Positions 1 to 64,000 of a DNA stretch of 64,000 nucleotides are shown piece by piece. The position numbers and the translations under genes were made by a program. The DNA lies in IMG/VR virus record IMGVR_UViG_3300046336_000034, positions 23,009 through 87,008 of that record, one strand, 5' to 3'. The notes under the pieces are model-generated. The model had not been told where the DNA came from and searched no databases. It saw only the letters and a program-made list of their open reading frames with translations. The stretch is from a virus. Numbering within the stretch: the first letter of the stretch is position 1; each line of letters opens with the position of its first letter.

Positions 1-2897
1 TGTTTTTCAAGTTCTTTATCGTCAATGTCAGATTTAGCCTTCTTGATTTTACCTTCTAAGGTTTCAACTTCTTTCTTGGAGTTAACCTTCTTCTTAGCAA
101 TTTCAATTTCTTCTTTATAAAATTTAATTGAATCGTTTAAAGACGTTTGTTCAATGCTTGCTTTTTGAGTGCTGTAGTCGTAGTCATTAACTAAGCCACG
201 CTTATGTTCGCTGTTGATAGCGTCCATCGCCATCTTAGCACTGCGCACAGCTTCGTTACGGTCGTTCTCAATTTGTTGCTGTTGTGCGCCTAGGGTGTCG
301 CGGATTGCTCCTGCTTCGCCTTTAGGTTTTTCATCTTTGAATTTTTTCTCAATTCCAAAATATATACCTTCTTTATCTTTTTGTAATTTTGCCAAATCCT
401 CTTGAAGTTTTTTCTGTCCTTCGACGGTAGCATCTGCTGTTCTTTTTAAATCTTTTTCAACTAATGCAAATTGGATATCTGTCTGAGATTTTTTATCTGC
501 GATAGCTTTAGCTTTACGGGCAGGGTCTAACCTTGAGTTAGCACCAAACTCATTTTTCAATTTTTCAATTTTTTCGGCGGCTACAATGCCATCACGATTT
601 GCTTTTCTTGCATCTACTTCAGCTTGGGTCTCTAATCGCCTTACTGATACACCACTCTCTACGACGGTGATGTATTTGGCTTGGGCTGCAGCTAACTTGT
701 TCATGTTTGCGGCAGCGGCAGAAGCTGCCTCTGGATTAGTGATAGCAGTATTCCACTCTTCCCATGATTTCAGATTCTTCTCTGTATCTGTCTTTATATT
801 GGACTTATCTGATTTGAAAGGGTTGATAAAGTTTAGTGCCTTACCAATAGGGTGAGCTTGTGCTCCACTGGAGGCTAAATCCATGCCCTCTTTGATTAAA
901 AAAGTGGTGGCATTAACCCAACGGAGAAGATTTTTCCAAGTCTCAGTTAAGGCGTTGATAACCGATTCAGACTCTGCAAATCTATATACACTCTCTGTTA
1001 ACAGATTCATTTGCAGTTTCATATCGTCCCAGAGCTTACCTAGGGGAGTCATGTTATCTTTGGCATTTTGTGCCATTTCACCGTAAATTCTATCTAGCTC
1101 TTTTGTAGCTAATGCAACAGCCTCTAAGTGCTTACCTTGGTCTTCAAGTTCTCGGATATTGTCAATAGTGGCGGCAGTTGTCCTACCTGTTGCCATACCA
1201 ATTTCTGTTAATGTCTTAACAGGGTCTGCTGCCAGCTTAGAGTACTCTTTAACAATATCCTGAGTGGACACCCCAAGATAGCGGTTCATATCTATTGCAG
1301 CGGTTGTAATACCTACAATAGACTCTTTTCCTAGATTACCTGCTTGAGCAATCTCAGTTAGAACTTTTGCAACACCTAGGGACGTGGCTGCGCCAGATGC
1401 CATTGCACTAGACATCGACATCGCTTCCTGTTTAGTTACAGCTAACGCAGCACCGTTCAGAACCAAGGCATTAGATAGTTCGTGTGAAGTAGTTAGAATA
1501 TTCTTATAAGCTATTGCTAGGGTTGCTAGGATGGCTACTAGACCCAGTACACCTGCTGCGATAATAGGTGTGATAATTGAATTGGCTGTGGCTTTAAATG
1601 TGTTGGCAAGGGCTTCAGAAGCTTTTGAAGATAACCCCATCTTGTACGCGAAGGTATCTAATATCAACCCTGCTTCGTTAATAGCAGCTTTCATTCCTGT
1701 CATGGACATAGCTACTTCAGCAAAACCCATTGCAGTGTTCTTAACAGCAATAAGAACAACCCTACCTAGATTCAAAGCAACATCTCGGAAACCTGTGACA
1801 ATCTGAGTGAACGCACTGTTCAAGACTGTCTGCATGTTGTGACCTTCTCTACCGATGTCACCAAAGATAGCTCTCATCTGGTCGCCCTGTTGGAGTAGCA
1901 CAGTCAGCGGATTTTGCCCACCAGCAAGTGATACACCAATATCACCTAATTGTACAGACGTAGCTCGTGCTAGGTAGTTTAGTTTGTCACGCTTCTTGGT
2001 GTTGTCAACTGCTCTAATGTCCTCTAATGGGCGCTTAATATTTGCGATATTTTTATAGTGATTCTCTGTTGCACGTAAACCTTCTCTGAACTGCAGCTTC
2101 TGTGCTTGTAGCTCGTCTGCACCTGCTTTAATTGTAATTTCAGAGGCACTTATACGTGCAGCTACATCTTCTTTAAGAACAACACGTTGTTGCTTGAAGA
2201 GTTCAAAGGCACGAAGCTTGTCTCTGTAGAGGTTGTCAGTCTCTTTCTTGGATAGAGACATAACAGAGGACTCAGAGCCATCACCCAACGCTTTAGCTGC
2301 TTCATAACGCTTTGTGTAATCTATTAGCTGTCTGTAACCTTCACGCGCTTGACCTAGTTCTTTTGTGAGGCTAACCAAGCCACTTGTCGATTGGTCAAAA
2401 GGGTCTTGCCCCATAATCTTACGTTGAGAAGCGATTGTTGTCATCAACTTAGACATCTCAACATCAGCTAGACCTGCTGCCTTACCTGCTGCTAAGATTG
2501 AGGATTGACCTTTTGACCATCCCTCATTCATGTACCCTAGGACAGTGACTTGACGTTGTAGGATGTCTTGATGTACTTTAGCCTCACGCTCTCGTGAAGT
2601 GTTAGCCTTTTCTTGATTGGCAATATCTTGTTTAACTAGCTTATCTTTTTGCTTGTAGAATTGCTCAGTTGCCTGAGCCATCATTTCAGTTTGTTTAGCT
2701 TGTTTTTGAACAGCCACTGTACTTACTTCAACAGCCTTAGTGACACCCTTTGCGCCATCATCAGCGGCTTTACCTAAATCCACTAAGGGTTTGTTTAGAC
2801 TTTTTACAGCCGTGGATAATCCTGCAATTTTTTTAACTGCACTATCAAGTTGCACGGTGTCTACGGTAAATCTTAGCTGGGATAAATCAAATGACAT
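1..2897 (-). CDS. Tail tape measure protein (runs off the left edge)
   Basis: Not in ORF track; ATG at 2897 (MSFDLSQLRFTVDT...); Ala/Lys/Gln-rich helical sequence with lambda-type motif QLGDIGVSLAGGQNPLTVLLQQGDQMR; follows tail chaperones. Confidence 0.92.
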   Translation of the reverse strand, partial: MSFDLSQLRFTVDTVQLDSAVKKIAGLSTAVKSLNKPLVDLGKAADDGAKGVTKAVEVSTVAVQKQAKQTEMMAQATEQFYKQKDKLVKQDIANQEKANTSREREAKVHQDILQRQVTVLGYMNEGWSKGQSSILAAGKAAGLADVEMSKLMTTIASQRKIMGQDPFDQSTSGLVSLTKELGQAREGYRQLIDYTKRYEAAKALGDGSESSVMSLSKKETDNLYRDKLRAFELFKQQRVVLKEDVAARISASEITIKAGADELQAQKLQFREGLRATENHYKNIANIKRPLEDIRAVDNTKKRDKLNYLARATSVQLGDIGVSLAGGQNPLTVLLQQGDQMRAIFGDIGREGHNMQTVLNSAFTQIVTGFRDVALNLGRVVLIAVKNTAMGFAEVAMSMTGMKAAINEAGLILDTFAYKMGLSSKASEALANTFKATANSIITPIIAAGVLGLVAILATLAIAYKNILTTSHELSNALVLNGAALAVTKQEAMSMSSAMASGAATSLGVAKVLTEIAQAGNLGKESIVGITTAAIDMNRYLGVSTQDIVKEYSKLAADPVKTLTEIGMATGRTTAATIDNIRELEDQGKHLEAVALATKELDRIYGEMAQNAKDNMTPLGKLWDDMKLQMNLLTESVYRFAESESVINALTETWKNLLRWVNATTFLIKEGMDLASSGAQAHPIGKALNFINPFKSDKSNIKTDTEKNLKSWEEWNTAITNPEAASAAAANMNKLAAAQAKYITVVESGVSVRRLETQAEVDARKANRDGIVAAEKIEKLKNEFGANSRLDPARKAKAIADKKSQTDIQFALVEKDLKRTADATVEGQKKLQEDLAKLQKDKEGIYFGIEKKFKDEKPKGEAGAIRDTLGAQQQQIENDRNEAVRSAKMAMDAINSEHKRGLVNDYDYSTQKASIEQTSLNDSIKFYKEEIEIAKKKVNSKKEVETLEGKIKKAKSDIDDKELEK

Positions 2898-2954
2898 CTT
2901 ATTTCCTACTTATATTCTTTTTCTGTTTTAGCACTTGTTAAAATACCAAAGCAG

Positions 2955-2976
2955 AAAAGCCCCGCATGGAGGCTTA
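2955..2976 (-). terminator. Probable intrinsic terminator after tail chaperones
   Basis: Minus strand aagcctcc-atgc-ggggctt followed by a short U run. Confidence 0.45.
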
Positions 2977-3363
2977 ACTTTTCTTCTTACTATCTTGCTT
3001 GCTCTTCTCAGCATAGACTGCTAAAACCTCACGGTCTAACCTCTTAATTAAATCAATTTCCCATATTTCAGGTTGAATTTGTCTTAATTTAAAAAAAGCA
3101 TAGATGTCCGAGTATGTTATTGGGTTAAAACCAAAACCCGATGAACTCCTACTATCATTGAGATTTAAGAACCACCCCCAGACTTCGAAACAAGAAGCTG
3201 GTAACTCAGGGATATTCTCTAACTCTTTAGGTTTTATTCCTGTTTGTTCCCATACATTATTAAGTTGGTCACGGAGAGAAGAGCCTGAGCCACTTCCAAA
3301 TACTGCACCTCTAAATTCAGCTTTGCAGAACTCAATAGTGGCTTCAATGTCTTCAGGTGCGAA
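2974..3363 (-). CDS. Tail assembly chaperone, frameshift extension (gpGT-like C-terminal part)
   Basis: Open frame of 129 codons without an ATG (FAPEDIEATIEFCKAEF...FGFNPITYSDIYAFFKL...IKRLDREVL); reachable only by +1 shift at AAC TTT CGC. Confidence 0.8.
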   Translation of the reverse strand, partial: FAPEDIEATIEFCKAEFRGAVFGSGSGSSLRDQLNNVWEQTGIKPKELENIPELPASCFEVWGWFLNLNDSRSSSGFGFNPITYSDIYAFFKLRQIQPEIWEIDLIKRLDREVLAVYAEKSKQDSKKKS

Positions 3364-3760
3364 AGTTCAGAAGTTGCTCACTCTCGGCAGTTACCGCCTC
3401 ACGGATGAACGGGTAATCAGTCATCAAACGAATGCACTCCTCTTTCGAGTACGGGACATCTTTACTATCTTCAACAATACCCGACCAAGAGATAACTCGT
3501 AAGGCACTTGATTGAATGGCAAAGTCCTCAGACTCTTGCAAAGACATTGGTTCTGGTTCTTTACCACGTTTCTTAGCTGCTTGTTCTTTTACTTGCATCT
3601 GTGAGAATGCATTACGGTAAAAATCCTTAACTACCTTACTGAGTGAACCACGTACTTTGATTTTGATATCGGTAATAGTACCATCAGGCATGGTAAGGTC
3701 AAATTCATAGCCTACTTCTGCGGCTTTAGTGGGATCATTTTTTTTCAAATCGAACGACAT
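3353..3760 (-). CDS. Tail assembly chaperone (gpG-like)
   Basis: Between tail tube and tape measure; ends ...LLNFRT. Confidence 0.85.
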   Translation of the reverse strand: MSFDLKKNDPTKAAEVGYEFDLTMPDGTITDIKIKVRGSLSKVVKDFYRNAFSQMQVKEQAAKKRGKEPEPMSLQESEDFAIQSSALRVISWSGIVEDSKDVPYSKEECIRLMTDYPFIREAVTAESEQLLNFRT

Positions 3761-3873
3761 AATATTCCTTTTTGTTTTCTAGTGAGATTTACATAAACAG
3801 AGTAACCCCAGAATCGGGGTTATCTTTTTGGACTGTACAGCTTTTATAAGTATTATTAACTGCACATAGTATT

Positions 3874-3902
3874 ATTATATCATACAATCTGTTACATGTC
3901 AA
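3874..3902 (-). promoter_or_regulatory. Sigma70-type promoter
   Basis: Minus strand TTGACA-17 nt-TATAAT with TG extension; TGTAACA in the spacer. Confidence 0.75.
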
Positions 3903-3937
3903 GGGAAATATACTAAAGTGCATTATGTATAGGCGTT

Positions 3938-3972
3938 AAAAAACCCCTAAGGAGGTTAATCCAAAGGGGTTA
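3938..3972 (-). terminator. Intrinsic terminator after tail tube gene
   Basis: aacccct...aggggtt stem followed by U tract on minus strand. Confidence 0.65.
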
Positions 3973-3992
3973 TATATTCTCACTAGAGGATA

Positions 3993-5201
3993 TTAAAGGG
4001 TACTGTCTTGAACCGCGATAGTGGTAGCTAGTAATCCACCTGTGGTAACACTGTTTAGGAGGGCAGTGAAAGATGTAGAGGCTGTTAGACCAAGTTCTGA
4101 ATCGCTCTTATCAAATGAACCAAGTTTAACTCTAGGGATTGTATAGCTAACAAAATCCGCATTAGCTGCGTTAGATGTTGCAAGAGCAAACACTAAAGAC
4201 ACTTCGGTTTCATCCTTGAAGTAATCACGGAAAACAGCGTCTTGGAAATACACACTCAAGTTACCTGTTGCTTTGATACGACCTGTAAAGATGTCCTGCA
4301 CAGCATTAGAGCCAACAACAACTGCATTCTCTGTGGCACGTTCCACGTTGAAGTCTGCGGAAGTAATCAAGGCTGCTGCTAGTCCATTGACAAGGACTGC
4401 TCCCTGTACACTCGCAAAAATTCCGTTTGTTCCCTGCGCTGTGGGTGATGTAAAATACTGTGAAGTACTTACTTGCCCAAGGTCTGCACCCATAAAGGAG
4501 AAGTCAACTGTCGCCAAGCCTGTTGCTGGCAATTGAGTGTTCATAGAAGCAGTTTTCATGCCTACATAAACTTCAGATTGTGCAATATCGGAGTAGAACT
4601 CTTCGATAGTGAAGGACTGGTCTGTGTGACCTGTCAATGGTACGAATGTATCCTTACCACGCACAGTGGCAATCACAGAGGCGATTGGGCCTTCAGCAAG
4701 CAGTGCAGTATTGTTCAGAACTTTAACCGTCAAGACAGTGGCTGTCATGGAGACAATCAAGAGATTCTTTCCTACGTTCAGCACGTTCAATGAACCGCCT
4801 GTCAGGGCAATAACTTTACCGATGTTGAATGAGTCAGTAAACCAAGAGCCTGTTGAACGAGTAACAGTCCAGAAACTACCTGAAGCTGCGATAGTTACTG
4901 ACATAGTTGCTGTGACAGCACCAGTTGTAAAATCACGAGCTAAGATAGCTTGCATGAAATCACCGTAAGATGAAGGTGACAACTCGCCATTCAAAGAACC
5001 TTCTGCACTACGCACACCGTGGCGCATATCAGCCGTTTGACGGTCTACTCTCACCTCTGATGACTCAAAAGAATCCTTCTTTAGACTCATTGCTGAAGTG
5101 ACACGGCGCAAATATTTTGCTCCTGCTGCTCCTGCCAACGTTCCAAAGGTTGTTTCTTTTTTGTAGCTTACGGACTTTGCCGTGCCTTTACTAATTGCCA
5201 T
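3993..5201 (-). CDS. Major tail tube protein
   Basis: 402 aa, siphoviral tube-like motifs (SSEVRVDRQ...RHG, SFTIEE, TGNLSVYF); position after tail terminator. Confidence 0.88.
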   Translation of the reverse strand: MAISKGTAKSVSYKKETTFGTLAGAAGAKYLRRVTSAMSLKKDSFESSEVRVDRQTADMRHGVRSAEGSLNGELSPSSYGDFMQAILARDFTTGAVTATMSVTIAASGSFWTVTRSTGSWFTDSFNIGKVIALTGGSLNVLNVGKNLLIVSMTATVLTVKVLNNTALLAEGPIASVIATVRGKDTFVPLTGHTDQSFTIEEFYSDIAQSEVYVGMKTASMNTQLPATGLATVDFSFMGADLGQVSTSQYFTSPTAQGTNGIFASVQGAVLVNGLAAALITSADFNVERATENAVVVGSNAVQDIFTGRIKATGNLSVYFQDAVFRDYFKDETEVSLVFALATSNAANADFVSYTIPRVKLGSFDKSDSELGLTASTSFTALLNSVTTGGLLATTIAVQDSTL

Positions 5202-5256
5202 TGTGTTTTCCTTGTTTTATTAAATTACATTTTGCAAAATGTGCTGATTTTACGGT

Positions 5257-6081
5257 TCAACAACCGTCAATTTCTTTAACTTTGCAGTTATCAAAATGAA
5301 ATCTAACCATCGCTGGTTTGAATGTTGATTGTTTGCCGCAATGTGGGCAAACTAGAAGAGGCTGATTTAACCAGTAATCTTTCAGCTTCTGCTTGCGCTC
5401 GTCTGTACAGGACATATCTAAGAGTGATTGAGCTAGTTTTATTTTACTTTTAGTCTCTTCTGTTCTCTGTTTTCCGAAGTTCCAATGCGTCTCACCTCCC
5501 ATGCCATATTGAGGGTGGTTTACACCTGTATGCATCTGAGACATTAAACGTTTTGTCTCTTCGGTATGCTTCTTACCTTTAAAAGTACCGTCCCTGCTCT
5601 TGTAGCTTTTAATAAGAGACTCGGATAATTTTCTCAATGTCTCCTGAGTTTTAGGTTTACCTGTGTTAGCTTTTCTTACTGCTTCTTTTTGTTTTTCTGA
5701 AGTGCCAAGACCCGCTCTACCTTCTCCACCATCCGAGAGGTTAGTAAGAATGCCACCGTTATTGTCTATCCTCTTTCCGTAGAGAGAGATTAACCTTATC
5801 TCCTCCACATACATTTCCTCTGCCGTCTCATACTGTTGGTGTAATCTTATGACAACAATTTCATTATCTTCTTGCATTCTTTTTATTTTACTTTTGACAA
5901 GAAAATTAACTCTATCCTCATTTTCAGAGAAATGCCCGTACACCCTTTTCCAGTTACAGGATGTGCCTATATAGAAAGGCATATCCCCCTGCATTAGCAT
6001 ATAAACGTAATAAGCTTTACCAAGTGGTCTAAGAAAAGCTCCCACATCATATCGTGAGTTAAAGTCTAAATTCTGAAACAT
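5257..6081 (-). CDS. Free-standing GIY-YIG homing endonuclease with NUMOD3 repeats
   Basis: YVYML...FYIG, E..LI, LTNLSDGGEG; repeats FKGKKHTEETK and FGKQRTEETK; C-terminal CPHC. Confidence 0.85.
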   Translation of the reverse strand: MFQNLDFNSRYDVGAFLRPLGKAYYVYMLMQGDMPFYIGTSCNWKRVYGHFSENEDRVNFLVKSKIKRMQEDNEIVVIRLHQQYETAEEMYVEEIRLISLYGKRIDNNGGILTNLSDGGEGRAGLGTSEKQKEAVRKANTGKPKTQETLRKLSESLIKSYKSRDGTFKGKKHTEETKRLMSQMHTGVNHPQYGMGGETHWNFGKQRTEETKSKIKLAQSLLDMSCTDERKQKLKDYWLNQPLLVCPHCGKQSTFKPAMVRFHFDNCKVKEIDGC

Positions 6082-6112
6082 ATTTTCTCCATTAAAGAAA
6101 CCATTACTAAAT

Positions 6113-6174
6113 AAACAACAAGGCGGTACAGGTAATGACTCTGTATTTTCGGGAGCAACCCCTAGCCTTGTTTC
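6113..6174 (-). ncRNA. Three-stem leader RNA A upstream of endonuclease
   Basis: P1 acaaggc/gccttgt; TAG-ggg-ttgct-ccc-GAAA; P3 tacag/ctgta with loop AGTCATTAC complementary to downstream GTAATGG and TAATGG(AG). Confidence 0.75.
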
Positions 6175-6215
6175 AACTAAACATTATACCACAATTTGTA
6201 ACAGTTGTAACCACT

Positions 6216-6620
6216 CTACGAGACTACTTCTGTAACTACATCAATTAGTACAGGAATAATTGTTCTATTTCCAATTTGAGCGGTAGAACCCACTTTAGGT
6301 GTCGTTAGAATATGAATCCTAAAAGCACCCTCTTCAAAGGTTGTCCCTTTTTTAAACCAGTTACGGGTTAGCTCTGCTCTTGTTAAAGCTGCTGCTGTGC
6401 CATTGTTAGGTGCATCAACTATAAAGACTTGCAACTGCATTTCATCTCTGTGATAGCCTGTGCCGAATACAGGGTCAACTGGGTTCTTCACCATCAGTTG
6501 TACACGTTGATACATCGTTGCAGGAGGGTCAAAGCTGACACCTTCAAAAGCTGTTGGAATTGATGGCGTTAAAGCCATCAGACGGCGTTCTAAGCACCTT
6601 TTTGTTTCTAATATAGCCAA
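6216..6620 (-). CDS. Tail terminator / tail completion protein
   Basis: AFEGVSFDPP, LQVFI, FKKGTTF motifs; position before tail tube. Confidence 0.75.
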   Translation of the reverse strand: MAILETKRCLERRLMALTPSIPTAFEGVSFDPPATMYQRVQLMVKNPVDPVFGTGYHRDEMQLQVFIVDAPNNGTAAALTRAELTRNWFKKGTTFEEGAFRIHILTTPKVGSTAQIGNRTIIPVLIDVVTEVVS

Positions 6621-6625
6621 TGGTA

Positions 6626-7120
6626 CTAACCCTCTTCATAATACTGTTTAAGGTCGCTTAAATAAGCTCCTTGGATGGTTGACTCAGCTTTTCCTCTAAT
6701 GTCGTCAAGGATTTCAAGCTCTTCGTAGGCAGGACCTGTTGCACCTATAGTGAAGGTGTCTCCGATTTTATAGTTAGCCTGAGCTTTATAATCCACGTTG
6801 CCTAACATCGTAGGGACATCATAAATGACTGGATTGAACTCTAAAGTACCTTCGGTATAAGTCCATGCACCTTTATGAAAACCTTCGAGAGCTTCGATAC
6901 CGTAACCGCCCTCTGAGCGAGATTTAGCTCGTTTCTTGTAGTATTCCACGTACTTCGCAGTATTACCACCCTCAGAGATATGTCCCTTACGGGTAGCTTG
7001 ACTAGCTGCTTCAGCTACATCCTGTGCAAACCCCACAACCATGTGTTTGAGCTTTCTTTCAACTTCTGCTTTGTACTCAGCTAAGGATTTTTCCAATTCG
7101 TCTGTATTAGCTGAGAGCAT
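6626..7120 (-). CDS. Putative neck/tail completion protein
   Basis: Synteny; weak HK97 gp10-like character. Confidence 0.5.
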   Translation of the reverse strand: MLSANTDELEKSLAEYKAEVERKLKHMVVGFAQDVAEAASQATRKGHISEGGNTAKYVEYYKKRAKSRSEGGYGIEALEGFHKGAWTYTEGTLEFNPVIYDVPTMLGNVDYKAQANYKIGDTFTIGATGPAYEELEILDDIRGKAESTIQGAYLSDLKQYYEEG

Positions 7121-7123
7121 AGC

Positions 7124-7498
7124 TTAATTCCTTGAGGCAATTACCTTGTAAAGCACCACTTGATTGTGAGCCATGTGTGAGGTGTAAGAGTCCACAACGT
7201 ATACTTCATTGTCCCAAAGAATCTTATCTTTTACAGAAGGAACAAAAGCTAGTGAATCATTAGCAAGATAGAAAGTTCCGGCGTCTTTACCTATTAAATT
7301 AGGGAAGTTATACTGACTGGATTTAATATGCTGTTTGTATGTCCAAACTGTATAAGGTGTCTCAGTATTAGTAACTGAGCCTGTCTCTACGTTGTATACA
7401 CCAGTCTGAACTTTTGTGTACGTGCATTGAGCACCGTTACGTTTGATTGCGTCAATTGAAGCTAGGAGAAAGCGATTAGCCATTATTGTAGACTCCAA
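7124..7498 (-). CDS. Head closure / head-tail joining protein
   Basis: GVYNVETGSV motif, size and synteny; real start probably MANRF. Confidence 0.65.
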   Translation of the reverse strand: MESTIMANRFLLASIDAIKRNGAQCTYTKVQTGVYNVETGSVTNTETPYTVWTYKQHIKSSQYNFPNLIGKDAGTFYLANDSLAFVPSVKDKILWDNEVYVVDSYTSHMAHNQVVLYKVIASRN

Positions 7499-7913
7499 AA
7501 GGGTCTGGATTATTTAAAGATAACTCCGAATTAGGGGTATCAATAAAGTTGTTGTCTACGTTGTCTAAATTCGCTTGAATGTCTGTTTTAGAGATACCAC
7601 CTGCGTACCCGTTTACACTGTTATAGACAGGGTTAAGTTGTGGGTTACGGATGAACATTTCTAGTGATGCTCTGTACTCTGATGCAGCTTTTGAGCCGCC
7701 GGTAACAGAAAATATATCTACAGTTTCATTCGCACTCCACATGGACAATTGCAGAAGGATAACACGAGCCAACTCTAATGATGCACGATTGACATTTTGG
7801 TTATTACGGTCAAGGAAAAATTGAATTTCTTCGTCTGTGGTAAAGTAAAAACCCACGGCTGTATCTTGAGTAAGGAGACGTACTTGCTGGATTAGACTAA
7901 GAGCCATTGGCAC
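7476..7913 (-). CDS. Head-tail adaptor protein
   Basis: VRLLTQD...TDEEIQFFL motif; first structural gene after capsid. Confidence 0.7.
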   Translation of the reverse strand: MPMALSLIQQVRLLTQDTAVGFYFTTDEEIQFFLDRNNQNVNRASLELARVILLQLSMWSANETVDIFSVTGGSKAASEYRASLEMFIRNPQLNPVYNSVNGYAGGISKTDIQANLDNVDNNFIDTPNSELSLNNPDPFGVYNNG

Positions 7914-7922
7914 TTCCTTCTG

Positions 7923-8489
7923 TTAAATTATATCTTGTTTTGAGGATGTCGTAGACTTCGTGTATTCTGCTAAAGCCTGACTATGTTCGAAAGAGAACTC
8001 ACCATAGAACTCTTTGACCCATTCCAATCTAGCAACGATAGCCTCATCTTTTGTATTAAATCGCCTACGAAGAGGGCACTTTACGTCTACACTTATACCC
8101 GCAACCCATTTATTACGTGCTTTGTCAAAATGCACACCTATAGTGCCACTTGTGTTTTTCTCAGAGGCAGTCTTATTCATGTTATTAGACCTACGAGAAC
8201 ACTCACGTAAGTTAGATATCATATTGTTCAGACGATTACCGTCGATGTGGTCGATATCTGCAATTGGAAATCTTCCGTGCACATGTAGCCAAACTAGGCG
8301 ATGGGCGTAATTCAACTCACCTGCAAAGTTAATACGCCAGTAACCACTGCTATGTAAAGTACCTGCAACACTTCCAGCCCTGCATCCTCCACGACATTGT
8401 TTCCAAGTTAAGTCCCCCGTTTCAGGATTATAATCTAAGGCATCTCTTACTTGTTTTTGAGTTAGCTCAGGTGAGTTTATTTTCGACAT
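7923..8489 (-). CDS. HNH homing endonuclease (HNH plus AP2-like)
   Basis: AHRLVW, IDHIDGNRLNNMISNLR, NTSGTIGVHF. Confidence 0.9.
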   Translation of the reverse strand: MSKINSPELTQKQVRDALDYNPETGDLTWKQCRGGCRAGSVAGTLHSSGYWRINFAGELNYAHRLVWLHVHGRFPIADIDHIDGNRLNNMISNLRECSRRSNNMNKTASEKNTSGTIGVHFDKARNKWVAGISVDVKCPLRRRFNTKDEAIVARLEWVKEFYGEFSFEHSQALAEYTKSTTSSKQDII

Positions 8490-8515
8490 TCTACCCTCTT
8501 TGATAATTTATAGGT

Positions 8516-8568
8516 CAAGGCTATCCGTGAAAGAGCACAGAAGAGGCTTACAGACCTCGTTTACCTTG
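8516..8568 (-). ncRNA. Three-stem leader RNA E (variant scaffold) upstream of HNH gene
   Basis: P1 caaggt/gccttg; hairpin gaggt-ctgtaa-gcctc; hairpin tgtg-CTCTTT-cacg whose loop pairs with AAAGAG in the RBS. Confidence 0.55.
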
Positions 8569-8666
8569 TTAATACTTGACTGTAATCAAGCTGTAAGTGA
8601 AACTACATTGTAACATATTTTACTACAAATTGCAATTTCTTTTAATATATCTCGGTAAAATACATT

Positions 8667-8690
8667 AAAAGAAAGCTCCCCTTGGGGAGC
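8667..8690 (-). terminator. Intrinsic terminator after major capsid gene
   Basis: gctcccc/ggggagc stem plus U tract on minus strand. Confidence 0.7.
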
Positions 8691-8708
8691 AATCAAGTTT
8701 ATCTAAGA

Positions 8709-9731
8709 TTAGTTAGAAGAATAACCACGGGCAACCAGATTAGGGCGCTTCATAACGTGGATAAAATTAGACTCACTTTCCAGTGTAATCTCTGTACCAC
8801 GAGGGTCACGGAACTGCCAGAGATATTCAGGCATAGCGATTGTGTTCACCAAGCCGAAGCGATTTGCAGGACCGTAGAAACGTGTGAATGAACCATCATC
8901 TGACTCAGCTACGAAGTAACAATCACCAGAAGGAACTAAGGCACTACCAGCAAGGACTGTGGGGACTTCGACAAAGGTTATGTTTGAAAAGGTGAAACGA
9001 CGATACAACCCCATACCACCAGCACGATTGCGAAGGATGGATTGACCTTCTGTTGCAGAGTAGTAAGTGTAAGCTGCTTGCACTTTAGCATGTGCGATTA
9101 GCTTTGCAAAGAATACTGGAGAGCAATAAGCTGTTACAGAGTTGATAATCACCCCATCAGTCACTGAGTCTTGGAAACCACGGATGATTGCCTCACATTT
9201 AGCAGTAATCTCTGTTGTGGAAGTACCAAAAACGAAGTCAACTTCATTACGAGTGAAACCGAAGTCAGTGTAGAAATTACCAGAGATTGTCGCATTTGGT
9301 GACCACACATTACCAGTAGTAATAGTAGCAAAAGCTGCAACTTCCTTAGTGATTGCAAAAGACTTCTTAATCTTTTCCATTTTACGCATCAACGCTGCTG
9401 CTTCTGTATCAGCTTGTGTCAAGTCACTGTAGGCACTCTTACCAGCAATATCATCAGGATACAAGGCATCCATCAATGGATGGTGTGTCAAAGAGTAGCT
9501 ATGAATCTTGCGAACATCGTTGGATGTAGTCTGTGGTTTTGTACCACGAACTTGGTCCTTAACGATTGCGATAGAACCTTTTGTCTCTTGAAATGTCACA
9601 ACATTCTGTGACAAGAACTCATCCTTAAACAAACCAGAATCGCCGAGCAAAGTCCAAGTTTGTGGGAGGGTATTCAGTTCACGGGTGCTGTCTACAACTT
9701 CAAAGTTATTTGTAAAACTACGAACGGTCAT
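8709..9731 (-). CDS. Major capsid protein (lambda gpE-like family)
   Basis: 340 aa; NFYTDFG, FTRFYGPAN, ESESNF...RP motifs; after decoration protein. Confidence 0.9.
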   Translation of the reverse strand: MTVRSFTNNFEVVDSTRELNTLPQTWTLLGDSGLFKDEFLSQNVVTFQETKGSIAIVKDQVRGTKPQTTSNDVRKIHSYSLTHHPLMDALYPDDIAGKSAYSDLTQADTEAAALMRKMEKIKKSFAITKEVAAFATITTGNVWSPNATISGNFYTDFGFTRNEVDFVFGTSTTEITAKCEAIIRGFQDSVTDGVIINSVTAYCSPVFFAKLIAHAKVQAAYTYYSATEGQSILRNRAGGMGLYRRFTFSNITFVEVPTVLAGSALVPSGDCYFVAESDDGSFTRFYGPANRFGLVNTIAMPEYLWQFRDPRGTEITLESESNFIHVMKRPNLVARGYSSN

Positions 9732-9749
9732 TTTATTCTCTCTTCTTTA

Positions 9750-10145
9750 TTAAATAGTTGTCAGGACTTGAATGCCGACTGCTTCAAGTGAAGCGTAGAC
9801 AACATCTTTCTCAGCGTCCAAGTCATAGGTAGCATCTAGCACCAAACCTGTTTTAGACACAGAGGCAGGCCCACGAGTCAAAGCAACAACTTTAGTATCT
9901 GTAGCCCCCAAGATGGTGATTGGAGTAACCACGATAGCAGCAGCAACTGCTGAACCGTCTACAGCAGTTTGGACTGCACGTTTGTATTTACCTGTAGCAG
10001 TGACTTTACCAAGCACTGTGCCAACTGCCAATGTACCAGCGGTATCATTAACGGTCACACCAGTACGGCAATATGCCAAATCAGCCCAGAGTTCTTGTTT
10101 AATCACGTTACCTTTAACGTGTGTTTCAGTAGCAATAACAGCCAT
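9750..10145 (-). CDS. Head decoration protein (gpD-like)
   Basis: GTVLGKVTATGKY, DGS..AAAI, RGPA motifs. Confidence 0.88.
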   Translation of the reverse strand: MAVIATETHVKGNVIKQELWADLAYCRTGVTVNDTAGTLAVGTVLGKVTATGKYKRAVQTAVDGSAVAAAIVVTPITILGATDTKVVALTRGPASVSKTGLVLDATYDLDAEKDVVYASLEAVGIQVLTTI

Positions 10146-10169
10146 TTTGAATTTTCCTTATTTATTAAA

Positions 10170-11204
10170 TTACTTAGCAGACTTAGCTTTTTCGGCAGCA
10201 GCTTTAACTGCTTTCATCAAAGGTGTTTCTTCTGTTTTTGTTGCTTCTTCAGAACTAAAACCTTGTTCTTTAAACAAGGCAGCATCTTTCTGCACTACCA
10301 TCAAGCCTTCAAGAGCTTTAACAACTTCTTGGAACACTTCTTCTGATTCAACATTAGCAAGACCTTTTACCAAGGCTTCAACTTTTGCATCGTCTTTCAC
10401 TGTAGCCTTCAACAAATCCTTACGGGATTTTTGAATTGCAGCAGCTTTTTCTACTTCAAATTGCTTAACTGTTTCTAAAGCCTTGGTTAGCTGTTCAGAC
10501 TGCTCTTTCAGTGCCTTCTGAATACTATCTAACTCGCTCTTTTGTACCATCTCAACGGTCACGTCCGTTTCGACTACTTTGACTTCTTTTGTCATCTGAG
10601 TTTCCTTATTTTTAACAATTTTGTCGGAAGGCGAAGCCTCGACACTCTCTTTAGACACTTCTTGGTTTTTAACAACCGTGGCTGTGGCTTCGCCGTTTTC
10701 CGCTACAACAGTTTTAGCTGGTGCTTTAGAATCTTTTTCAATCTTCTTGAATAACTTCTCAAGTTGTGCTTGAGACTTCAAGAGGTCAATGTATGTTTCT
10801 GGCTCTAGTTCAGACAAGGATTTGTCAATGTCTTCAGCTTCTGAAAGCTGCTTGATGATTTCAATTGAAGCTACTTTGCTTGCAATATAATCTTCATATG
10901 TTTCAGGTAGCTCTTCTTCTGAACTTTCAAACCCTAAGGCTCTACTAAGCACTTCAGAATCAAATCCACCTAAATTAAAGAAGACTTGTAGGAACTCACT
11001 AAACTCTAAACTTACTTTTACCTGTGATGCTTTTGCAACGTGCTCATCTGTAAACTTAGAAGCTTTTAGTACAAGTGCATAGGGAGAGCCGTTAGCAGGT
11101 TGCTGACCTTGCCAATCCTCTGTCCCTACTAAGCTGATATGTGCGTCCTTACCGCTAAAGTCTATATTCTTAAGGGTTCTTTTTGGTTTGATTTTTGTTG
11201 TCAT
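10170..11204 (-). CDS. Capsid scaffold protein
   Basis: Charged coiled-coil C-terminus; between protease and decoration genes. Confidence 0.65.
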   Translation of the reverse strand: MTTKIKPKRTLKNIDFSGKDAHISLVGTEDWQGQQPANGSPYALVLKASKFTDEHVAKASQVKVSLEFSEFLQVFFNLGGFDSEVLSRALGFESSEEELPETYEDYIASKVASIEIIKQLSEAEDIDKSLSELEPETYIDLLKSQAQLEKLFKKIEKDSKAPAKTVVAENGEATATVVKNQEVSKESVEASPSDKIVKNKETQMTKEVKVVETDVTVEMVQKSELDSIQKALKEQSEQLTKALETVKQFEVEKAAAIQKSRKDLLKATVKDDAKVEALVKGLANVESEEVFQEVVKALEGLMVVQKDAALFKEQGFSSEEATKTEETPLMKAVKAAAEKAKSAK

Positions 11205-11211
11205 AATTTAG

Positions 11212-11955
11212 TCATTCGATTGCTTCCACAATAGCCATTGCACCAATACTGATACCATTGATTCGTCCATCGACAATTTGTTCCCAAAGGTCTTCGTCAT
11301 GAATTTGTAGTGTCATAAGCCAAGTCCCCTTCTGAATAAAATGCTCATTCAAAACGAGGTCAGTAGGTGCTAGGTAACTCTCAATGACACTGAAGGTTGT
11401 AGTAGGAACACTGTGAAATAAGTAGCAGTTCTGGAGTGATTTATTAAAGGACTCTTTGGCTTTACGAACTTCTTCTTCAGATGTATAGTCACCTGTGAGG
11501 TCAGTTCCTACATTCATACTCACGTATGTGACTTGCATCAAAGCTTTGTCTACTGCTTTAACAACACCTAATGTACCAACAGAATCCTCGCCTTTTTGCT
11601 CCATTTGAGCCTTGGTGATTTCCGTCCTATCAGATACTAAAATACCTTCAGCTTTGAGAATGGACTTACTCCATGCAAGTCCAGATTTGCCACCTAAAGC
11701 ATAATATGTCATTACATTGTCGTCACAACCTCCATCCCACAGTTTCTTATTAAAATCTAAGCCCTTTTCGAGTTTAGTTAAAGTGTGGTACATATTAGAG
11801 ATTGTTTTAATATCGAACTTAACTGATTTAGCTAATTCGACTTGTTGTAATCTTTGTTTAGCTACATAAGACTCTCTAGGGTAACGTTCTGATATTGCAA
11901 TACCCCTAGAAATATTATCCAAAACAGCCGTTGTAGGCTGGTAGTATTTAATCAT
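11212..11955 (-). CDS. Prohead protease, XkdF-like
   Basis: C-terminal DLTGD...H, ESYLAP, KGTWL, INGISIGA. Confidence 0.75.
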   Translation of the reverse strand: MIKYYQPTTAVLDNISRGIAISERYPRESYVAKQRLQQVELAKSVKFDIKTISNMYHTLTKLEKGLDFNKKLWDGGCDDNVMTYYALGGKSGLAWSKSILKAEGILVSDRTEITKAQMEQKGEDSVGTLGVVKAVDKALMQVTYVSMNVGTDLTGDYTSEEEVRKAKESFNKSLQNCYLFHSVPTTTFSVIESYLAPTDLVLNEHFIQKGTWLMTLQIHDEDLWEQIVDGRINGISIGAMAIVEAIE

Positions 11956-11981
11956 TGTTATTATTCCTAACCTATACTATT

Positions 11982-12010
11982 ATTATACCATAAAATCATA
12001 CAAAAAGCAA
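11982..12010 (-). promoter_or_regulatory. Sigma70-type promoter for the capsid operon
   Basis: Minus strand TTGCTT-17 nt-TATAAT with TG extension. Confidence 0.55.
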
Positions 12011-12036
12011 GTGAAATATTAGTTTCTTATAATTAT

Positions 12037-14709
12037 TTAACACCAGAACCAATTATTACCATCGGAGATAATACTTCTCTGAGTCTGTGCAGCGATAGAC
12101 TGTGAACCACCCCACTGGATAGCTCCTTGAGTTGCAGTGATAGTAATTGCATTTCCACCTACATTTGATAATCTAAATAGTTTACCTGTGGATGTATTTG
12201 CTGCTGGAAGTGTTACAGTCTGAGATGCTGGTACATCAAATAACAATACAGAATCAGTTAATGTCGCTGAATAACTTCCTGTCTTGTACGATACTGCCTC
12301 TAAACCCTTAACAGCACTTAGATTATTAACCCATTCTTGAAGTGCGTATGTACCTGAAGCGTCTGGGATAGTCTGAGTTCTATTATCTGATAAAGTGCAG
12401 TCAATGGTATTAACTAAGCCGTTAGACCTGTAGTTCATTCTCGAAGCAACATAGAAGTTATCAGTGTTTACATCAAGCCTGTTGCCAGTTGAATTACCAG
12501 TGAACTTTGCTATTGAAGCACCCTTACCATTGAAGATGTGAAAACTTCTAAACCAAGGAGAACTATATGTACTTGTGTTGGGGTCAAATCCTGAGTTATA
12601 ACTCACAGCGATTTCAGATGTATCACCTGTTTCTCCAAAATAACCTGAGTACAGTATCTGATTTAAACCCGCTGTAACTGCTCCAAATTGCAATGCTGAA
12701 TAGAATGTTGCTGTTCTCGAAGCACCAGTTATCTTCATTGCAGCAAGACCTTTACCGTTGAAAATAGTAAAGTCCCTGTAGTAATTAGAACTAGGTGAGG
12801 TGTAGTTCAAGGTTAAACCAGAGTTCGCTGCAGTAGTCACATCGTTAATGTCGTTGCCAGAGAATGTAAAGTTAGATAATTTTGCTCCGTTAACGAAGTT
12901 CCAAGTACCTGTAATACTCTCTGCTACTGACGCTGATAAACCACTCCCGCCGCCTCCACTGCCACCTGTAATAGTAGCTGGAATCCACTTACCTGTTGAA
13001 GTAGACCATGTTAAGGACTGTCCGTCTGTGGGTACTGTAGTTGCAGTATCAACATCTGATAAGTCATCAATAACTGCATCAGAAATATCTACATTACTTA
13101 CGTGATTATCTAAAATCTCAACAATCATGTCGTCTAGGAAGACATCAGCAGTTCCTGTGGCGGTTATCTCAACGTAGAACTTAGATGCACCTATTGGAGC
13201 GCGTGAGTACGGACGTAAGCTCTCAGTTCTCCAAGTAGTACCAATCTCTGCCAAAGTATAACTAAAAGTAAATGTACGAGAAGATACTACGGTATCGTAG
13301 AACTGTGAATCATAACCAACTGTTACAACAAAAGTTGAGCCAACAGGTACTGAACCGTAAGTCTTGAAAGATAATGTAGGTTTAGCTGTTGGAGCTACTT
13401 GGAATACTTTACGCACCTTAGAGGTCTGCCCAGAGGGGTTAAAGCGTAAGGACTTAGTTCCAGTGGCTGCATGAAGGGTAGATATAACAGGGTCGATATA
13501 TCCAGCACCTTGTGTTATCTTCCAATCTCTAGGTGTAGCATTCCGCTCGAATGAGCCGTCCACTAATAGGTTATTCCTGTCCCCGTGGACATGCACACGT
13601 TTATTTGCTGCGGAGTATCTTCCACCGTCGAAGGATGTCAGATTCGATATATAGGCTGCACCTTTGAATATCGACTGTGGGGTAAACTCCCCAGTAGGTG
13701 TAAAAGATACGTGAGAATTAGATAAAAAGATACCTGCATCAGCACTCCCAGTATCCGAGCCATCAATAGAATCATCTGCTACCCCAATATAAACACTAAT
13801 AGTTTCGTTAACAACGATTAAGGTATTGGATAAACAGATTCTTGAATTAGAATCTTTAGCTACCATCCAAGGTTTAATGTTTGGATTGTCAATGGACTCG
13901 ATATGTGAGTCCGTAATGTAGATACTACCGCCAAACTCTGAAATCAGTGCTTCTTGCGTGAAGTAATCAAATGAGCAATTTGAGAATGAAAAATTACCAC
14001 CTGTTGCATGTACTAATGTGTTACTGTTAAAAATAACACAGTTTGTAAAACCAATACGTTCTCCAGAATCTTCAAGGGTTATACCTGCGTACTCGATAGC
14101 AAGATTGCAGTTATGAATGGAGCAAGAGTCTATCTTCTGAATATAACTGTGGTCACCAAATGTGATGCCCTTATCAAACCCAGAGATGTTGCAATTCTGC
14201 ACTGATGCATGAGCACCAGAAAAGGATAAACCTTCTCCGAACTTTACACCAATAACAGGGGTTCGAGTATTTCCATAACTAGCACCTTTGATGTTTAAAC
14301 CCATCACCTGATAAACAGCTAAGTCCCAAAGGACTGCAAAATTATTCGGTGTGGTAACTAAAAAGGCAGTGCCAGTTGTGAGACCAGAGAAGTCCAATTT
14401 AGCACCGTTCCCTACAATAGAATGTGTGCCATAATTGTAGACGACACCTGTACCCATTAGATACGTGTATGGGGAGAACACAAGGGTGGAGTGAGACAGC
14501 GCACAAGCATCTAGTGCTGCTTGGATATACGTAGAAACAGAGACAGTGTTTGTCCCTGCTTCAATTGCTGTCCAAATGTTTAAAGGAATAAAATCCTGTA
14601 ACAGAACAGAAGACTCAGCAACAAGGTCGTTGTAGCCAAGAAGTTTGTCATTTGTAGGTAGTCTTCTTGGTAAACCTCTTACCAGTGTTGATGGTTTTCT
14701 TATTGGCAT
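12037..14709 (-). CDS. Spike/depolymerase-like protein (beta-helix, CBM-like and fibre segments)
   Basis: IQAALDA start of pectate-lyase-like helix with repeating NC/DS turns; NLLVDGSFE CBM-like start; IDDLSDVD...DGQSLTW linker; C-terminal TVTLPAA...SDGNNW. Confidence 0.7.
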   Translation of the reverse strand: MPIRKPSTLVRGLPRRLPTNDKLLGYNDLVAESSVLLQDFIPLNIWTAIEAGTNTVSVSTYIQAALDACALSHSTLVFSPYTYLMGTGVVYNYGTHSIVGNGAKLDFSGLTTGTAFLVTTPNNFAVLWDLAVYQVMGLNIKGASYGNTRTPVIGVKFGEGLSFSGAHASVQNCNISGFDKGITFGDHSYIQKIDSCSIHNCNLAIEYAGITLEDSGERIGFTNCVIFNSNTLVHATGGNFSFSNCSFDYFTQEALISEFGGSIYITDSHIESIDNPNIKPWMVAKDSNSRICLSNTLIVVNETISVYIGVADDSIDGSDTGSADAGIFLSNSHVSFTPTGEFTPQSIFKGAAYISNLTSFDGGRYSAANKRVHVHGDRNNLLVDGSFERNATPRDWKITQGAGYIDPVISTLHAATGTKSLRFNPSGQTSKVRKVFQVAPTAKPTLSFKTYGSVPVGSTFVVTVGYDSQFYDTVVSSRTFTFSYTLAEIGTTWRTESLRPYSRAPIGASKFYVEITATGTADVFLDDMIVEILDNHVSNVDISDAVIDDLSDVDTATTVPTDGQSLTWSTSTGKWIPATITGGSGGGGSGLSASVAESITGTWNFVNGAKLSNFTFSGNDINDVTTAANSGLTLNYTSPSSNYYRDFTIFNGKGLAAMKITGASRTATFYSALQFGAVTAGLNQILYSGYFGETGDTSEIAVSYNSGFDPNTSTYSSPWFRSFHIFNGKGASIAKFTGNSTGNRLDVNTDNFYVASRMNYRSNGLVNTIDCTLSDNRTQTIPDASGTYALQEWVNNLSAVKGLEAVSYKTGSYSATLTDSVLLFDVPASQTVTLPAANTSTGKLFRLSNVGGNAITITATQGAIQWGGSQSIAAQTQRSIISDGNNWFWC

Positions 14710-14717
14710 AGTTAAAA

Positions 14718-15254
14718 TTATTTAGACAGTGCTACGATGTCACCTGCTGTTGCTCTACTTGATATTTTTCTATCAATCCTTGCTAATTCAACAGCTAGGG
14801 CTTGACGAATAACTAATGCTGTTTGCTCTTCTGTTAAAGCTGTGCCAGTTACTACGTTTTGGTAACTTACTGCACTGTTTACTAGTGCTGAGACGGTTGC
14901 AGGATATATTGGTAAATCACTATAAGACCAAAAGGCTGTTGAGTAATTATCTGAGTACACAACTCCGTTTACAGCTACAAGGTTAGGGTCATAGATAATC
15001 TTCCAATTGTTAATCAAAAAGAAAGTTACACCTGTTTCACCGTTAGGAATAATATCTCCACCTGAGAAACGCATAGCTGGAATAGACCAAGGTTCTCTTT
15101 GTACCCACCGTACCCATGCTGAATACACATCAGCACGGATGTCTAAGGAGGTTACACCTTCATTCACTGTAATCTTACGTGTTACACCGTTGAAGGACAC
15201 CTTTTCATTAAGTGCCCATTCTTCCCCCCACGCTGCCCAAATTAAAGCAGCCAT
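14718..15254 (-). CDS. Putative virion structural protein
   Basis: ORF track; N-terminal FNGVTRKITV...DVYSAWVRW domain. Confidence 0.55.
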   Translation of the reverse strand: MAALIWAAWGEEWALNEKVSFNGVTRKITVNEGVTSLDIRADVYSAWVRWVQREPWSIPAMRFSGGDIIPNGETGVTFFLINNWKIIYDPNLVAVNGVVYSDNYSTAFWSYSDLPIYPATVSALVNSAVSYQNVVTGTALTEEQTALVIRQALAVELARIDRKISSRATAGDIVALSK

Positions 15255-15257
15255 GAT

Positions 15258-16622
15258 TTACCAAAGCTCTCTGTAAGATAGATTTAAAGAAACTTTAGTT
15301 GGTAATGGAGACAACTTTGTAGCCGTAAAACTCCAGACTTCAGCTACACCATTTGCAGCACACATGATACCTTCGTCATTGACTTCAAACCACTCTGCCA
15401 TGTCTATAGAAGCAGCACCCTTGGTTATGTATACAACCTTGAACTTACGCGACCCCGCTGTACTCAATGTGCCATCTATAGTACCATCGATTGATGAATC
15501 AGAGGTTAAAGTCCAAGACCCCCCTGTAAGAGATGTTGTTTGCCAAATAGTAATTGCACAAGGCTCATCAGCGTATACATTCAGTGTCTCAGGATAGGTT
15601 TGTACGCTATTATGTTTACCGTTGATTGTAGTTTTTGATTTGACAGAAAGCAAATGTGTACCTGTTGTTACAGTAACATCCGTAACATCCATGTCTGCCG
15701 CTCTCCAGAAGGCATAATCCTTGAAATCACCTTCTGTATATGCAGCCATACAGACTTCACGAAGTTCACTTGAAGCGCCTGCGGCTGCTGTATTTACATT
15801 CTCTGTCCTTAGGGGTAAAGTACCTGTACGCATATACGGTAGATTGTTTGTGCCTGCATTAAAGAACGAATGACAAACCAGTCTAGCACCTGATGGTTCA
15901 TAAATACCGAAACGTACACGTCCTGCGCCTAGCCATTGATAGTCAATCCAATAGACATTAATTTTTGTCAAGTCAATGTTATGTCCAGAAGGGCCTGTAC
16001 CGTCGAGTTTATCTCCGTTCCAGTTTTGTCGTGCAACCCTGTTGTGAGTGACACTACCTGATGTGGATGAGCGAATAACCGCACCTAACTCTGTACCTGC
16101 TAGTTCAAAGTACAAACCATCATTGTTATCGAATGCACCCCACCTGCGAGAGTTACCTACCTTGCCTGTGTCACCACAAGCTATTGTTTGGTTAATAAGG
16201 TTAGAAGTTCCGGGATTATAATAGTGATAACGGTTGGTTGTGCGTGTTACACGAGAGCCAATTGTCCCTGTAACACTCAACACATTTGATGACCCAACAG
16301 AGTCATAGGTGTTAACACCGCCTGTTACCTCTTCAACAGTGAAAAGTGCGTCATATGTGTCTAACGAAGCCTCGTAAACACCTAGAGCACGTTGTTGTGT
16401 GTTTTTCAAAGAACCAAAGCCAGACATGATAGGTTGACCCTCCGCAAAACGCACAGAGGCGCTTCCTCTATTGTCAATTGCTTGAATGTTCTCTGGTGAA
16501 GTTGGGTCAGCTAGATGGAGGACTTGCGCTTGAACGTTGTTACCATTGACCAAGTGCTGACGTGTATATATTTTTTTTCCTGTAGAGTCAGGTGGGATAG
16601 TGACAAAATTGCTTGTACTCAT
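15258..16622 (-). CDS. Putative virion structural protein (beta-rich)
   Basis: 454 aa, DYQWLGAGRVRFG motif recalled from uncharacterised viral proteins. Confidence 0.55.
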   Translation of the reverse strand: MSTSNFVTIPPDSTGKKIYTRQHLVNGNNVQAQVLHLADPTSPENIQAIDNRGSASVRFAEGQPIMSGFGSLKNTQQRALGVYEASLDTYDALFTVEEVTGGVNTYDSVGSSNVLSVTGTIGSRVTRTTNRYHYYNPGTSNLINQTIACGDTGKVGNSRRWGAFDNNDGLYFELAGTELGAVIRSSTSGSVTHNRVARQNWNGDKLDGTGPSGHNIDLTKINVYWIDYQWLGAGRVRFGIYEPSGARLVCHSFFNAGTNNLPYMRTGTLPLRTENVNTAAAGASSELREVCMAAYTEGDFKDYAFWRAADMDVTDVTVTTGTHLLSVKSKTTINGKHNSVQTYPETLNVYADEPCAITIWQTTSLTGGSWTLTSDSSIDGTIDGTLSTAGSRKFKVVYITKGAASIDMAEWFEVNDEGIMCAANGVAEVWSFTATKLSPLPTKVSLNLSYRELW

Positions 16623-17512
16623 TTATTTTCTCTGTTTGTTTTATTACGTTTTGGAAATAATGCTCTTTGCTCTGGTGTTAATTCTTTCAGACGAAACCAT
16701 CCTTCAGGTATCTCATGTAAGCACCTATGCTCAAGTGTTAAAGGGTTGTAAAGGTTTATACGACCCTTTATCTTTTCACTCCGTTGTTTGGAATAAGCTT
16801 CAGCACCTCCTGCCTTCTCTACGCCCTTAGCTTGACGAAGTTTCCCTTGATTGGAAAGTGCAGCCGTACCTTTAGAAAGTTCACGAACTTTACACGCTTC
16901 TCGATGAGACTCAGATTGGTGCGTGATTTTCGCTTTTACCCTTGCCTCGTCTGAGTGGAGACTTCTACCTAACCACTCTGTTGTTGAGTGGTCAATGCTC
17001 TTGTGTGCATCAAGCATAGGTCTTGTGCATTTTTCTTTACGTACAGGACAAAGCATTAACTCTTTTTGTAAATCTGAATTTTTCTTTTGAGACACCTCAT
17101 CTGTGTAGTACCACCTCTTAGCTGCCATTACCTTATCTCGATATTCGTCAGTCGTCCAAAGGTCTATCATTGCACTATTAAAGTTTTTCTTTAGGTGCTC
17201 ATACTGTCTTGAGTGTTTGCTCACACCGCAACGTTGAGCCATACATGTAACCGCGAAATGCATTTTTCTCTTCAAGGCGGGGACACTGGTAAGTTTAGAC
17301 AGTAATCTATGTGCAACATAGTGTTCCCTTGCTGTGAGAATCACAAGATTTTCTTTATCAGTTTCTCCACCCATTCCAAACGATACTGGTAATATATGGT
17401 GCTTCTCTGTGTAACCTGTTAAATCACGACTTTTTGCAGATAGAATAAGATTAGTATACCATTTACAATATTTATTATCATTTGCAACAGTTTTCAGTAA
17501 ATCAAGATACAT
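16619..17512 (-). CDS. HNH homing endonuclease (T4 Mob-like)
   Basis: YTEKHHILP...GG..DKENLVILTAREHYVAHRLL. Confidence 0.85.
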   Translation of the reverse strand: MYLDLLKTVANDNKYCKWYTNLILSAKSRDLTGYTEKHHILPVSFGMGGETDKENLVILTAREHYVAHRLLSKLTSVPALKRKMHFAVTCMAQRCGVSKHSRQYEHLKKNFNSAMIDLWTTDEYRDKVMAAKRWYYTDEVSQKKNSDLQKELMLCPVRKEKCTRPMLDAHKSIDHSTTEWLGRSLHSDEARVKAKITHQSESHREACKVRELSKGTAALSNQGKLRQAKGVEKAGGAEAYSKQRSEKIKGRINLYNPLTLEHRCLHEIPEGWFRLKELTPEQRALFPKRNKTNRENK

Positions 17513-17550
17513 TTATAAGCCCCGTAATACACACTATTTAAAAATATAAA

Positions 17551-19227
17551 CTACAAAAATGCTCTGTCTGTCTCTGCTGATGCTACTATTTTGATAGTCT
17601 TAGACGCAGTCAATCCACCGCTGGCAGAAGTGGTAACAACAACTGGTTTAGCAGAACCAGATTTACCTGCTACTAAGGTAACGGCAGTGTCTGTACCGCC
17701 TGTACGTAGACCACCTGCAGTGTCGTTTGTGTAGTCATAGTTAAACGCAATAGAAGCAGAGGAAATAGTTCCTGAGATGTTTGTCCCTGCTTTGTTTTTC
17801 ACAATAACAGCGTCAGTTGTACCCCAATCATTTGTCGAGGTCAAATCAGAGTAGTACAGGACATACCATCCACCAACTAAGTTAGCAGAGAAATCCAATG
17901 AACCAGCAGAAGCAAACGGATATTCACGTTGTACAGCGGAATTATCAAAGAACTGAATTGTATTAATGTCAGCATCTGAAAGACCTTCAACAATAACACC
18001 AGTACCACCACCTGCAGGATTAGTAGGAGCGTAGAAACCACAAACAAGTTTAGCTGTCCAGTTCATCAGCAACGAAGCTGTTTTACCGATTACAGAAGTA
18101 CCGCCGTTTACACTGTTAATTGTAGTAGCTTGGCGCAACTTCGCTTGAACAAAAGTGTAGACTTGTTTTAGTGTTGCTGTAACAGGTGTTGCAGGTGAAA
18201 GTGTAAAACTAGTCCCTGCTGCTGTACCAAGTAAATTACTTGTTAATGTCACCACTGTACTTGTTGGTGAGCCACTAATTGTGTACACACCCTTGGCAGC
18301 ACCATTGTGAATAGTTAAAGTGCCACCAGTGAAGTTTGCACCTGTAATACCGCCTGTTGTAGAGGTAAAAACTGGTGTACCTGTAGTACCTGCACCATCG
18401 ATACCTGAGTGCGTACCAACATCTACAACGATACCAAAACTACGTGGTGTTCCTGCTAGGTCAACATCCTTCTGGAAAGCACCAGAGAAATAGTTGATTC
18501 GCATTTTATTGTACGGAGTAATAGGTGTTGTGATAACGTCCGTATCGGTGTTAACAATGTCTAAGTCGTCTGAGTTAGACAGCAATAAGTTAACCAAGTA
18601 AGCGCCTGTACCAGTTTTACCTGTATCTGCCAAAACAGAGTCAGTGTATTTCTTAGCGTAGATACGGCAATAACCTTTTAAGTAAGTATTGCTTGTAAAG
18701 TTACCGTTAGCTGCATCACCATATACTTGCACACCTAAGTTAGCTGCATCTGTGTATGTGAAATCAATTGCAGAGCCTGCTGAAACTTTTTGATAGTAAA
18801 GCTGTGCTGATGTGGACACAGACCCCAAGGACACGACACCTGCAAAGGTTGAAGCAATTGTACCTGATGCGGAAGTACCGTCAGCGCCTGCGGCTGTAGG
18901 TGTGTACTCATTCCAACCACCATCACGAAGGTACAGACGTGTACCTGTTGACAATGTTCCACCGAAGACCCAGTTGTTGTACCGAGTACCGTCGAAACCA
19001 ATATTAAACTGACCAGATAATGCGTCAATCGTGTAGAACGGAAATGGGTGCTCGTTGTATGTAGCAGATTCCCATAACTGAATTAGTTTAGAGTAAAGTG
19101 CTTGCCAAGTGACACCGTCTTTTGCAACTAGGTTACCTGCTACGTTTAATGTAATGGTACGAGTCCCTACATCTACTGTGAGTTCCGTGCCTATGTTCAG
19201 AGAACTTTTATTTATCAGCTTTGTCAT
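17551..19227 (-). CDS. Putative virion structural protein, Thr/Gly-rich
   Basis: 558 aa; DGVTWQALYSKLIQLW...PFP N-terminal domain. Confidence 0.55.
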   Translation of the reverse strand: MTKLINKSSLNIGTELTVDVGTRTITLNVAGNLVAKDGVTWQALYSKLIQLWESATYNEHPFPFYTIDALSGQFNIGFDGTRYNNWVFGGTLSTGTRLYLRDGGWNEYTPTAAGADGTSASGTIASTFAGVVSLGSVSTSAQLYYQKVSAGSAIDFTYTDAANLGVQVYGDAANGNFTSNTYLKGYCRIYAKKYTDSVLADTGKTGTGAYLVNLLLSNSDDLDIVNTDTDVITTPITPYNKMRINYFSGAFQKDVDLAGTPRSFGIVVDVGTHSGIDGAGTTGTPVFTSTTGGITGANFTGGTLTIHNGAAKGVYTISGSPTSTVVTLTSNLLGTAAGTSFTLSPATPVTATLKQVYTFVQAKLRQATTINSVNGGTSVIGKTASLLMNWTAKLVCGFYAPTNPAGGGTGVIVEGLSDADINTIQFFDNSAVQREYPFASAGSLDFSANLVGGWYVLYYSDLTSTNDWGTTDAVIVKNKAGTNISGTISSASIAFNYDYTNDTAGGLRTGGTDTAVTLVAGKSGSAKPVVVTTSASGGLTASKTIKIVASAETDRAFL

Positions 19228-19230
19228 GGT

Positions 19231-19428
19231 TTATTTAATTTCTATAGTGTCGATGATGTAGGAACTGGATGCAAAGCGTAGACCTTCTGGTAGCTGAATT
19301 ACTTTATCGTAGTAAATCATTGTTCCATCGCTAAGTTGAACAGGGTTACTATCTGATTCAAGAACACTCCCTACGTATTTACCGTCTGTAGTGTCCGTGA
19401 TACAGAGTTTTAATTTTTTAACTTTCAC
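19231..19428 (-). CDS. Hypothetical protein
   Basis: ORF track; tightly coupled to neighbours. Confidence 0.55.
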   Translation of the reverse strand: MKVKKLKLCITDTTDGKYVGSVLESDSNPVQLSDGTMIYYDKVIQLPEGLRFASSSYIIDTIEIK

Positions 19429-22022
19429 ACATAATTCCTGTCTATAACTTGAGCAATTGGAAGAGTTGAATCACTGATACTAAGCAAGTAATCGTACACT
19501 TGGTACGGGACATATCCAGCCTTGATAACCTTTATATCCACATATGTGCTAGGTGCATACGTGTAAACAAATCCGTAGTTGTCTGCGGCATTTTGGTCTA
19601 CATTCGCAAGCGCTGTATTAGTGTCACTTGTTTTAACAACAATGTCTGAACCTGCTACTAATCCTGTCAGGGTGAGTGTGTTTACTGAAAACGGATACAA
19701 ACTTGTCTGTTGTGCTGTACTCGTTGTTGTCATAGGTATAGCTAATCTAGTAAGAATATTACCAGCATTAACTATCAGGGTTGTAGCACGTATTTTAAGT
19801 TTAAAACCTGTTGTGCTATTGATGACCTGTGAGCTTAAATTAACTGCATTCAACGCTAACCATGCACCATATCCAGAGCCTGTATCAATAGCAAACTCGA
19901 TTGTATGGTTTCCCCAAGTGCTACCACTTGTCCATGTGACGTTAGTACCTGTAGCTGTAGTCAACGCATTAGTAAATGCTGTGTAGCCAATAGCAAAAAA
20001 TGGCATCTCCCATGTCACTTGGTCACCTGCTTTTGTCAATAAGACAGAGCCGCTTGAGTTAAATTGAGGCAAACCGCCCGTGATGAAACACTGCGCAGCG
20101 GTTGACGATGTGGGTTCATTACCCAGTAGGTCAACAAATCCAGCGGTTGTACTTATAAACCGAGTCCCCCAATGCGTACCATAAACTGATACCTGCCCAC
20201 TGGTTGCTGCTGTCAATCCACAACTTTTATATACAGTATTTAGTGAAGCAATTACAGACGTATCCGCATAGTCACCCATACAGTTCTCAATGAGTACATT
20301 GGTATCAGAGTTTACGAAGCTGTATGGCCCTGTACGAGTGTTACTCAGGTACATGCGCTTGATGGTGATACCATCGTTGTTACCTGCACCGTTTACACCG
20401 ATACCTGTGACTGTTGCAGTCATCACTAAGGGAGTAACACTATCTGTACCTATGCTTTTAATCAAAGTCTCATAACAAGCATTAAGTGTAACTATACCGT
20501 TGTATGGGCCGTTGTTTGGAAGGGGTAGCAAGAATCCACTAACTGTAGTCTTGTTGCACCCTGTTGCGAAATCTAACGCATATTGCGGATTTGTACTTGT
20601 TGTAGTCGTTGTAATTGTGTGGTCATAGTACGTAAGATTATTGATTGCACAATTTTGAGCACCAACAAAGAAACCTCTACCTCCGACAAATATTTCGTTT
20701 GTAAACGTGCAGTTCACCGCCTGAGTCGAACTGATACTACCAGTTGTGGCATTAGCTCTCAATGTCAATGACAAATGAGTGTTACCTGAAAAGGTTACGT
20801 TTGTTGCATAGTTTATAGTGCTGACATAGCTACCAGATGCGGCTAATGAGAACCTATTGAATGCATTATTTTGAACTAATCCACCAGCAAAGCATGAACT
20901 CACAGCAAGTGCTGCTTGGGCACTTTGCGCTTGGGTGGGTGCAACAATACAGTCCGACACATCTAATGGTGAGGCTATTTCTGACAGAATCATTGAATCA
21001 GATATAGCACAAGATTTATATTTTACATAAAAAGCTTGTAAAAAGTTAACATACCACTGAATAACACATCCACGTAAATCAAAATAACCTGCACCAGTGG
21101 TGACGAACTCTTGTCTTGTAGCAATAGTCGCATTAGGTAATACCCGTGTACCTGAGCCTGATGCAGAGCGAGTAACATTTGTTAGGATAATAGCGGGGAT
21201 ACGAACTTTACAACCTGTGGGTGGTAAAAAGTAAACGCCATTAGTTCCATCATTCCCAATAACAATACCTGCTGTTGTTTGCTTAAACAGTTTTACGCTT
21301 CCATCTGTACGTGTAGTAGATAAAGCGACTTGTGAGCCTGCACTTGAGAATCGATCATAGACACCAGAACCTGCCGATGTCTCAATCCACACACCAGTGA
21401 ACACACCTGCATTAGTTGCTGTTGTTGGGCATTGAATCACTTGACCACGCACGCCTGTGGTAGTTCCAATTTGAAACCATGCTTCAACCGTCTCTACAGC
21501 CCCAATACGGGGTACTGTAATCGTTGCCGCATCTGCCCCACGTACCTCTATCCACCCTTGTACATCAGCCCCTGTACAAGTAGCTGTAATACCAGTCAAA
21601 AGACCTGCGGTAAAGTCCCCACCTGCTTTGTTACCAATCTTTATAAAACCTGTTGCCCCAATAGCTGCACCTGCGACAATTGGTTCTGTCTGCCATGTTG
21701 TCCAAGCGCCTAGAAAGACACCAGTAACACCTCCTTGGGAGATGGCAGCACCGTAAGCAGGGGAGTTACCTGCCCCACCTGTATAGGCAATAACTCTTAC
21801 ATAGGTTGGGTCAATCCTCAGAGTACCACCTGTTCCCGTGAACGAGACTGTATCTAATGACCCACCAGCTACGCTATGGTTAGAGCAGGCGTATGTGTCA
21901 GTACGTATTACCAGTGTTGTATCATTGCTTATAACATGTGTATCAAGGGTTGCGTTAACAGACGGGGAAGTTAGTGCGTCAAAGTTAACGATTGCACCTG
22001 TGTTATGTGTATAAGCCGTCAT
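19425..22022 (-). CDS. Large Thr/Gly/Asn-rich putative structural protein with beta-helix-like middle
   Basis: 865 aa; C-terminal TLTGLVAGSDIVV...AQVIDRNY. Confidence 0.55.
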   Translation of the reverse strand: MTAYTHNTGAIVNFDALTSPSVNATLDTHVISNDTTLVIRTDTYACSNHSVAGGSLDTVSFTGTGGTLRIDPTYVRVIAYTGGAGNSPAYGAAISQGGVTGVFLGAWTTWQTEPIVAGAAIGATGFIKIGNKAGGDFTAGLLTGITATCTGADVQGWIEVRGADAATITVPRIGAVETVEAWFQIGTTTGVRGQVIQCPTTATNAGVFTGVWIETSAGSGVYDRFSSAGSQVALSTTRTDGSVKLFKQTTAGIVIGNDGTNGVYFLPPTGCKVRIPAIILTNVTRSASGSGTRVLPNATIATRQEFVTTGAGYFDLRGCVIQWYVNFLQAFYVKYKSCAISDSMILSEIASPLDVSDCIVAPTQAQSAQAALAVSSCFAGGLVQNNAFNRFSLAASGSYVSTINYATNVTFSGNTHLSLTLRANATTGSISSTQAVNCTFTNEIFVGGRGFFVGAQNCAINNLTYYDHTITTTTTSTNPQYALDFATGCNKTTVSGFLLPLPNNGPYNGIVTLNACYETLIKSIGTDSVTPLVMTATVTGIGVNGAGNNDGITIKRMYLSNTRTGPYSFVNSDTNVLIENCMGDYADTSVIASLNTVYKSCGLTAATSGQVSVYGTHWGTRFISTTAGFVDLLGNEPTSSTAAQCFITGGLPQFNSSGSVLLTKAGDQVTWEMPFFAIGYTAFTNALTTATGTNVTWTSGSTWGNHTIEFAIDTGSGYGAWLALNAVNLSSQVINSTTGFKLKIRATTLIVNAGNILTRLAIPMTTTSTAQQTSLYPFSVNTLTLTGLVAGSDIVVKTSDTNTALANVDQNAADNYGFVYTYAPSTYVDIKVIKAGYVPYQVYDYLLSISDSTLPIAQVIDRNYV

Positions 22023-22023
22023 T

Positions 22024-22673
22024 TTATAATATCTCTGTCAAAACTGAGGTTAAAATCCCCGTTGTGTAATTAAGCGTCTTACGCACTGTTTGGTCTACTT
22101 GGAAATGGTCAACATACTGAAGAACACCACCTGCCCAATACAAGAGTTTATATGTACCGTCTGCGTAGTCCACTCTTTGCAAATCTTCACCTGAATAAGT
22201 CAGTTCATCTAGACCCTCAGTCTCTGTACTCACTGTTCCAGTACCTGTGGCGGTTTGAACCACGACAACGGAATGTTCAACGGCTGTGATAGGTGCAACA
22301 TTGGAAACGATAGTTTTACCATCTGCAAGTTTAAGAATTAAACGCCCTTTATCGTCGAATTGAGCGCCTACAACATCGTTCCCTTGGGGTAGGTTAGCCT
22401 TGGCTATTTGAGGCTCTTGTAGAGCTTCCTGATAAGCCTGTGGGTTATTTCTGATGTCCAGGATTGCTTGAAGGTGTCTTGGAACAGCAGGTTTAACAAA
22501 TTTCTTAATTGTTTTCTGCTCTGCCTGCTTTACAAGGGCTAAGCCTTTGAAGATTGCCTCATCAGTTGACCTACCGTTTGCTAGGGCTTCATTGGCTGCG
22601 TCTGCAAAGAGTAATCTTATTTCTCTACTCTTCCCTTGTAGTGTGGGGTGTGTTGATAGGGCTGTGTATTGCA
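22024..22673 (-). CDS. Hypothetical head-region protein with ChaB-like N-terminus
   Basis: Likely start MQYTAL; LFADAANEAL...DEAIFKG resembles ChaB-type helical domain. Confidence 0.5.
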
Positions 22674-23245
22674 TCTTGTTTTCCGTGTCTCTCTGAGTAC
22701 CTAGCACCTGCTGCATTGAGTTCTTGTTGTTTTAGTAATTTAAAATTCATTGCTAAGTCAAAAGCTCCGTCTACACCGTATTTCGAAATTGAAAAACTCC
22801 TGCCACACTGTTTTCCAGAGGGGAGTTTCCAATTTACTTCCCATGACTCATAGACACGCCCTTTTATAATCTTTTTACGCAAGCACATCCCTGTGAAACC
22901 AGAAGTGTTTGTTGACCGCTTCTTCTGGTTTCTTGAGTTAACCGCATGAGACACTTCTCTCAGATTGAGAAAACGATTGTCAGAGCGATTACCATTCTTG
23001 TGGTCAATTTCCTCCGTAGGGAAAACACCAAACGCGTATAACCAAGCTAAACGGTGAGCTTTATACGGAATGTTATCTATCTTAATTACTGTGTAACCAT
23101 GTTGGATAGTGCCAGCGGGTTGTCCCACTTTGACACTGTTTGCGTGAGGATAAGGTTTCTTAATCCAGACAAACACCCCAGTCTCTTTGCTATAATCTAG
23201 CACCTCTTTTAACCGTTCTCTGGTTAATTCTCTATTAAATTTCAT
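22625..23245 (-). CDS. HNH homing endonuclease
   Basis: AHRLAWLY, IDHKNGNRSDNRFLNLR, NTSGFTG. Confidence 0.9.
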   Translation of the reverse strand: MKFNRELTRERLKEVLDYSKETGVFVWIKKPYPHANSVKVGQPAGTIQHGYTVIKIDNIPYKAHRLAWLYAFGVFPTEEIDHKNGNRSDNRFLNLREVSHAVNSRNQKKRSTNTSGFTGMCLRKKIIKGRVYESWEVNWKLPSGKQCGRSFSISKYGVDGAFDLAMNFKLLKQQELNAAGARYSERHGKQDAIHSPINTPHTTREE

Positions 23246-23278
23246 TCTGATTCCTTCGTAAAAGGCGTAATAATAAAA

Positions 23279-23331
23279 GCAAAAGGAAGTAGTTTACGAA
23301 GCTACTTGTCGGCTGCCGCCTATCCTTTGTT
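23279..23331 (-). ncRNA. Three-stem leader RNA D upstream of HNH gene
   Basis: P1 aaagga/tccttt; TA-ggc-ggca-gcc-GACA; P3 agtag/ctact with loop CTTCGTAAA exactly complementary to TTTACGAAG at the RBS. Confidence 0.75.
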
Positions 23332-23378
23332 ATAACTTAATAATATATTATATCACAAATACTCTAGTATTTCAAATA

Positions 23379-24848
23379 CTATGCCGCATTATCTGTATTT
23401 ACACTGGAAGTATCTGTTCCAGATAATGTATTAGCTGTTCCCTCTCCTGCTGTTTTCATTCCATCTCCTGAACGGGAAGTCTTTTCTGGGAGAATTACAT
23501 CTAAATCTGTACCTTCTGGTAGGGAGTCTAAACCTAATTTACCTAGGATGTCATTAATAACGTCAAGACTTCTAGGTAAGAATCCAACAGCACCTACTCG
23601 TTGTACAAATTTGGAATATGATTCCATGTCTGTATCTTCAAAGCCCTCATAATCAAAGGTACACTGGCGAGATATATCCCATCCGTTTAATTCATACAGA
23701 TGCTTAATAAGGTCGTTATTAAACACCTGCACAATACTTTTCAAGTACGCTTCTACTTGAGTGCCTGTCAGTGAGTTCTTAATTGATGCTAAAGCAAAAC
23801 TACCTGTCGATGTGTTACCTAAAAGTAAGAGGTCAGCAGCTAGTCCAATGAATATCATCTCTCGGTAGTAAGATTTTATTTTCGTTGTATCAAAGGACTT
23901 CTGACCTACCGTGGACATAAGTTCCAAGTCAAACAGCTTCTGCTTAGTATCTGGGTCTACATCACTAGGAAGCATCACACCTGCTTGAGAGTTCTGCTGA
24001 AGATTCCTGAGGATGTTCTGGAAGTTCAAGAGTGCTGCTTTTTGTTCAGGGGATGCCTCAGAGGACATGTACTGAGCAGGTAAGGTTAATAAAGGTACAC
24101 CCTGTAAATCCTTAGCTACTCCAGATGCCTCAAGTTCTTCAATCGCTTGTAAATACTTCCAAGGAAGGTATACGTTCCTCAAAGGAGAAGTACCGTAAGG
24201 GTTGGTTTTATTCTGTCCTACAGTGAACAGTAAGAACTTCTCACGAGGGAGAACAACAACACCTGTTGGGTGCTTTGTATAACGTCCAAAAGGGTCGTTA
24301 ACGTATGCTAGGTTTTGCTTCATACCTATTACATCGTTACCCTCGTCATCAAACACAAAATTAGTGATACTTTGTTGATGACGTAACGCTAACTTTTTAA
24401 TCCCAACCAAACCATCGTTGTACATAGAACCTTCTTCTTTGGTTCTACGGCGAAGGACCTTCTCTAGTGGTGCAAAACCATAATCTAAGGAAGTTAAACT
24501 GGAAGCAATGACATCCTCTAGCGGGATTTCCATATCACCGAGCATTTGCTCGATAATTAGTGCTTGCTTCTTCTCTTTAGCTGTGGGGTTTTTACAAGGG
24601 AGAACTCTAAAAGTTGCTTTAGTCAACATGGACTTATAAAGACCTATTGCTGCATTACATGCTGGATGTAGAAGCATTTGTTTGTAGGTCTTTAAGTTCG
24701 TTGGAAAGTTCAGTTCAGATTTGATTTCCTCAGCAGGAATACCACCAAACATTCTCATACCTGATACACCCATTTCACCTAGAGTAAAGGCTTCTGGTTT
24801 ATCTAATCCACTGTACGATTTTTCTACTTTTGATTTTCTTGTTGTCAT
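23379..24848 (-). CDS. Portal protein
   Basis: 489 aa after TerL; YGFAPLEKV, NPYGTSPLR, TGSFAL motifs. Confidence 0.88.
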   Translation of the reverse strand: MTTRKSKVEKSYSGLDKPEAFTLGEMGVSGMRMFGGIPAEEIKSELNFPTNLKTYKQMLLHPACNAAIGLYKSMLTKATFRVLPCKNPTAKEKKQALIIEQMLGDMEIPLEDVIASSLTSLDYGFAPLEKVLRRRTKEEGSMYNDGLVGIKKLALRHQQSITNFVFDDEGNDVIGMKQNLAYVNDPFGRYTKHPTGVVVLPREKFLLFTVGQNKTNPYGTSPLRNVYLPWKYLQAIEELEASGVAKDLQGVPLLTLPAQYMSSEASPEQKAALLNFQNILRNLQQNSQAGVMLPSDVDPDTKQKLFDLELMSTVGQKSFDTTKIKSYYREMIFIGLAADLLLLGNTSTGSFALASIKNSLTGTQVEAYLKSIVQVFNNDLIKHLYELNGWDISRQCTFDYEGFEDTDMESYSKFVQRVGAVGFLPRSLDVINDILGKLGLDSLPEGTDLDVILPEKTSRSGDGMKTAGEGTANTLSGTDTSSVNTDNAA

Positions 24849-24877
24849 ATATTGGATTAGCTCCTTGGAGATTTACT

Positions 24878-26577
24878 TTAAGTGAACTCGCCTTGTTGAA
24901 GGGGTGCTGCACCTGTGGGGAGTTGGGTTGTTTGGAAGCCGAAAGAGGTTGCTTGGGTTAGGTCTGGGAGGGAGAAGGATGGTAAAGGTGCTTGCTTATT
25001 TAGTAAAACAAAACAATCTGAACTTGCATCTGCTTGGTCGTCCTTATAATTATTAGTACCGTCGAAGGTTTCGAGTTCCCTGTGGTAATCCGCATTCCAC
25101 TCACCTTTGACAATGCTAACAAAACCACCTTCTGCTACAGCAGCAAACGGAGCAAACCGCTGTACCTTAGCTCTTGTAGGCTTAACTAATCTACAAATAA
25201 AACCAGCTTCTAATAGACGCTTTTGTAATCCCTTGACATAAGCTCCACCACCTGCGGGGTCAAGAGGTAATCCGACAACTACGTCTGTGCCATCTGCTCT
25301 TGCTGTATTGAGAATAAGTTCTTCAACAACATGTGCTCGGTCACGAATCCTAACGACATCTTCAACTGTATAAAGTGACTTAACATCTTTAGACATCAAA
25401 ACACCTGCTGTATAATCAGGATTTTTCGAGGAGCTTTCATTTGGTTTTGTGAAACTCAAATCCCAAGCCCTGACACGTTTAAGCACCTTTGCGGGAGGGT
25501 ATAGAACTTCTATTACCCAGTGTTGTTTCCAGTAACCTGATGCACTCTCACGAGCGTACCAAGAACCGTAAAGTAGGCGTTCTTTTTCTACTAGGGGGAG
25601 GGCTTTTAGTTTAGAAATATAGCTTGGGTCAGCCTTCATCAACACAGGATTTGAGTAGATATTCCCCGGAATAAATTTGAAACTAAGTATCCCCGACTCA
25701 CCACCTGTGCCATAGATTTTCTCAAGTTCTTCTCTTGAATCTGCCCATTCCATACCGCCACCAGATACCTGCACAAAATACCTGTTAGGATACTCATCCC
25801 GTATTATTGGAATACCTCGTTCGTCAAGTGCGTACTCAACCCACTCACGCATAAAGGAATCGTAATCGGGATTACCTGTCGCAAAGATTTGTTTCTTAAA
25901 ATCTACGGAGGTTGACCTGAGCCTAGAGAAAAGATAAACCACATTCTCCCTAGAGAGCTGTTGAATTTCATCGAAGCCGAGAAAATTAAGTTCTGCCCCC
26001 TGCCAGTTATATTTATCTGATGGGTTATCTAAGTAAGCAAACTTCAATGTTGCACCTGAACTGAAGATAATTTCTAAGTCTCGATTTCTTACTTTTAAAG
26101 CTGGGTCAACCTTCTTATATAATTGAATTGCAGCATCAAATAAGCCACCACTGTTACTAAGTTGCTTTGTTGTTTTACGAAATATCACACCACGAGTACG
26201 AGGATGGTGACAGAACTTCAGGAATGAGCCAAGCAAGCAAAATGATTTACCTGCTCCCGCTGCCATATTTGTTATGTGATTCGTTAATTCACTCCCATAT
26301 TTCTACGGGTATCGGACTATATCTTTAATCTTTCGATTACCTACTGTTTCGACTGCACTTGCAGCCTACAAGCTTTCGCTTTAGTCTCTACACACGCCCA
26401 GAGATTACTCTCTTGCTTGGCTCGGTATTGCCCTCGGCTTTACGTTAGGGTTTCACCGAATTAAATAGGTTTTGCTCGGAGGCGCAATTCACCACCGTAG
26501 TAAGTTATATCAGCATCACTCAAAAGGTACTGCTCTTGAGCTTTGGACGCTGGTGCAAACACTAATTCTTCATTCAT
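24878..26577 (-). CDS. terL: Terminase large subunit (exon 1 26491-26577, exon 2 24878-26263)
   Basis: Splicing restores Walker A YYGG|AAGAGKS; Walker B FLGFDE; TGNP; RAWDL, DYTAG and DDQAD nuclease motifs. Confidence 0.93.
26264..26490 (-). mobile_element. Group I intron (227 nt, no ORF) in terL
   Basis: 5' exon ends in U, intron ends in G; core AATTCGGTGAAACCC, GGGCAATACCGAGC, GTAGAGACTA, AAGATATAGTCC; P1 GCCUCCG pairs with exon CGGUGGU with a U.G at the splice site. Confidence 0.92.
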
Positions 26578-27691
26578 CCGTTTCCTTTATTCTTATGTAG
26601 ACATCTCGCATTTTATTTAATAAAACTGATTCAAGCTCCACAGGATAACATTCGGTGTAACCTGTTCTACGCATGTACTGTTTCATTTTTTCAACGGGAA
26701 GTTTATACTCTATGAAATCTGAGTGTATGTCCAGTTCAAGTTTTGTCGCAACTCTTCCATTAACAACAGGAAACGAGTAAAGCAGGTCTGAAGAACTTCC
26801 ACCTAGTAAGCCATATTCTCTAATGCGGTTTTTTGGGTTTTTACCATAGCCGAGTTTTAAGAAAGTAAAATCAAATACCTTGATTTTAAATAGGTAGATA
26901 TTACTTGCATTATTCAAATATGAATCGTTGCATTCGTGACAAATAAAATTATTACGAGTCACGCAAACTTTGTCTATATCCCTGATGTGCCCACAGTCTA
27001 CAAATCTATAACTTTTAAATCTCGATGGAAGCTCAAGGCTTGAGGCATCTCCTAGTAACTCTAATCCACGTTGCCTTACTAGCGCAAGATATGCAACTTC
27101 TTCGCAGTCACTGCACTTAGGTACACCATGTTTAAGTCGGTGCTCTAACATATAGAAAGTATGCCCGCACTCTAAATGTCTGTACCTATTATAACTGTTG
27201 GGGCGATTAAGATGCCTAGCTGCCTCTGGTGCTTTCTCTACTAACTCTATACCATATTTTGACGTTGCCAGTGTGAGCTTTGATTGCGTACACTCATCAC
27301 ACACATAAGGAATGAGCGGAGGTTTTTGTAAATTACTGTAGAAAATATCTACCTCATGCCCACACTCTAGTACTTTGTACTTTCGTTTCAGAACACACCC
27401 ATCAGAGGAAGCCCCAAGACATAACAGACCTCTTAAAGACTCTGCTTCCTCTGCACGAGAGTCTGAGCACATCTTGCAAGTAAGTACTCCTTTACTATTA
27501 CAAATATTACTGATTTGTCTAACCGTGGAATGACCACAGGTATTAAAAATATAGTTTCCGTACCACCTAGGTTTCTTTAAAAACATACTTAATAAAGTAA
27601 GTCCACGTTTAGATGCGTATCCTTGATTTAATTTAAATCGTTGAACTTCCTTATTAGTGTTGTCATTGATTAAGTCTGTAAACATTCCCAT
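26570..27691 (-). CDS. Zinc-ribbon repeat protein with C-terminal GIY-YIG/T5orf172-like nuclease domain
   Basis: Four CGH...CxxC repeats; IYLF...LKLGY...RI...LE..IH...TECY. Confidence 0.75.
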   Translation of the reverse strand: MGMFTDLINDNTNKEVQRFKLNQGYASKRGLTLLSMFLKKPRWYGNYIFNTCGHSTVRQISNICNSKGVLTCKMCSDSRAEEAESLRGLLCLGASSDGCVLKRKYKVLECGHEVDIFYSNLQKPPLIPYVCDECTQSKLTLATSKYGIELVEKAPEAARHLNRPNSYNRYRHLECGHTFYMLEHRLKHGVPKCSDCEEVAYLALVRQRGLELLGDASSLELPSRFKSYRFVDCGHIRDIDKVCVTRNNFICHECNDSYLNNASNIYLFKIKVFDFTFLKLGYGKNPKNRIREYGLLGGSSSDLLYSFPVVNGRVATKLELDIHSDFIEYKLPVEKMKQYMRRTGYTECYPVELESVLLNKMRDVYIRIKETDE

Positions 27692-27721
27692 ATTATCTCC
27701 TCAGATAATCCTCTAAAATAA

Positions 27722-27776
27722 AACAAACAGCGGGAGAATGAGGAGTTCTCTTTCGGGAATGACCCTAGCTGTTGTT
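27722..27776 (-). ncRNA. Three-stem leader RNA B upstream of endonuclease
   Basis: P1 aacagc/gctgtt; TA-ggg-tcatt-ccc-GAAA; P3 gagaa/ttctc with loop CTCCTCA exactly complementary to SD TGAGGAG. Confidence 0.78.
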
Positions 27777-27787
27777 AAAACTATTAC

Positions 27788-28177
27788 TTACTCTTCGACC
27801 TTGTCAATTTCTTTACCACCAGAAATCATTGTCAACGAAAATACAGGTGCTTTAGTAGTAGGTTGAATTTCCTGACCTTCTTGTTCATCGTACTCAGTTG
27901 AATAAACATCTTTAATCAACTCCCGATAAATCTGAAGTACCAGAGCTGCACTCTTCAACTTATTCTGGTCTGAAGAATCTTCGCTTTCTATAATTTCCAT
28001 CACAGTTTTAACACTTGATGAAAGATGAGGCTTCAACTTACGGATTAAGCTAATAAATTCTCTATTTCTGACCTCTCGGTTTGTTAGAGGCTCGGCTTTA
28101 CGTCCGTCAATCCTGCCTGACATGTTAATATTAGGGTCGGTATCACCACCCAGTAACTCGCGTCTCTTAAAAACCAT
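27788..28177 (-). CDS. terS: Probable terminase small subunit
   Basis: DPNINMSGR N-terminal motif, size, position upstream of TerL. Confidence 0.6.
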   Translation of the reverse strand: MVFKRRELLGGDTDPNINMSGRIDGRKAEPLTNREVRNREFISLIRKLKPHLSSSVKTVMEIIESEDSSDQNKLKSAALVLQIYRELIKDVYSTEYDEQEGQEIQPTTKAPVFSLTMISGGKEIDKVEE

Positions 28178-28359
28178 ACTATACTATCCTTTTACACCTG
28201 AAAGTATACAATAATATACCACAAACAGCAAAAGCCTCCCTATAGGAAGCTAGTTAAAATTAATGACAATCTTTATTTAAACAGGCGTTGTCTTCCTGTT
28301 GACGCTTCGTACTTTTCAATACTCTCCGTGGTCAAAACGTGCCCTAAGGTAGTGGGACT

Positions 28360-28435
28360 TGGTGCTCCGTGGAGGATTTGAACCCACGACCTCACCCTTA
28401 CAAGGGGCGCGCTCTTCCAACTGAGCTAACAGAGC
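28360..28435 (-). tRNA. tRNA-Thr(UGU)
   Basis: Cloverleaf GCTCTGT/ACGGAGC, anticodon loop CTTGTAA, TTCAAAT loop, encoded CCA; one T-stem mismatch. Confidence 0.9.
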
Positions 28436-28444
28436 TAATTCTTT

Positions 28445-28981
28445 TTAGACTTTACAATCGGTTGTACCATTCAGTACGCCGTAGATATGCGGTAACCAAC
28501 CCTTGCGAACTTCACCGTTGGTGAACTTACCATCAACTACTTGCCCCTTGATGCCTACCTTAGCACCGCCAACATCTACAGCCATGCCAAGTGAACCATC
28601 GAGATTCATACCACCTTCAACAGGGTAATCAGTAAGAAATAAATTTAATTTAGATTGTTCTTTAACAATCTGACCATTCGCATCAAACACGAACTTAAAA
28701 CCGTTTCCCAGTAAAGTCATTTCACCTCCTTGATTTCGCACATCAGTAGGATAGTCTCCTGTAATCGTAATACCCTTAGATGCCGCCTCAATCACTAGGG
28801 CTTTAACCCTATCTTCCATAGGTGAAGCATCTACAGAGCCTGTAATCTGGCAAGAGAACTTAGTCACTGCTGCAGGAGCAGTCTCAACAACTCCACTGGT
28901 GCAAGCTGTAGTAGCTAATATTAAGACAAGGGTAAAAATAATAAAGGAAACCTTCAACCAATGGTGATTCCAAAAATTCAT
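28445..28981 (-). CDS. Putative lipoprotein
   Basis: From MNFW: hydrophobic stretch FIIFTLVLILA then lipobox-like TTA-C. Confidence 0.6.
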   Translation of the reverse strand: MNFWNHHWLKVSFIIFTLVLILATTACTSGVVETAPAAVTKFSCQITGSVDASPMEDRVKALVIEAASKGITITGDYPTDVRNQGGEMTLLGNGFKFVFDANGQIVKEQSKLNLFLTDYPVEGGMNLDGSLGMAVDVGGAKVGIKGQVVDGKFTNGEVRKGWLPHIYGVLNGTTDCKV

Positions 28982-29009
28982 ATCTGGCTTAATCCATTTA
29001 TTAACCCCG

Positions 29010-29585
29010 TTAAGCGAGTAGTTTATTTTCAACATTCTTGTCCTTTTCTATTATAACTGGGTAAAATACGCCACTATACTCTAGCGCCTTACTTTCATAT
29101 ACACTGCTTGCTTCCTGTGGTGTTGCAAAGCTTCCAAGATGGATTTTTTCACCTGTCAAGCTACGTATTTGAGCAACATATCTGCACGATTTTATATCCC
29201 AACTTACACCCTTAAGACCACTTGTATTGCTTCTAGGCTTACTTGTATTTCTTTTGTTTTCTCGGTGCGAGCAGACCCTGAGATTACTAATACAATTATT
29301 AATAGGATTCCTATCAATATGGTCAATTAGGTTTTGTTCTCCGAAAGGAAATTTCCCATGAACATATAACCAAGCTAATCGGTGTTCCAAGTAGGCTTGA
29401 CCATCAATCTTAATTACCCTATAGCCATTAGGTCTTAAATAACCTGCCCTGTTACCTACTACAATCTTGCTATAAATGGAACTTTTCTCAATCCAAGTAA
29501 AGACTCCAGTATTGGAATCATATTTTAATAATTCTTTTAACCTGTCTAAAGTTAACTTTACTTCTTTTCTCTCGTTGGTTTTCAT
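29010..29585 (-). CDS. HNH homing endonuclease (HNH plus AP2-like)
   Basis: EHRLAWLY, IDHIDRNPINNCISNLR, NTSGLKGVSW, HLGSF. Confidence 0.9.
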   Translation of the reverse strand: MKTNERKEVKLTLDRLKELLKYDSNTGVFTWIEKSSIYSKIVVGNRAGYLRPNGYRVIKIDGQAYLEHRLAWLYVHGKFPFGEQNLIDHIDRNPINNCISNLRVCSHRENKRNTSKPRSNTSGLKGVSWDIKSCRYVAQIRSLTGEKIHLGSFATPQEASSVYESKALEYSGVFYPVIIEKDKNVENKLLA

Positions 29586-29621
29586 TTTGTTTCCTTAGTT
29601 AATAGGATAGTTACTAATAAA

Positions 29622-29675
29622 ACAATCAGCAGGAAGGTAACTAATCTTCTTTTCGAGAATGACTCTAGCTGTTGT
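29622..29675 (-). ncRNA. Three-stem leader RNA C upstream of HNH gene
   Basis: P1 cagc/gctg extended; TA-gag-tcatt-ctc-GAAA (compensatory to ggg/ccc in B); P3 gaag/cttc with loop ATTAGTTAC complementary to GTAACTA and TAACTAA(GG). Confidence 0.78.
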
Positions 29676-29679
29676 AAAT

Positions 29680-30720
29680 AAAAGAACTCCCAAGCAGTTA
29701 AACGTATCTAACCGATGGGAGCCGTGTTGTAGTTAACCCCTCTATTTGAGCTTGATATAGAGGCTTGAGGGGTGTTATGAAAGAAAGATAAAGCAAGCCT
29801 TACCTCATCCTTTTCTACCGTGGGTAGATAGGAAAATTATTAGTGCTACCTTTACGTAGCTCGGTCAAACCTTCCAAAGCGGATTGGCTTCTGGTAAGAC
29901 AGGTTACAACATCAACTGAGTGCGCTTCCAGCAGGTACTCCCACCGGTCTCAGTATCTTTGTTGTTCTTGAAGATAACCCTCACACATGGAAAGTCATTG
30001 TGTAAAGCGGAACTCATCTCCGTTGTTATCTAATTTAATTGGTGCTTACTCGCGCACAGTAAGATAAAAGGGCATACAAGACTTTATCATCGTTACTCGC
30101 AATATCCCCTGAAATTTTACGCATAATCATTTCACCAAACGGTTACTGACTCAGAGGTATAGGTGACGCTTTCACCCTACTCCCGAAAGCGATTCGTTGA
30201 ATCAGTATGCGTTTGGTAAATAAATTGGTGTCAGTAATGAACTCTGACTTGCACTCTATCGACTAAATGTTTCTTGTGGGTGCATCCGACATAAATTACG
30301 AGTCATCACCTCGTCTCACCAAAACCAAGTACACCCTCTGAGCAGTATCCCGTTTCATTTAGGTCTTACTTTATCAGCACTCGATGTACTTGGTTTTGGC
30401 TCCTTTACCTCGACTTGAACGAGGGACATTTGCATTAACAGTGCAACGCTCTACCGACTGAGCTATAAAGGAATAATTGGTGCAAGGACTCGACCCCTCG
30501 TTCTTATAAACTCACCAGAGATGCATAACCTTACGGCACACATGGGAGAATCGAACTCCAAATTATCTTTATCTCACCTGAGAACCAAACCCAAAAACAC
30601 TTCGGAAGTATTTCACTATGTACCGTAAATGCTTTTTAGTTTGGGCAATGTCTAATTCCATTGTGTCAACATCTGAGCATACTGCTCGTTCGGTGGACTA
30701 ACCGACCTACTAATTTGATG
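29680..30720 (-). ncRNA. Cluster of putative structured RNAs around tRNA-Asn
   Basis: No ORF of 60 aa or more; many long inverted repeats; promoter at 30729-30756. Confidence 0.5.
30397..30472 (-). tRNA. tRNA-Asn(GUU)
   Basis: Perfect cloverleaf TCCTTTA/TAAAGGA, anticodon loop CTGTTAA, T arm CCTCG-TTCAAGT-CGAGG, GCCA end. Confidence 0.95.
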
Positions 30721-30728
30721 TATGTCTA

Positions 30729-30756
30729 ATTATATCACGACTTTTTCAGTTGTCAA
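30729..30756 (-). promoter_or_regulatory. Sigma70-type promoter for the tRNA/ncRNA cluster
   Basis: Minus strand TTGACA-16 nt-TATAAT with TG extension. Confidence 0.65.
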
Positions 30757-30935
30757 CAGATATTTTGCTCTTCTTCGATTCTAACCTTAGTACGCCCTGT
30801 GGGGTTTAATAAAGTCTCAAGCTCTTCGTCAATATCTTCTGGAGACTCTTCTTCCGCAAGACAATACCTGCACTTATATATTTTTGTTTCACTGATATTA
30901 GTAAAGTTTACTTTACACTTGTAGCACTTAGCCAT
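30753..30935 (-). CDS. Small zinc-finger protein
   Basis: CYKC...CRYC. Confidence 0.55.
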   Translation of the reverse strand: MAKCYKCKVNFTNISETKIYKCRYCLAEEESPEDIDEELETLLNPTGRTKVRIEEEQNIC

Positions 30936-31130
30936 TTTTTATTCTTATTATTAGTTCTTGTTTAGACTGGTTACTAATCCAGCGGCGGTTCAATAAAAAG
31001 GAGATAAATATTGCCGTCAGATTATTTATCGTGTAGATAGAATCAAGACTTCAGTTAGTAACAGGGTTACTTGGGTTTATACCAAAATAGATTATTACAA
31101 TTCGTATCTTTAATTTTGCACGATTAGTCT

Positions 31131-31159
31131 ATTATATCATAATATTCTACAAATGTCAA
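31131..31159 (-). promoter_or_regulatory. Sigma70-type promoter
   Basis: Minus strand TTGACA-17 nt-TATAAT with TG extension. Confidence 0.7.
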
Positions 31160-31170
31160 GTGAAATGCTT

Positions 31171-31695
31171 TTACACGTCTTTCCTTTGAAAATCTTTGTG
31201 GTGCTTTGCTTCTGCTGCTTTACGAGCAACGATTGCATCTTCCAAACAACTGAAGTAACCAAGGTGCTCACGAGTACTAGTGGTGATGTAGGCTTTCCAT
31301 TTTTGGGACTTCTTGCTCCAAGATATACCTTTAGTCCCTGAAGTATTGTTTTTAGGCTTAACTCTGTTTTGACTATTCTCTTTATATGTTGCCTCTCGTA
31401 AATTCACTAATCTGTTATCAGCTCTATTACCGTTTACATGGTCAATAGTTTTAACAGGAAACTTTCCATTTGAGATTAACCAGATTATTCGGTGGGTTAA
31501 ATATTTCATTCCTTTATAGGTAATATAGCAGTACCCCGTTCTTTCGTCTAAATATCCAGCAGGAGAATCTTTTTTGATTCTTCTACCTACATCTACTGTC
31601 CAGTAAAGTTCTCCTGAATTAGGGATATATTTTAAGACCATAGTAGCCTCTTCAAAGGACAACTGTTTTTCTTTCTTTTTGCTTATTTCTGTCAT
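31171..31695 (-). CDS. HNH homing endonuclease (HNH plus AP2-like)
   Basis: THRIIW, IDHVNGNRADNRLVNLR, NTSGTKGISW, HLGYF. Confidence 0.9.
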   Translation of the reverse strand: MTEISKKKEKQLSFEEATMVLKYIPNSGELYWTVDVGRRIKKDSPAGYLDERTGYCYITYKGMKYLTHRIIWLISNGKFPVKTIDHVNGNRADNRLVNLREATYKENSQNRVKPKNNTSGTKGISWSKKSQKWKAYITTSTREHLGYFSCLEDAIVARKAAEAKHHKDFQRKDV

Positions 31696-31892
31696 TGCAT
31701 ATCGAAACCTATTTTAATAGTAGTTTTACCTGTATTCAACGAATCTTCTGCGATGATATGTTGACTACCTAGAGTTATTTCTTCATACGAGAAGCCCCTC
31801 CCTGTTCTAGGATTCTCCATCCAACCTGAAATCTTGATTTCAGTTTCATCCTTAAATTCCTTAAGTAATTCCCTCATTTTTCCCACTTGCAT
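31692..31892 (-). CDS. Hypothetical protein
   Basis: ORF track; strong SD aaggag. Confidence 0.55.
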   Translation of the reverse strand: MQVGKMRELLKEFKDETEIKISGWMENPRTGRGFSYEEITLGSQHIIAEDSLNTGKTTIKIGFDMQ

Positions 31893-31902
31893 CTATTTCT
31901 CC

Positions 31903-32391
31903 TTAATCAAAACAACAAAACTTTGTTAAAACCTTCGCTGATTGTAATTGTAACACAATTAATCTACGTTGTGCCTCTATTATATCAAAAACTATGTCCT
32001 TCTTCACTACCTTGTCCTTAAAATATATCACAAGGAAGTTATACTTGTCTGTAGGGTGAGGTTGTATCTTAAGTGCACCACTTAGATTCTTAGCAGCTTC
32101 ATTAACCTTGTTAAAAACTGAAGAAGGTACAACCCTAAGATTTGATAACCTATTATCAGTCTTACTTAAATTTAAGTGAAGAATCTTCTGATTTTTTCTA
32201 AGCTTCTTATTATTCCCTAAAGTCCAACATAGGCGGTCAGCTTTGAATTTAGTTTTCTTCTTTATGGTGCTGTCCCAGACAGTGATAAACCCCTCAGCGT
32301 CTGGAGCAATTCTACGCCCTGCTTCTTTGGACTGGATTTCACCTGTTAATGGGTTGTATGCTAACAGTTCGTTAATTCTTTGAAGTTCCAA
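31903..32391 (-). CDS. Divergent HNH-like protein
   Basis: LAYNPLTGEI start; ADRLCW and ILHLNLSKTDNRLSNLR (non-canonical). Confidence 0.6.
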   Translation of the reverse strand: MELQRINELLAYNPLTGEIQSKEAGRRIAPDAEGFITVWDSTIKKKTKFKADRLCWTLGNNKKLRKNQKILHLNLSKTDNRLSNLRVVPSSVFNKVNEAAKNLSGALKIQPHPTDKYNFLVIYFKDKVVKKDIVFDIIEAQRRLIVLQLQSAKVLTKFCCFD

Positions 32392-32589
32392 GTTGTAATA
32401 TCCTTTTAAATGTCTATTAGAGTGCCTTACAAGCCTTAATAGGCACTTTTAAGACCGTTATAGCGAACATCCTAGGGTACACTAGCACAGAGTCAAGTAA
32501 ATCGTTCCTAGCACTGCTAATAGGGTAATAATGCCCCCACCTAGGATGACTACTTGTGCTGGATTTATGTGTTTTAATGTGTTTATCAT

Positions 32590-32967
32590 CTACATGACCT
32601 TTAATTTATGCATTCCCCAGTACCTGCGCACTGGAGAACCCACCATTGCACGAATCTTCTTAAAGGCTGTGCAGTCTTTTGTTAGTTTCTCTATTGCCAA
32701 AGCAGTTCGTAAGAACTTAGAGTCCTTGTTAACATTAGTCAAAGCTTCTACATATAACTTTTTAAGTGCTCCCTCGGAAATAGTAAAATTCTCCTGTGAA
32801 AAATCACACAGTAGAAGGTTAACCTCAAAATCCTCTAAGCGGTCTTCATTTTTTACACGTAAATACTGTTCTAGTGAAATTTGCACTGTTAACTCCTTTT
32901 GCACTCTGTCAAATAGTATAACATTAAAAAAGAATAAATACAAGCTTTTGTAGGTAATAAACAACAT
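32590..32967 (-). CDS. Hypothetical protein (start uncertain)
   Basis: ORF track; an SD-like AAAGGAG inside the ORF suggests a later start. Confidence 0.4.
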   Translation of the reverse strand: MLFITYKSLYLFFFNVILFDRVQKELTVQISLEQYLRVKNEDRLEDFEVNLLLCDFSQENFTISEGALKKLYVEALTNVNKDSKFLRTALAIEKLTKDCTAFKKIRAMVGSPVRRYWGMHKLKVM

Positions 32968-33024
32968 TTATTTATCAAAAACTTGTCCTAAGTCAATAAT
33001 CTCTAAAATAAGTTAGTTTTGTAT

Positions 33025-33053
33025 TTGACAAAAAAGTGTTTTTATGATACAAT
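33025..33053 (+). promoter_or_regulatory. Sigma70-type promoter
   Basis: TTGACA-17 nt-TACAAT with TG extension; a second similar one (TTGACT-17-TAAGAT) near 33260. Confidence 0.6.
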
Positions 33054-33151
33054 TAAAGGTATTAAAAATCTCACAAAAACAAACAAACTTACAGGTTACA
33101 AATTATAATATAGTATTATATAGAAATAAAAATAATAAAGGTAGTAAAGCT

Positions 33152-33413
33152 TCGATGTAGACATCGAGAATGTTGCAACTGTGGTATAGACACCACAGAA
33201 GTAAACTTCTAAGAGTTTTGCACAATAAAGAGAAACCATTTAAGTTTAAAGGGTATTACTTGACTTTTATGTAAAAACATGATAAGATAGGGTTTTTTAA
33301 ATTCATGTGTAAACTACACATAAGTGTACCAGTCTTTAGCTTTGTATTAATATATTTATAATTAATTTATTTTAAGCTTTTAAGGGTATTATCCTCTGTG
33401 ATGTAAACATCAC
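33152..33413. repeat. Four short palindromes with related TARAC centres
   Basis: tcgatg-taga-catcga, ctgtggt-atagac-accacag, atgtgta-aac-tacacat, gtgatg-taaa-catcac. Confidence 0.6.
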
Positions 33414-33565
33414 GATTATTATACTTATACTTCACGCTTGACTCACACCCCTTCGGAGCAGTCCCTAGGGGTTTTATTTCGTCCTTATTTGTAACAAGAT
33501 GTAAAATCTCTTGCAATTTTGATTTATTGTGCTAGAATCCAAATATCTAAACAAAAAGGAGAAAT

Positions 33566-33928
33566 ATGGGATTCTTTAACTTCAAATGTAAACCTACTGA
33601 AGAACTTAAACCACTTCCTAAGATGAGTAATACAAAGCTCTCTGAACTTATTAAAGCTATTACCGAAGGTAAAGTAATTCAAATGTGTTGGTCTGGGTGT
33701 ATGAATTGGTTAGATATGTCTCCTCGTTCGCTTGAGCAATTCCTAGATGTGTTCCTTGAAGAACGATGGGGCTTTCCTGTTTGGTTTAAGGTTAAACCTG
33801 AAGAAGTGCTAAATAACCTAGAAAGTACTCAGAATGATATTGCTTCTATTTTTATTACCCTACATAGACTTCAGAAACAGGTAGACAGCCTAGCTGACAT
33901 AATTCTTAAAAAGGAGAGCCACTTATGA
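33566..33928 (+). CDS. Hypothetical protein
   Basis: Strong SD aaaggag; ORF track. Confidence 0.7.
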   Translation: MGFFNFKCKPTEELKPLPKMSNTKLSELIKAITEGKVIQMCWSGCMNWLDMSPRSLEQFLDVFLEERWGFPVWFKVKPEEVLNNLESTQNDIASIFITLHRLQKQVDSLADIILKKESHL

Positions 33929-34281
33929 ATGATAAACAACGCTTAGATGCTTATGTGCTTGCTGCTATGACTGGTATGGTTGGAAATGTATCTTTACTCT
34001 CCGCTTCTACAACTGAGTACGGGTATAAGCAAATATACAAGTTCGCAAAAGGCATGTTGGATTATGTGGATGAACAGTCCCCGCAAGTGCAACCTGAAGA
34101 AGACGCTGAAGGTTGGATTTTAAACACAGGCACTAAGCCTGAGAATATAAGTTCAGATATTGAGATTATATTTAGAGATGGACAAAAGTACATTAATGCT
34201 AATTCAAGTTGGGTACGTTGGAGTCTTGACCCTATGGGACAACATATCGGTGATGTTATTAAATGGAGGAAAGCACAATGA
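33925..34281 (+). CDS. Hypothetical protein
   Basis: ATGA coupling; C-terminal WILNTG..P...RDG...WSL...DVIKWR domain. Confidence 0.7.
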   Translation: MNDKQRLDAYVLAAMTGMVGNVSLLSASTTEYGYKQIYKFAKGMLDYVDEQSPQVQPEEDAEGWILNTGTKPENISSDIEIIFRDGQKYINANSSWVRWSLDPMGQHIGDVIKWRKAQ

Positions 34282-34562
34282 GTGTTATTTATAAGTACCC
34301 TTTACCAGTTCAGGAAAAGCACATAATTGAGCTTCCTGTAGGTGCAAGAATTATCCGTGTTGAAGACGTGGACGGTTTATTTTTCCTTTGGGCTGTGGTT
34401 GACCCTGAAACTCGCCTCACTGAACAAAGACACCTTGAGTTCTACAAGACAGGACAACCTATTGAGAATTCAGGGGATTTAGTGTACCTAGGGTTATGCA
34501 AATTATTCATAATGCAGGAACTTGGTCTTTATGTCTTTGAGAGGGTTTATTATGAAGTTTAA
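34278..34562 (+). CDS. Conserved-looking hypothetical phage protein
   Basis: Start MSVIYKYPL; LWAVVDP, TGQP, YVFE motifs. Confidence 0.7.
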   Translation: MSVIYKYPLPVQEKHIIELPVGARIIRVEDVDGLFFLWAVVDPETRLTEQRHLEFYKTGQPIENSGDLVYLGLCKLFIMQELGLYVFERVYYEV

Positions 34563-35184
34563 TGAATTACCTGTAAGCTTAGGGCAAGTCTTCTTAGAGT
34601 GCAAGGAGATGATGTTTTATCAGTACCTACCTATTAAACTCCAAGGTCAGACCACTATCCACGTAGAAGATAGGGTTAAGGATAATTTTGGCAGTCTTAT
34701 TAGTAAAGTACTGTGTGACTATGTAGGCGTATACGGTCTTGATTCGTTTGTGGACTCTTACGTGTATGTAACGGTTAAGCACCTATGGCAAACTAGAGGA
34801 ACGTCCTTTAATCGTCAAGGGTGGCATACTGATGGGTTTGGAACACAAGATATTAATTACATCTGGAGTAACCGTAATCCAACTGTGTTCAATATCTCGG
34901 ATTTTAACCTATCAACTGATGATACTGTTTCTATACTTCAAATGGAGGAACAAGCTGCTGGGATTAATGATTATATCTTTGCCAACAATACCCTTTTTAG
35001 ACTTACACCTTTTAATGTACATAGAGTAAATCCTATTCAGCAAGAAGGTATGAGAACTTTCTGTAAGGTTTCCTTTTCTAAGGACAAGTACAATCTCAAA
35101 GGTAACTCTCATAATCACTTATTAGGCTATAACTGGGAAATGCGAGATAGAGATAATGCAAGAAATATTCCACAAGGCACTTAA
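34552..35184 (+). CDS. Putative 2OG-Fe(II) dioxygenase-like protein
   Basis: RQGWHTDG (HxD), distal VHR, RTF. Confidence 0.55.
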   Translation: MKFNELPVSLGQVFLECKEMMFYQYLPIKLQGQTTIHVEDRVKDNFGSLISKVLCDYVGVYGLDSFVDSYVYVTVKHLWQTRGTSFNRQGWHTDGFGTQDINYIWSNRNPTVFNISDFNLSTDDTVSILQMEEQAAGINDYIFANNTLFRLTPFNVHRVNPIQQEGMRTFCKVSFSKDKYNLKGNSHNHLLGYNWEMRDRDNARNIPQGT

Positions 35185-35223
35185 TTGTGTTAAACTCTAA
35201 TTTTATTAGTTAAAGGAGAAACA

Positions 35224-38200
35224 ATGACATCAATTTACATTTTATTTTTAGTCGCACCCTTGGTTGCACACCTAGGGACATACCCCTCTTTAGAGGAGTG
35301 CAACCGTGTAGCTCAAGTCCTAGCTCTTGCACGTCACAAAGGGGATGTTAAAGAAGCTGAGGCTTTCGGCGCTAATCGTTTAGTCTGTGTTAAGAGTAGT
35401 TTAATTAAGTAAGGAGAATATATGAAGTGCAAACAGGGAGATTTAGCATTTATTAAAAAAGCTATAAGACAAGAGAACATCGGTAAAGTTGTTACATGCG
35501 TTAAGCATCTAGGTTATTACGAACGTGGTGCTAATCTTGTTATCAGTGGTGAAGTGTGGACAGCTATTGACACAGGAGACTACTGGTTAATCTCTGGTAA
35601 TATTGAAACCATGTATGGTACTGCTACTCAGAGCCACATCCCTGACCATTGGTTAACCCCTGTTGAGCCTTTACCTCCAGAAGATGCTGATGAAACAGAT
35701 AAGCTGTTAGAGAATGATTTAGTTCTAACAGATTAAGTCCAAGCAACTGCAAGGCGCATCTTGTAATAATGTGTAACAGCACTTGTAATTCAAGAAATCA
35801 ATGATACAATTACTTATCTAAACAAAAAGGAGTTAACCATGCAAGCATTAAATTTTCCACCCCGCCATCCGTCTACCCAAGCAGACGGGCATATCCATAA
35901 CGCACGAACAGATGCAAGTAATGATGTATTCTTTATCAATGCGTCCTACCAAAAGGCATCTGAACCAGTGGTAGTGATTTACCCTTCTGGAAGTTACAAT
36001 GAACCTGTTGAACTAGGGCGATATAAAAATCTAAATGTAGCTGTAAAGATTGCCAGTACTTTTAAACTACCTGAGTACAAGATTTTTAGCTTGGAGACTG
36101 GTGATGAGATTCATTTCCAATAACTGCAAAGGTTAATTATGGAATTAATGCTTATCGAATTAGAGGACTTTCTAGGCTTGGAGTTACAATGCTACTACAG
36201 CTACGAGCCAGCAGTACCAGAGGATGATATTAATCCACCTGAGCAGGCTGTGGTGCAGTTAGAAAAGGTATACCTAGGAGTAGTGCAAGTCCAACCTGAT
36301 AAGCACCTAAAACCCGAGCAGTGGAAAAGACTTGAGCAAGAGATTTATGATAGAATTGAGAAACAAATTTAAGGAGAAACAAATGACAAAGAAACTTACA
36401 ATTAAACAACGACAAGAGATTTATGAATATCTCTTAACACTTAACTGCCCTGATTTACTGGCAGCATTAATTGCCAAACGAGCACAATACTATGCTCTGT
36501 ACTCTTTCAGTGTAAACTCTATTCAGGGTATCATTGAAAATTTGTTTGCATGGCACAATTCACCAGAAGGTTTTGAGTTCTGGCAGATGATGCATGAAGG
36601 TGCGCTGGAGATTGATGATGAAGTATCATACAAGGACGATTTTGAATCTCCAACAGAGTTAGATTTCCCAGTGCATACATCTGAAGCGGTTAAGATTACT
36701 ATCATCCCTCCGAAATCTAATAAGACTCCAGTTAATCTATCATTTTCTGAGAAGGTTAAACTGTTCTTTGGTAAATGGATTTATAAGGTTTGATATGAAT
36801 GACCTATATCTAAAACTTGCTGATAAGGCTGTGAGAAGGTGCAAAAGTGGGTTAGAGGCACATAGTGACTTACTTTATGAGTACATAACAGAGGAAGTAG
36901 TCAAAGAATGTTTAAGCCAAATGTCTGACCACTTAGATAAGCAACGGGTTATTAAACATTTTGAATTGGAGGACTAAATGGATAAGGTGCTTGCGGTAGT
37001 GCTAGGATTATGTATCTGTGGAATGGTCTTTTGCTTGGCTATGCTACCTTCTGCAATGAAGTACGAAATGAGTTGCAGGGAGCAAGGTGGAATAGCTGTT
37101 AGAGGTGTTTGTCTAAAAGTTGAGACAATCAAGGTGGTACACTAATGATTAATATCCTAGATAAATACATGGAGTTAAATCCAAGTAATTACGATGATGA
37201 GGACTTGACAAATTTAATCTTCTGGGCTTCACAAGCCTATGATGAGATTAGCACTCTGCAATATAAAGTAGAAGTAGCTAATAAGAGACTAGGGAAGATT
37301 AACGATTTTGCGGAGACGGTATAATGAATTTAACACAAAAAGAGCACTACACTCTTGGGCTACAGGACGCTATTCGAGAACTAGAAATGGAAATTGAATG
37401 TTGTGAGATGGAGTTAAGTGGAAACAGGCTAAATATTGCTAGGCATGCACTCAAGAATGGTGTAAGTCTTATTCAAGACTTAGTTAACGCAGTAGAGGCA
37501 GGACTATGAGAACAAAGATTGAAACAGATGAGCAAGGCATTGTCCAAGCTCGGCGTGACCGAGATGATTACTACCTAGCGCTGATTAGTGGGAATGACCG
37601 TAAATGTTATGCCATCGAAGATAGCTACGGCTTACTTGGTTATCAGCCTGAGCTAGTCTCTGTGGGGCTAAATGCCGCTGCAGTAGGCAAAGACCCTGAA
37701 GAAGTGATTGAAAGCTACATCGTTGGGAGGATGATTGGGACTAATTAAGCGTAACTATTTGTAAATTACCTAGACTGTGCTGGAATTTAACCTATTTGTG
37801 CTATAATTCGTTTAGATTAACAACAAAGGAGCGAATATGTGGACAAAAGAGAGAATTGAAGAGCGTTCAAAGGTGTTATTTAACTCCCCTTGGGTTTCGC
37901 CTGAGTTAAATGCACGTAACCAGCAAGAGTGGGTTAAGGCTGTGGAGTACTTAGGTGATAAGTTCGCTTATGCTATGCAAGTTCAACGAAAGGATAAGAA
38001 ATGACTATCTACCAACATCTACTAATCCTACTCCCTGCTCTTACTTTGATGTACTGGGGATTCTACGCCAAAGAGAGCACAGGGACTATTATTGCTGCAC
38101 TCCTTGGGTTTGCAATTATGTTCTTGTATCTAGGCACTATAATCGTCAAGGGTTTAGATATCTTATTCCTTTGGGTTGGGACTTTTTAACCTTAAAGCTT

Positions 38201-38589
38201 GACAATCCTTAAATCTGTGGTATAATCATACTTATGAAAACAAACAAAGAGAGGTTAAAATGTCCGTAAATTTAAACAACGATGGGTCGCTTGCAATTAC
38301 AGCAATGTCCCTTGTGGAGTTCCTTCCAGAGATTGAAACAGCCATTCATAATGGGTTCATGTTGAACTTGGAGAAGAATGAGGGGACGCCTCAGCAATTT
38401 GGCTCTATGCTTGTCTTGACAATGTACCCTACAGATGGTGTTGTACAAGCTGGCGAGGAGTTTAAAGAGGCATTGGAAGCCTCTGTTAAAGAGGTTGATA
38501 CCCCTGTTCCAGAGGAAGTACCTAAAGAGGTTGTACCAGAGACTGTAAGTACACCTATTGTACAACGTGGTCGTCCTAAATTGAAATAA
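35224..38589 (+). other. Run of about 14 small hypothetical CDS (35224, 35422, 35839, 36139, ~36383, ~36795, 36978, 37145, 37324, 37506, 37837, 38001, 38260)
   Basis: Tightly packed ORFs with SD sequences and overlapping stop/start codons; 36978-37145, 37145-37324 and 37837-38004 are below the track cut-off. Confidence 0.65.
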
Positions 38590-38768
38590 AGTGGGAGAGT
38601 AATTACCTCCAAAGTGCAAGCGAACTGAAGCCTATATCGAGGTGGACTGAGTGACTAAGTTGCACAAGCTGTCAATTCTCTTAGGACAGCACCTATCCTA
38701 GCCTATCCCTTGGCTATGCTCTAAGCCTGTAATAAACCACAGGCTCTTTTTATTTAAGAAGGGGAAAT

Positions 38769-39524
38769 ATGAAACGTAATCTAAAAGTTCGAGAAGAAGT
38801 AGTTAAAAAGGAGAAGTTTGTTCGCCGCGAATTTCCTACTTTGCAAGCTAAGAATGAGTCTCAACGCTTGTTCATGGAAGCAATGATGTATGATTCCCTT
38901 GTTGTGGCTCATGGTTCAGCAGGTGTGGGTAAAACTATTCTAGCTTGTTATCATGCAGCAAAACAACTGAACACAGGTAAGATTAAAAAGATTGTTCTGA
39001 TTCGTGCCTATCAGCCCCTTGCGGGACGCTCTATTGGATTACTTCCCGGAACTGCCACTGAAAAATTAATGGGTTTTTACCAGCAGATGATTAATTACTT
39101 CGAGGATTGTTTAGGTAAATCATCTACAGAAATTCACATAAAGAACAGCACTATCGAGATTTGTTCCCTTGAGACAATTCGTGGACGTAGTTGGCAGGAC
39201 TGTATCGTGATTTGCGATGAAGCACAGAACCTATATGTGCAAGAGATTCAAGCACTGATGACACGGGCAGGAGATAGATGTCAGATGATTTTATGTGGGG
39301 ATGACTCAGGTATCCAGACAGATATTAAAAAAGGTATGGATGGCTTGACTTACCTAAAGAAAATTGTCAGTAAGTACAATATCTCAGACTCATCATTTAT
39401 TAGTTTTACTCGCGATGATATTGTTCGTTCAGGGATGACTAAAGAGTTTGTTATTGCCTTTGAGGAGGAGTTTTTACTTGACAAAGATGGGAAGGGAATT
39501 TTAAATGAAAAGGGGAAGAAGTAA
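38769..39524 (+). CDS. phoH: PhoH-family ATPase
   Basis: GSAGVGKT, IRGRS, DEAQN, GD..Q.D, DIVRS. Confidence 0.93.
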   Translation: MKRNLKVREEVVKKEKFVRREFPTLQAKNESQRLFMEAMMYDSLVVAHGSAGVGKTILACYHAAKQLNTGKIKKIVLIRAYQPLAGRSIGLLPGTATEKLMGFYQQMINYFEDCLGKSSTEIHIKNSTIEICSLETIRGRSWQDCIVICDEAQNLYVQEIQALMTRAGDRCQMILCGDDSGIQTDIKKGMDGLTYLKKIVSKYNISDSSFISFTRDDIVRSGMTKEFVIAFEEEFLLDKDGKGILNEKGKK

Positions 39525-40227
39525 TATGAGTAATTTTAAATTTGAGCAGTTAGTTCCTAAACGTCCTCTAAAACAAAAAAGCAGGTCAGATTACGATGAT
39601 GACGAAGACTTCGAGAGGACTAACTATCGTGGCGGTCTATTCTTCAAACGAAGTAACGCTGTAAGTTTTACTTATTATCTTGACAGTTCTATCGCTGCTC
39701 CTAGTAATTATCAATCTCTCTTGCACTGCCTCAATGAAATGCAAGAGTGCGACAGTCTTGATATTTATCTAAATAGTGGTGGTGGTCGGTTAGATAGTGC
39801 AATGGCTATTGTTGCTGGTATTAACAACACAGAAGGTAATGTAACTATTATTAGTAATGGTATGGCTGCTTCAGCAGCGGGAATTATCCTCTTACAAAGT
39901 CCTAATATTGTCATTACACCTATTAGTCAAATGATGTGCCATAATGCATCGTTCGGGAATTATGGAAAACTAGGTGAAATTGATGCTAATATCAGCTTTA
40001 GTAAAAAGTACATTGAAAGGTTAATGGATGAAACTTACTCTGGTTTTATGACAAAGGAAGAAATTAAGGATTTAAAGAAGGGTGTGGACTTCTATTTTGA
40101 TTCAGAAGAAATTATCCAACGACTAGGTGCAAGAGCTAAGTATCAAGATGAGATGGATGAGAGGATTAAAGCAGAAGAAGAGAAAGCTCTCAAGCCAAAA
40201 CCTAAGACAAAAGCTAAAGTTAAGTAA
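39505..40227 (+). CDS. ClpP-like serine protease
   Basis: LNSGGG, GMAASAA, MCHNAS; real start probably MSNF. Confidence 0.85.
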   Translation: MKRGRSNMSNFKFEQLVPKRPLKQKSRSDYDDDEDFERTNYRGGLFFKRSNAVSFTYYLDSSIAAPSNYQSLLHCLNEMQECDSLDIYLNSGGGRLDSAMAIVAGINNTEGNVTIISNGMAASAAGIILLQSPNIVITPISQMMCHNASFGNYGKLGEIDANISFSKKYIERLMDETYSGFMTKEEIKDLKKGVDFYFDSEEIIQRLGARAKYQDEMDERIKAEEEKALKPKPKTKAKVK

Positions 40228-40258
40228 GTCAGGTAACTACAGAGGAAAGGAGGGTAAT

Positions 40259-40312
40259 ATGTCCAAGAAGAAAGTTAAATCAAAAGGCAAGGCTGTTAAG
40301 AAGGCTAAGTAA
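40259..40312 (+). CDS. 17-aa Lys-rich peptide MSKKKVKSKGKAVKKAK
   Basis: Strong SD AAAGGAGG just upstream; followed by terminator. Confidence 0.45.
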   Translation: MSKKKVKSKGKAVKKAK

Positions 40313-40325
40313 ACCTTAAATAAAG

Positions 40326-40364
40326 AAACCCCAAAGAGCTTTACAGCCCTCTGGGGTTTTTCTT
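40326..40364 (+). terminator. Intrinsic terminator ending the plus-strand block
   Basis: aaacccca...tggggttt stem plus U tract. Confidence 0.7.
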
Positions 40365-41206
40365 CGTCTGAAATATCTATGTGTATTATTAACTAAGCAG
40401 TAAGTCAGTATTTGCTAACTTATAATTAAGCAATAGTGTTTTATGGATATTTCTAATTTTTAAAATTTTAAGGTCTTGTTAATTCATATAAAGATAGGTT
40501 TCTATATACAAAATATTCATAAAGCCTACAAATAGTAGGTCTGACGCGCAGATGTGGAGCTAAACGACTCGGAGCGATTAGAGCCTCTAGGAGGGATTAT
40601 ATGCTGAGTTGATGCTTAGATATAGGGGATTATTTTAAAACTTAAGGAGAGTCGTTTTAAGGGTGCTAAAGCTATCAGCAATGGTGAAAATATCTATGGG
40701 ATGGTTTATCTGTAGAGTGCTAACCTATTGAGGGGAATATCGTTACAAATGTTACTATAATTGCATGGGTGGAACTGATTACGAGATTTTGTAAAAGAGT
40801 ATGGAAAGGGTGCTTGATAGACCACCCCGCCCCTGCCCTGTACATTCCAGCAATTTTAAAATATCTGAGGTTTAATCAGTCAGATCAAAGGTTTACATTG
40901 TAGAGCCTATGCCATCATAAGCGGTGGATTAGATTTTAAGGGTTTTAATATTAGTTTAATATATTGATAGCATGTTTCATATTGTGATATTAAAGGGTAG
41001 AGGGCTTATAGTACGTGTACTTATTACCTCCGCCATGTATTACATTGCCGTACAGTACAAACCATGCCCCACATTATAACCCTCTATTGCATTTAATTAC
41101 TGCTTAGTATTTATTTGCACTTACAATTATATTGCACCTTATAAGCATCAACCTAAGGTTATATTATATCATAGATTGTAACAATAAGCAACACTCATAT
41201 TCATAA

Positions 41207-44200
41207 TTAAAAGTTTTCGCCCTCTTCGTTATCAGGTTTTATCTTATCTGCAAATTCAACGGCTAGTTTATGAATACGTTCTAAAGCTTCTAAGCGCTCA
41301 TCCTTAAGCTGTATTGTGAACAATAGAGAGTCAATCGCAATTAGTAATGCATCCTCCTTCGTTCGTGCTTTATAGGCTAGATTATTCTCTAAGCTCTTAC
41401 ACCATAACCAATACCTGTTGGCTTTATCTAATGTAAGATTGCATCCCTTTATAGTGCGTGTCACTCCGTCACTATCTCGGTAATCTAAGCTTCTATCTGA
41501 GTTTACAGTATTCATAATTTAACCTCTACATTATCAATATGTAAGTCACACCCTAAGTTAACTAGTTCAAGCGTAGCATCAATTGATAATTGATTGTATA
41601 CAGCGTAAGCCTCTATAGTTAACCAGTCATTAATATAATCTAAATAGAATTTAATTAGTGCATGTTTCATTTTAACCCTATTAATAAGAGCTTAAAATTA
41701 AGCCCCTAAGCCCTCGATTATAAGAACTTAGAGAATAATCTATTTATGCGTTAACTTGTCCCCAGTAGCCGTTATCTTCACCATCATTCCAAGGGGTATA
41801 CTTACCCTCATTGGATAGTGCAGATAAATAACCCGCAAATTGATGTTTATTCATAACATGTTTAATCATATCGTATGCATTAGGCAGATAAACCATATGG
41901 TTACTCTCTACACTCTGCACCAATGCCAACAATACAGCCGTTTTATAGTTACGTTCGTTTTTCAACATAGTAGCGAGTAAGTGATTTTTAACAATAGACA
42001 TAATTTATTTCCCTTAGTTACAGCATCAAATTAATGCCTGAGTGAATTATAACACGTAGAAAACCCGTATTTTCATTTTTTCATGTTAATAATTCATTCA
42101 TGATGGTAATAGTTTCAATAGATTTTAAAACCCTCTTTTTGTGCTTTTTTATCCCGTTGCACCCTTCCGCTATAAGCCTTATTTTCCCATGCTTGACGCT
42201 TATTCACGCCCTCACGCTTTGGCGTTTGGTTCCGTGCCACTTTATAAAATTCCGTAGTTTCCGTTTTCATTTAATTATCCCCTTTGATTTTATTACCATA
42301 AATAACAACATACACCACACCCAGCGCGAGCGCAAAAAGTACAATGTACCCTAATGCAATAAATGCTAAGCATATTTTAATAAACAGCATATTAATTATA
42401 CCCTAAAATTTTAGCAATCCGTTGTAGTTGTTCGTATTTGATGTAGTGACAACCTACAGTTATATTACCCGTAGTCTCGATTTTAGATAATGAATATACC
42501 CCTATGCGTTTGTTAAGTATTAGTTCACGTTTTGCACTAATAACACTATTCACTAACGCCCACAAATTAGCCGTCTGACTTACTGGAATCTCTGCACCTC
42601 TAGAGGTTTGCACGCTATCGCCTTTGATTCGTAGCAATGTATCAGATCTCACACCATAGCCAATATTATCCCGTGTACCCGCTAACCATTGATCAATTTT
42701 GACGTTGTTTTCAAGTGCATCCTCTATTTCCCGAGCTTTTCGCTTTGCTAGCTGTAAGCCTTGGCGTTCTTTTTCAGCTTGTTTTAATGCTCCGAAGTCA
42801 ACATTATCAAAAATAGATAAATCAATAATGTACTGATTATTTTCTGACAACTCACAATAGCGATTAAAACCCTTGACAATGCATAACGCTTGCGATAAAT
42901 AATATTCCTTTTTCGTTCGTGCTGTGCTTGCTAAACGAAACAAATCGTTAATTTGATTTTGAACTATTGTTTGATTGTCTAACGTGCTTTTCTCTACACA
43001 TGGAATAGATACAATCTCTAAATGCCTGCATGCTTGACGTAAATCTGATAAATGCTCCGACGTTGTCACGCTGTACTTATTAGAGGACTTTACAATCGCG
43101 CCATTAATACGCCTAGCAACTACCGTCCTATAACTAAAAAAGTTATCACCTCTGAAACTCACATTCCCCGCCCTGCCTTCAAATTGAACGTTATTTACGA
43201 AGTAGTGGCAAACCTCAGATGTGTTTTTAAGTGCTATTCTCATAATATATTAATCCAATATAACGGGTAAAATCACCCCCTAAGCTATCAATCAAAATAA
43301 CTTAGAGTCTAATTTTATTTTATGTAGTTTAGTCCTAAATCACGTCTAAGATAATTAGATGCTTCACCCTCTAGTAAGTAGGTATTAAATTTATCTAAAC
43401 TACCAAAAAGCGCCCTATAAAACCCGTAGTGTTGCAGTAGAACCAATGCCGCATTGTATGCATCATTATAGCTCAAATAATCCTGCAGTATATCACCACT
43501 TGAGAACATAAGATAGTATTCTTTACTAAATGGCTTATACCCTATAATGTACGGATATATCCCCCCGATAGAGTGATCTTGCAACCCTGAGCCGTTCGCT
43601 TGATGTCCTTGATATTGTGCCATGATGTTAACCCTTTGATTGATTCCAAGCTTTACAAGCTCGGTTAGATAGGTAATAAATTGCAGTATTATCGCTTATT
43701 CGATATTCTATCACGTTTATTTTTGCTTCGCTGTATGATGTAAATTCATCTACTGTTTCCAATATTTTACCGTCTCTTCTTTGAATGTAAACCATGTTAA
43801 AACCTCTATTGTTAGTGAATTATAACCCTATATTGCAAGGGTTAGCTATTGTTTAAGCGTTAAAATGAAAATAATCTAAATTAAAGTTTCCCCAATTTTC
43901 AGCATATAAACCGAGTAATTTTCCGTTAATGTAGCAAATACTAATGCAGTCCTGATTTAACTCTGTAGCTAAATTTTTAATATCTGACTCAAAGCAATCA
44001 ATTCTATATTCTGTATGATGCTTTAATTTCAATAATAATATCAGGGTTAACTCTACACCCTTTCCGTGTTTTACCGTTTTGTATTCATGCTTTACTATTG
44101 CACCGTGTCGTTCTAAGACGTTTTTAGTTATCTCAAAATAATCCAAGTCTGGATTATATACAAAATTGGTTGACTGATTTAAACCAATGTTCAAAATTAC

Positions 44201-44473
44201 ATGCATTTTGATTTTCCCTATGTAAACCCGTAAAATCTACGGTGATTAATTATAAAACGATAGACTTAGAATTTTACGATTCTAAGATGTAACAGTTTGT
44301 AAATGTTAACCCGCAAAATAAGCTATTGTAAGCAAGTAACCAATAGCCCCAAAAATCAAAACGAACCGCGCAAGCCCTGAAATAGAGGCTTCATTTTTAC
44401 TTACTTTGAAGTTATGACGTTTGATTGTATTTTGTAGCTGTTGGCTTGCTACGTATTCACTACGGTTTACCAT
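41207..44473 (-). other. Leftward block of small pre-early-like hypothetical CDS (41207-41515, 41744-42001, 42392-43243, 43315-43623, 43853-44206 and shorter ORFs)
   Basis: ORF track; loosely spaced genes with AGGGTTAA-type RBS and hairpins between them. Confidence 0.6.
42392..43243 (-). CDS. Hypothetical protein, 283 aa
   Basis: Long ORF; VQTSRGAEIP and TVGCH motifs; no function recognised. Confidence 0.7.
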   Translation of the reverse strand: MRIALKNTSEVCHYFVNNVQFEGRAGNVSFRGDNFFSYRTVVARRINGAIVKSSNKYSVTTSEHLSDLRQACRHLEIVSIPCVEKSTLDNQTIVQNQINDLFRLASTARTKKEYYLSQALCIVKGFNRYCELSENNQYIIDLSIFDNVDFGALKQAEKERQGLQLAKRKAREIEDALENNVKIDQWLAGTRDNIGYGVRSDTLLRIKGDSVQTSRGAEIPVSQTANLWALVNSVISAKRELILNKRIGVYSLSKIETTGNITVGCHYIKYEQLQRIAKILGYN

Positions 44474-44838
44474 GATATTAACCCTTTGGTGTATGGCTTG
44501 CGGTATTGCCTGCCATGCTTAGATTGTACAAGTAACCCCGTTAATATTTCATTAATAACGGTAAAATACTAGAATATTACAAAACGCAACCGCAAGGATG
44601 CGGATTGCTTACAATTCACCTCTATTTTGTTACACTTTCCGAGAATTTGCCACTTCTAGGCACTTATAAGCCCTTCAACATATATTGCCATTAAAAAATT
44701 TATTCATGCGCACCAGCGCGTTTTGTCTCTAAAATACAACAAAATGTTACATCTTGTTACACCTAAAATTTTAAATTATGGTATGCATTCTAAGTCAAAA
44801 TTTTAGCTAACATACTAGGATTGGATTGTCAAAGGGTT

Positions 44839-44901
44839 TTACACTTTGTTACGCATTTTACAAACTGTTGCACTTGTTACAATTACTTACACATTGTTAC
44901 A
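44839..44901. repeat. Phased TTAC(A) array, 7 units at 9-10 bp
   Basis: Units start at 44839, 44849, 44858, 44868 (TTGCA), 44877, 44887, 44897. Confidence 0.65.
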
Positions 44902-45223
44902 CTTTATATTTTCCTAGCATGTTCTTTATGCATTGTCAACCAATGTTACACTTTATTACATAATATTACTATTTGTAGCACATTCTAGGTTTTAAGGCGT
45001 TCTAAGCTTGTATTTTGCTTTACTTACTCGTGGTATTAAACTCAAAAAATAGCCCGTTAGGGGCTTATCTGGGGCGTTGGTTTTATACGACAGTTGTTGC
45101 AAATAGTTACAATTCAATTAATTATTTTGTAGAATAGCTCAAATTATCTATATAATTACAGTTATGCAATATTGAAAGTTAATCAATGTCTGATTAACGC
45201 CTTGCATTTTATAGGGTTAAATT

Positions 45224-45403
45224 ATGAATACTTACAATTGCTTATATAAGGGAAAATTCATAGAGGTTCTAGCCTCTACATCATACGCCGCACAATGCGA
45301 AGCCGTCAAAATTTTCAAAGCTAAAAAGTCCTTTGATGTTAGCGTGTATCTGGTGCAATTAGCTAATAGTAGCGAGGTAGTAACGCAAGTTATAACTAAC
45401 TAA
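45224..45403 (+). CDS. Hypothetical protein, 59 aa
   Basis: MNTYNCLYKGK...; RBS AGGGTTAA; below track cut-off. Confidence 0.55.
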   Translation: MNTYNCLYKGKFIEVLASTSYAAQCEAVKIFKAKKSFDVSVYLVQLANSSEVVTQVITN

Positions 45404-45405
45404 TT

Positions 45406-45612
45406 ATGTCTGCATTCAAAGTATATCCACGTAAAATAGACGTTTATTTCTTAACGTCTAATGAATCACTAACAACTATTAAAACAAATAATACAGGGCT
45501 TTACTGGAAATACACACATAGCACTAACGCATATGCCACATGTAAAGCCGCTATTGTAGGCGCTAAACTTGCCAACCCTTTGAGAGAATATAAAGCGAAT
45601 TTTAGCCGCTAA
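45406..45612 (+). CDS. Hypothetical protein
   Basis: ORF track; followed by terminator. Confidence 0.6.
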   Translation: MSAFKVYPRKIDVYFLTSNESLTTIKTNNTGLYWKYTHSTNAYATCKAAIVGAKLANPLREYKANFSR

Positions 45613-45630
45613 TTTAACCCTCTACAATCT

Positions 45631-45654
45631 AGCCCGCTATTTGCGGGCTTTTTC
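45631..45654 (+). terminator. Intrinsic terminator
   Basis: agcccgc-tattt-gcgggct plus tttt. Confidence 0.75.
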
Positions 45655-45720
45655 ACGCCTGTATATTACTAATTAGTCATAATCTAACCTATTGGATTAT
45701 TTTATAACTTAATAGTAATT

Positions 45721-45807
45721 AATGTTACAGTTGCTTACACTTCGTTACATCTTGTTACACTCTGAAACATTTTGTTACAATTGTAAGTTTTGTAACCGAA
45801 TGTAACA
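45721..45807. repeat. Phased (G)TTACA array: six direct units at exact 10 bp period then three inverted units
   Basis: aatgttacag ttgcttacac ttcgttacat cttgttacac tctgaaacat tttgttacaa then tgtaag, tgtaac, tgtaac. Confidence 0.75.
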
Positions 45808-45995
45808 ATCCAAGCGCAGAAGGGTGGGTGGGATTTCTAAATCGAAAGCGCTATAGCGACTTTTCAGTTCAAAATAAATAACAAGCACAAATGGTGCATG
45901 GGTTTTTGGTTTAAAATTGAACGTGTTTGATAGTGCTTACAAGGCTTTTTAGACGAAGAAAAACCCCAAAGGTTTTCACCAGCGGGGTTTGTGAA

Positions 45996-46787
45996 TTATT
46001 TAGTTGTATCTCTATAAAATCTCCCGTGAGCAATCTTCGCAAAATCATTGTAAACCTTAGAGGCTTCCTCTGGTGTATCGAAGTAACCTAGATGGGTTTT
46101 AATATAATTCACACAACACTGTGCTTGCCACTTCTGCCTTTGTTTACTCCGACTTACACCCTTAAAACCTGATGTGTTAGTTGACCTGATTTTCTGGTTG
46201 TGAAGATTCTCTGTATTCGAGACTTCCCTTAAATTAATTAACCTGTTATCGTTTCTTATTCCGTTAATATGGTCTATGTATTTAGTGGGGAAAACACCGT
46301 GAACATACAACCACACTAACCTATGTGCCCGATGAAGCTGATTATTTACAAGTATGTTTAAGTACCCTTCATCATTAACCGTAGCTCCAACAGGTGTGTT
46401 TTTAGGAAATACCCTATCAAATAGCCCAGTTTCTTCGTTGTAACTTAATCTCTTTTTTAATTCAAACTGCGTAAGTGTATTGTTCTCGTTGTTAAGTAGC
46501 ACCAAATTCTCAAATCTATTATCAGATTTAACCCCATTTAGGTGAGCAATTTTACCAGAAGGTTGACTTTTTGTGTTTAAAATCCAAACAATAATATGCT
46601 CAAGATACGTTACACCGCCTATGGTGAGTTGCCTTGCGCCATCCGCTCTCAGAAAGCCTACACACTTGGTTATGTCCCTTCCTTGTTTTCCTTGTTTCCA
46701 GAACAGTTCTCCAGTGCAAATAACATAAGACAGTGTCGCGTCTAATTGCTCAAAAGTTAATACCCTCTTCTTATTTTTTCCACTCAT
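45996..46787 (-). CDS. HNH endonuclease with tandem HNH domains plus AP2-like
   Basis: Start probably MSGKNKK; first copy IAHLNGVKSDNRFENL, second IDHINGIRNDNRLINLR. Confidence 0.85.
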   Translation of the reverse strand: MSGKNKKRVLTFEQLDATLSYVICTGELFWKQGKQGRDITKCVGFLRADGARQLTIGGVTYLEHIIVWILNTKSQPSGKIAHLNGVKSDNRFENLVLLNNENNTLTQFELKKRLSYNEETGLFDRVFPKNTPVGATVNDEGYLNILVNNQLHRAHRLVWLYVHGVFPTKYIDHINGIRNDNRLINLREVSNTENLHNQKIRSTNTSGFKGVSRSKQRQKWQAQCCVNYIKTHLGYFDTPEEASKVYNDFAKIAHGRFYRDTTK

Positions 46788-47010
46788 ACTACAGCCCCTC
46801 TTTGTTAAAAAGGAGATTTTAACACAAATTCTCATAAAATTCCTAGAATTATCCTGAAATCCTACGAAATTTCTGCAAAATAATCCAAATTCCTATAAAA
46901 ATTTTCCAGAATACTCTTGAATTTCTTCAGAATACTCCAGAAAAGTTTTGGCTTATTGCATTTTCTTCACATTGGGCAATGTCTTGTCGGACGACCAATG
47001 TGGTTTTTTT

Positions 47011-48602
47011 TTACTTACCTAACTTCTTATCTAAACGAGCCTTAGAGCGTTTAACCTGACGAGTCTTAACCTCTTGGTTATGCACACCAATCTCAATCTC
47101 TGGTGTTGTAATCATTTTAGGGTAGCTTTTCTTAGCCTTAACTACACCCTCTACAACAGGTGTTACCACCTTTGCAATCAAGGACTTCATCAATACGCTT
47201 ACAGCGCGGCTTGCATTTGGATTAAAATTCATATTATTCTCCTTTAATTATTGACCAATAGGATTGACAACGTACACGTCCTGAAGACCAAGCACACCAA
47301 TGTTTTGTTTGTATGCCACAACATCTTGATACGTGTCAAGAGTCTGGAACTCGTAATTGTCTTTGCAATAATCAGGGTGATGTTCTTTCAGAACTACAAC
47401 GTACTTACCTGAGTGGCGAAGTGCATTGATTTTCTCTGACTGAGCAGCCAAGATTTGTGAACGATTGTTTGAAATGTGACCTAGCATGTTAAATACTCCT
47501 TTTAAAATAAACCGAAGATTCGGTGGTAGAGGGTTATCCCCTGTGAAACTCTATTGTACCCTAAATTCTAAGATTCTGGTGAAATTCTACAAAATATTTG
47601 TAAAAAATTGTTTCAAGTCCATGCAACTTGAATAACTCATCTCTTGTGTATCCCCTTGCTTCAAGGTGTACTGATACTTCTGTACCATTTTGTACGTCCT
47701 GTAATAAATACCAACCTCGTACGGGAATAGTAACACTTTGGATATTTTTAAGAATGATATTACCTTTACTCATTGTAAAAAATTCCTTCCACAAGAAGTA
47801 GAGTGTTCTCTAACTGCTCAATCTTATTTGCAGCTTCTTCAAGTAAGTCCGACAATTTATCAGGCTCACCAGTTTGAACGGACTTACGGGTAGGGATATT
47901 CCTTCGGATATCTGCTCTGATGCGGAGACGTTCCACAAGGGTTTGTTCAGTTGCATCAGTCATAGCATAGGGTTGTAGATATTAAAAGTAAAACTACCTG
48001 ATTTATTTCTAACACAAGTAACATAAGTAACTTCGTTCGTCTCTTTGTCCGTGTAAGTAGTCACCGAGCAATAGCATGTGCCAAAGTCTGAGATAAGACC
48101 TCCTTCGATAACTTGATGAACAAGTCGTAAAGCTCTTAGGTCATCTGAGTTAGATGCATTATTGATAATGTATTTCATACTAAATCCTCCGTCAAACTGC
48201 AGAAAATCCCTGTAACCTGTACAGCGTACTTAGATTGAACCCAGACTAACCATAACTGATTCTTTAAGCACATAACTCTAGGTAGCTCAAGCATCCATGT
48301 GGGCTTTTCTTCTGCTCTTGCAAGGGATGTACCTCCACCTAGGAGAAAACCCACTAAGCAAGCTGTGATTAATTGATTCTTAAATTTCATATTTAGAACT
48401 CCTTTGGATTAATAGTTGTCTCTATGAACGCACTTACATCATTAATTCGAGTCTCATATCCAAGTGGAGCTTTGAGAGTGTAAGAACACAATGGAATTTT
48501 ATTCTCAGCCTCACAATGTCTAAGCGTTACTTCCACAACCCAGTCCCCTTCTTCAATAATAAACAACGAAGGGTAAAATGATTTAAGTACGTGTAGACTC
48601 AT
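47011..48602 (-). other. Run of seven small hypothetical CDS
   Basis: ORF track 47011-47232, 47248-47487, 47561-47794, 47766-47963, 47960-48178, 48175-48390, 48393-48602. Confidence 0.6.
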
Positions 48603-48790
48603 GCTTGCACTGCCTTTGTGTTATCAGTGAAAGCCCAAAGCAAGGCGGCAATCCAACCTAAGAATGTCCAACCTAATAGTAGATTAAGAACAATAATCGC
48701 GGGTTTGTTTTTATGCTCACGAGATGATGCTACCACTGAGGGCAGAAAATACATTAGAAGAATAAAACCCAGAAATATATAACCTTCCAT
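48599..48790 (-). CDS. imm: Superinfection immunity protein (T4 Imm-like)
   Basis: YFLPSVVA..R.H.N...I.VLNLLLGWTFLGWIAALLWA. Confidence 0.88.
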   Translation of the reverse strand: MEGYIFLGFILLMYFLPSVVASSREHKNKPAIIVLNLLLGWTFLGWIAALLWAFTDNTKAVQA

Positions 48791-48846
48791 AATTAACTCC
48801 TTATTTTGTTGTAGTGATTGAATTATACCATTGAAATCTTACAAGA

Positions 48847-49356
48847 TTATTGGTTTTTAAGATTTTTTACAATCTTCCTTTTAAAACTGTAGAAATAATG
48901 TTGACCTATCTTCCCATGCAACTTCATCACCTTTGACCAAGCTGGTTGCACACTTGCATTATGAAACGACACAATATTCTTAGGTAGGGTAGGTTTGTAT
49001 CCTTCACTAAGAGCCTCTGTAGCGATTACTTTAGCTTTCTGATACGCAGCTAAGTCCTCGGTTTTAAAACCTCTTAAATCTTCGCTCAAGACCTTCTTAG
49101 AGCGTTTATCGCCCTTCACCCAAGAGAACTGTTGCTTTTGTTTAACAACCTCACAGATGCTCTCAGGGAATGCTTGATGCTTAGTGCGATTAAGAGTTAT
49201 ATCTGCAATAGCTTTCATCCCTTTAGTAGACTCGCCCCTAGCCTCGAAAAAGATATTAGCTGTTAAGCACTGAAGTTCCGTAGGAGTTTCAGCAGTAATT
49301 CCTGAAATGGAGGTGAACATTCCTAAAATTATTAGAAACTTAAGTAATTGACTCAT
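48847..49356 (-). CDS. SleB/Hydrolase_2 family cell wall hydrolase
   Basis: CLTANIFFEARGE, NR...FPESICEVVKQ..QFSW, IGQHYFY; N-terminal hydrophobic stretch. Confidence 0.9.
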   Translation of the reverse strand: MSQLLKFLIILGMFTSISGITAETPTELQCLTANIFFEARGESTKGMKAIADITLNRTKHQAFPESICEVVKQKQQFSWVKGDKRSKKVLSEDLRGFKTEDLAAYQKAKVIATEALSEGYKPTLPKNIVSFHNASVQPAWSKVMKLHGKIGQHYFYSFKRKIVKNLKNQ

Positions 49357-50245
49357 ACTTCATTTTCCAATATTCACCTGCTTCGATCTCGTCGTCCACA
49401 TTCGATTCTAACATAGACACTTTCTCTTCTAAGTCGTCAACTTTATCCAGCAATTCCTCAATCATCTCAGGTGAGAGATAATTATGGAGTTTAAAATGCT
49501 CGCGGTAGCTGTTGTTAACGGATTTGTACTCTTTGTTCATATATTCTCCTTTTTATTTACTTCTTTTTACCAGACTATGTTAGTCAAGTAAAGCTTAAAC
49601 TCAATATTTGGGAATTGCTTCTTGAGTTCATTGCTAAGCTCAATAGACTCATCTATTTTCTCTAAAGTAATTTCCCGTAATGACGAGGGCTGAGTCAAGA
49701 ACTTACCTACAATATTCTCGTTCCTGTTAGAATCATAGTAGATACTTCCAATGTCTAGCCCACCATTATCAATTAACTCTTCGAACTCCTCAAATGAGTT
49801 CTCACCTTCTGGTAGTGCACTAACAAACTCATCATAAGGTAAGCCTACCATCAAACTGCACTCTGTACTAATTCCCATTATATTCTCCTTAAAATTTGAA
49901 AATCCCTAGTAACCTATTACTCAAGTCAGGCTTTATTGTATCAATGATTTCACCATCTTTCAAGCAAAAACTATGCTGTTGTGTAATTACAACATAAGTA
50001 CCTTGCTTCAACCTGTAGTCGTTTAAGCTCTCGCAAATAAACAGCTTGCCCCCTGCTCTCATTGCACCAGCAGCAGCCATACGGACATTCATAGGTAGAC
50101 CGTTAGTTCTTCCTAAGTCTTTCATAATCTGATGCACTTCTTCGTAGGACTTACTTGATGCATTAGCGACAGAACGGACAGAGCAATCTTCTTTTTCAGG
50201 TAGATGCTTTGGTGTAGTTACACCTTTGTGAGATAGTTTAAACAT
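49340..50245 (-). other. Three small hypothetical CDS (49340-49540, 49567-49878, 49889-50245)
   Basis: ORF track with SD sequences; last has DCSVRS...H motif. Confidence 0.6.
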
Positions 50246-50498
50246 TAGGTTTCCTTTTATTGATTTCGTTTGTAACTAAGTTTGAAGTATACACTGAACT
50301 TCTACAAAATAATCCAGATTTTTAAACTGTTACAAACTATTACAAGACGCAACCCGAAGGGTTCGGATTGCTTACAGTTATTCAAAATCATCTGAAGAAA
50401 AACAGTAAAAGTTCTTACGACTAAAGTCAAACTCTCTTAGAGTGTATTGAACATCCTCAAAATCATCTTCGTAAGTGTCTAGCACTTCACTAATCTTC

Positions 50499-50930
50499 TT
50501 ATCTTGGAAGGGGGAACTCTTCTTGGATGAGTTTTTCTTTTTTGACATAGTAATCTCCTTGCTCTGTGTGTTTATGATGCTGTAACCGTCTACTTGCTGT
50601 ACCTCTTTTAACTTTAAGGACAGTCCCTTCCTGTGCTCTGATATAGTCCAGTAAGCCCCTTGAGGGGGTGAGCTTAGGTCTAGGGTGTGCTGCTGACATT
50701 ACAATCTTACCAGTCTTTAAGTCCCTGATACGCTTAGGTTCTGGTTTGATAATCTCAATCTTGAACAATCTCTCAAAAAGGACAGAGTTACCTAGATACA
50801 ACTGCTCCCTCATCGTGTCGTAGAATACCTCAAGAACATCTCGGACTTCTTCAGGGGTGTATCCACTTTTCTTAGATGTAAGAGCAGTCATGTGTTTGAT
50901 GTTGAGTCGTTGCTTTTCCTTAGTTATCAT
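50499..50930 (-). CDS. HU/IHF-like DNA-binding protein
   Basis: Helical N-terminus, F.I...P.RIRDLKTGK...PKLTPS arm. Confidence 0.75.
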   Translation of the reverse strand: MITKEKQRLNIKHMTALTSKKSGYTPEEVRDVLEVFYDTMREQLYLGNSVLFERLFKIEIIKPEPKRIRDLKTGKIVMSAAHPRPKLTPSRGLLDYIRAQEGTVLKVKRGTASRRLQHHKHTEQGDYYVKKEKLIQEEFPLPR

Positions 50931-51073
50931 AACCTTCTGGGCACTCCTTTTCTAGTAATTTTATCCAATCCGTTGATGCGAATTGTAGCACAAAATAATC
51001 ATCACTCATATAGTTCATCTCCGAAAGTTCATAACGATAACACCAAGTATCGTCCGACCAGAGGATGATGTCT

Positions 51074-51673
51074 TCAAAGTCCTGTTTTAACATCTGTTGC
51101 ATCTTGCGATGTTGGTTGCGTCCACAGAACATTAAGTGTCTTATCAAAAACAATTAAGAATCTATGTTTAACTGGACGAGAACGCCACTCTCCTACTCCC
51201 TGTTTACCTCTTGATGCTTTTATACCATCTACATACCAGTCCTTTTTTGGTGCGGTTGTTCCGTAGTACACAAAATTAGCTGCACGATAAACAACACCTG
51301 AGTGAAATCTTGTATCGGCGTAAGATAGTACAGCTCTACACACTTGCTCCTTCCTAAGCAACTTAATGGATTTGGATATGAACCAAGAGGCTAAGTTATG
51401 TTCTGCAGTTTGTACATCAGGGTGAAGGCATAGCCTCGACAATTCCCACAAACCTTGTTGCTCCTCCCTTTTCAACCCAAAGCATCCAACAGCAAGCTCA
51501 GGGACAGGTAAACCTGTAAATATACAAACACCAACAAGTTGTTCCTTGTAAAACAGTCCTGTATTAACACCTGATTTGAAGCCTTTTGACTCCCTTGATA
51601 AGTAATGAAAAGATTGTAGAAGTTCAGTGCATTCTTTTTTAGATATAAGTTCTAAAGAGTATTCGCTTTTCAT
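51074..51673 (-). CDS. Mom-like DNA modification enzyme (GNAT fold)
   Basis: HYL, GLF, WELSRLCL, N.ASWFIS, LSYAD..FHSGVVYRAANF. Confidence 0.8.
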   Translation of the reverse strand: MKSEYSLELISKKECTELLQSFHYLSRESKGFKSGVNTGLFYKEQLVGVCIFTGLPVPELAVGCFGLKREEQQGLWELSRLCLHPDVQTAEHNLASWFISKSIKLLRKEQVCRAVLSYADTRFHSGVVYRAANFVYYGTTAPKKDWYVDGIKASRGKQGVGEWRSRPVKHRFLIVFDKTLNVLWTQPTSQDATDVKTGL

Positions 51674-51918
51674 GTCGCTTCTCCTGCTATTGCTGCGTCA
51701 ATGTAAGAATCAAGTTGTTCAAGTACATCTGGCGTATATGGGTCAATGCCGCACCATGCAGCTACCTGTGCATTACGGCAATGTTTTTTATACCGCTCAG
51801 CATCCTTACGCAGTGCTTCTACTTCGGTTTGTAGCTTTGAAATAATTTCAAGTAACCTTACTTTTTTGGTATCTAGCAGTTTTTGCGCCATTTCAATCTG
51901 CTCGTTTGTGTAGCTCAT
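51670..51918 (-). CDS. Hypothetical protein
   Basis: LRKDAERY and LDSYIDAAI motifs typical of small phage proteins. Confidence 0.65.
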   Translation of the reverse strand: MSYTNEQIEMAQKLLDTKKVRLLEIISKLQTEVEALRKDAERYKKHCRNAQVAAWCGIDPYTPDVLEQLDSYIDAAIAGEAT

Positions 51919-52267
51919 TATTTACCTTTCATGTAGGCGTTGACAGCGGCGACAAATTCAGCGGTAGATATACCAGACTCTAAGCTGTTGTTGCATTCAG
52001 CCATCATTTTGTAGGTCACCATATCTGCCGTAATGGGTTTGAAGTGTGCGGGATGGGTGTAGACGGCAATCCAATAGTCGCCATGCTTTTTTTGAAGATA
52101 TGGCCTGTATTGAACCGTGCATCGGTGTAATCCTCACGAACAAAGCCAAATGGCTCACCCTCTGGCTGGTCTAGTAGCGGCAATAAATCAAGGTGGTGCG
52201 CTCCGCAGCCGTAAGCATCTAGGGTTGCGATTAAGTCTTTTACAAGTTCTTTTGATATTTGTGGCAT
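51918..52267 (-). pseudogene. Gene frameshifted at an A7 run (52087-52093)
   Basis: The -1 frame continues HGDYWIAVYTHPA...MKGK to a TAA overlapping the next ATG. Confidence 0.6.
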
Positions 52268-52268
52268 G

Positions 52269-52978
52269 TTAGTCCTTCACGATGTTGCCAAAAACGGCAG
52301 TTTCACTGATATACAAACCGCCACCTATAGACGCTGAAAATTGGCCAACATAGCGTTGCGCATCTTCGAGAGTTTTGAAAAGTGTGAACCCTACTTCACT
52401 AGATACTGACCACACAATTAGCGGGTCATTTGACGGCATCACTTCTGCTAGCTTTGCTTTTAGCTCGGCTATCTCGGTGGCTTGCTCGGTACGGGCGCGT
52501 ATATATCCAGCAAACACATAATCATTGTCTGTGACGGCTTGGTGTGATGCGCTCAACGGGCGAGCTGGAAATGCTTTTGCAAAGTCTTTGCGCCACTCTG
52601 TCATTTGCGCTGGTGTTGGGGTCATTTGATAAGTTCCTTAATAGCCGCTAATTGAGCCTCGGTTGATGGGTAAGTGCGGTGATATATTGCTTGTAGCTTT
52701 TCTAGCGCTTGCTTGCGTCCATAGGCTTCGGCTGCTTGCCATTTCTCATAATCGCGATGCAAATATGAGAGGTTGTACAAACCGTCTGTTTTTGAAAAGT
52801 CTTCATTGGTTATGTTGTGGTAGCCAGAATAGTGCGTCTCAAAAGCCTTTTGTGATTCGGGTATAGCTGCTCCTTTAGGCTCGTTCGTTCTGAGTTTTAA
52901 AGGGCATTTTGAGCACCAGTTTTCGGGCTTACTGCCGCACTCAATATCTTTGTACGAGCAAACATAAGTTGTTGTCAT
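52269..52978 (-). other. Two hypothetical CDS (52269-52625, 52622-52978)
   Basis: ORF track; ATGA coupling. Confidence 0.6.
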
Positions 52979-54222
52979 AGCAACCCCTCTTCTTTAAGCA
53001 AAGCAATAACATCATCACGGCTACCTGTCCATGCTGGATGCTTGGGGCGGAGTTCGTATTCTGGTCTATGTGTTTTTGAGTGAGCATCAAAACGGTCAAT
53101 GTCAACCGCAAGCCACCCTTGCCCGTACCTAGTGTACCAAACGTCATGCGCCTCTTTCTTTGCTTCCCACTCAGCTACAGCCTGCTCAGGTGTGACCATG
53201 CGCCCGTCTAGTTTGATGGTGGTTTTGGTGCAGTAGGTGTAAGTTCCCTTAACGCTGAAACCTAAAGATACACCGGCGTAGATGGTCATATTTTGATGTC
53301 TCCACTCAACCGTATCACCCATGCTGCGCTGCAACTTCTGCGCCTCAGTCCGCAACATCCTGATAGCTGGCTCACCGTCTTTTGAAACGAGGCAGCTTAT
53401 GTCTATGCAGCGGTATTCATATTCTGGGAAAAATGAAGGCTTATGCACATCTTCCCAGCTATCTGATATTAAAAGTTTGTACTCCCACAAATAAAACCCA
53501 GTCGTACCCTCTTTAACTTGCTTGGTATACTCAGCGCGAATGGCTGCATGTGGGTCTGCTGGCTTAGTTTCATTTTTAAAAATACGCCCGTTTTGGTTGT
53601 GCTTTGCGTGTATCTTCATTGCGTGAGCAATAGCGCCTTCGGCGTTCGCCCTGTCTTCACTGCCCTTTTGCATAGAGTAAGTGGCAATTTCAAAATCAGA
53701 CGCGAGAGAATTTAGTGCAACAACCAACTCAATACGCACATCATCTGGGTCTACTGGCTCAGGCTGTGCTTGAGTAGTCGCGTAAGTAAAAAGCGAGTCG
53801 CCCATACCTGCTGCATAGCTATCACAACACATTTGCTTTATGCCGGTTTGTGTGGCGAATGGCTGGGATTGAAACCAGTCTTCAAACGCACTATTGCCGA
53901 CACTTAGTTTTGGCGTACTGTCGGAATATTTTGTATTCCGGCTTACGGGCTGTGCTTGCTTGATGGCGCGGTATTTAAGTGGCTCACCCATATAATTAGA
54001 AATGTAGGCACAGCCAACCCCACACAAAAGCCAATCATTAAAAACAAACATCTCAGCTTTCCCCGCCCCAAGCTCTCGCGCCCGTGCTGCTGTGATGTAT
54101 TCGCTTTCTTGTTGTGCGTTGATACCATCAATCACTCGGTTCAGTGATTGCAGCCATTCTTCTGCTAGGCTAGTACCTACGGCTGCTTTGGCGTATTCAA
54201 TTGTGATATAGGGTATTTTCAT
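52975..54222 (-). CDS. Mosaic hypothetical protein
   Basis: Start probably MKIPY; modules separated by QAQP linkers. Confidence 0.65.
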   Translation of the reverse strand: MKIPYITIEYAKAAVGTSLAEEWLQSLNRVIDGINAQQESEYITAARARELGAGKAEMFVFNDWLLCGVGCAYISNYMGEPLKYRAIKQAQPVSRNTKYSDSTPKLSVGNSAFEDWFQSQPFATQTGIKQMCCDSYAAGMGDSLFTYATTQAQPEPVDPDDVRIELVVALNSLASDFEIATYSMQKGSEDRANAEGAIAHAMKIHAKHNQNGRIFKNETKPADPHAAIRAEYTKQVKEGTTGFYLWEYKLLISDSWEDVHKPSFFPEYEYRCIDISCLVSKDGEPAIRMLRTEAQKLQRSMGDTVEWRHQNMTIYAGVSLGFSVKGTYTYCTKTTIKLDGRMVTPEQAVAEWEAKKEAHDVWYTRYGQGWLAVDIDRFDAHSKTHRPEYELRPKHPAWTGSRDDVIALLKEEGLL

Positions 54223-54744
54223 TTTAGTTCTCCTTTGTTTCAATGGTTAGATTCTACTGCATATTTCTCTTGATTGCAGTGGTTACTTGTAACAATAAGT
54301 AATATTTACCCTTCTCTTGTTCTATTTAAATAGCTCATCCGAGGTTTACATAGAGTTAACTTGTGTTGTAATCTTTCGATATGCCTTGTAAGAGCATTCA
54401 CAAGCCCCCCTAAACTACCTACTCCATAGAATAGTTGTAGACTTTTTATTTCCTCAATGTCTTGTGGGAGCATTGTTGTGTAGTAAAGAATACTCATTTC
54501 TTACTCCAGACAAACACATCAGTCCAAGCTGCAAGATGCACTAAGTTGTGGGGTTTATTAAGTTCCCAACAGTAAGAGTACATACCGTCTACGTGGTCAA
54601 AGTGAATAGGAAAAGCACTACTGTCCATTGTATCAACAGTCACAACACTTCCTCTTGGAACGTCATAAAGTTTAACAGGTTTTTTGCTTTGCTTGTAATC
54701 TGATTTCCAGTCCTTAATATCAATTTCGCTAATCATATTTCTCC

Positions 54745-55263
54745 TTAATAGTTCTCAGTCCGTGGAAAATAAATCACTCTAGTGCTACAGCCTCCGCACT
54801 TTAACACCTTCCCTTGTTGTAGCTGCTTATGCTTCACTTCAGGAATTTGATGATAACGTCTACCATCACTACAGCAACAGGTATAACGGTAAACCTTTTT
54901 ATCAACTGCACTAATATCTAAGTCATGGTATACATTAGGCTTCAGTCCCAACTGAAGCATTAAATTCTTCCAATTAACTCCGTGGTCAACGAGTTCATCG
55001 GGGTATAAGATGTACTGAACAATGTGAGCAGTTTCATGAGGGATAATCTCCTCAAAGAACTCCTCTTGGTTTGCTAAAAACAAGCTCTCGTTCAGTACAA
55101 TCTTTAAATCTCCATTATAAGCTAGACCAGCGTTAAGCCCTAAAGTCTTTTTAAACTGTACTTGTACTTTTACGTACTTAGCTGTCTCTTCTCCTAGTAG
55201 GATGTCTAGGCACTGTTTTATGCGGTCTTGAACTTTTAATTGTAAGAGGATTGGTACTGTCAA
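54745..55263 (-). CDS. SprT-like zinc metalloprotease
   Basis: AGLA, PHETAH, HGVNWK, YTCCC and CGGC. Confidence 0.85.
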   Translation of the reverse strand: MTVPILLQLKVQDRIKQCLDILLGEETAKYVKVQVQFKKTLGLNAGLAYNGDLKIVLNESLFLANQEEFFEEIIPHETAHIVQYILYPDELVDHGVNWKNLMLQLGLKPNVYHDLDISAVDKKVYRYTCCCSDGRRYHQIPEVKHKQLQQGKVLKCGGCSTRVIYFPRTENY

Positions 55264-55324
55264 AATTTACTCCGTTTAGTTTGATGAGATGATTATACAC
55301 AGAAATCTAAAGGTTGTTGTACTG

Positions 55325-55753
55325 TTACAAAGAATTACACTCTCCACCTAACCACTCAACTTTGACACCTTTAGATTCTAAGTACTCAAGTCCACTTAAG
55401 TCCCTGTACTCGTGCTTGTAGTAAAACTTCTTGATACCCGAGTCCACAATCTCAATAGCGCATCCAAGACAGCATAGATGACTGCAAAACATACTAGCAC
55501 CGCTTGATGAGCCGTTAGAGTGTCTGAGCTTATTTAAAGCATTGACCTCAGCATGGCGCACTACAGTGCTGGTGTTACCGTCAGCATCTTCACAAAGGTT
55601 AGTTAACCAACCACGAGGTGTTCCATTTACACCACAAGAAATGATTGTGTCGTCCTTGACAATGAGTGCGCCTACTTTAAGTCTCGTAGCCGCTGATGTC
55701 TGACCAAATCGCTCAGCCATGTCTAAATATGCGTGAAGGTACTTAGTTTTCAC
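55325..55753 (-). CDS. dCMP deaminase
   Basis: VGALIV, NGTP, HAEVNAL, CLGC. Confidence 0.88.
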   Translation of the reverse strand: MKTKYLHAYLDMAERFGQTSAATRLKVGALIVKDDTIISCGVNGTPRGWLTNLCEDADGNTSTVVRHAEVNALNKLRHSNGSSSGASMFCSHLCCLGCAIEIVDSGIKKFYYKHEYRDLSGLEYLESKGVKVEWLGGECNSL

Positions 55754-55931
55754 TGCTCTTATCCTTTCACGTATTGTAGTGCTTCGTTTGTCAACTTAGT
55801 CAAATTAACAAGTAACACATTGGTGTAGGGTGACAGCTTACAACCGTATTCCTTCTCCATGTTTAACGCATTGACTAAGACCTTGACTTGCTGCCAATTA
55901 CGAAGATTCGTTGTGTCTACGGTTTCCATTG

Positions 55932-56384
55932 CTATTGTAACCCTTTAATCTGTTTAATTAAATTACTTAATCTAGCTTCACGTTTTTTATGCTGCAGGAA
56001 GAACTTTCGGCTTAGACTAAAATCTTCAAAATGTCCCGAAGTTGTAAAATCTTCCTTGTCACAAAGATTCCACAATCGTTGTGCTTCCCGTTTATACTCA
56101 TTTTTAATCTCTGTCACCATAGACAATGTATCACGAAGCTCGTGAAGTAACTGCTGAACTTCACCTTGACTTAGACTGGCTGAACGAGCAATTTCATTTT
56201 GTTTTGTATCCGTGTTAGTAAATCTCCATTCAATAATGTCTGCCGCATTGTCCTCTAAAGACCAATCAAAATCACCAAAGAGTGCCTCACTGGAGTTAAG
56301 AATTACATCGCTTCGTAACTTCACCTCAAAGTTAGATACTCCTGTGTAGGGTTTTACACCTGTATTTTTAATCCATTCGCTCAT
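55932..56384 (-). CDS. Hypothetical protein
   Basis: N-terminal WIKNTG..P domain shared with 33925-34281. Confidence 0.65.
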   Translation of the reverse strand: MSEWIKNTGVKPYTGVSNFEVKLRSDVILNSSEALFGDFDWSLEDNAADIIEWRFTNTDTKQNEIARSASLSQGEVQQLLHELRDTLSMVTEIKNEYKREAQRLWNLCDKEDFTTSGHFEDFSLSRKFFLQHKKREARLSNLIKQIKGLQ

Positions 56385-56732
56385 GCTTTTCTCCTTTGCT
56401 TTTAAAATTGCCTAAAAAATCTATCCAAAATTCTTTGCCTTCTTCTGTGTGTTCCCAGTTGAATACTCCATAAACTATCTCCTCAACCTCGGTAGCGAGG
56501 AATCTTGAGTAGAATATTTCACTCAAAGTATTGGTTGCTTGTTCACGAATCTTTACAGCGATATCCTCGGGTACACCTAACTCAAGACAGCGTTTGTAAA
56601 GTTGATATTTTTCATGTGATGTTAATTTTGATATTGTTTACTCCTTTTGATTTGATACCTGAATCATAGCATAGATTAAAAGTCTGTCAACAGCGTATGT
56701 ACTAAATGTGTAATATTCTGTAACAGGCGAAG

Positions 56733-56765
56733 AAAAACCTCCGAGCTTTACGGCAAGGAGGTTTT
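56733..56765 (-). terminator. Intrinsic terminator after the nrd operon
   Basis: aaaacctcc...ggaggtttt stem with T runs on both strands. Confidence 0.65.
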
Positions 56766-56772
56766 CGTTTGG

Positions 56773-57354
56773 CTAGGTTGCTATTCCATGTCGTTCAGTG
56801 TAGGCTGCGCCTAGGTTTCCGAGGTTTTCTATCTCACTCTCGCGTCTAGCATTAGCTGCAGCTAACGCTGCTTCTAGGGTGTAGTATTCACGGATACCGT
56901 GGTAGGTAGCACACAACTTACCGTTCATGTCACACCAGTGAGCGCAATAACCTGTGACCTCACCGTACTTGTTACGCTGAGCTTTCACACCAGTAGGCAG
57001 GTCAGCGTCACGGCGGTTGTAACTTGACTTATTCTGGTTGTTAACAGTACGAGTCACGTCTCTAAGGTTTTCAACCCTATTATTAGACTTATCACCGTCA
57101 ACGTGGTCTATATGATTATCAGGAAACTTACCGTAGGTAACAAACCAGACTAAACGGTGTGCTCTGAAGAGGTTTCCGTTTATTGTGATTATGGTGTAGC
57201 CGTCTTTACGCAAAGTACCAGCTTTGCTGCCAGCTTTGACTCTTGACCGAGGAGAGGGTCTCACTCTCCAATAAAATACACTCTCTGGTAGCCTCAGTTC
57301 CAGTGCCTCGTTTACCTGCTCTAACGTAAGAGCTAATTCTTTCTTACTTGCCAT
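56773..57354 (-). CDS. HNH homing endonuclease
   Basis: AHRLVW, IDHVDGDKSNNRVENLR. Confidence 0.9.
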   Translation of the reverse strand: MASKKELALTLEQVNEALELRLPESVFYWRVRPSPRSRVKAGSKAGTLRKDGYTIITINGNLFRAHRLVWFVTYGKFPDNHIDHVDGDKSNNRVENLRDVTRTVNNQNKSSYNRRDADLPTGVKAQRNKYGEVTGYCAHWCDMNGKLCATYHGIREYYTLEAALAAANARRESEIENLGNLGAAYTERHGIAT

Positions 57355-57604
57355 TTAGAAACTCCAGCACCTTACCTAACGTAGCTTCACCTCCCTCGTA
57401 ACGAACTACCTCTTCACCATCCTCAAACAAGAGTACGGTAGGTGAAGAATACACTCTGAAAAATGTTGCTATTTCTGGTGATTCACTAATATATACAACC
57501 TGCACCGCCTCTTGGTCTATGTCTTTGTGCTGCAATGCTTCTCGAAGTTTTTTACCGTGTTGACATTGTTTAGTACGGAAGATGGTTACTACTTTTTCTT
57601 TCAT
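57344..57604 (-). CDS. Thioredoxin/glutaredoxin-fold protein with single Cys
   Basis: Start MKEKVV with SD; CQHG, SPTVLLFEDGEEVVRYEG; next to nrdA. Confidence 0.75.
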   Translation of the reverse strand: MKEKVVTIFRTKQCQHGKKLREALQHKDIDQEAVQVVYISESPEIATFFRVYSSPTVLLFEDGEEVVRYEGGEATLGKVLEFLNGK

Positions 57605-57620
57605 GTTTACTCCTTGTTTG

Positions 57621-59357
57621 TTATTGACATACTTCACACTCTTGCACGCGAGTAATACCGCCTGCGCCACGCATTGAATAAATATAATACAGACTTAGAA
57701 TACCCTCATCCTCAAAAGCTATTCGATGAATTTCACTAATATAATCTTCTGAATCGTTAGATGTGAAATACAAGTTAATACTCTGTGCTTGGTCAATGTA
57801 TTTTTGACGATTAGAACATAATCTTAGATAGTCCTCCATTCGTACTTCAAAAGCAGTTCTGAAGACTTGTCGTTCATGTTCTGTCAACCACCCTACATGT
57901 TGTACACTTCCCTTGTTCTTAATGATGTCTCGGATTGTCTCATCATTATAAACACCTTTGTCCTTCATAATTTCAAGAAGAACCTTGTTGATACGGAAGA
58001 ACTCCCCACCTGCTGATTGTTTAGTAAACACCATTGCTGTGTCAAGACCAATACCTTCACTAGCACCAGCCATAATCTCAGCGGTGGACTTTGTAGGGGG
58101 CATCATCAGACGTGTAGCATTGCGAATACCTAACCCTTTGCACCCTTCTGGTTCACCCATGACCTCTGCTAACCACTTTGTTGTCAATAGGCTATCAGCA
58201 CCAAGTTTACCAAAGATTTCACGGTTCAAGAACATTGTATCTAAATGCCCAATCACTAATCGCTCTTTTTGGAATAACGTGTGTAACCCCATAACACCAG
58301 AGCCAAGAGCACGAAACTCTTTAGTGAAACGATAAATCTTTTTCATCGCTTCTTTGTCAATATCAGACATTTCATCCATTGTCGCAAGGTACTCACTGAT
58401 ATTGCAGTCAGACATAATCTGACCAATCCAGTAGAGATGCGCAGGAAATACACGGTAATGCTCTAAGTTATAGTTCAAAATCACACAAGAGAATGTGTAG
58501 TTCTCGTCGGCAGGAAGACAGGTCTCTTGGCAGAGGTTTGATGCTTTTAAAGTCATACCCTTGCGTTTAAATGCAGGGGCTAAATGTCGGTTCATTTTAT
58601 CAATAAACGTGTAGTAACCCTTGCCTCGTGGCAGCTTAACACCTAATGTCTTTGATAACTTACTGACAGCAACCTTGTCCTTGTTTTTCAAAGCTTCAAT
58701 GAACTCATCATCAATCAACCAGCCAACATTATTGGACTCAGTATTCTCGTATAAGTTGTTTAGTACTTTCTCAAAGTCCCCATGTTGAGGGCGAATTGAG
58801 TAAGCCAAACTGCCCCTACGAGAAGCTTGTGTAACCTCGTTCATGCAGCTAATAAAGTCGTTCACCAACGGCATCACACCTAGGCTGTTACCACCACGTT
58901 TTAGTTCCGCACCTTCATGTGGGAAATGGTCAATACTGTAGCTTGTACCATGACTATGTTTTGTCAGGATAGCCGCCTCGGTGATGGCATTGTAGCGGTC
59001 ATAGAGGTTGTTACCAACATAGCCACCAGCACAGGAGACAGTTGTCCCACGTTTGCGTAAACCACCATTAGCCAGTAGCGGAGTTGATGCACTAATATAA
59101 CCATCCCACATGGACTCAAAAAACACATCTAAATAGGTCTTACCTGTTGTGTACGGGTCAGCTTCCCACCAGTCTGGGTAGACAGCAGGGGCATGTGCTG
59201 CTAAAGCACGAGCGATAGTTTTAAATCGGGCTTTAGGTGTTTCATTTTTGTACGAGTACTTCTCATAAAAAAGTTGCGTACCACCTGTCGTAAACCAAGA
59301 GGGTGCTTCGTTGTTTTCTTGCAGTTGTTTTCGTAGTGCTGAATAATCAATTGTCAT
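57621..59357 (-). CDS. nrdA: Ribonucleotide reductase class I alpha subunit
   Basis: STPLLAN, VSC, SNLCQE, PPTKST, YIDQAQSIN, LYY, C-terminal CEVCQ; no ATP cone apparent. Confidence 0.93.
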   Translation of the reverse strand: MTIDYSALRKQLQENNEAPSWFTTGGTQLFYEKYSYKNETPKARFKTIARALAAHAPAVYPDWWEADPYTTGKTYLDVFFESMWDGYISASTPLLANGGLRKRGTTVSCAGGYVGNNLYDRYNAITEAAILTKHSHGTSYSIDHFPHEGAELKRGGNSLGVMPLVNDFISCMNEVTQASRRGSLAYSIRPQHGDFEKVLNNLYENTESNNVGWLIDDEFIEALKNKDKVAVSKLSKTLGVKLPRGKGYYTFIDKMNRHLAPAFKRKGMTLKASNLCQETCLPADENYTFSCVILNYNLEHYRVFPAHLYWIGQIMSDCNISEYLATMDEMSDIDKEAMKKIYRFTKEFRALGSGVMGLHTLFQKERLVIGHLDTMFLNREIFGKLGADSLLTTKWLAEVMGEPEGCKGLGIRNATRLMMPPTKSTAEIMAGASEGIGLDTAMVFTKQSAGGEFFRINKVLLEIMKDKGVYNDETIRDIIKNKGSVQHVGWLTEHERQVFRTAFEVRMEDYLRLCSNRQKYIDQAQSINLYFTSNDSEDYISEIHRIAFEDEGILSLYYIYSMRGAGGITRVQECEVCQ

Positions 59358-60357
59358 TTTGTTCCTTTGTCCATGCGTTACCAAAAGCAGATTCGTTCCA
59401 GCTACTCTCGTATTCCATTCCTATACCAGCAGAGAAGAAGTCCACAACTTTATAGGCATAAGTATTCTTCTCGAACCAATCAACTACACTGCACTTACCA
59501 ACCTCAAACTCATGAGGTAGCCCAAGTCGTTCTAAATAAATGTTCAGTCGATGTTTTACAAACTCTTTAAACTCTTGTTTAGGTACGCCGTTCAAGGAAT
59601 CCTTTGTGATTGCCATGTCAATGATTCTGCACTCATGCAAGTATGCATAATGAACAGCTTCAAGAACCTTTTCATAGCGGCGGGTATCCTCTTGCAGTGT
59701 TGTACCCATCTCAGCGTAGTAAGTGTTCACAATTTCAGATGAAACTTGACCATGTAAATCCTCATCAATTGCTGATTGATTAGTACCACGGACAACCACA
59801 GGAATCAAGTTATATCCGTTAGATTGGAAGCTCTTTAGTATTGCAAAAGAACTAAAGAGGAGTGCAGTCTCTGTCATCGAAAAGATAATAGTAGCTAGAA
59901 CTTTATCTTCTTGCCCCAGTACACCCTTCAACCAATCAACACGTCCTTTAAGCTCAGGGTCTTTAATATAAGCTAGGTAGTGCTCGTCTGTATCCAAGCC
60001 AAGTACAACATTGAACTGGTTGTAAAACTCCGCATGAATACCTTTCTCAACAGCGTCAATAACACTAGCAGCTAACCGCACCTCAGGACGTGGGAATGTG
60101 TTCGCTACAACCTGCCCCCAGAAGTCACCAACCATTAACTCATAACGAAGGAATAAATGCAGGACTGTTTTAACAGCATGAAGCTGCTCTTCGTTTAATT
60201 TGTACAAAAGAGTCATACGGTCTAGCTCAACCTTCATTTCTGAGCTTGTCCAGAATTGTTCTTCTAGTTGCTTATTAGCTAAACGTACAATCTCTGGATA
60301 TTGTCGAACATAGCTATCTGTTTTCTGCATAATCCTTGGGATTTTAATTTCGCTCAT
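59347..60357 (-). CDS. nrdB: Ribonucleotide reductase class I beta subunit
   Basis: QFW, E..IH...Y, E..LLFSSFA, DEDLH, DFF. Confidence 0.92.
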   Translation of the reverse strand: MSEIKIPRIMQKTDSYVRQYPEIVRLANKQLEEQFWTSSEMKVELDRMTLLYKLNEEQLHAVKTVLHLFLRYELMVGDFWGQVVANTFPRPEVRLAASVIDAVEKGIHAEFYNQFNVVLGLDTDEHYLAYIKDPELKGRVDWLKGVLGQEDKVLATIIFSMTETALLFSSFAILKSFQSNGYNLIPVVVRGTNQSAIDEDLHGQVSSEIVNTYYAEMGTTLQEDTRRYEKVLEAVHYAYLHECRIIDMAITKDSLNGVPKQEFKEFVKHRLNIYLERLGLPHEFEVGKCSVVDWFEKNTYAYKVVDFFSAGIGMEYESSWNESAFGNAWTKEQNDN

Positions 60358-60689
60358 TCAACCATACCTTTCTGACGGTAAATATCTGTCAGCAGTTTTG
60401 AACCACTCGCCTTGTCCTTGGCTTCTCGACTCGCATAACCACTATCGATCCATTCCTTATCTGTCCGTTCATTCCCAATCCATCTGTCACAGGTCACTAG
60501 ACGATTCAAACGGGTACGGTGAGTAACACATGCCTGTGTCTCTACACCTTGGTTTGTATTCATTCCAAATTGCCATAAGATTTCATAAAAATCCCCTTTA
60601 TTCTCCTCTGCCCACTTGTATGTGAAGTGAGGCATTACTTCAACGACATCCATTGCTGAAACTATCGAAAGTGCAATAATATTTGACAT
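60354..60689 (-). CDS. Hypothetical protein
   Basis: ORF track; SD; coupled to nrdB. Confidence 0.65.
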   Translation of the reverse strand: MSNIIALSIVSAMDVVEVMPHFTYKWAEENKGDFYEILWQFGMNTNQGVETQACVTHRTRLNRLVTCDRWIGNERTDKEWIDSGYASREAKDKASGSKLLTDIYRQKGMVE

Positions 60690-60760
60690 CTATTCTCCTT
60701 ATTAATTTACAGTAAAAATCTGTTACATATTATAACACAGATTTGTTTGATATTCAAGTT

Positions 60761-61420
60761 TTAAACTAACTCAGAGTAATTAAATACTCTAGAAATAACT
60801 TCAGCAACTTTTAAAGCTAATTCACGGTGTTCTTTTTGTGTACTGACATCCTTACGAACTTGGATATAGTGAATCCAAGAGCGAATACTTCCTTGTACAT
60901 ACAGTTTAGACATCGTATTACCCTCTGGCAGTACTACACGAGCCTGTTCTTTAGCAATGCCATTACTTACTGCCCAATTGTAATTCCGCCGTGCAAGGTT
61001 AATAATCTCTAGTTGCTTCTCGTCCCATATATCTTGAAGCTCTTTATCTCGTACTTCAATACTATTTTGTCGGTTTTTTGTGTCCTGTAGACGGGCTTCA
61101 CGTAGAACAAACTCCATGTCTGTAGTTGGATTCGCGTATCTTTGACTAAATTCCTGAAATGAAAACGAACGGTGACGTAAAAGTTGTCGTGCAATGTCAC
61201 GAGGGCATTCAATCTCTAGTGTAGCATTGCACATCTCAAGGGGTGACCAGTGCTGATTCTTAATCAAGTACTTAATAAGCTTATCTGCTGTCTCATTATT
61301 TAACTGATTACTTGGATTTGAAACCCTAGCACAGAATGCGATTAAATCCTTAGGTGTTTTGAAGGAGTCCTTAAAGTCCTCTGAAGGTTGTGTGTACCCA
61401 ATAATTTTAGCACTAATCAA
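60761..61420 (-). CDS. thyX: Flavin-dependent thymidylate synthase
   Basis: ARVSN, HWSPLE, RHRSFSFQEFSQRY, KEQARVVLP, TQKEH. Confidence 0.95.
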   Translation of the reverse strand: MISAKIIGYTQPSEDFKDSFKTPKDLIAFCARVSNPSNQLNNETADKLIKYLIKNQHWSPLEMCNATLEIECPRDIARQLLRHRSFSFQEFSQRYANPTTDMEFVLREARLQDTKNRQNSIEVRDKELQDIWDEKQLEIINLARRNYNWAVSNGIAKEQARVVLPEGNTMSKLYVQGSIRSWIHYIQVRKDVSTQKEHRELALKVAEVISRVFNYSELV

Positions 61421-61620
61421 ATCTTACCTCCTTTAATAAAGGTCTTCAATGTAGAAGTAAATACTTCAATTACGTCTCTCTCAATAAGTTCTACTACTCC
61501 GAGCAATACAATACTAAGCGGGAGAGCGATTACACCAATGAGCACATAAATAAACGCTGCCAAGTACCCTAATTTATGTGTAGCTAACCACTCCAATGTT
61601 TGCCAATATTTATTAATCAC
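61417..61620 (-). CDS. Small membrane protein
   Basis: Hydrophobic central segment. Confidence 0.55.
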   Translation of the reverse strand: MINKYWQTLEWLATHKLGYLAAFIYVLIGVIALPLSIVLLGVVELIERDVIEVFTSTLKTFIKGGKI

Positions 61621-62147
61621 TTGTTTTCTCCTTTGTTTAGTTTAGGGTTTAACATTAGCTCCAATAAGAACATAGCGTTCACAGCCACAGCACTCAAGTG
61701 AGTAGTTGTTGGGTCAATATTATCTGCGTCATAGATTTCACCTTTACGGTGCGCCTCTAAGTGCCTGTACAAAGCGTCAAGGTATCGTTCTTCAGCTTTA
61801 TCAACCTGCATCCAGTTATTACGAGCAGGGTACTTCTTCAAACCTACTGTTAAGTTCTTTGCCACGGCTTCTAGGGCGTATGGAGGGACAAGACTGTACA
61901 ACGTCTTACCATCATCATATTTAACCCCCTGAGAGGCTTCTGTGGCTTTCTCAGGGGGTGCTGAAGGTTCTACATCAGTACAGCCTTCGACCTTGAAAAC
62001 ATAAGAGAGTGAGCATCCCTCGTCAACTAAAGCATCGCACAAATTCTTGTCACATCTTGCTACACATATATCACAGTTATACCCATAATAATTAACAGGC
62101 TCTGAAGTATAGGTAACACCTTTGTGAATTTTAATTATGTTTTCCAT
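61617..62147 (-). CDS. dATP/dGTP diphosphohydrolase-like protein (DUF5664-type)
   Basis: GVKYDDGK...L.P...G.KKY..NNW...YLDALYRHL...GE..D...HL....NAMFL. Confidence 0.8.
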   Translation of the reverse strand: MENIIKIHKGVTYTSEPVNYYGYNCDICVARCDKNLCDALVDEGCSLSYVFKVEGCTDVEPSAPPEKATEASQGVKYDDGKTLYSLVPPYALEAVAKNLTVGLKKYPARNNWMQVDKAEERYLDALYRHLEAHRKGEIYDADNIDPTTTHLSAVAVNAMFLLELMLNPKLNKGENK

Positions 62148-62667
62148 AGTTCTCCTCTACTCGTTTAGAAACAAACTTGCCTAAATCATTGGATACAAAA
62201 TTGAAGGGTTTTTTAACCTTTCCTGTTTTCACATCCCGAAGGACATAGCAGTTCTCGTCTTGATGAAAAACAGAGGTTACCTCTACACCTTGACGTGCAT
62301 AACGGTCAACGGACTCTTGTGCAACATAAGGAGAGTTTGTGTATTTCGAGAGATTGTTCTCTGCTGTAGCAACTGCTGCTGAGTCCACATTTACACCTAG
62401 AGCTTCTAACTTCTGCAAAAAACCCATGACTGTAATGATGATGTCCAAGCAATCGTCTAACGCTGGCACAAGCATGTAGTCCTCAAGAGTCATGCGGTGC
62501 TCATCGTAAGCAACTTCACCGCCTAGGGTTGTGGTAAGTTCTTTAAACTCCTCACGTACGTAAGTGTATTGCTCGATGAAAGCTTTTTGAGATAGCTCCT
62601 TAGAAGCACCTGAAATGTTATTGAACTTTTTAGTAAGTTCGTATAGTTCACTGAATTTATTTGTCAT
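62131..62667 (-). CDS. MazG-like all-alpha NTP pyrophosphohydrolase
   Basis: EEFKE, LDDCLD, NNLSKY, GKVKKP. Confidence 0.75.
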   Translation of the reverse strand: MTNKFSELYELTKKFNNISGASKELSQKAFIEQYTYVREEFKELTTTLGGEVAYDEHRMTLEDYMLVPALDDCLDIIITVMGFLQKLEALGVNVDSAAVATAENNLSKYTNSPYVAQESVDRYARQGVEVTSVFHQDENCYVLRDVKTGKVKKPFNFVSNDLGKFVSKRVEENYGKHN

Positions 62668-62852
62668 TTATTCTCCTTTAAAATTTCACAATCGGTTTTA
62701 AAAATAATATTACTGAAGCCGTCAATAGCTCTGACAAGGTAGCTGTCTTCGTACTCACGGTAAGTGTCAAAGATTTGCCCAGTACACTGATTATACCATA
62801 GAAGGTTGTCGTGGCACTTAATTATTTTGATTTTCATGTTTCTACTTTCCAT
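62664..62852 (-). CDS. Hypothetical protein
   Basis: ORF track. Confidence 0.55.
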   Translation of the reverse strand: MESRNMKIKIIKCHDNLLWYNQCTGQIFDTYREYEDSYLVRAIDGFSNIIFKTDCEILKENK

Positions 62853-63447
62853 GCCGAGATGAGTAGACTATACCATGATTTAGTTCGAGCAGGAGTATCT
62901 GTTCAAGACGATAGTCTGTAGCTGTTTGTTTAGCCTCGTAGTCACCTAACTTATGAATTGAGAATCTTTTAATCCTCTTTCTATCATTCTTATCTCTCCA
63001 CTCTGCTATCCAATAGTGGTAAACGTACAACTTTCCGAGCTTGAACACTTCATCTTTTTGACGATAAACCCCATTAACACCAGACGAATTGTTAGATTTC
63101 ATTCTTGTGTTTTTGCAGTTATCAGTGTGAGACACAATCTTTAGGTTTTCAATCCTATTATCATCTCTAATACCATTTGCATGGTCAATGAAAGGTTGTC
63201 CCTCTCTCTTGGGAAAATCACCGTGTATGTATAACCAAGCCAACCTGTGTGCTAGATAGTTGCACCCATTGATTGTAATACGGACATACCCTTGTTTAGT
63301 TACAGTACCAGCAACTTGACCTACTTTGATTTTTCGAGCTTTAGATAGCAACCAATAAAACAAACCAGTTTCAAACTCATACCTTAACACTTCCTTTAAC
63401 AACATATATGGAAGCAGTGCTTCTTTGTCTTTATTAATTTTTGCCAT
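62842..63447 (-). CDS. HNH homing endonuclease
   Basis: AHRLAWLY, IDHANGIRDDNRIENL, NSSGVNGV. Confidence 0.9.
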   Translation of the reverse strand: MAKINKDKEALLPYMLLKEVLRYEFETGLFYWLLSKARKIKVGQVAGTVTKQGYVRITINGCNYLAHRLAWLYIHGDFPKREGQPFIDHANGIRDDNRIENLKIVSHTDNCKNTRMKSNNSSGVNGVYRQKDEVFKLGKLYVYHYWIAEWRDKNDRKRIKRFSIHKLGDYEAKQTATDYRLEQILLLELNHGIVYSSRHGK

Positions 63448-63512
63448 TTTATTCCTTGAAATTAGAAAATCCCACCCAAAGGTAATACCCCTAGGTGAGA
63501 TTATATCACAGA

Positions 63513-64000
63513 TTATTCTGTTTTGTAACGGTCAATAAGATACTGCGTACTGACAAAAGCTGGTTCAGCAAACCCGTTCTTAGCTTGGTAGAGCATAACA
63601 ATGCCCCTGTAGTGATTGTTCCCTTGATGCCCCTTGTATGCCTCCTTAAAAGGGTAACTAGCTCCTGCGACAATACCAATCCGCATTGTGTTATCCAGTA
63701 CAGGCTGAATTGCTACGTCAAGGGTTTGCTTGTGTCCTACACAAAAGGATACACCAACAGCCTTCAACTGACTAGCTGCATTGCCGCCATACGGTTTCCC
63801 ATTAAAAGGATTGGATAAGTAATGTACGAAATTGATGCCTTGAATATTAACAGGTTTAAGGAAGTCATGTACCTCCCAGTCTTTTTCTAGGTCAAGTAGA
63901 TGATAGCCGATGAAGCCTTCGAGTTCAGTATTCTCAGAGGGTAGTCGCATAAGACGACAGTTGCCTGTGAAACTAACAACTCCGTCCCTTCGCGTTATAA
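63513..64000 (-). CDS. Metallophosphoesterase, C-terminal part (runs off the right edge)
   Basis: Frame is open to the edge; FVHY, GHKQ, GASY, RGIV motifs of phage calcineurin-like phosphoesterases. Confidence 0.75.
   Translation of the reverse strand, partial: ITRRDGVVSFTGNCRLMRLPSENTELEGFIGYHLLDLEKDWEVHDFLKPVNIQGINFVHYLSNPFNGKPYGGNAASQLKAVGVSFCVGHKQTLDVAIQPVLDNTMRIGIVAGASYPFKEAYKGHQGNNHYRGIVMLYQAKNGFAEPAFVSTQYLIDRYKTE
63960..64000 (-). mobile_element. Probable intein C-terminus
   Basis: In-frame ITRRDGVVSFTGN followed by Cys. Confidence 0.65.

Follow-up and report, generated by a model that had tools for sequence, protein, structure and literature searches.

Five homing-endonuclease-type genes of an uncultured freshwater phage are each preceded on the 5′ side by one common three-armed RNA. 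Their locations are between the tail terminator and tail tube genes, 3′ of the portal gene, 5′ of terL and in a tRNA region. A first-pass annotation had proposed four such scaffolds on the minus strand of the window, the whole 64,000-nucleotide stretch of phage DNA that was analysed, and all four are present (Table 1); the fifth lies outside it. In every leader the order of parts is P1, UA, P2, GAAA or GACA, P3, P1′, site A and, at the Shine-Dalgarno (SD) sequence, site B. The P2 stems of copies 1–4 are ggg/ccc, ggc/gcc, ggg/ccc and gag/ctc, respectively, and copy 2 has the junction variants GACAA and AUAG. Promoter-like sites put the start of transcription 4–10 nt 5′ of P1 in copies 1, 2 and 5; the site of copy 1 ends about 10 nt 5′ of P1. 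All are located 5′ of the whole leader and none inside a hairpin. No promoter-like site was found 5′ of the copy 4 scaffold, and the copy 3 scaffold starts about 12 nt 3′ of the stop codon of a preceding 129-aa ORF.

Table 1. Parts of the leader copies and the genes that follow them (window positions unless marked as genome)
Feature	Position	Strand	Details
Copy 1 promoter, sigma-70-like GTTACA-17-TGgTATAAT	6183-6211	-	10/12 matches, TG extension; consensus match only
Copy 1 scaffold P1-UA-P2-GAAAA-P3-CC-P1′	6117-6172	-	R1 60.9 bits; RF02996 45.2 bits over 6101-6172
Copy 1 P3 loop AGUCAUUAC	6132-6140	-	
Copy 1 targets	6084-6107	-	site A GUAAUGG 6101-6107; site B UAAUGG 6089-6094 on SD GGAG
Copy 1 small hairpin P4	6084-6100	-	encloses site B and SD GGAG
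Copy 1 gene, GIY-YIG/NUMOD3	5257-6081	-	ATG 6079-6081
Copy 2 promoter, sigma-70-like TTGAAA-17-TGtGATATAAT	23347-23375	-	11/12 matches, top score in region
Copy 2 scaffold, junction GACAA	23280-23331	-	R1 57.7 bits; Rfam none
Copy 2 P3 loop CUUCGUAAA	23293-23301	-	
Copy 2 targets	23254-23270	-	site A UUACG 23266-23270; site B UUUACGAAG 23254-23262, 9/9, on SD AAGGA
Copy 2 gene, HNH_3	22625-23245	-	ATG 23243-23245
Copy 3 scaffold	27724-27776	-	R1 59.2 bits; RF02996 33.2 bits, below threshold
Copy 3 P3 loop CUCCUCA	27739-27745	-	
Copy 3 targets	27697-27713	-	site A GAGGA 27709-27713; site B UGAGGAG 27697-27703, 7/7
Copy 3 gene, endonuclease-like	26570-27691	-	ATG 27689-27691
Copy 4 scaffold	29622-29676	-	R1 61.4 bits; RF02996 25.6 bits
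Copy 4 P3 loop AUUAGUUAC	29637-29645	-	
Copy 4 targets	29595-29614	-	site A GUAACUA 29608-29614; site B UAACUAA 29595-29601
Copy 4 gene, HNH_3	29010-29585	-	ATG 29583-29585
Copy 5 leader, outside window	genome 13962-14026		5′ of HNH-AP2 gene; RF02996 26.2 bits, below threshold

The leaders in related phages

Of 32 related phage records, 13 contain leaders identified by a covariance model built in this analysis (R1), 25 unique copies altogether, and the loops of these copies covary with their own ribosome-binding regions. All 23 copies of this clade with a callable downstream gene are positioned 5′ of HNH, GIY-YIG or zinc-ribbon nuclease-like genes: 11 of the genes match Pfam HNH_3 and the rest carry NUMOD, GIY-YIG or zinc-ribbon marks, one of them, the L075 ortholog of the copy 1 gene, being counted by homology only. 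The earlier proposal that the scaffold is tied to three kinds of nuclease gene holds in that it moves as part of their cassette. The claim that each endonuclease of the phage is led was an overstatement, since at least five other Pfam HNH_3 genes of the genome have no leader. The gene at 26570-27691, first described as Zn-ribbon/GIY-YIG, has PHROG 681 ("endonuclease") as its sole match (E 1e-7); with no Pfam match, the Zn-ribbon/GIY-YIG assignment is unconfirmed. Non-nuclease genes also follow the leader in a gene-agnostic sample.

Evidence from a relative and from metagenome contigs places the leader at the 5′ end of the mobile nuclease cassette. In that relative (G001) a 22-nt spacer takes the place of copy 3 and its gene, and the site after the portal gene is occupied by another leader with another HNH gene. 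The 5′ edge of copy 4, at 29675-29680, is a point where metagenome contigs break. Contig breaks at 29621 and 29655 fall within the scaffold, and the sequence beyond them is that of other leader variants. The cultured relative Curvibacter phage P26059A has two leader copies, which makes the idea directly testable.

All 15 modelled pairs show two-sided changes among the 25 copies. The covariation score, calculated on an alignment that was fitted to the model, was 0.55 against 0.19 in shuffles (0 of 500 reached it) and at most 0.22 with the partners slid. Single-sequence folding energy was unremarkable relative to shuffles (z from -0.3 to -0.5; +0.6 for copy 5). Support for the fold thus comes from covariation and not from stability.

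Relationship to the int-alpA family

Comparison with Rfam gave a direct match, to int-alpA (RF02996), a three-way-junction RNA class of which the leaders appear to be a divergent form. Copy 1, which a default-filter Rfam scan of the whole window missed, exceeds the gathering score of 35.8 bits and copy 2 gave no match at E up to 10. The arrangement P1 (8 bp)-UA-P2-GAAAA-P3 (5 bp, loop of 7–9 nt)-CY-P1′ with its conserved letters is present in all five copies. The RF02996 covariance model extends through site A: its 3′ tail, uaAgGG, complements the P3 loop, and copies 1–4 show runs of 5–7 against their own site A.

The RNA family itself is already known. Weinberg et al. 2017 (NAR 45:10811) reportedly included int-alpA among their candidates. 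The main text of that article (PMC5737381) does not name it. A paper search found no functional study of int-alpA, which Rfam types as a candidate sRNA ("Gene; sRNA"). Since the match comes without a described function, novelty of the fold is lost and novelty of the proposed use is kept; the loop coding and the nuclease link appear to be unpublished.

The bacterial members share this design. All ten tested score 52–75 bits; pairing of the loop with site A is found in 95.5% of alignment cells, with double-sided changes in three of six pairs, and pairing with site B in 90%. Their P4 hairpin covaries (P4 pair AU in 20, GC in 20) and displays the SD. In phage leaders the minimum-free-energy folds of the last 33 nt mostly contain a small hairpin that covers the SD region. 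By a permissive criterion, under which several "site B" runs are really site A, this hairpin encloses site B in 18 of 25 copies; it is weak (mean -3.4 kcal/mol, mean z -0.95).

Phage leaders and bacterial int-alpA are alike in the three-way junction and its letters, in both loop-complementary sites (A and B) and in having a P4 hairpin, and the likely host group of both is Burkholderiales. They differ in setting. The phage leaders are found among the structural genes of an 87-kb phage that looks virulent, in front of homing-endonuclease genes, whereas bacterial int-alpA is ascribed to integrase-linked islands and precedes orphan genes; four of the ten bacterial loci compared have tRNA genes close by. 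The position between int and alpA that gave the family its name is not that of the phage copies. The phage helices are AT-rich, unlike the bacterial ones, and four out of five phage copies score under the RF02996 threshold. Nearly all bacterial loops retain ACACCUUCA, whereas the phage loops are wholly re-written and often not anti-SD.

Matching of the P3 loop to two sites and its possible role

In copies 1–4 two sites before the leader's own gene are complementary to the P3 loop, and the second overlaps or abuts the SD, as the first-pass annotation had described. Site B of copy 3 is within the loop of a 6-bp hairpin (AUUAUC/GAUAAU), and that of copy 4 is in the loop of a hairpin (UCCU/AGGA) adjoining SD AAGGA. 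In copy 5 the complementarity to its own sites is poor (runs of 3 and 4). Downstream complements were found for the P3 loop and not for the P2 loops of copies 1–4.

The matching exceeds chance. For the 16 distinct P3 loops among the 25 clade copies the mean Watson-Crick run was 5.6 against the own site A and 3.3 against other leaders, and 5.75 versus 3.7 for site B, values that 0 of 100,000 permutations reached in either case. Gene-agnostic scans gave 45 loops with the same result (own versus other 5.4 and 2.9 for A, 5.0 and 3.4 for B; 0 of 100,000 each). Curvibacter phage P26059A has an ortholog in the same position whose leader bears another loop, UUCCUAGA, with matching UCUAGG and CUAGGAA. 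These comparisons support the idea of a portable scaffold whose loop is re-written to fit the ribosome-binding region of its own gene, and at least 60 different loop codes have been seen. In most copies in which the two sites are separately resolved, site A starts 12–20 nt 3′ of P3 and site B ends 3–11 nt 5′ of the ATG. By crude duplex energies over imperfect windows, most phage copies have B as the stronger site (20 of 25) and most bacterial copies have A (41 of 61).

A loop that matches both the ribosome-binding site and a second site suggests that the leader most likely sets the amount of enzyme. We consider it reasonably probable that it does so by translation control in cis, the loop pairing with either a decoy, site A, or the ribosome-binding site B. 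In such a model the leader, an int-alpA-class RNA, would form the 5′ untranslated part of the cassette, and P1, P2 and P3 with the junctions UA, GAAA/GACA and CY would present the P3 loop to two sites of the same transcript: A, a few bases 3′ of P1′, and B, usually in or around the P4 loop just 5′ of the start codon. Pairing with B would hide the SD and lower translation, pairing with A would leave the SD free, and competition between the two would hold synthesis of a potentially harmful nuclease at a low level whatever the place of insertion or the promoter. The geometry of the sites, the lack of a conserved terminator-like tract and the extension of the Rfam model through site A point to cis action. 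Counting against this model are a fold no more stable than shuffles, the weak P4, the poor match of copy 5, the inconsistent relative strength of A and B between phage and bacterial copies, and the existence of HNH genes without a leader and of non-nuclease genes with one.

The scaffold could instead be freed by processing or weak termination after P1′ and accumulate as a small, stable RNA whose P3 loop binds A and B on other transcripts of the same cassette. This would be negative feedback of the c4/CI kind, with different loops keeping cassettes independent, and we regard it as unlikely. The layout is that of P1 c4 and P4 CI, and the Rfam typing agrees with it. Loop diversity (16 and 45 distinct loops, all different within each multi-copy genome of the clade) fits avoidance of cross-talk; however, this distinctness within genomes is not beyond chance (estimated P about 0.4), bacterial genomes contain several copies whose loops are almost identical (L138/L145 and others) and one viral contig (L264) carries an identical loop twice. 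Whole re-writing of a loop and two sites would be hard to achieve by drift without interaction between copies, which leaves room for trans action. A U-rich tract follows P1′ in 15 of the 25 clade copies but in only 7 of 61 bacterial int-alpA and 19 of 67 copies of a wider viral set, and no terminator-like tract is conserved family-wide across the three sets. The P1 base is A-U rich, a simple terminator scan reported nothing there, and the distances from scaffold to sites are fixed. The short terminated antisense RNA suggested at first is weakened, the tract being a feature of the AT-rich phage clade and not of the other two sets.

Choice between A and B could also depend on a host or phage protein or a small ligand that binds the junction and senses cell state or time of infection. 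From GC-rich bacteria to AT-rich phages the junctions keep the letters (C)UAG, CGAAA(A)G and CYG while the helices and the loop vary freely, and expression platforms are typically built from two alternative pairings, which here are near-equivalent by crude energies. Conserved junctions may serve the fold alone, though; the downstream genes have no common metabolic theme and there is no candidate ligand or partner, and we think such a switch improbable. Very improbable, in our judgement, is an element that acts mainly on transcript or DNA, as a structured 5′ cap stabilising or insulating the mRNA or as a shared sequence for recombination between cassettes. The promoter-like sites close to P1, the contig breaks inside the scaffold and the presence of different cassettes in one intergenic site would agree with it. 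It leaves unexplained why the loop covaries with a pair of sites 3′ of it, of which one covers the SD, and the compensatory RNA-level changes in P1–P3 argue for a folded RNA.

Significance and comparison with known systems

Homing endonucleases need enough expression to spread and too little to hurt the phage. To our knowledge, the means by which free-standing enzymes outside T4 are restrained are largely unknown. The data point to the leader as a self-contained control module borne by the cassette. If true, cis control would explain how such genes can be inserted harmlessly among essential late genes (tail, portal, terminase) and be read from foreign promoters, and int-alpA gains a concrete, testable candidate function and a structure lengthened by site B and P4. 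That a single scaffold accommodates dozens of loop/target codes is of interest for the design of orthogonal translational regulators. A broader proposal, about which we are doubtful, is that the int-alpA scaffold is a natural, freely re-addressable riboregulator whose released or neighbouring copies may act in trans as well, with cassettes forming mutually independent RNA circuits that throttle nucleases or accessory genes. This would provide a ready-to-use set of orthogonal translational regulators and suggest a general rule that mobile cassettes bring their own dosage control.

The C4 antisense RNA clan comprises RNAs of about 77 nt released by RNase P. In P1/P7 c4 and P4 CI a small folded RNA is located just 5′ of its own targets in the same transcription unit, and its loops pair with duplicated sites, one of them at a ribosome-binding site. 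The leaders likewise place a folded RNA 5′ of duplicated loop-complementary targets, one at the RBS. Membership of a c4-like class, suggested earlier, did not stand: covariance models of the clan (RF01695 C4, c4-2, c4-a1b1 and isrK) gave no match at E up to 10 around the four copies. In place of the two-loop (a′, b′) design the leaders have one targeting loop, and both targets are downstream. They precede nuclease genes and not an antirepressor or an immunity circuit.

In T-even phages, RBS-sequestering hairpins limit translation of the homing endonucleases I-TevI, I-TevII, I-TevIII, segB and mobE (PMC2988022). The leaders may resemble these in covering the SD with RNA structure, and most phage copies have a small, weak local hairpin (P4) there. 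The T4 hairpin is simple and local, and a late promoter within it provides a bypass (PMC2988022), whereas in the leaders a separate scaffold about 45 nt upstream would supply the anti-RBS loop, with a second, decoy site in addition, and the promoters lie 5′ of the whole element.

Leader copies and neighbouring elements in the phage genome

The earlier suggestion that four endonuclease genes share a leader scaffold was confirmed: the same element precedes all four (copies 1-4, Table). It begins with a closing helix P1 (6-8 bp), UA, hairpin P2 (3-4 bp) and GAAA(A) or GACAA, and continues with hairpin P3 (4-5 bp, 7-9 nt loop), one or two pyrimidines, P1' and a U-rich linker. Further 3′ come site A, which is complementary to the P3 loop, then a second complement, site B, on or adjoining the Shine-Dalgarno (SD) sequence, and the start codon. 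The window takes in positions 23009-87008 of the 87,008-bp IMG/VR virus record; a fifth copy, located outside it, lies behind a perfect TTGACA-17-TATAAT promoter. TG-extended -10 promoter-like sites end 10-16 nt before P1 of copies 1 and 2; copy 3 has a weak promoter-like site and none was found before copy 4. The thermodynamic stability of single leaders was no better than that of shuffles.

The copy 3 product had been described as a Zn-ribbon/GIY-YIG endonuclease; this architecture was not confirmed, its one match being to PHROG 681 'endonuclease'. Although the leader precedes the endonuclease genes originally noted, it does not precede every such gene, at least five other HNH_3 genes of the genome having none.

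Features of the phage genome and of the related phage record G001 (window positions unless marked)
Feature	Position	Strand	Remarks
Gene behind copy 1	5257-6081	minus	NUMOD3; PHROG 'homing endonuclease'
Gene behind copy 2	22625-23245	minus	HNH_3
Gene behind copy 3	26570-27691	minus	PHROG 681
Gene behind copy 4	29010-29585	minus	HNH_3
Copy 5	genome 13962-14026		precedes HNH-AP2 gene; product HNH_3
HNH_3 gene with different leader	7926-8489		own promoter-like site
Its three-way-junction leader	8490-8612	minus	P1 CAAGGU/GCCUUG
Apparent truncated scaffold	63447-63500 (genome about 86455-86510)	minus	CACC-UA-GGGG...CCUU...GGUG, without P3
terL segment split by an ORF-less group I intron	26266-26577	minus	RF00028, 65.5 bits
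terL exon 1	ATG 26575-26577, ends near 26492		...ITYYGG
terL exon 2	resumes near 26265		AAGAGKS, Walker A
G001 terL shift	G001 81780-81830 (L103 1780-1830)		T run
abiF RNA, marginal match	29736-29772	minus	40.7 bits, threshold 37
Segment skipped by several contigs	29729-29843		about 104-112 nt
Sequence repeated near both record ends	genome about 900 and 86950		87-kb record

In the three-way-junction leader one hairpin loop, CUCUUU, is a perfect complement of AAAGAG at the SD of its gene. This leader had no Rfam match, was missed by R1 (the covariance model built in this analysis) and may represent a second, related leader type. The apparent truncated scaffold, together with a TGtGATATAAT promoter-like site, precedes a further HNH-like gene whose start region marks it as paralogous to the copy 5 gene.

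The intron splits terL, whose start is overlapped by the stop of the free-standing copy 3 endonuclease gene. An intron-encoded origin of this gene was rejected, as the intron is ORF-less and downstream of it; a nuclease beside an ORF-less intron is the same arrangement as in 'collaborative homing'. Both intron and nuclease are absent from G001. The terL of G001 can be read through the Walker A codons only after a one-base shift, probably owing to faulty assembly where the ends of the contig overlap. The marginal abiF match lies between tRNA-Asn and copy 4 and is followed by a terminator-like hairpin; because several metagenome contigs skip this segment, strains differ in whether they have the abiF-like piece. 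The repeated end sequence suggests a terminal repeat or else a circularly permuted genome whose assembly overlaps at its ends.

Variation of the P3 loop and its two sites

A megablast search with 22000-30500 against GenBank phages gave no match, and relatives of the phage were reached through protein searches only, the nearest being Curvibacter phage P26059A and Limnohabitans phage DC31. P26059A carries the GIY-YIG ortholog of the copy 1 gene in the corresponding position, flanked by tail terminator and tail tube. Its leader keeps the scaffold and differs in the loop (UUCCUAGA), which matches sites UCUAGG and CUAGGAA.

R1 was built on 12 copies, and the search of phage genomes proposed in the first-pass annotation yielded 25 unique copies from 13 of 32 related records. 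Double-sided changes occur at all 15 modelled base pairs among these 25. The pair covariation score was 0.55; shuffles gave 0.19 and sliding the partners gave no more than 0.22. The alignment was fitted to the model, which favours the score.

The 25 copies have 16 different P3 loops. For these, the longest Watson-Crick run with site A averaged 5.6 in the loop's own leader and 3.3 in other leaders; the corresponding values for site B were 5.75 and 3.7. The observed sums were attained in none of 100,000 permutations at either site. Covariation of the loop with the ribosome-binding region, on which the original proposal had been made to depend, was thus found. In most copies, with the two sites resolved separately, site A starts 12-20 nt past P3 and site B ends 3-11 nt ahead of the ATG. 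In most phage leaders the SD region is covered by a small AU-rich hairpin, but this is weak; it brackets site B in 18 of 25 by a permissive criterion, with site B mis-located in several short leaders. Selection for distinct loops inside one genome was not significant.

Two gene-agnostic word scans of IMG/VR, using P2/junction words only, gave 83 unique descriptor matches with 45 distinct loops. Runs in own and other leaders were 5.4 versus 2.9 and 5.0 versus 3.4 (0/100,000 permutations). Since R1 is tuned to AT-rich copies (only 35 matches across 100 pattern-derived loci), the pattern-derived loci L166-L280 were searched by descriptor script. The copy 1 GIY-YIG protein as query against viral contigs led to 36 distant loci, none with a leader, and the copy 4 HNH protein to one locus.

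Downstream genes and cassette mobility

Within the phage clade, the genes behind the 23 leaders with a callable ORF bear HNH, NUMOD, GIY-YIG or zinc-ribbon marks, and 11 match Pfam HNH_3; the ortholog of the copy 1 gene at locus L075 is tied to nucleases by homology alone. Nucleases also dominate PHROG assignments in the wider viral sample (n=66: endonuclease VII 13, HNH 8, homing endonuclease 7), which further includes tail assembly chaperone-like (8), Lar-like (6), methyltransferase and other genes. This makes the leader a cassette module of general use, with nuclease specificity in this genome.

There is evidence that the leader belongs to a mobile nuclease cassette. G001 has only a 22-nt spacer between a 129-aa ORF and terL, the place occupied here by copy 3 and its gene. 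After the portal gene the two phages have different, non-alignable leader/HNH pairs, and loop and sites are particular to each pair. Breaks in metagenome contigs of related strains fall at 29675-29680, where copy 4 has its 5′ edge; one contig skips 28910-29674, in one a promoter-like segment of 39 nt links the portal end (23380) with 29679, and in some the leader variant switches inside the scaffold at 29621 and 29655. The contig part of this evidence is weak because it consists of single DNA contigs at 85% likeness or more.

Proposed mode of action and relation to int-alpA

An Rfam scan of the whole window at gathering threshold missed all copies. With permissive filters, copy 1 matched RF02996 (int-alpA) at 45.2 bits, the threshold being 35.8 bits; copies 3, 4 and 5 scored below it (33.2, 25.6 and 26.2 bits) and copy 2 gave no RF02996 match. 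Membership of a c4-like class, considered at first, was not borne out: no C4-clan family, C4, c4-2 and isrK included, matched at E up to 10. As the fold is already an Rfam family, this is not a new RNA class. Site A, too, is already in the catalogued motif, since the Rfam consensus has 'aaCCuUua' as its loop and 'uaAgGG' as its 3′ tail.

A word from the Rfam consensus retrieved 61 bacterial loci, mostly of Burkholderiales and other Betaproteobacteria; all ten tested scored 52-75 bits against RF02996. In an alignment of 56, the loop is paired to site A in 95.5% of cells and to site B in 90%; of the 6 pairs with site A, 3 have changed on both sides. In the bacterial leaders a further hairpin, P4, holds site B in its loop, and covariation is seen at the middle pair of P4 (AU 20, GC 20, GU 7); both P4 and site B fall outside the Rfam model, past its 3′ end. 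CsrA-type GGA sites of bacterial members were rejected as a general explanation: many phage sites have no GGA and covary with the loop.

The pairings involve only nucleotides of the P3 loop, and covariation is seen at site A as well as at site B, so contact of the loop with both sites is taken as real. One loop could not occupy both together, so that either loop:A and loop:B would alternate inside one transcript, or one transcript would be acted on by several RNAs. An order with site A kinetic and site B thermodynamic was dropped, as the order differs between phage and bacterial leaders and the windows mis-split short leaders.

On balance we lean towards a cis switch that would limit translation. 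Its appeal comes from the fixed loop-site spacing and from the int-alpA motif continuing directly into site A. Action in trans, for which the c4-like layout and the extraordinary diversity of loop codes speak, seems rather unlikely: identical or near-identical loops share one genome elsewhere, and the family as a whole is not characterised by a terminator-like tract after P1' (7/61 bacterial, 19/67 viral). The short terminated antisense RNA proposed earlier thus has its U-tract in 15 of the 25 copies of this AT-rich clade, but not in the family at large. A factor-gated version of the switch is improbable, and what little probability remains falls to a role in stability or recombination.

Judged by titles and abstracts, the papers found to mention int-alpA deal with different subjects (OMV small RNAs and the mobilome of Enterobacter). 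The triplet of re-coded loop, decoy and ribosome-binding site, the extension of int-alpA by site B and P4, and its role at the head of homing-endonuclease cassettes all appear to be unpublished. ORFs after the bacterial leaders (L104-L164) begin 36-43 nt past P3, encode about 190-480 aa and are nearly all mutually different; tRNA genes lie near 4 of 10 loci. These loci resemble a slot for highly variable cargo in integrative elements. Bacterial int-alpA has the design of loop, site A and site B in common with the phage leaders, whereas its ORFs are not nucleases but orphans of extreme variability (mean column identity 8%, almost no Pfam matches), and those of the phage clade bear nuclease marks.
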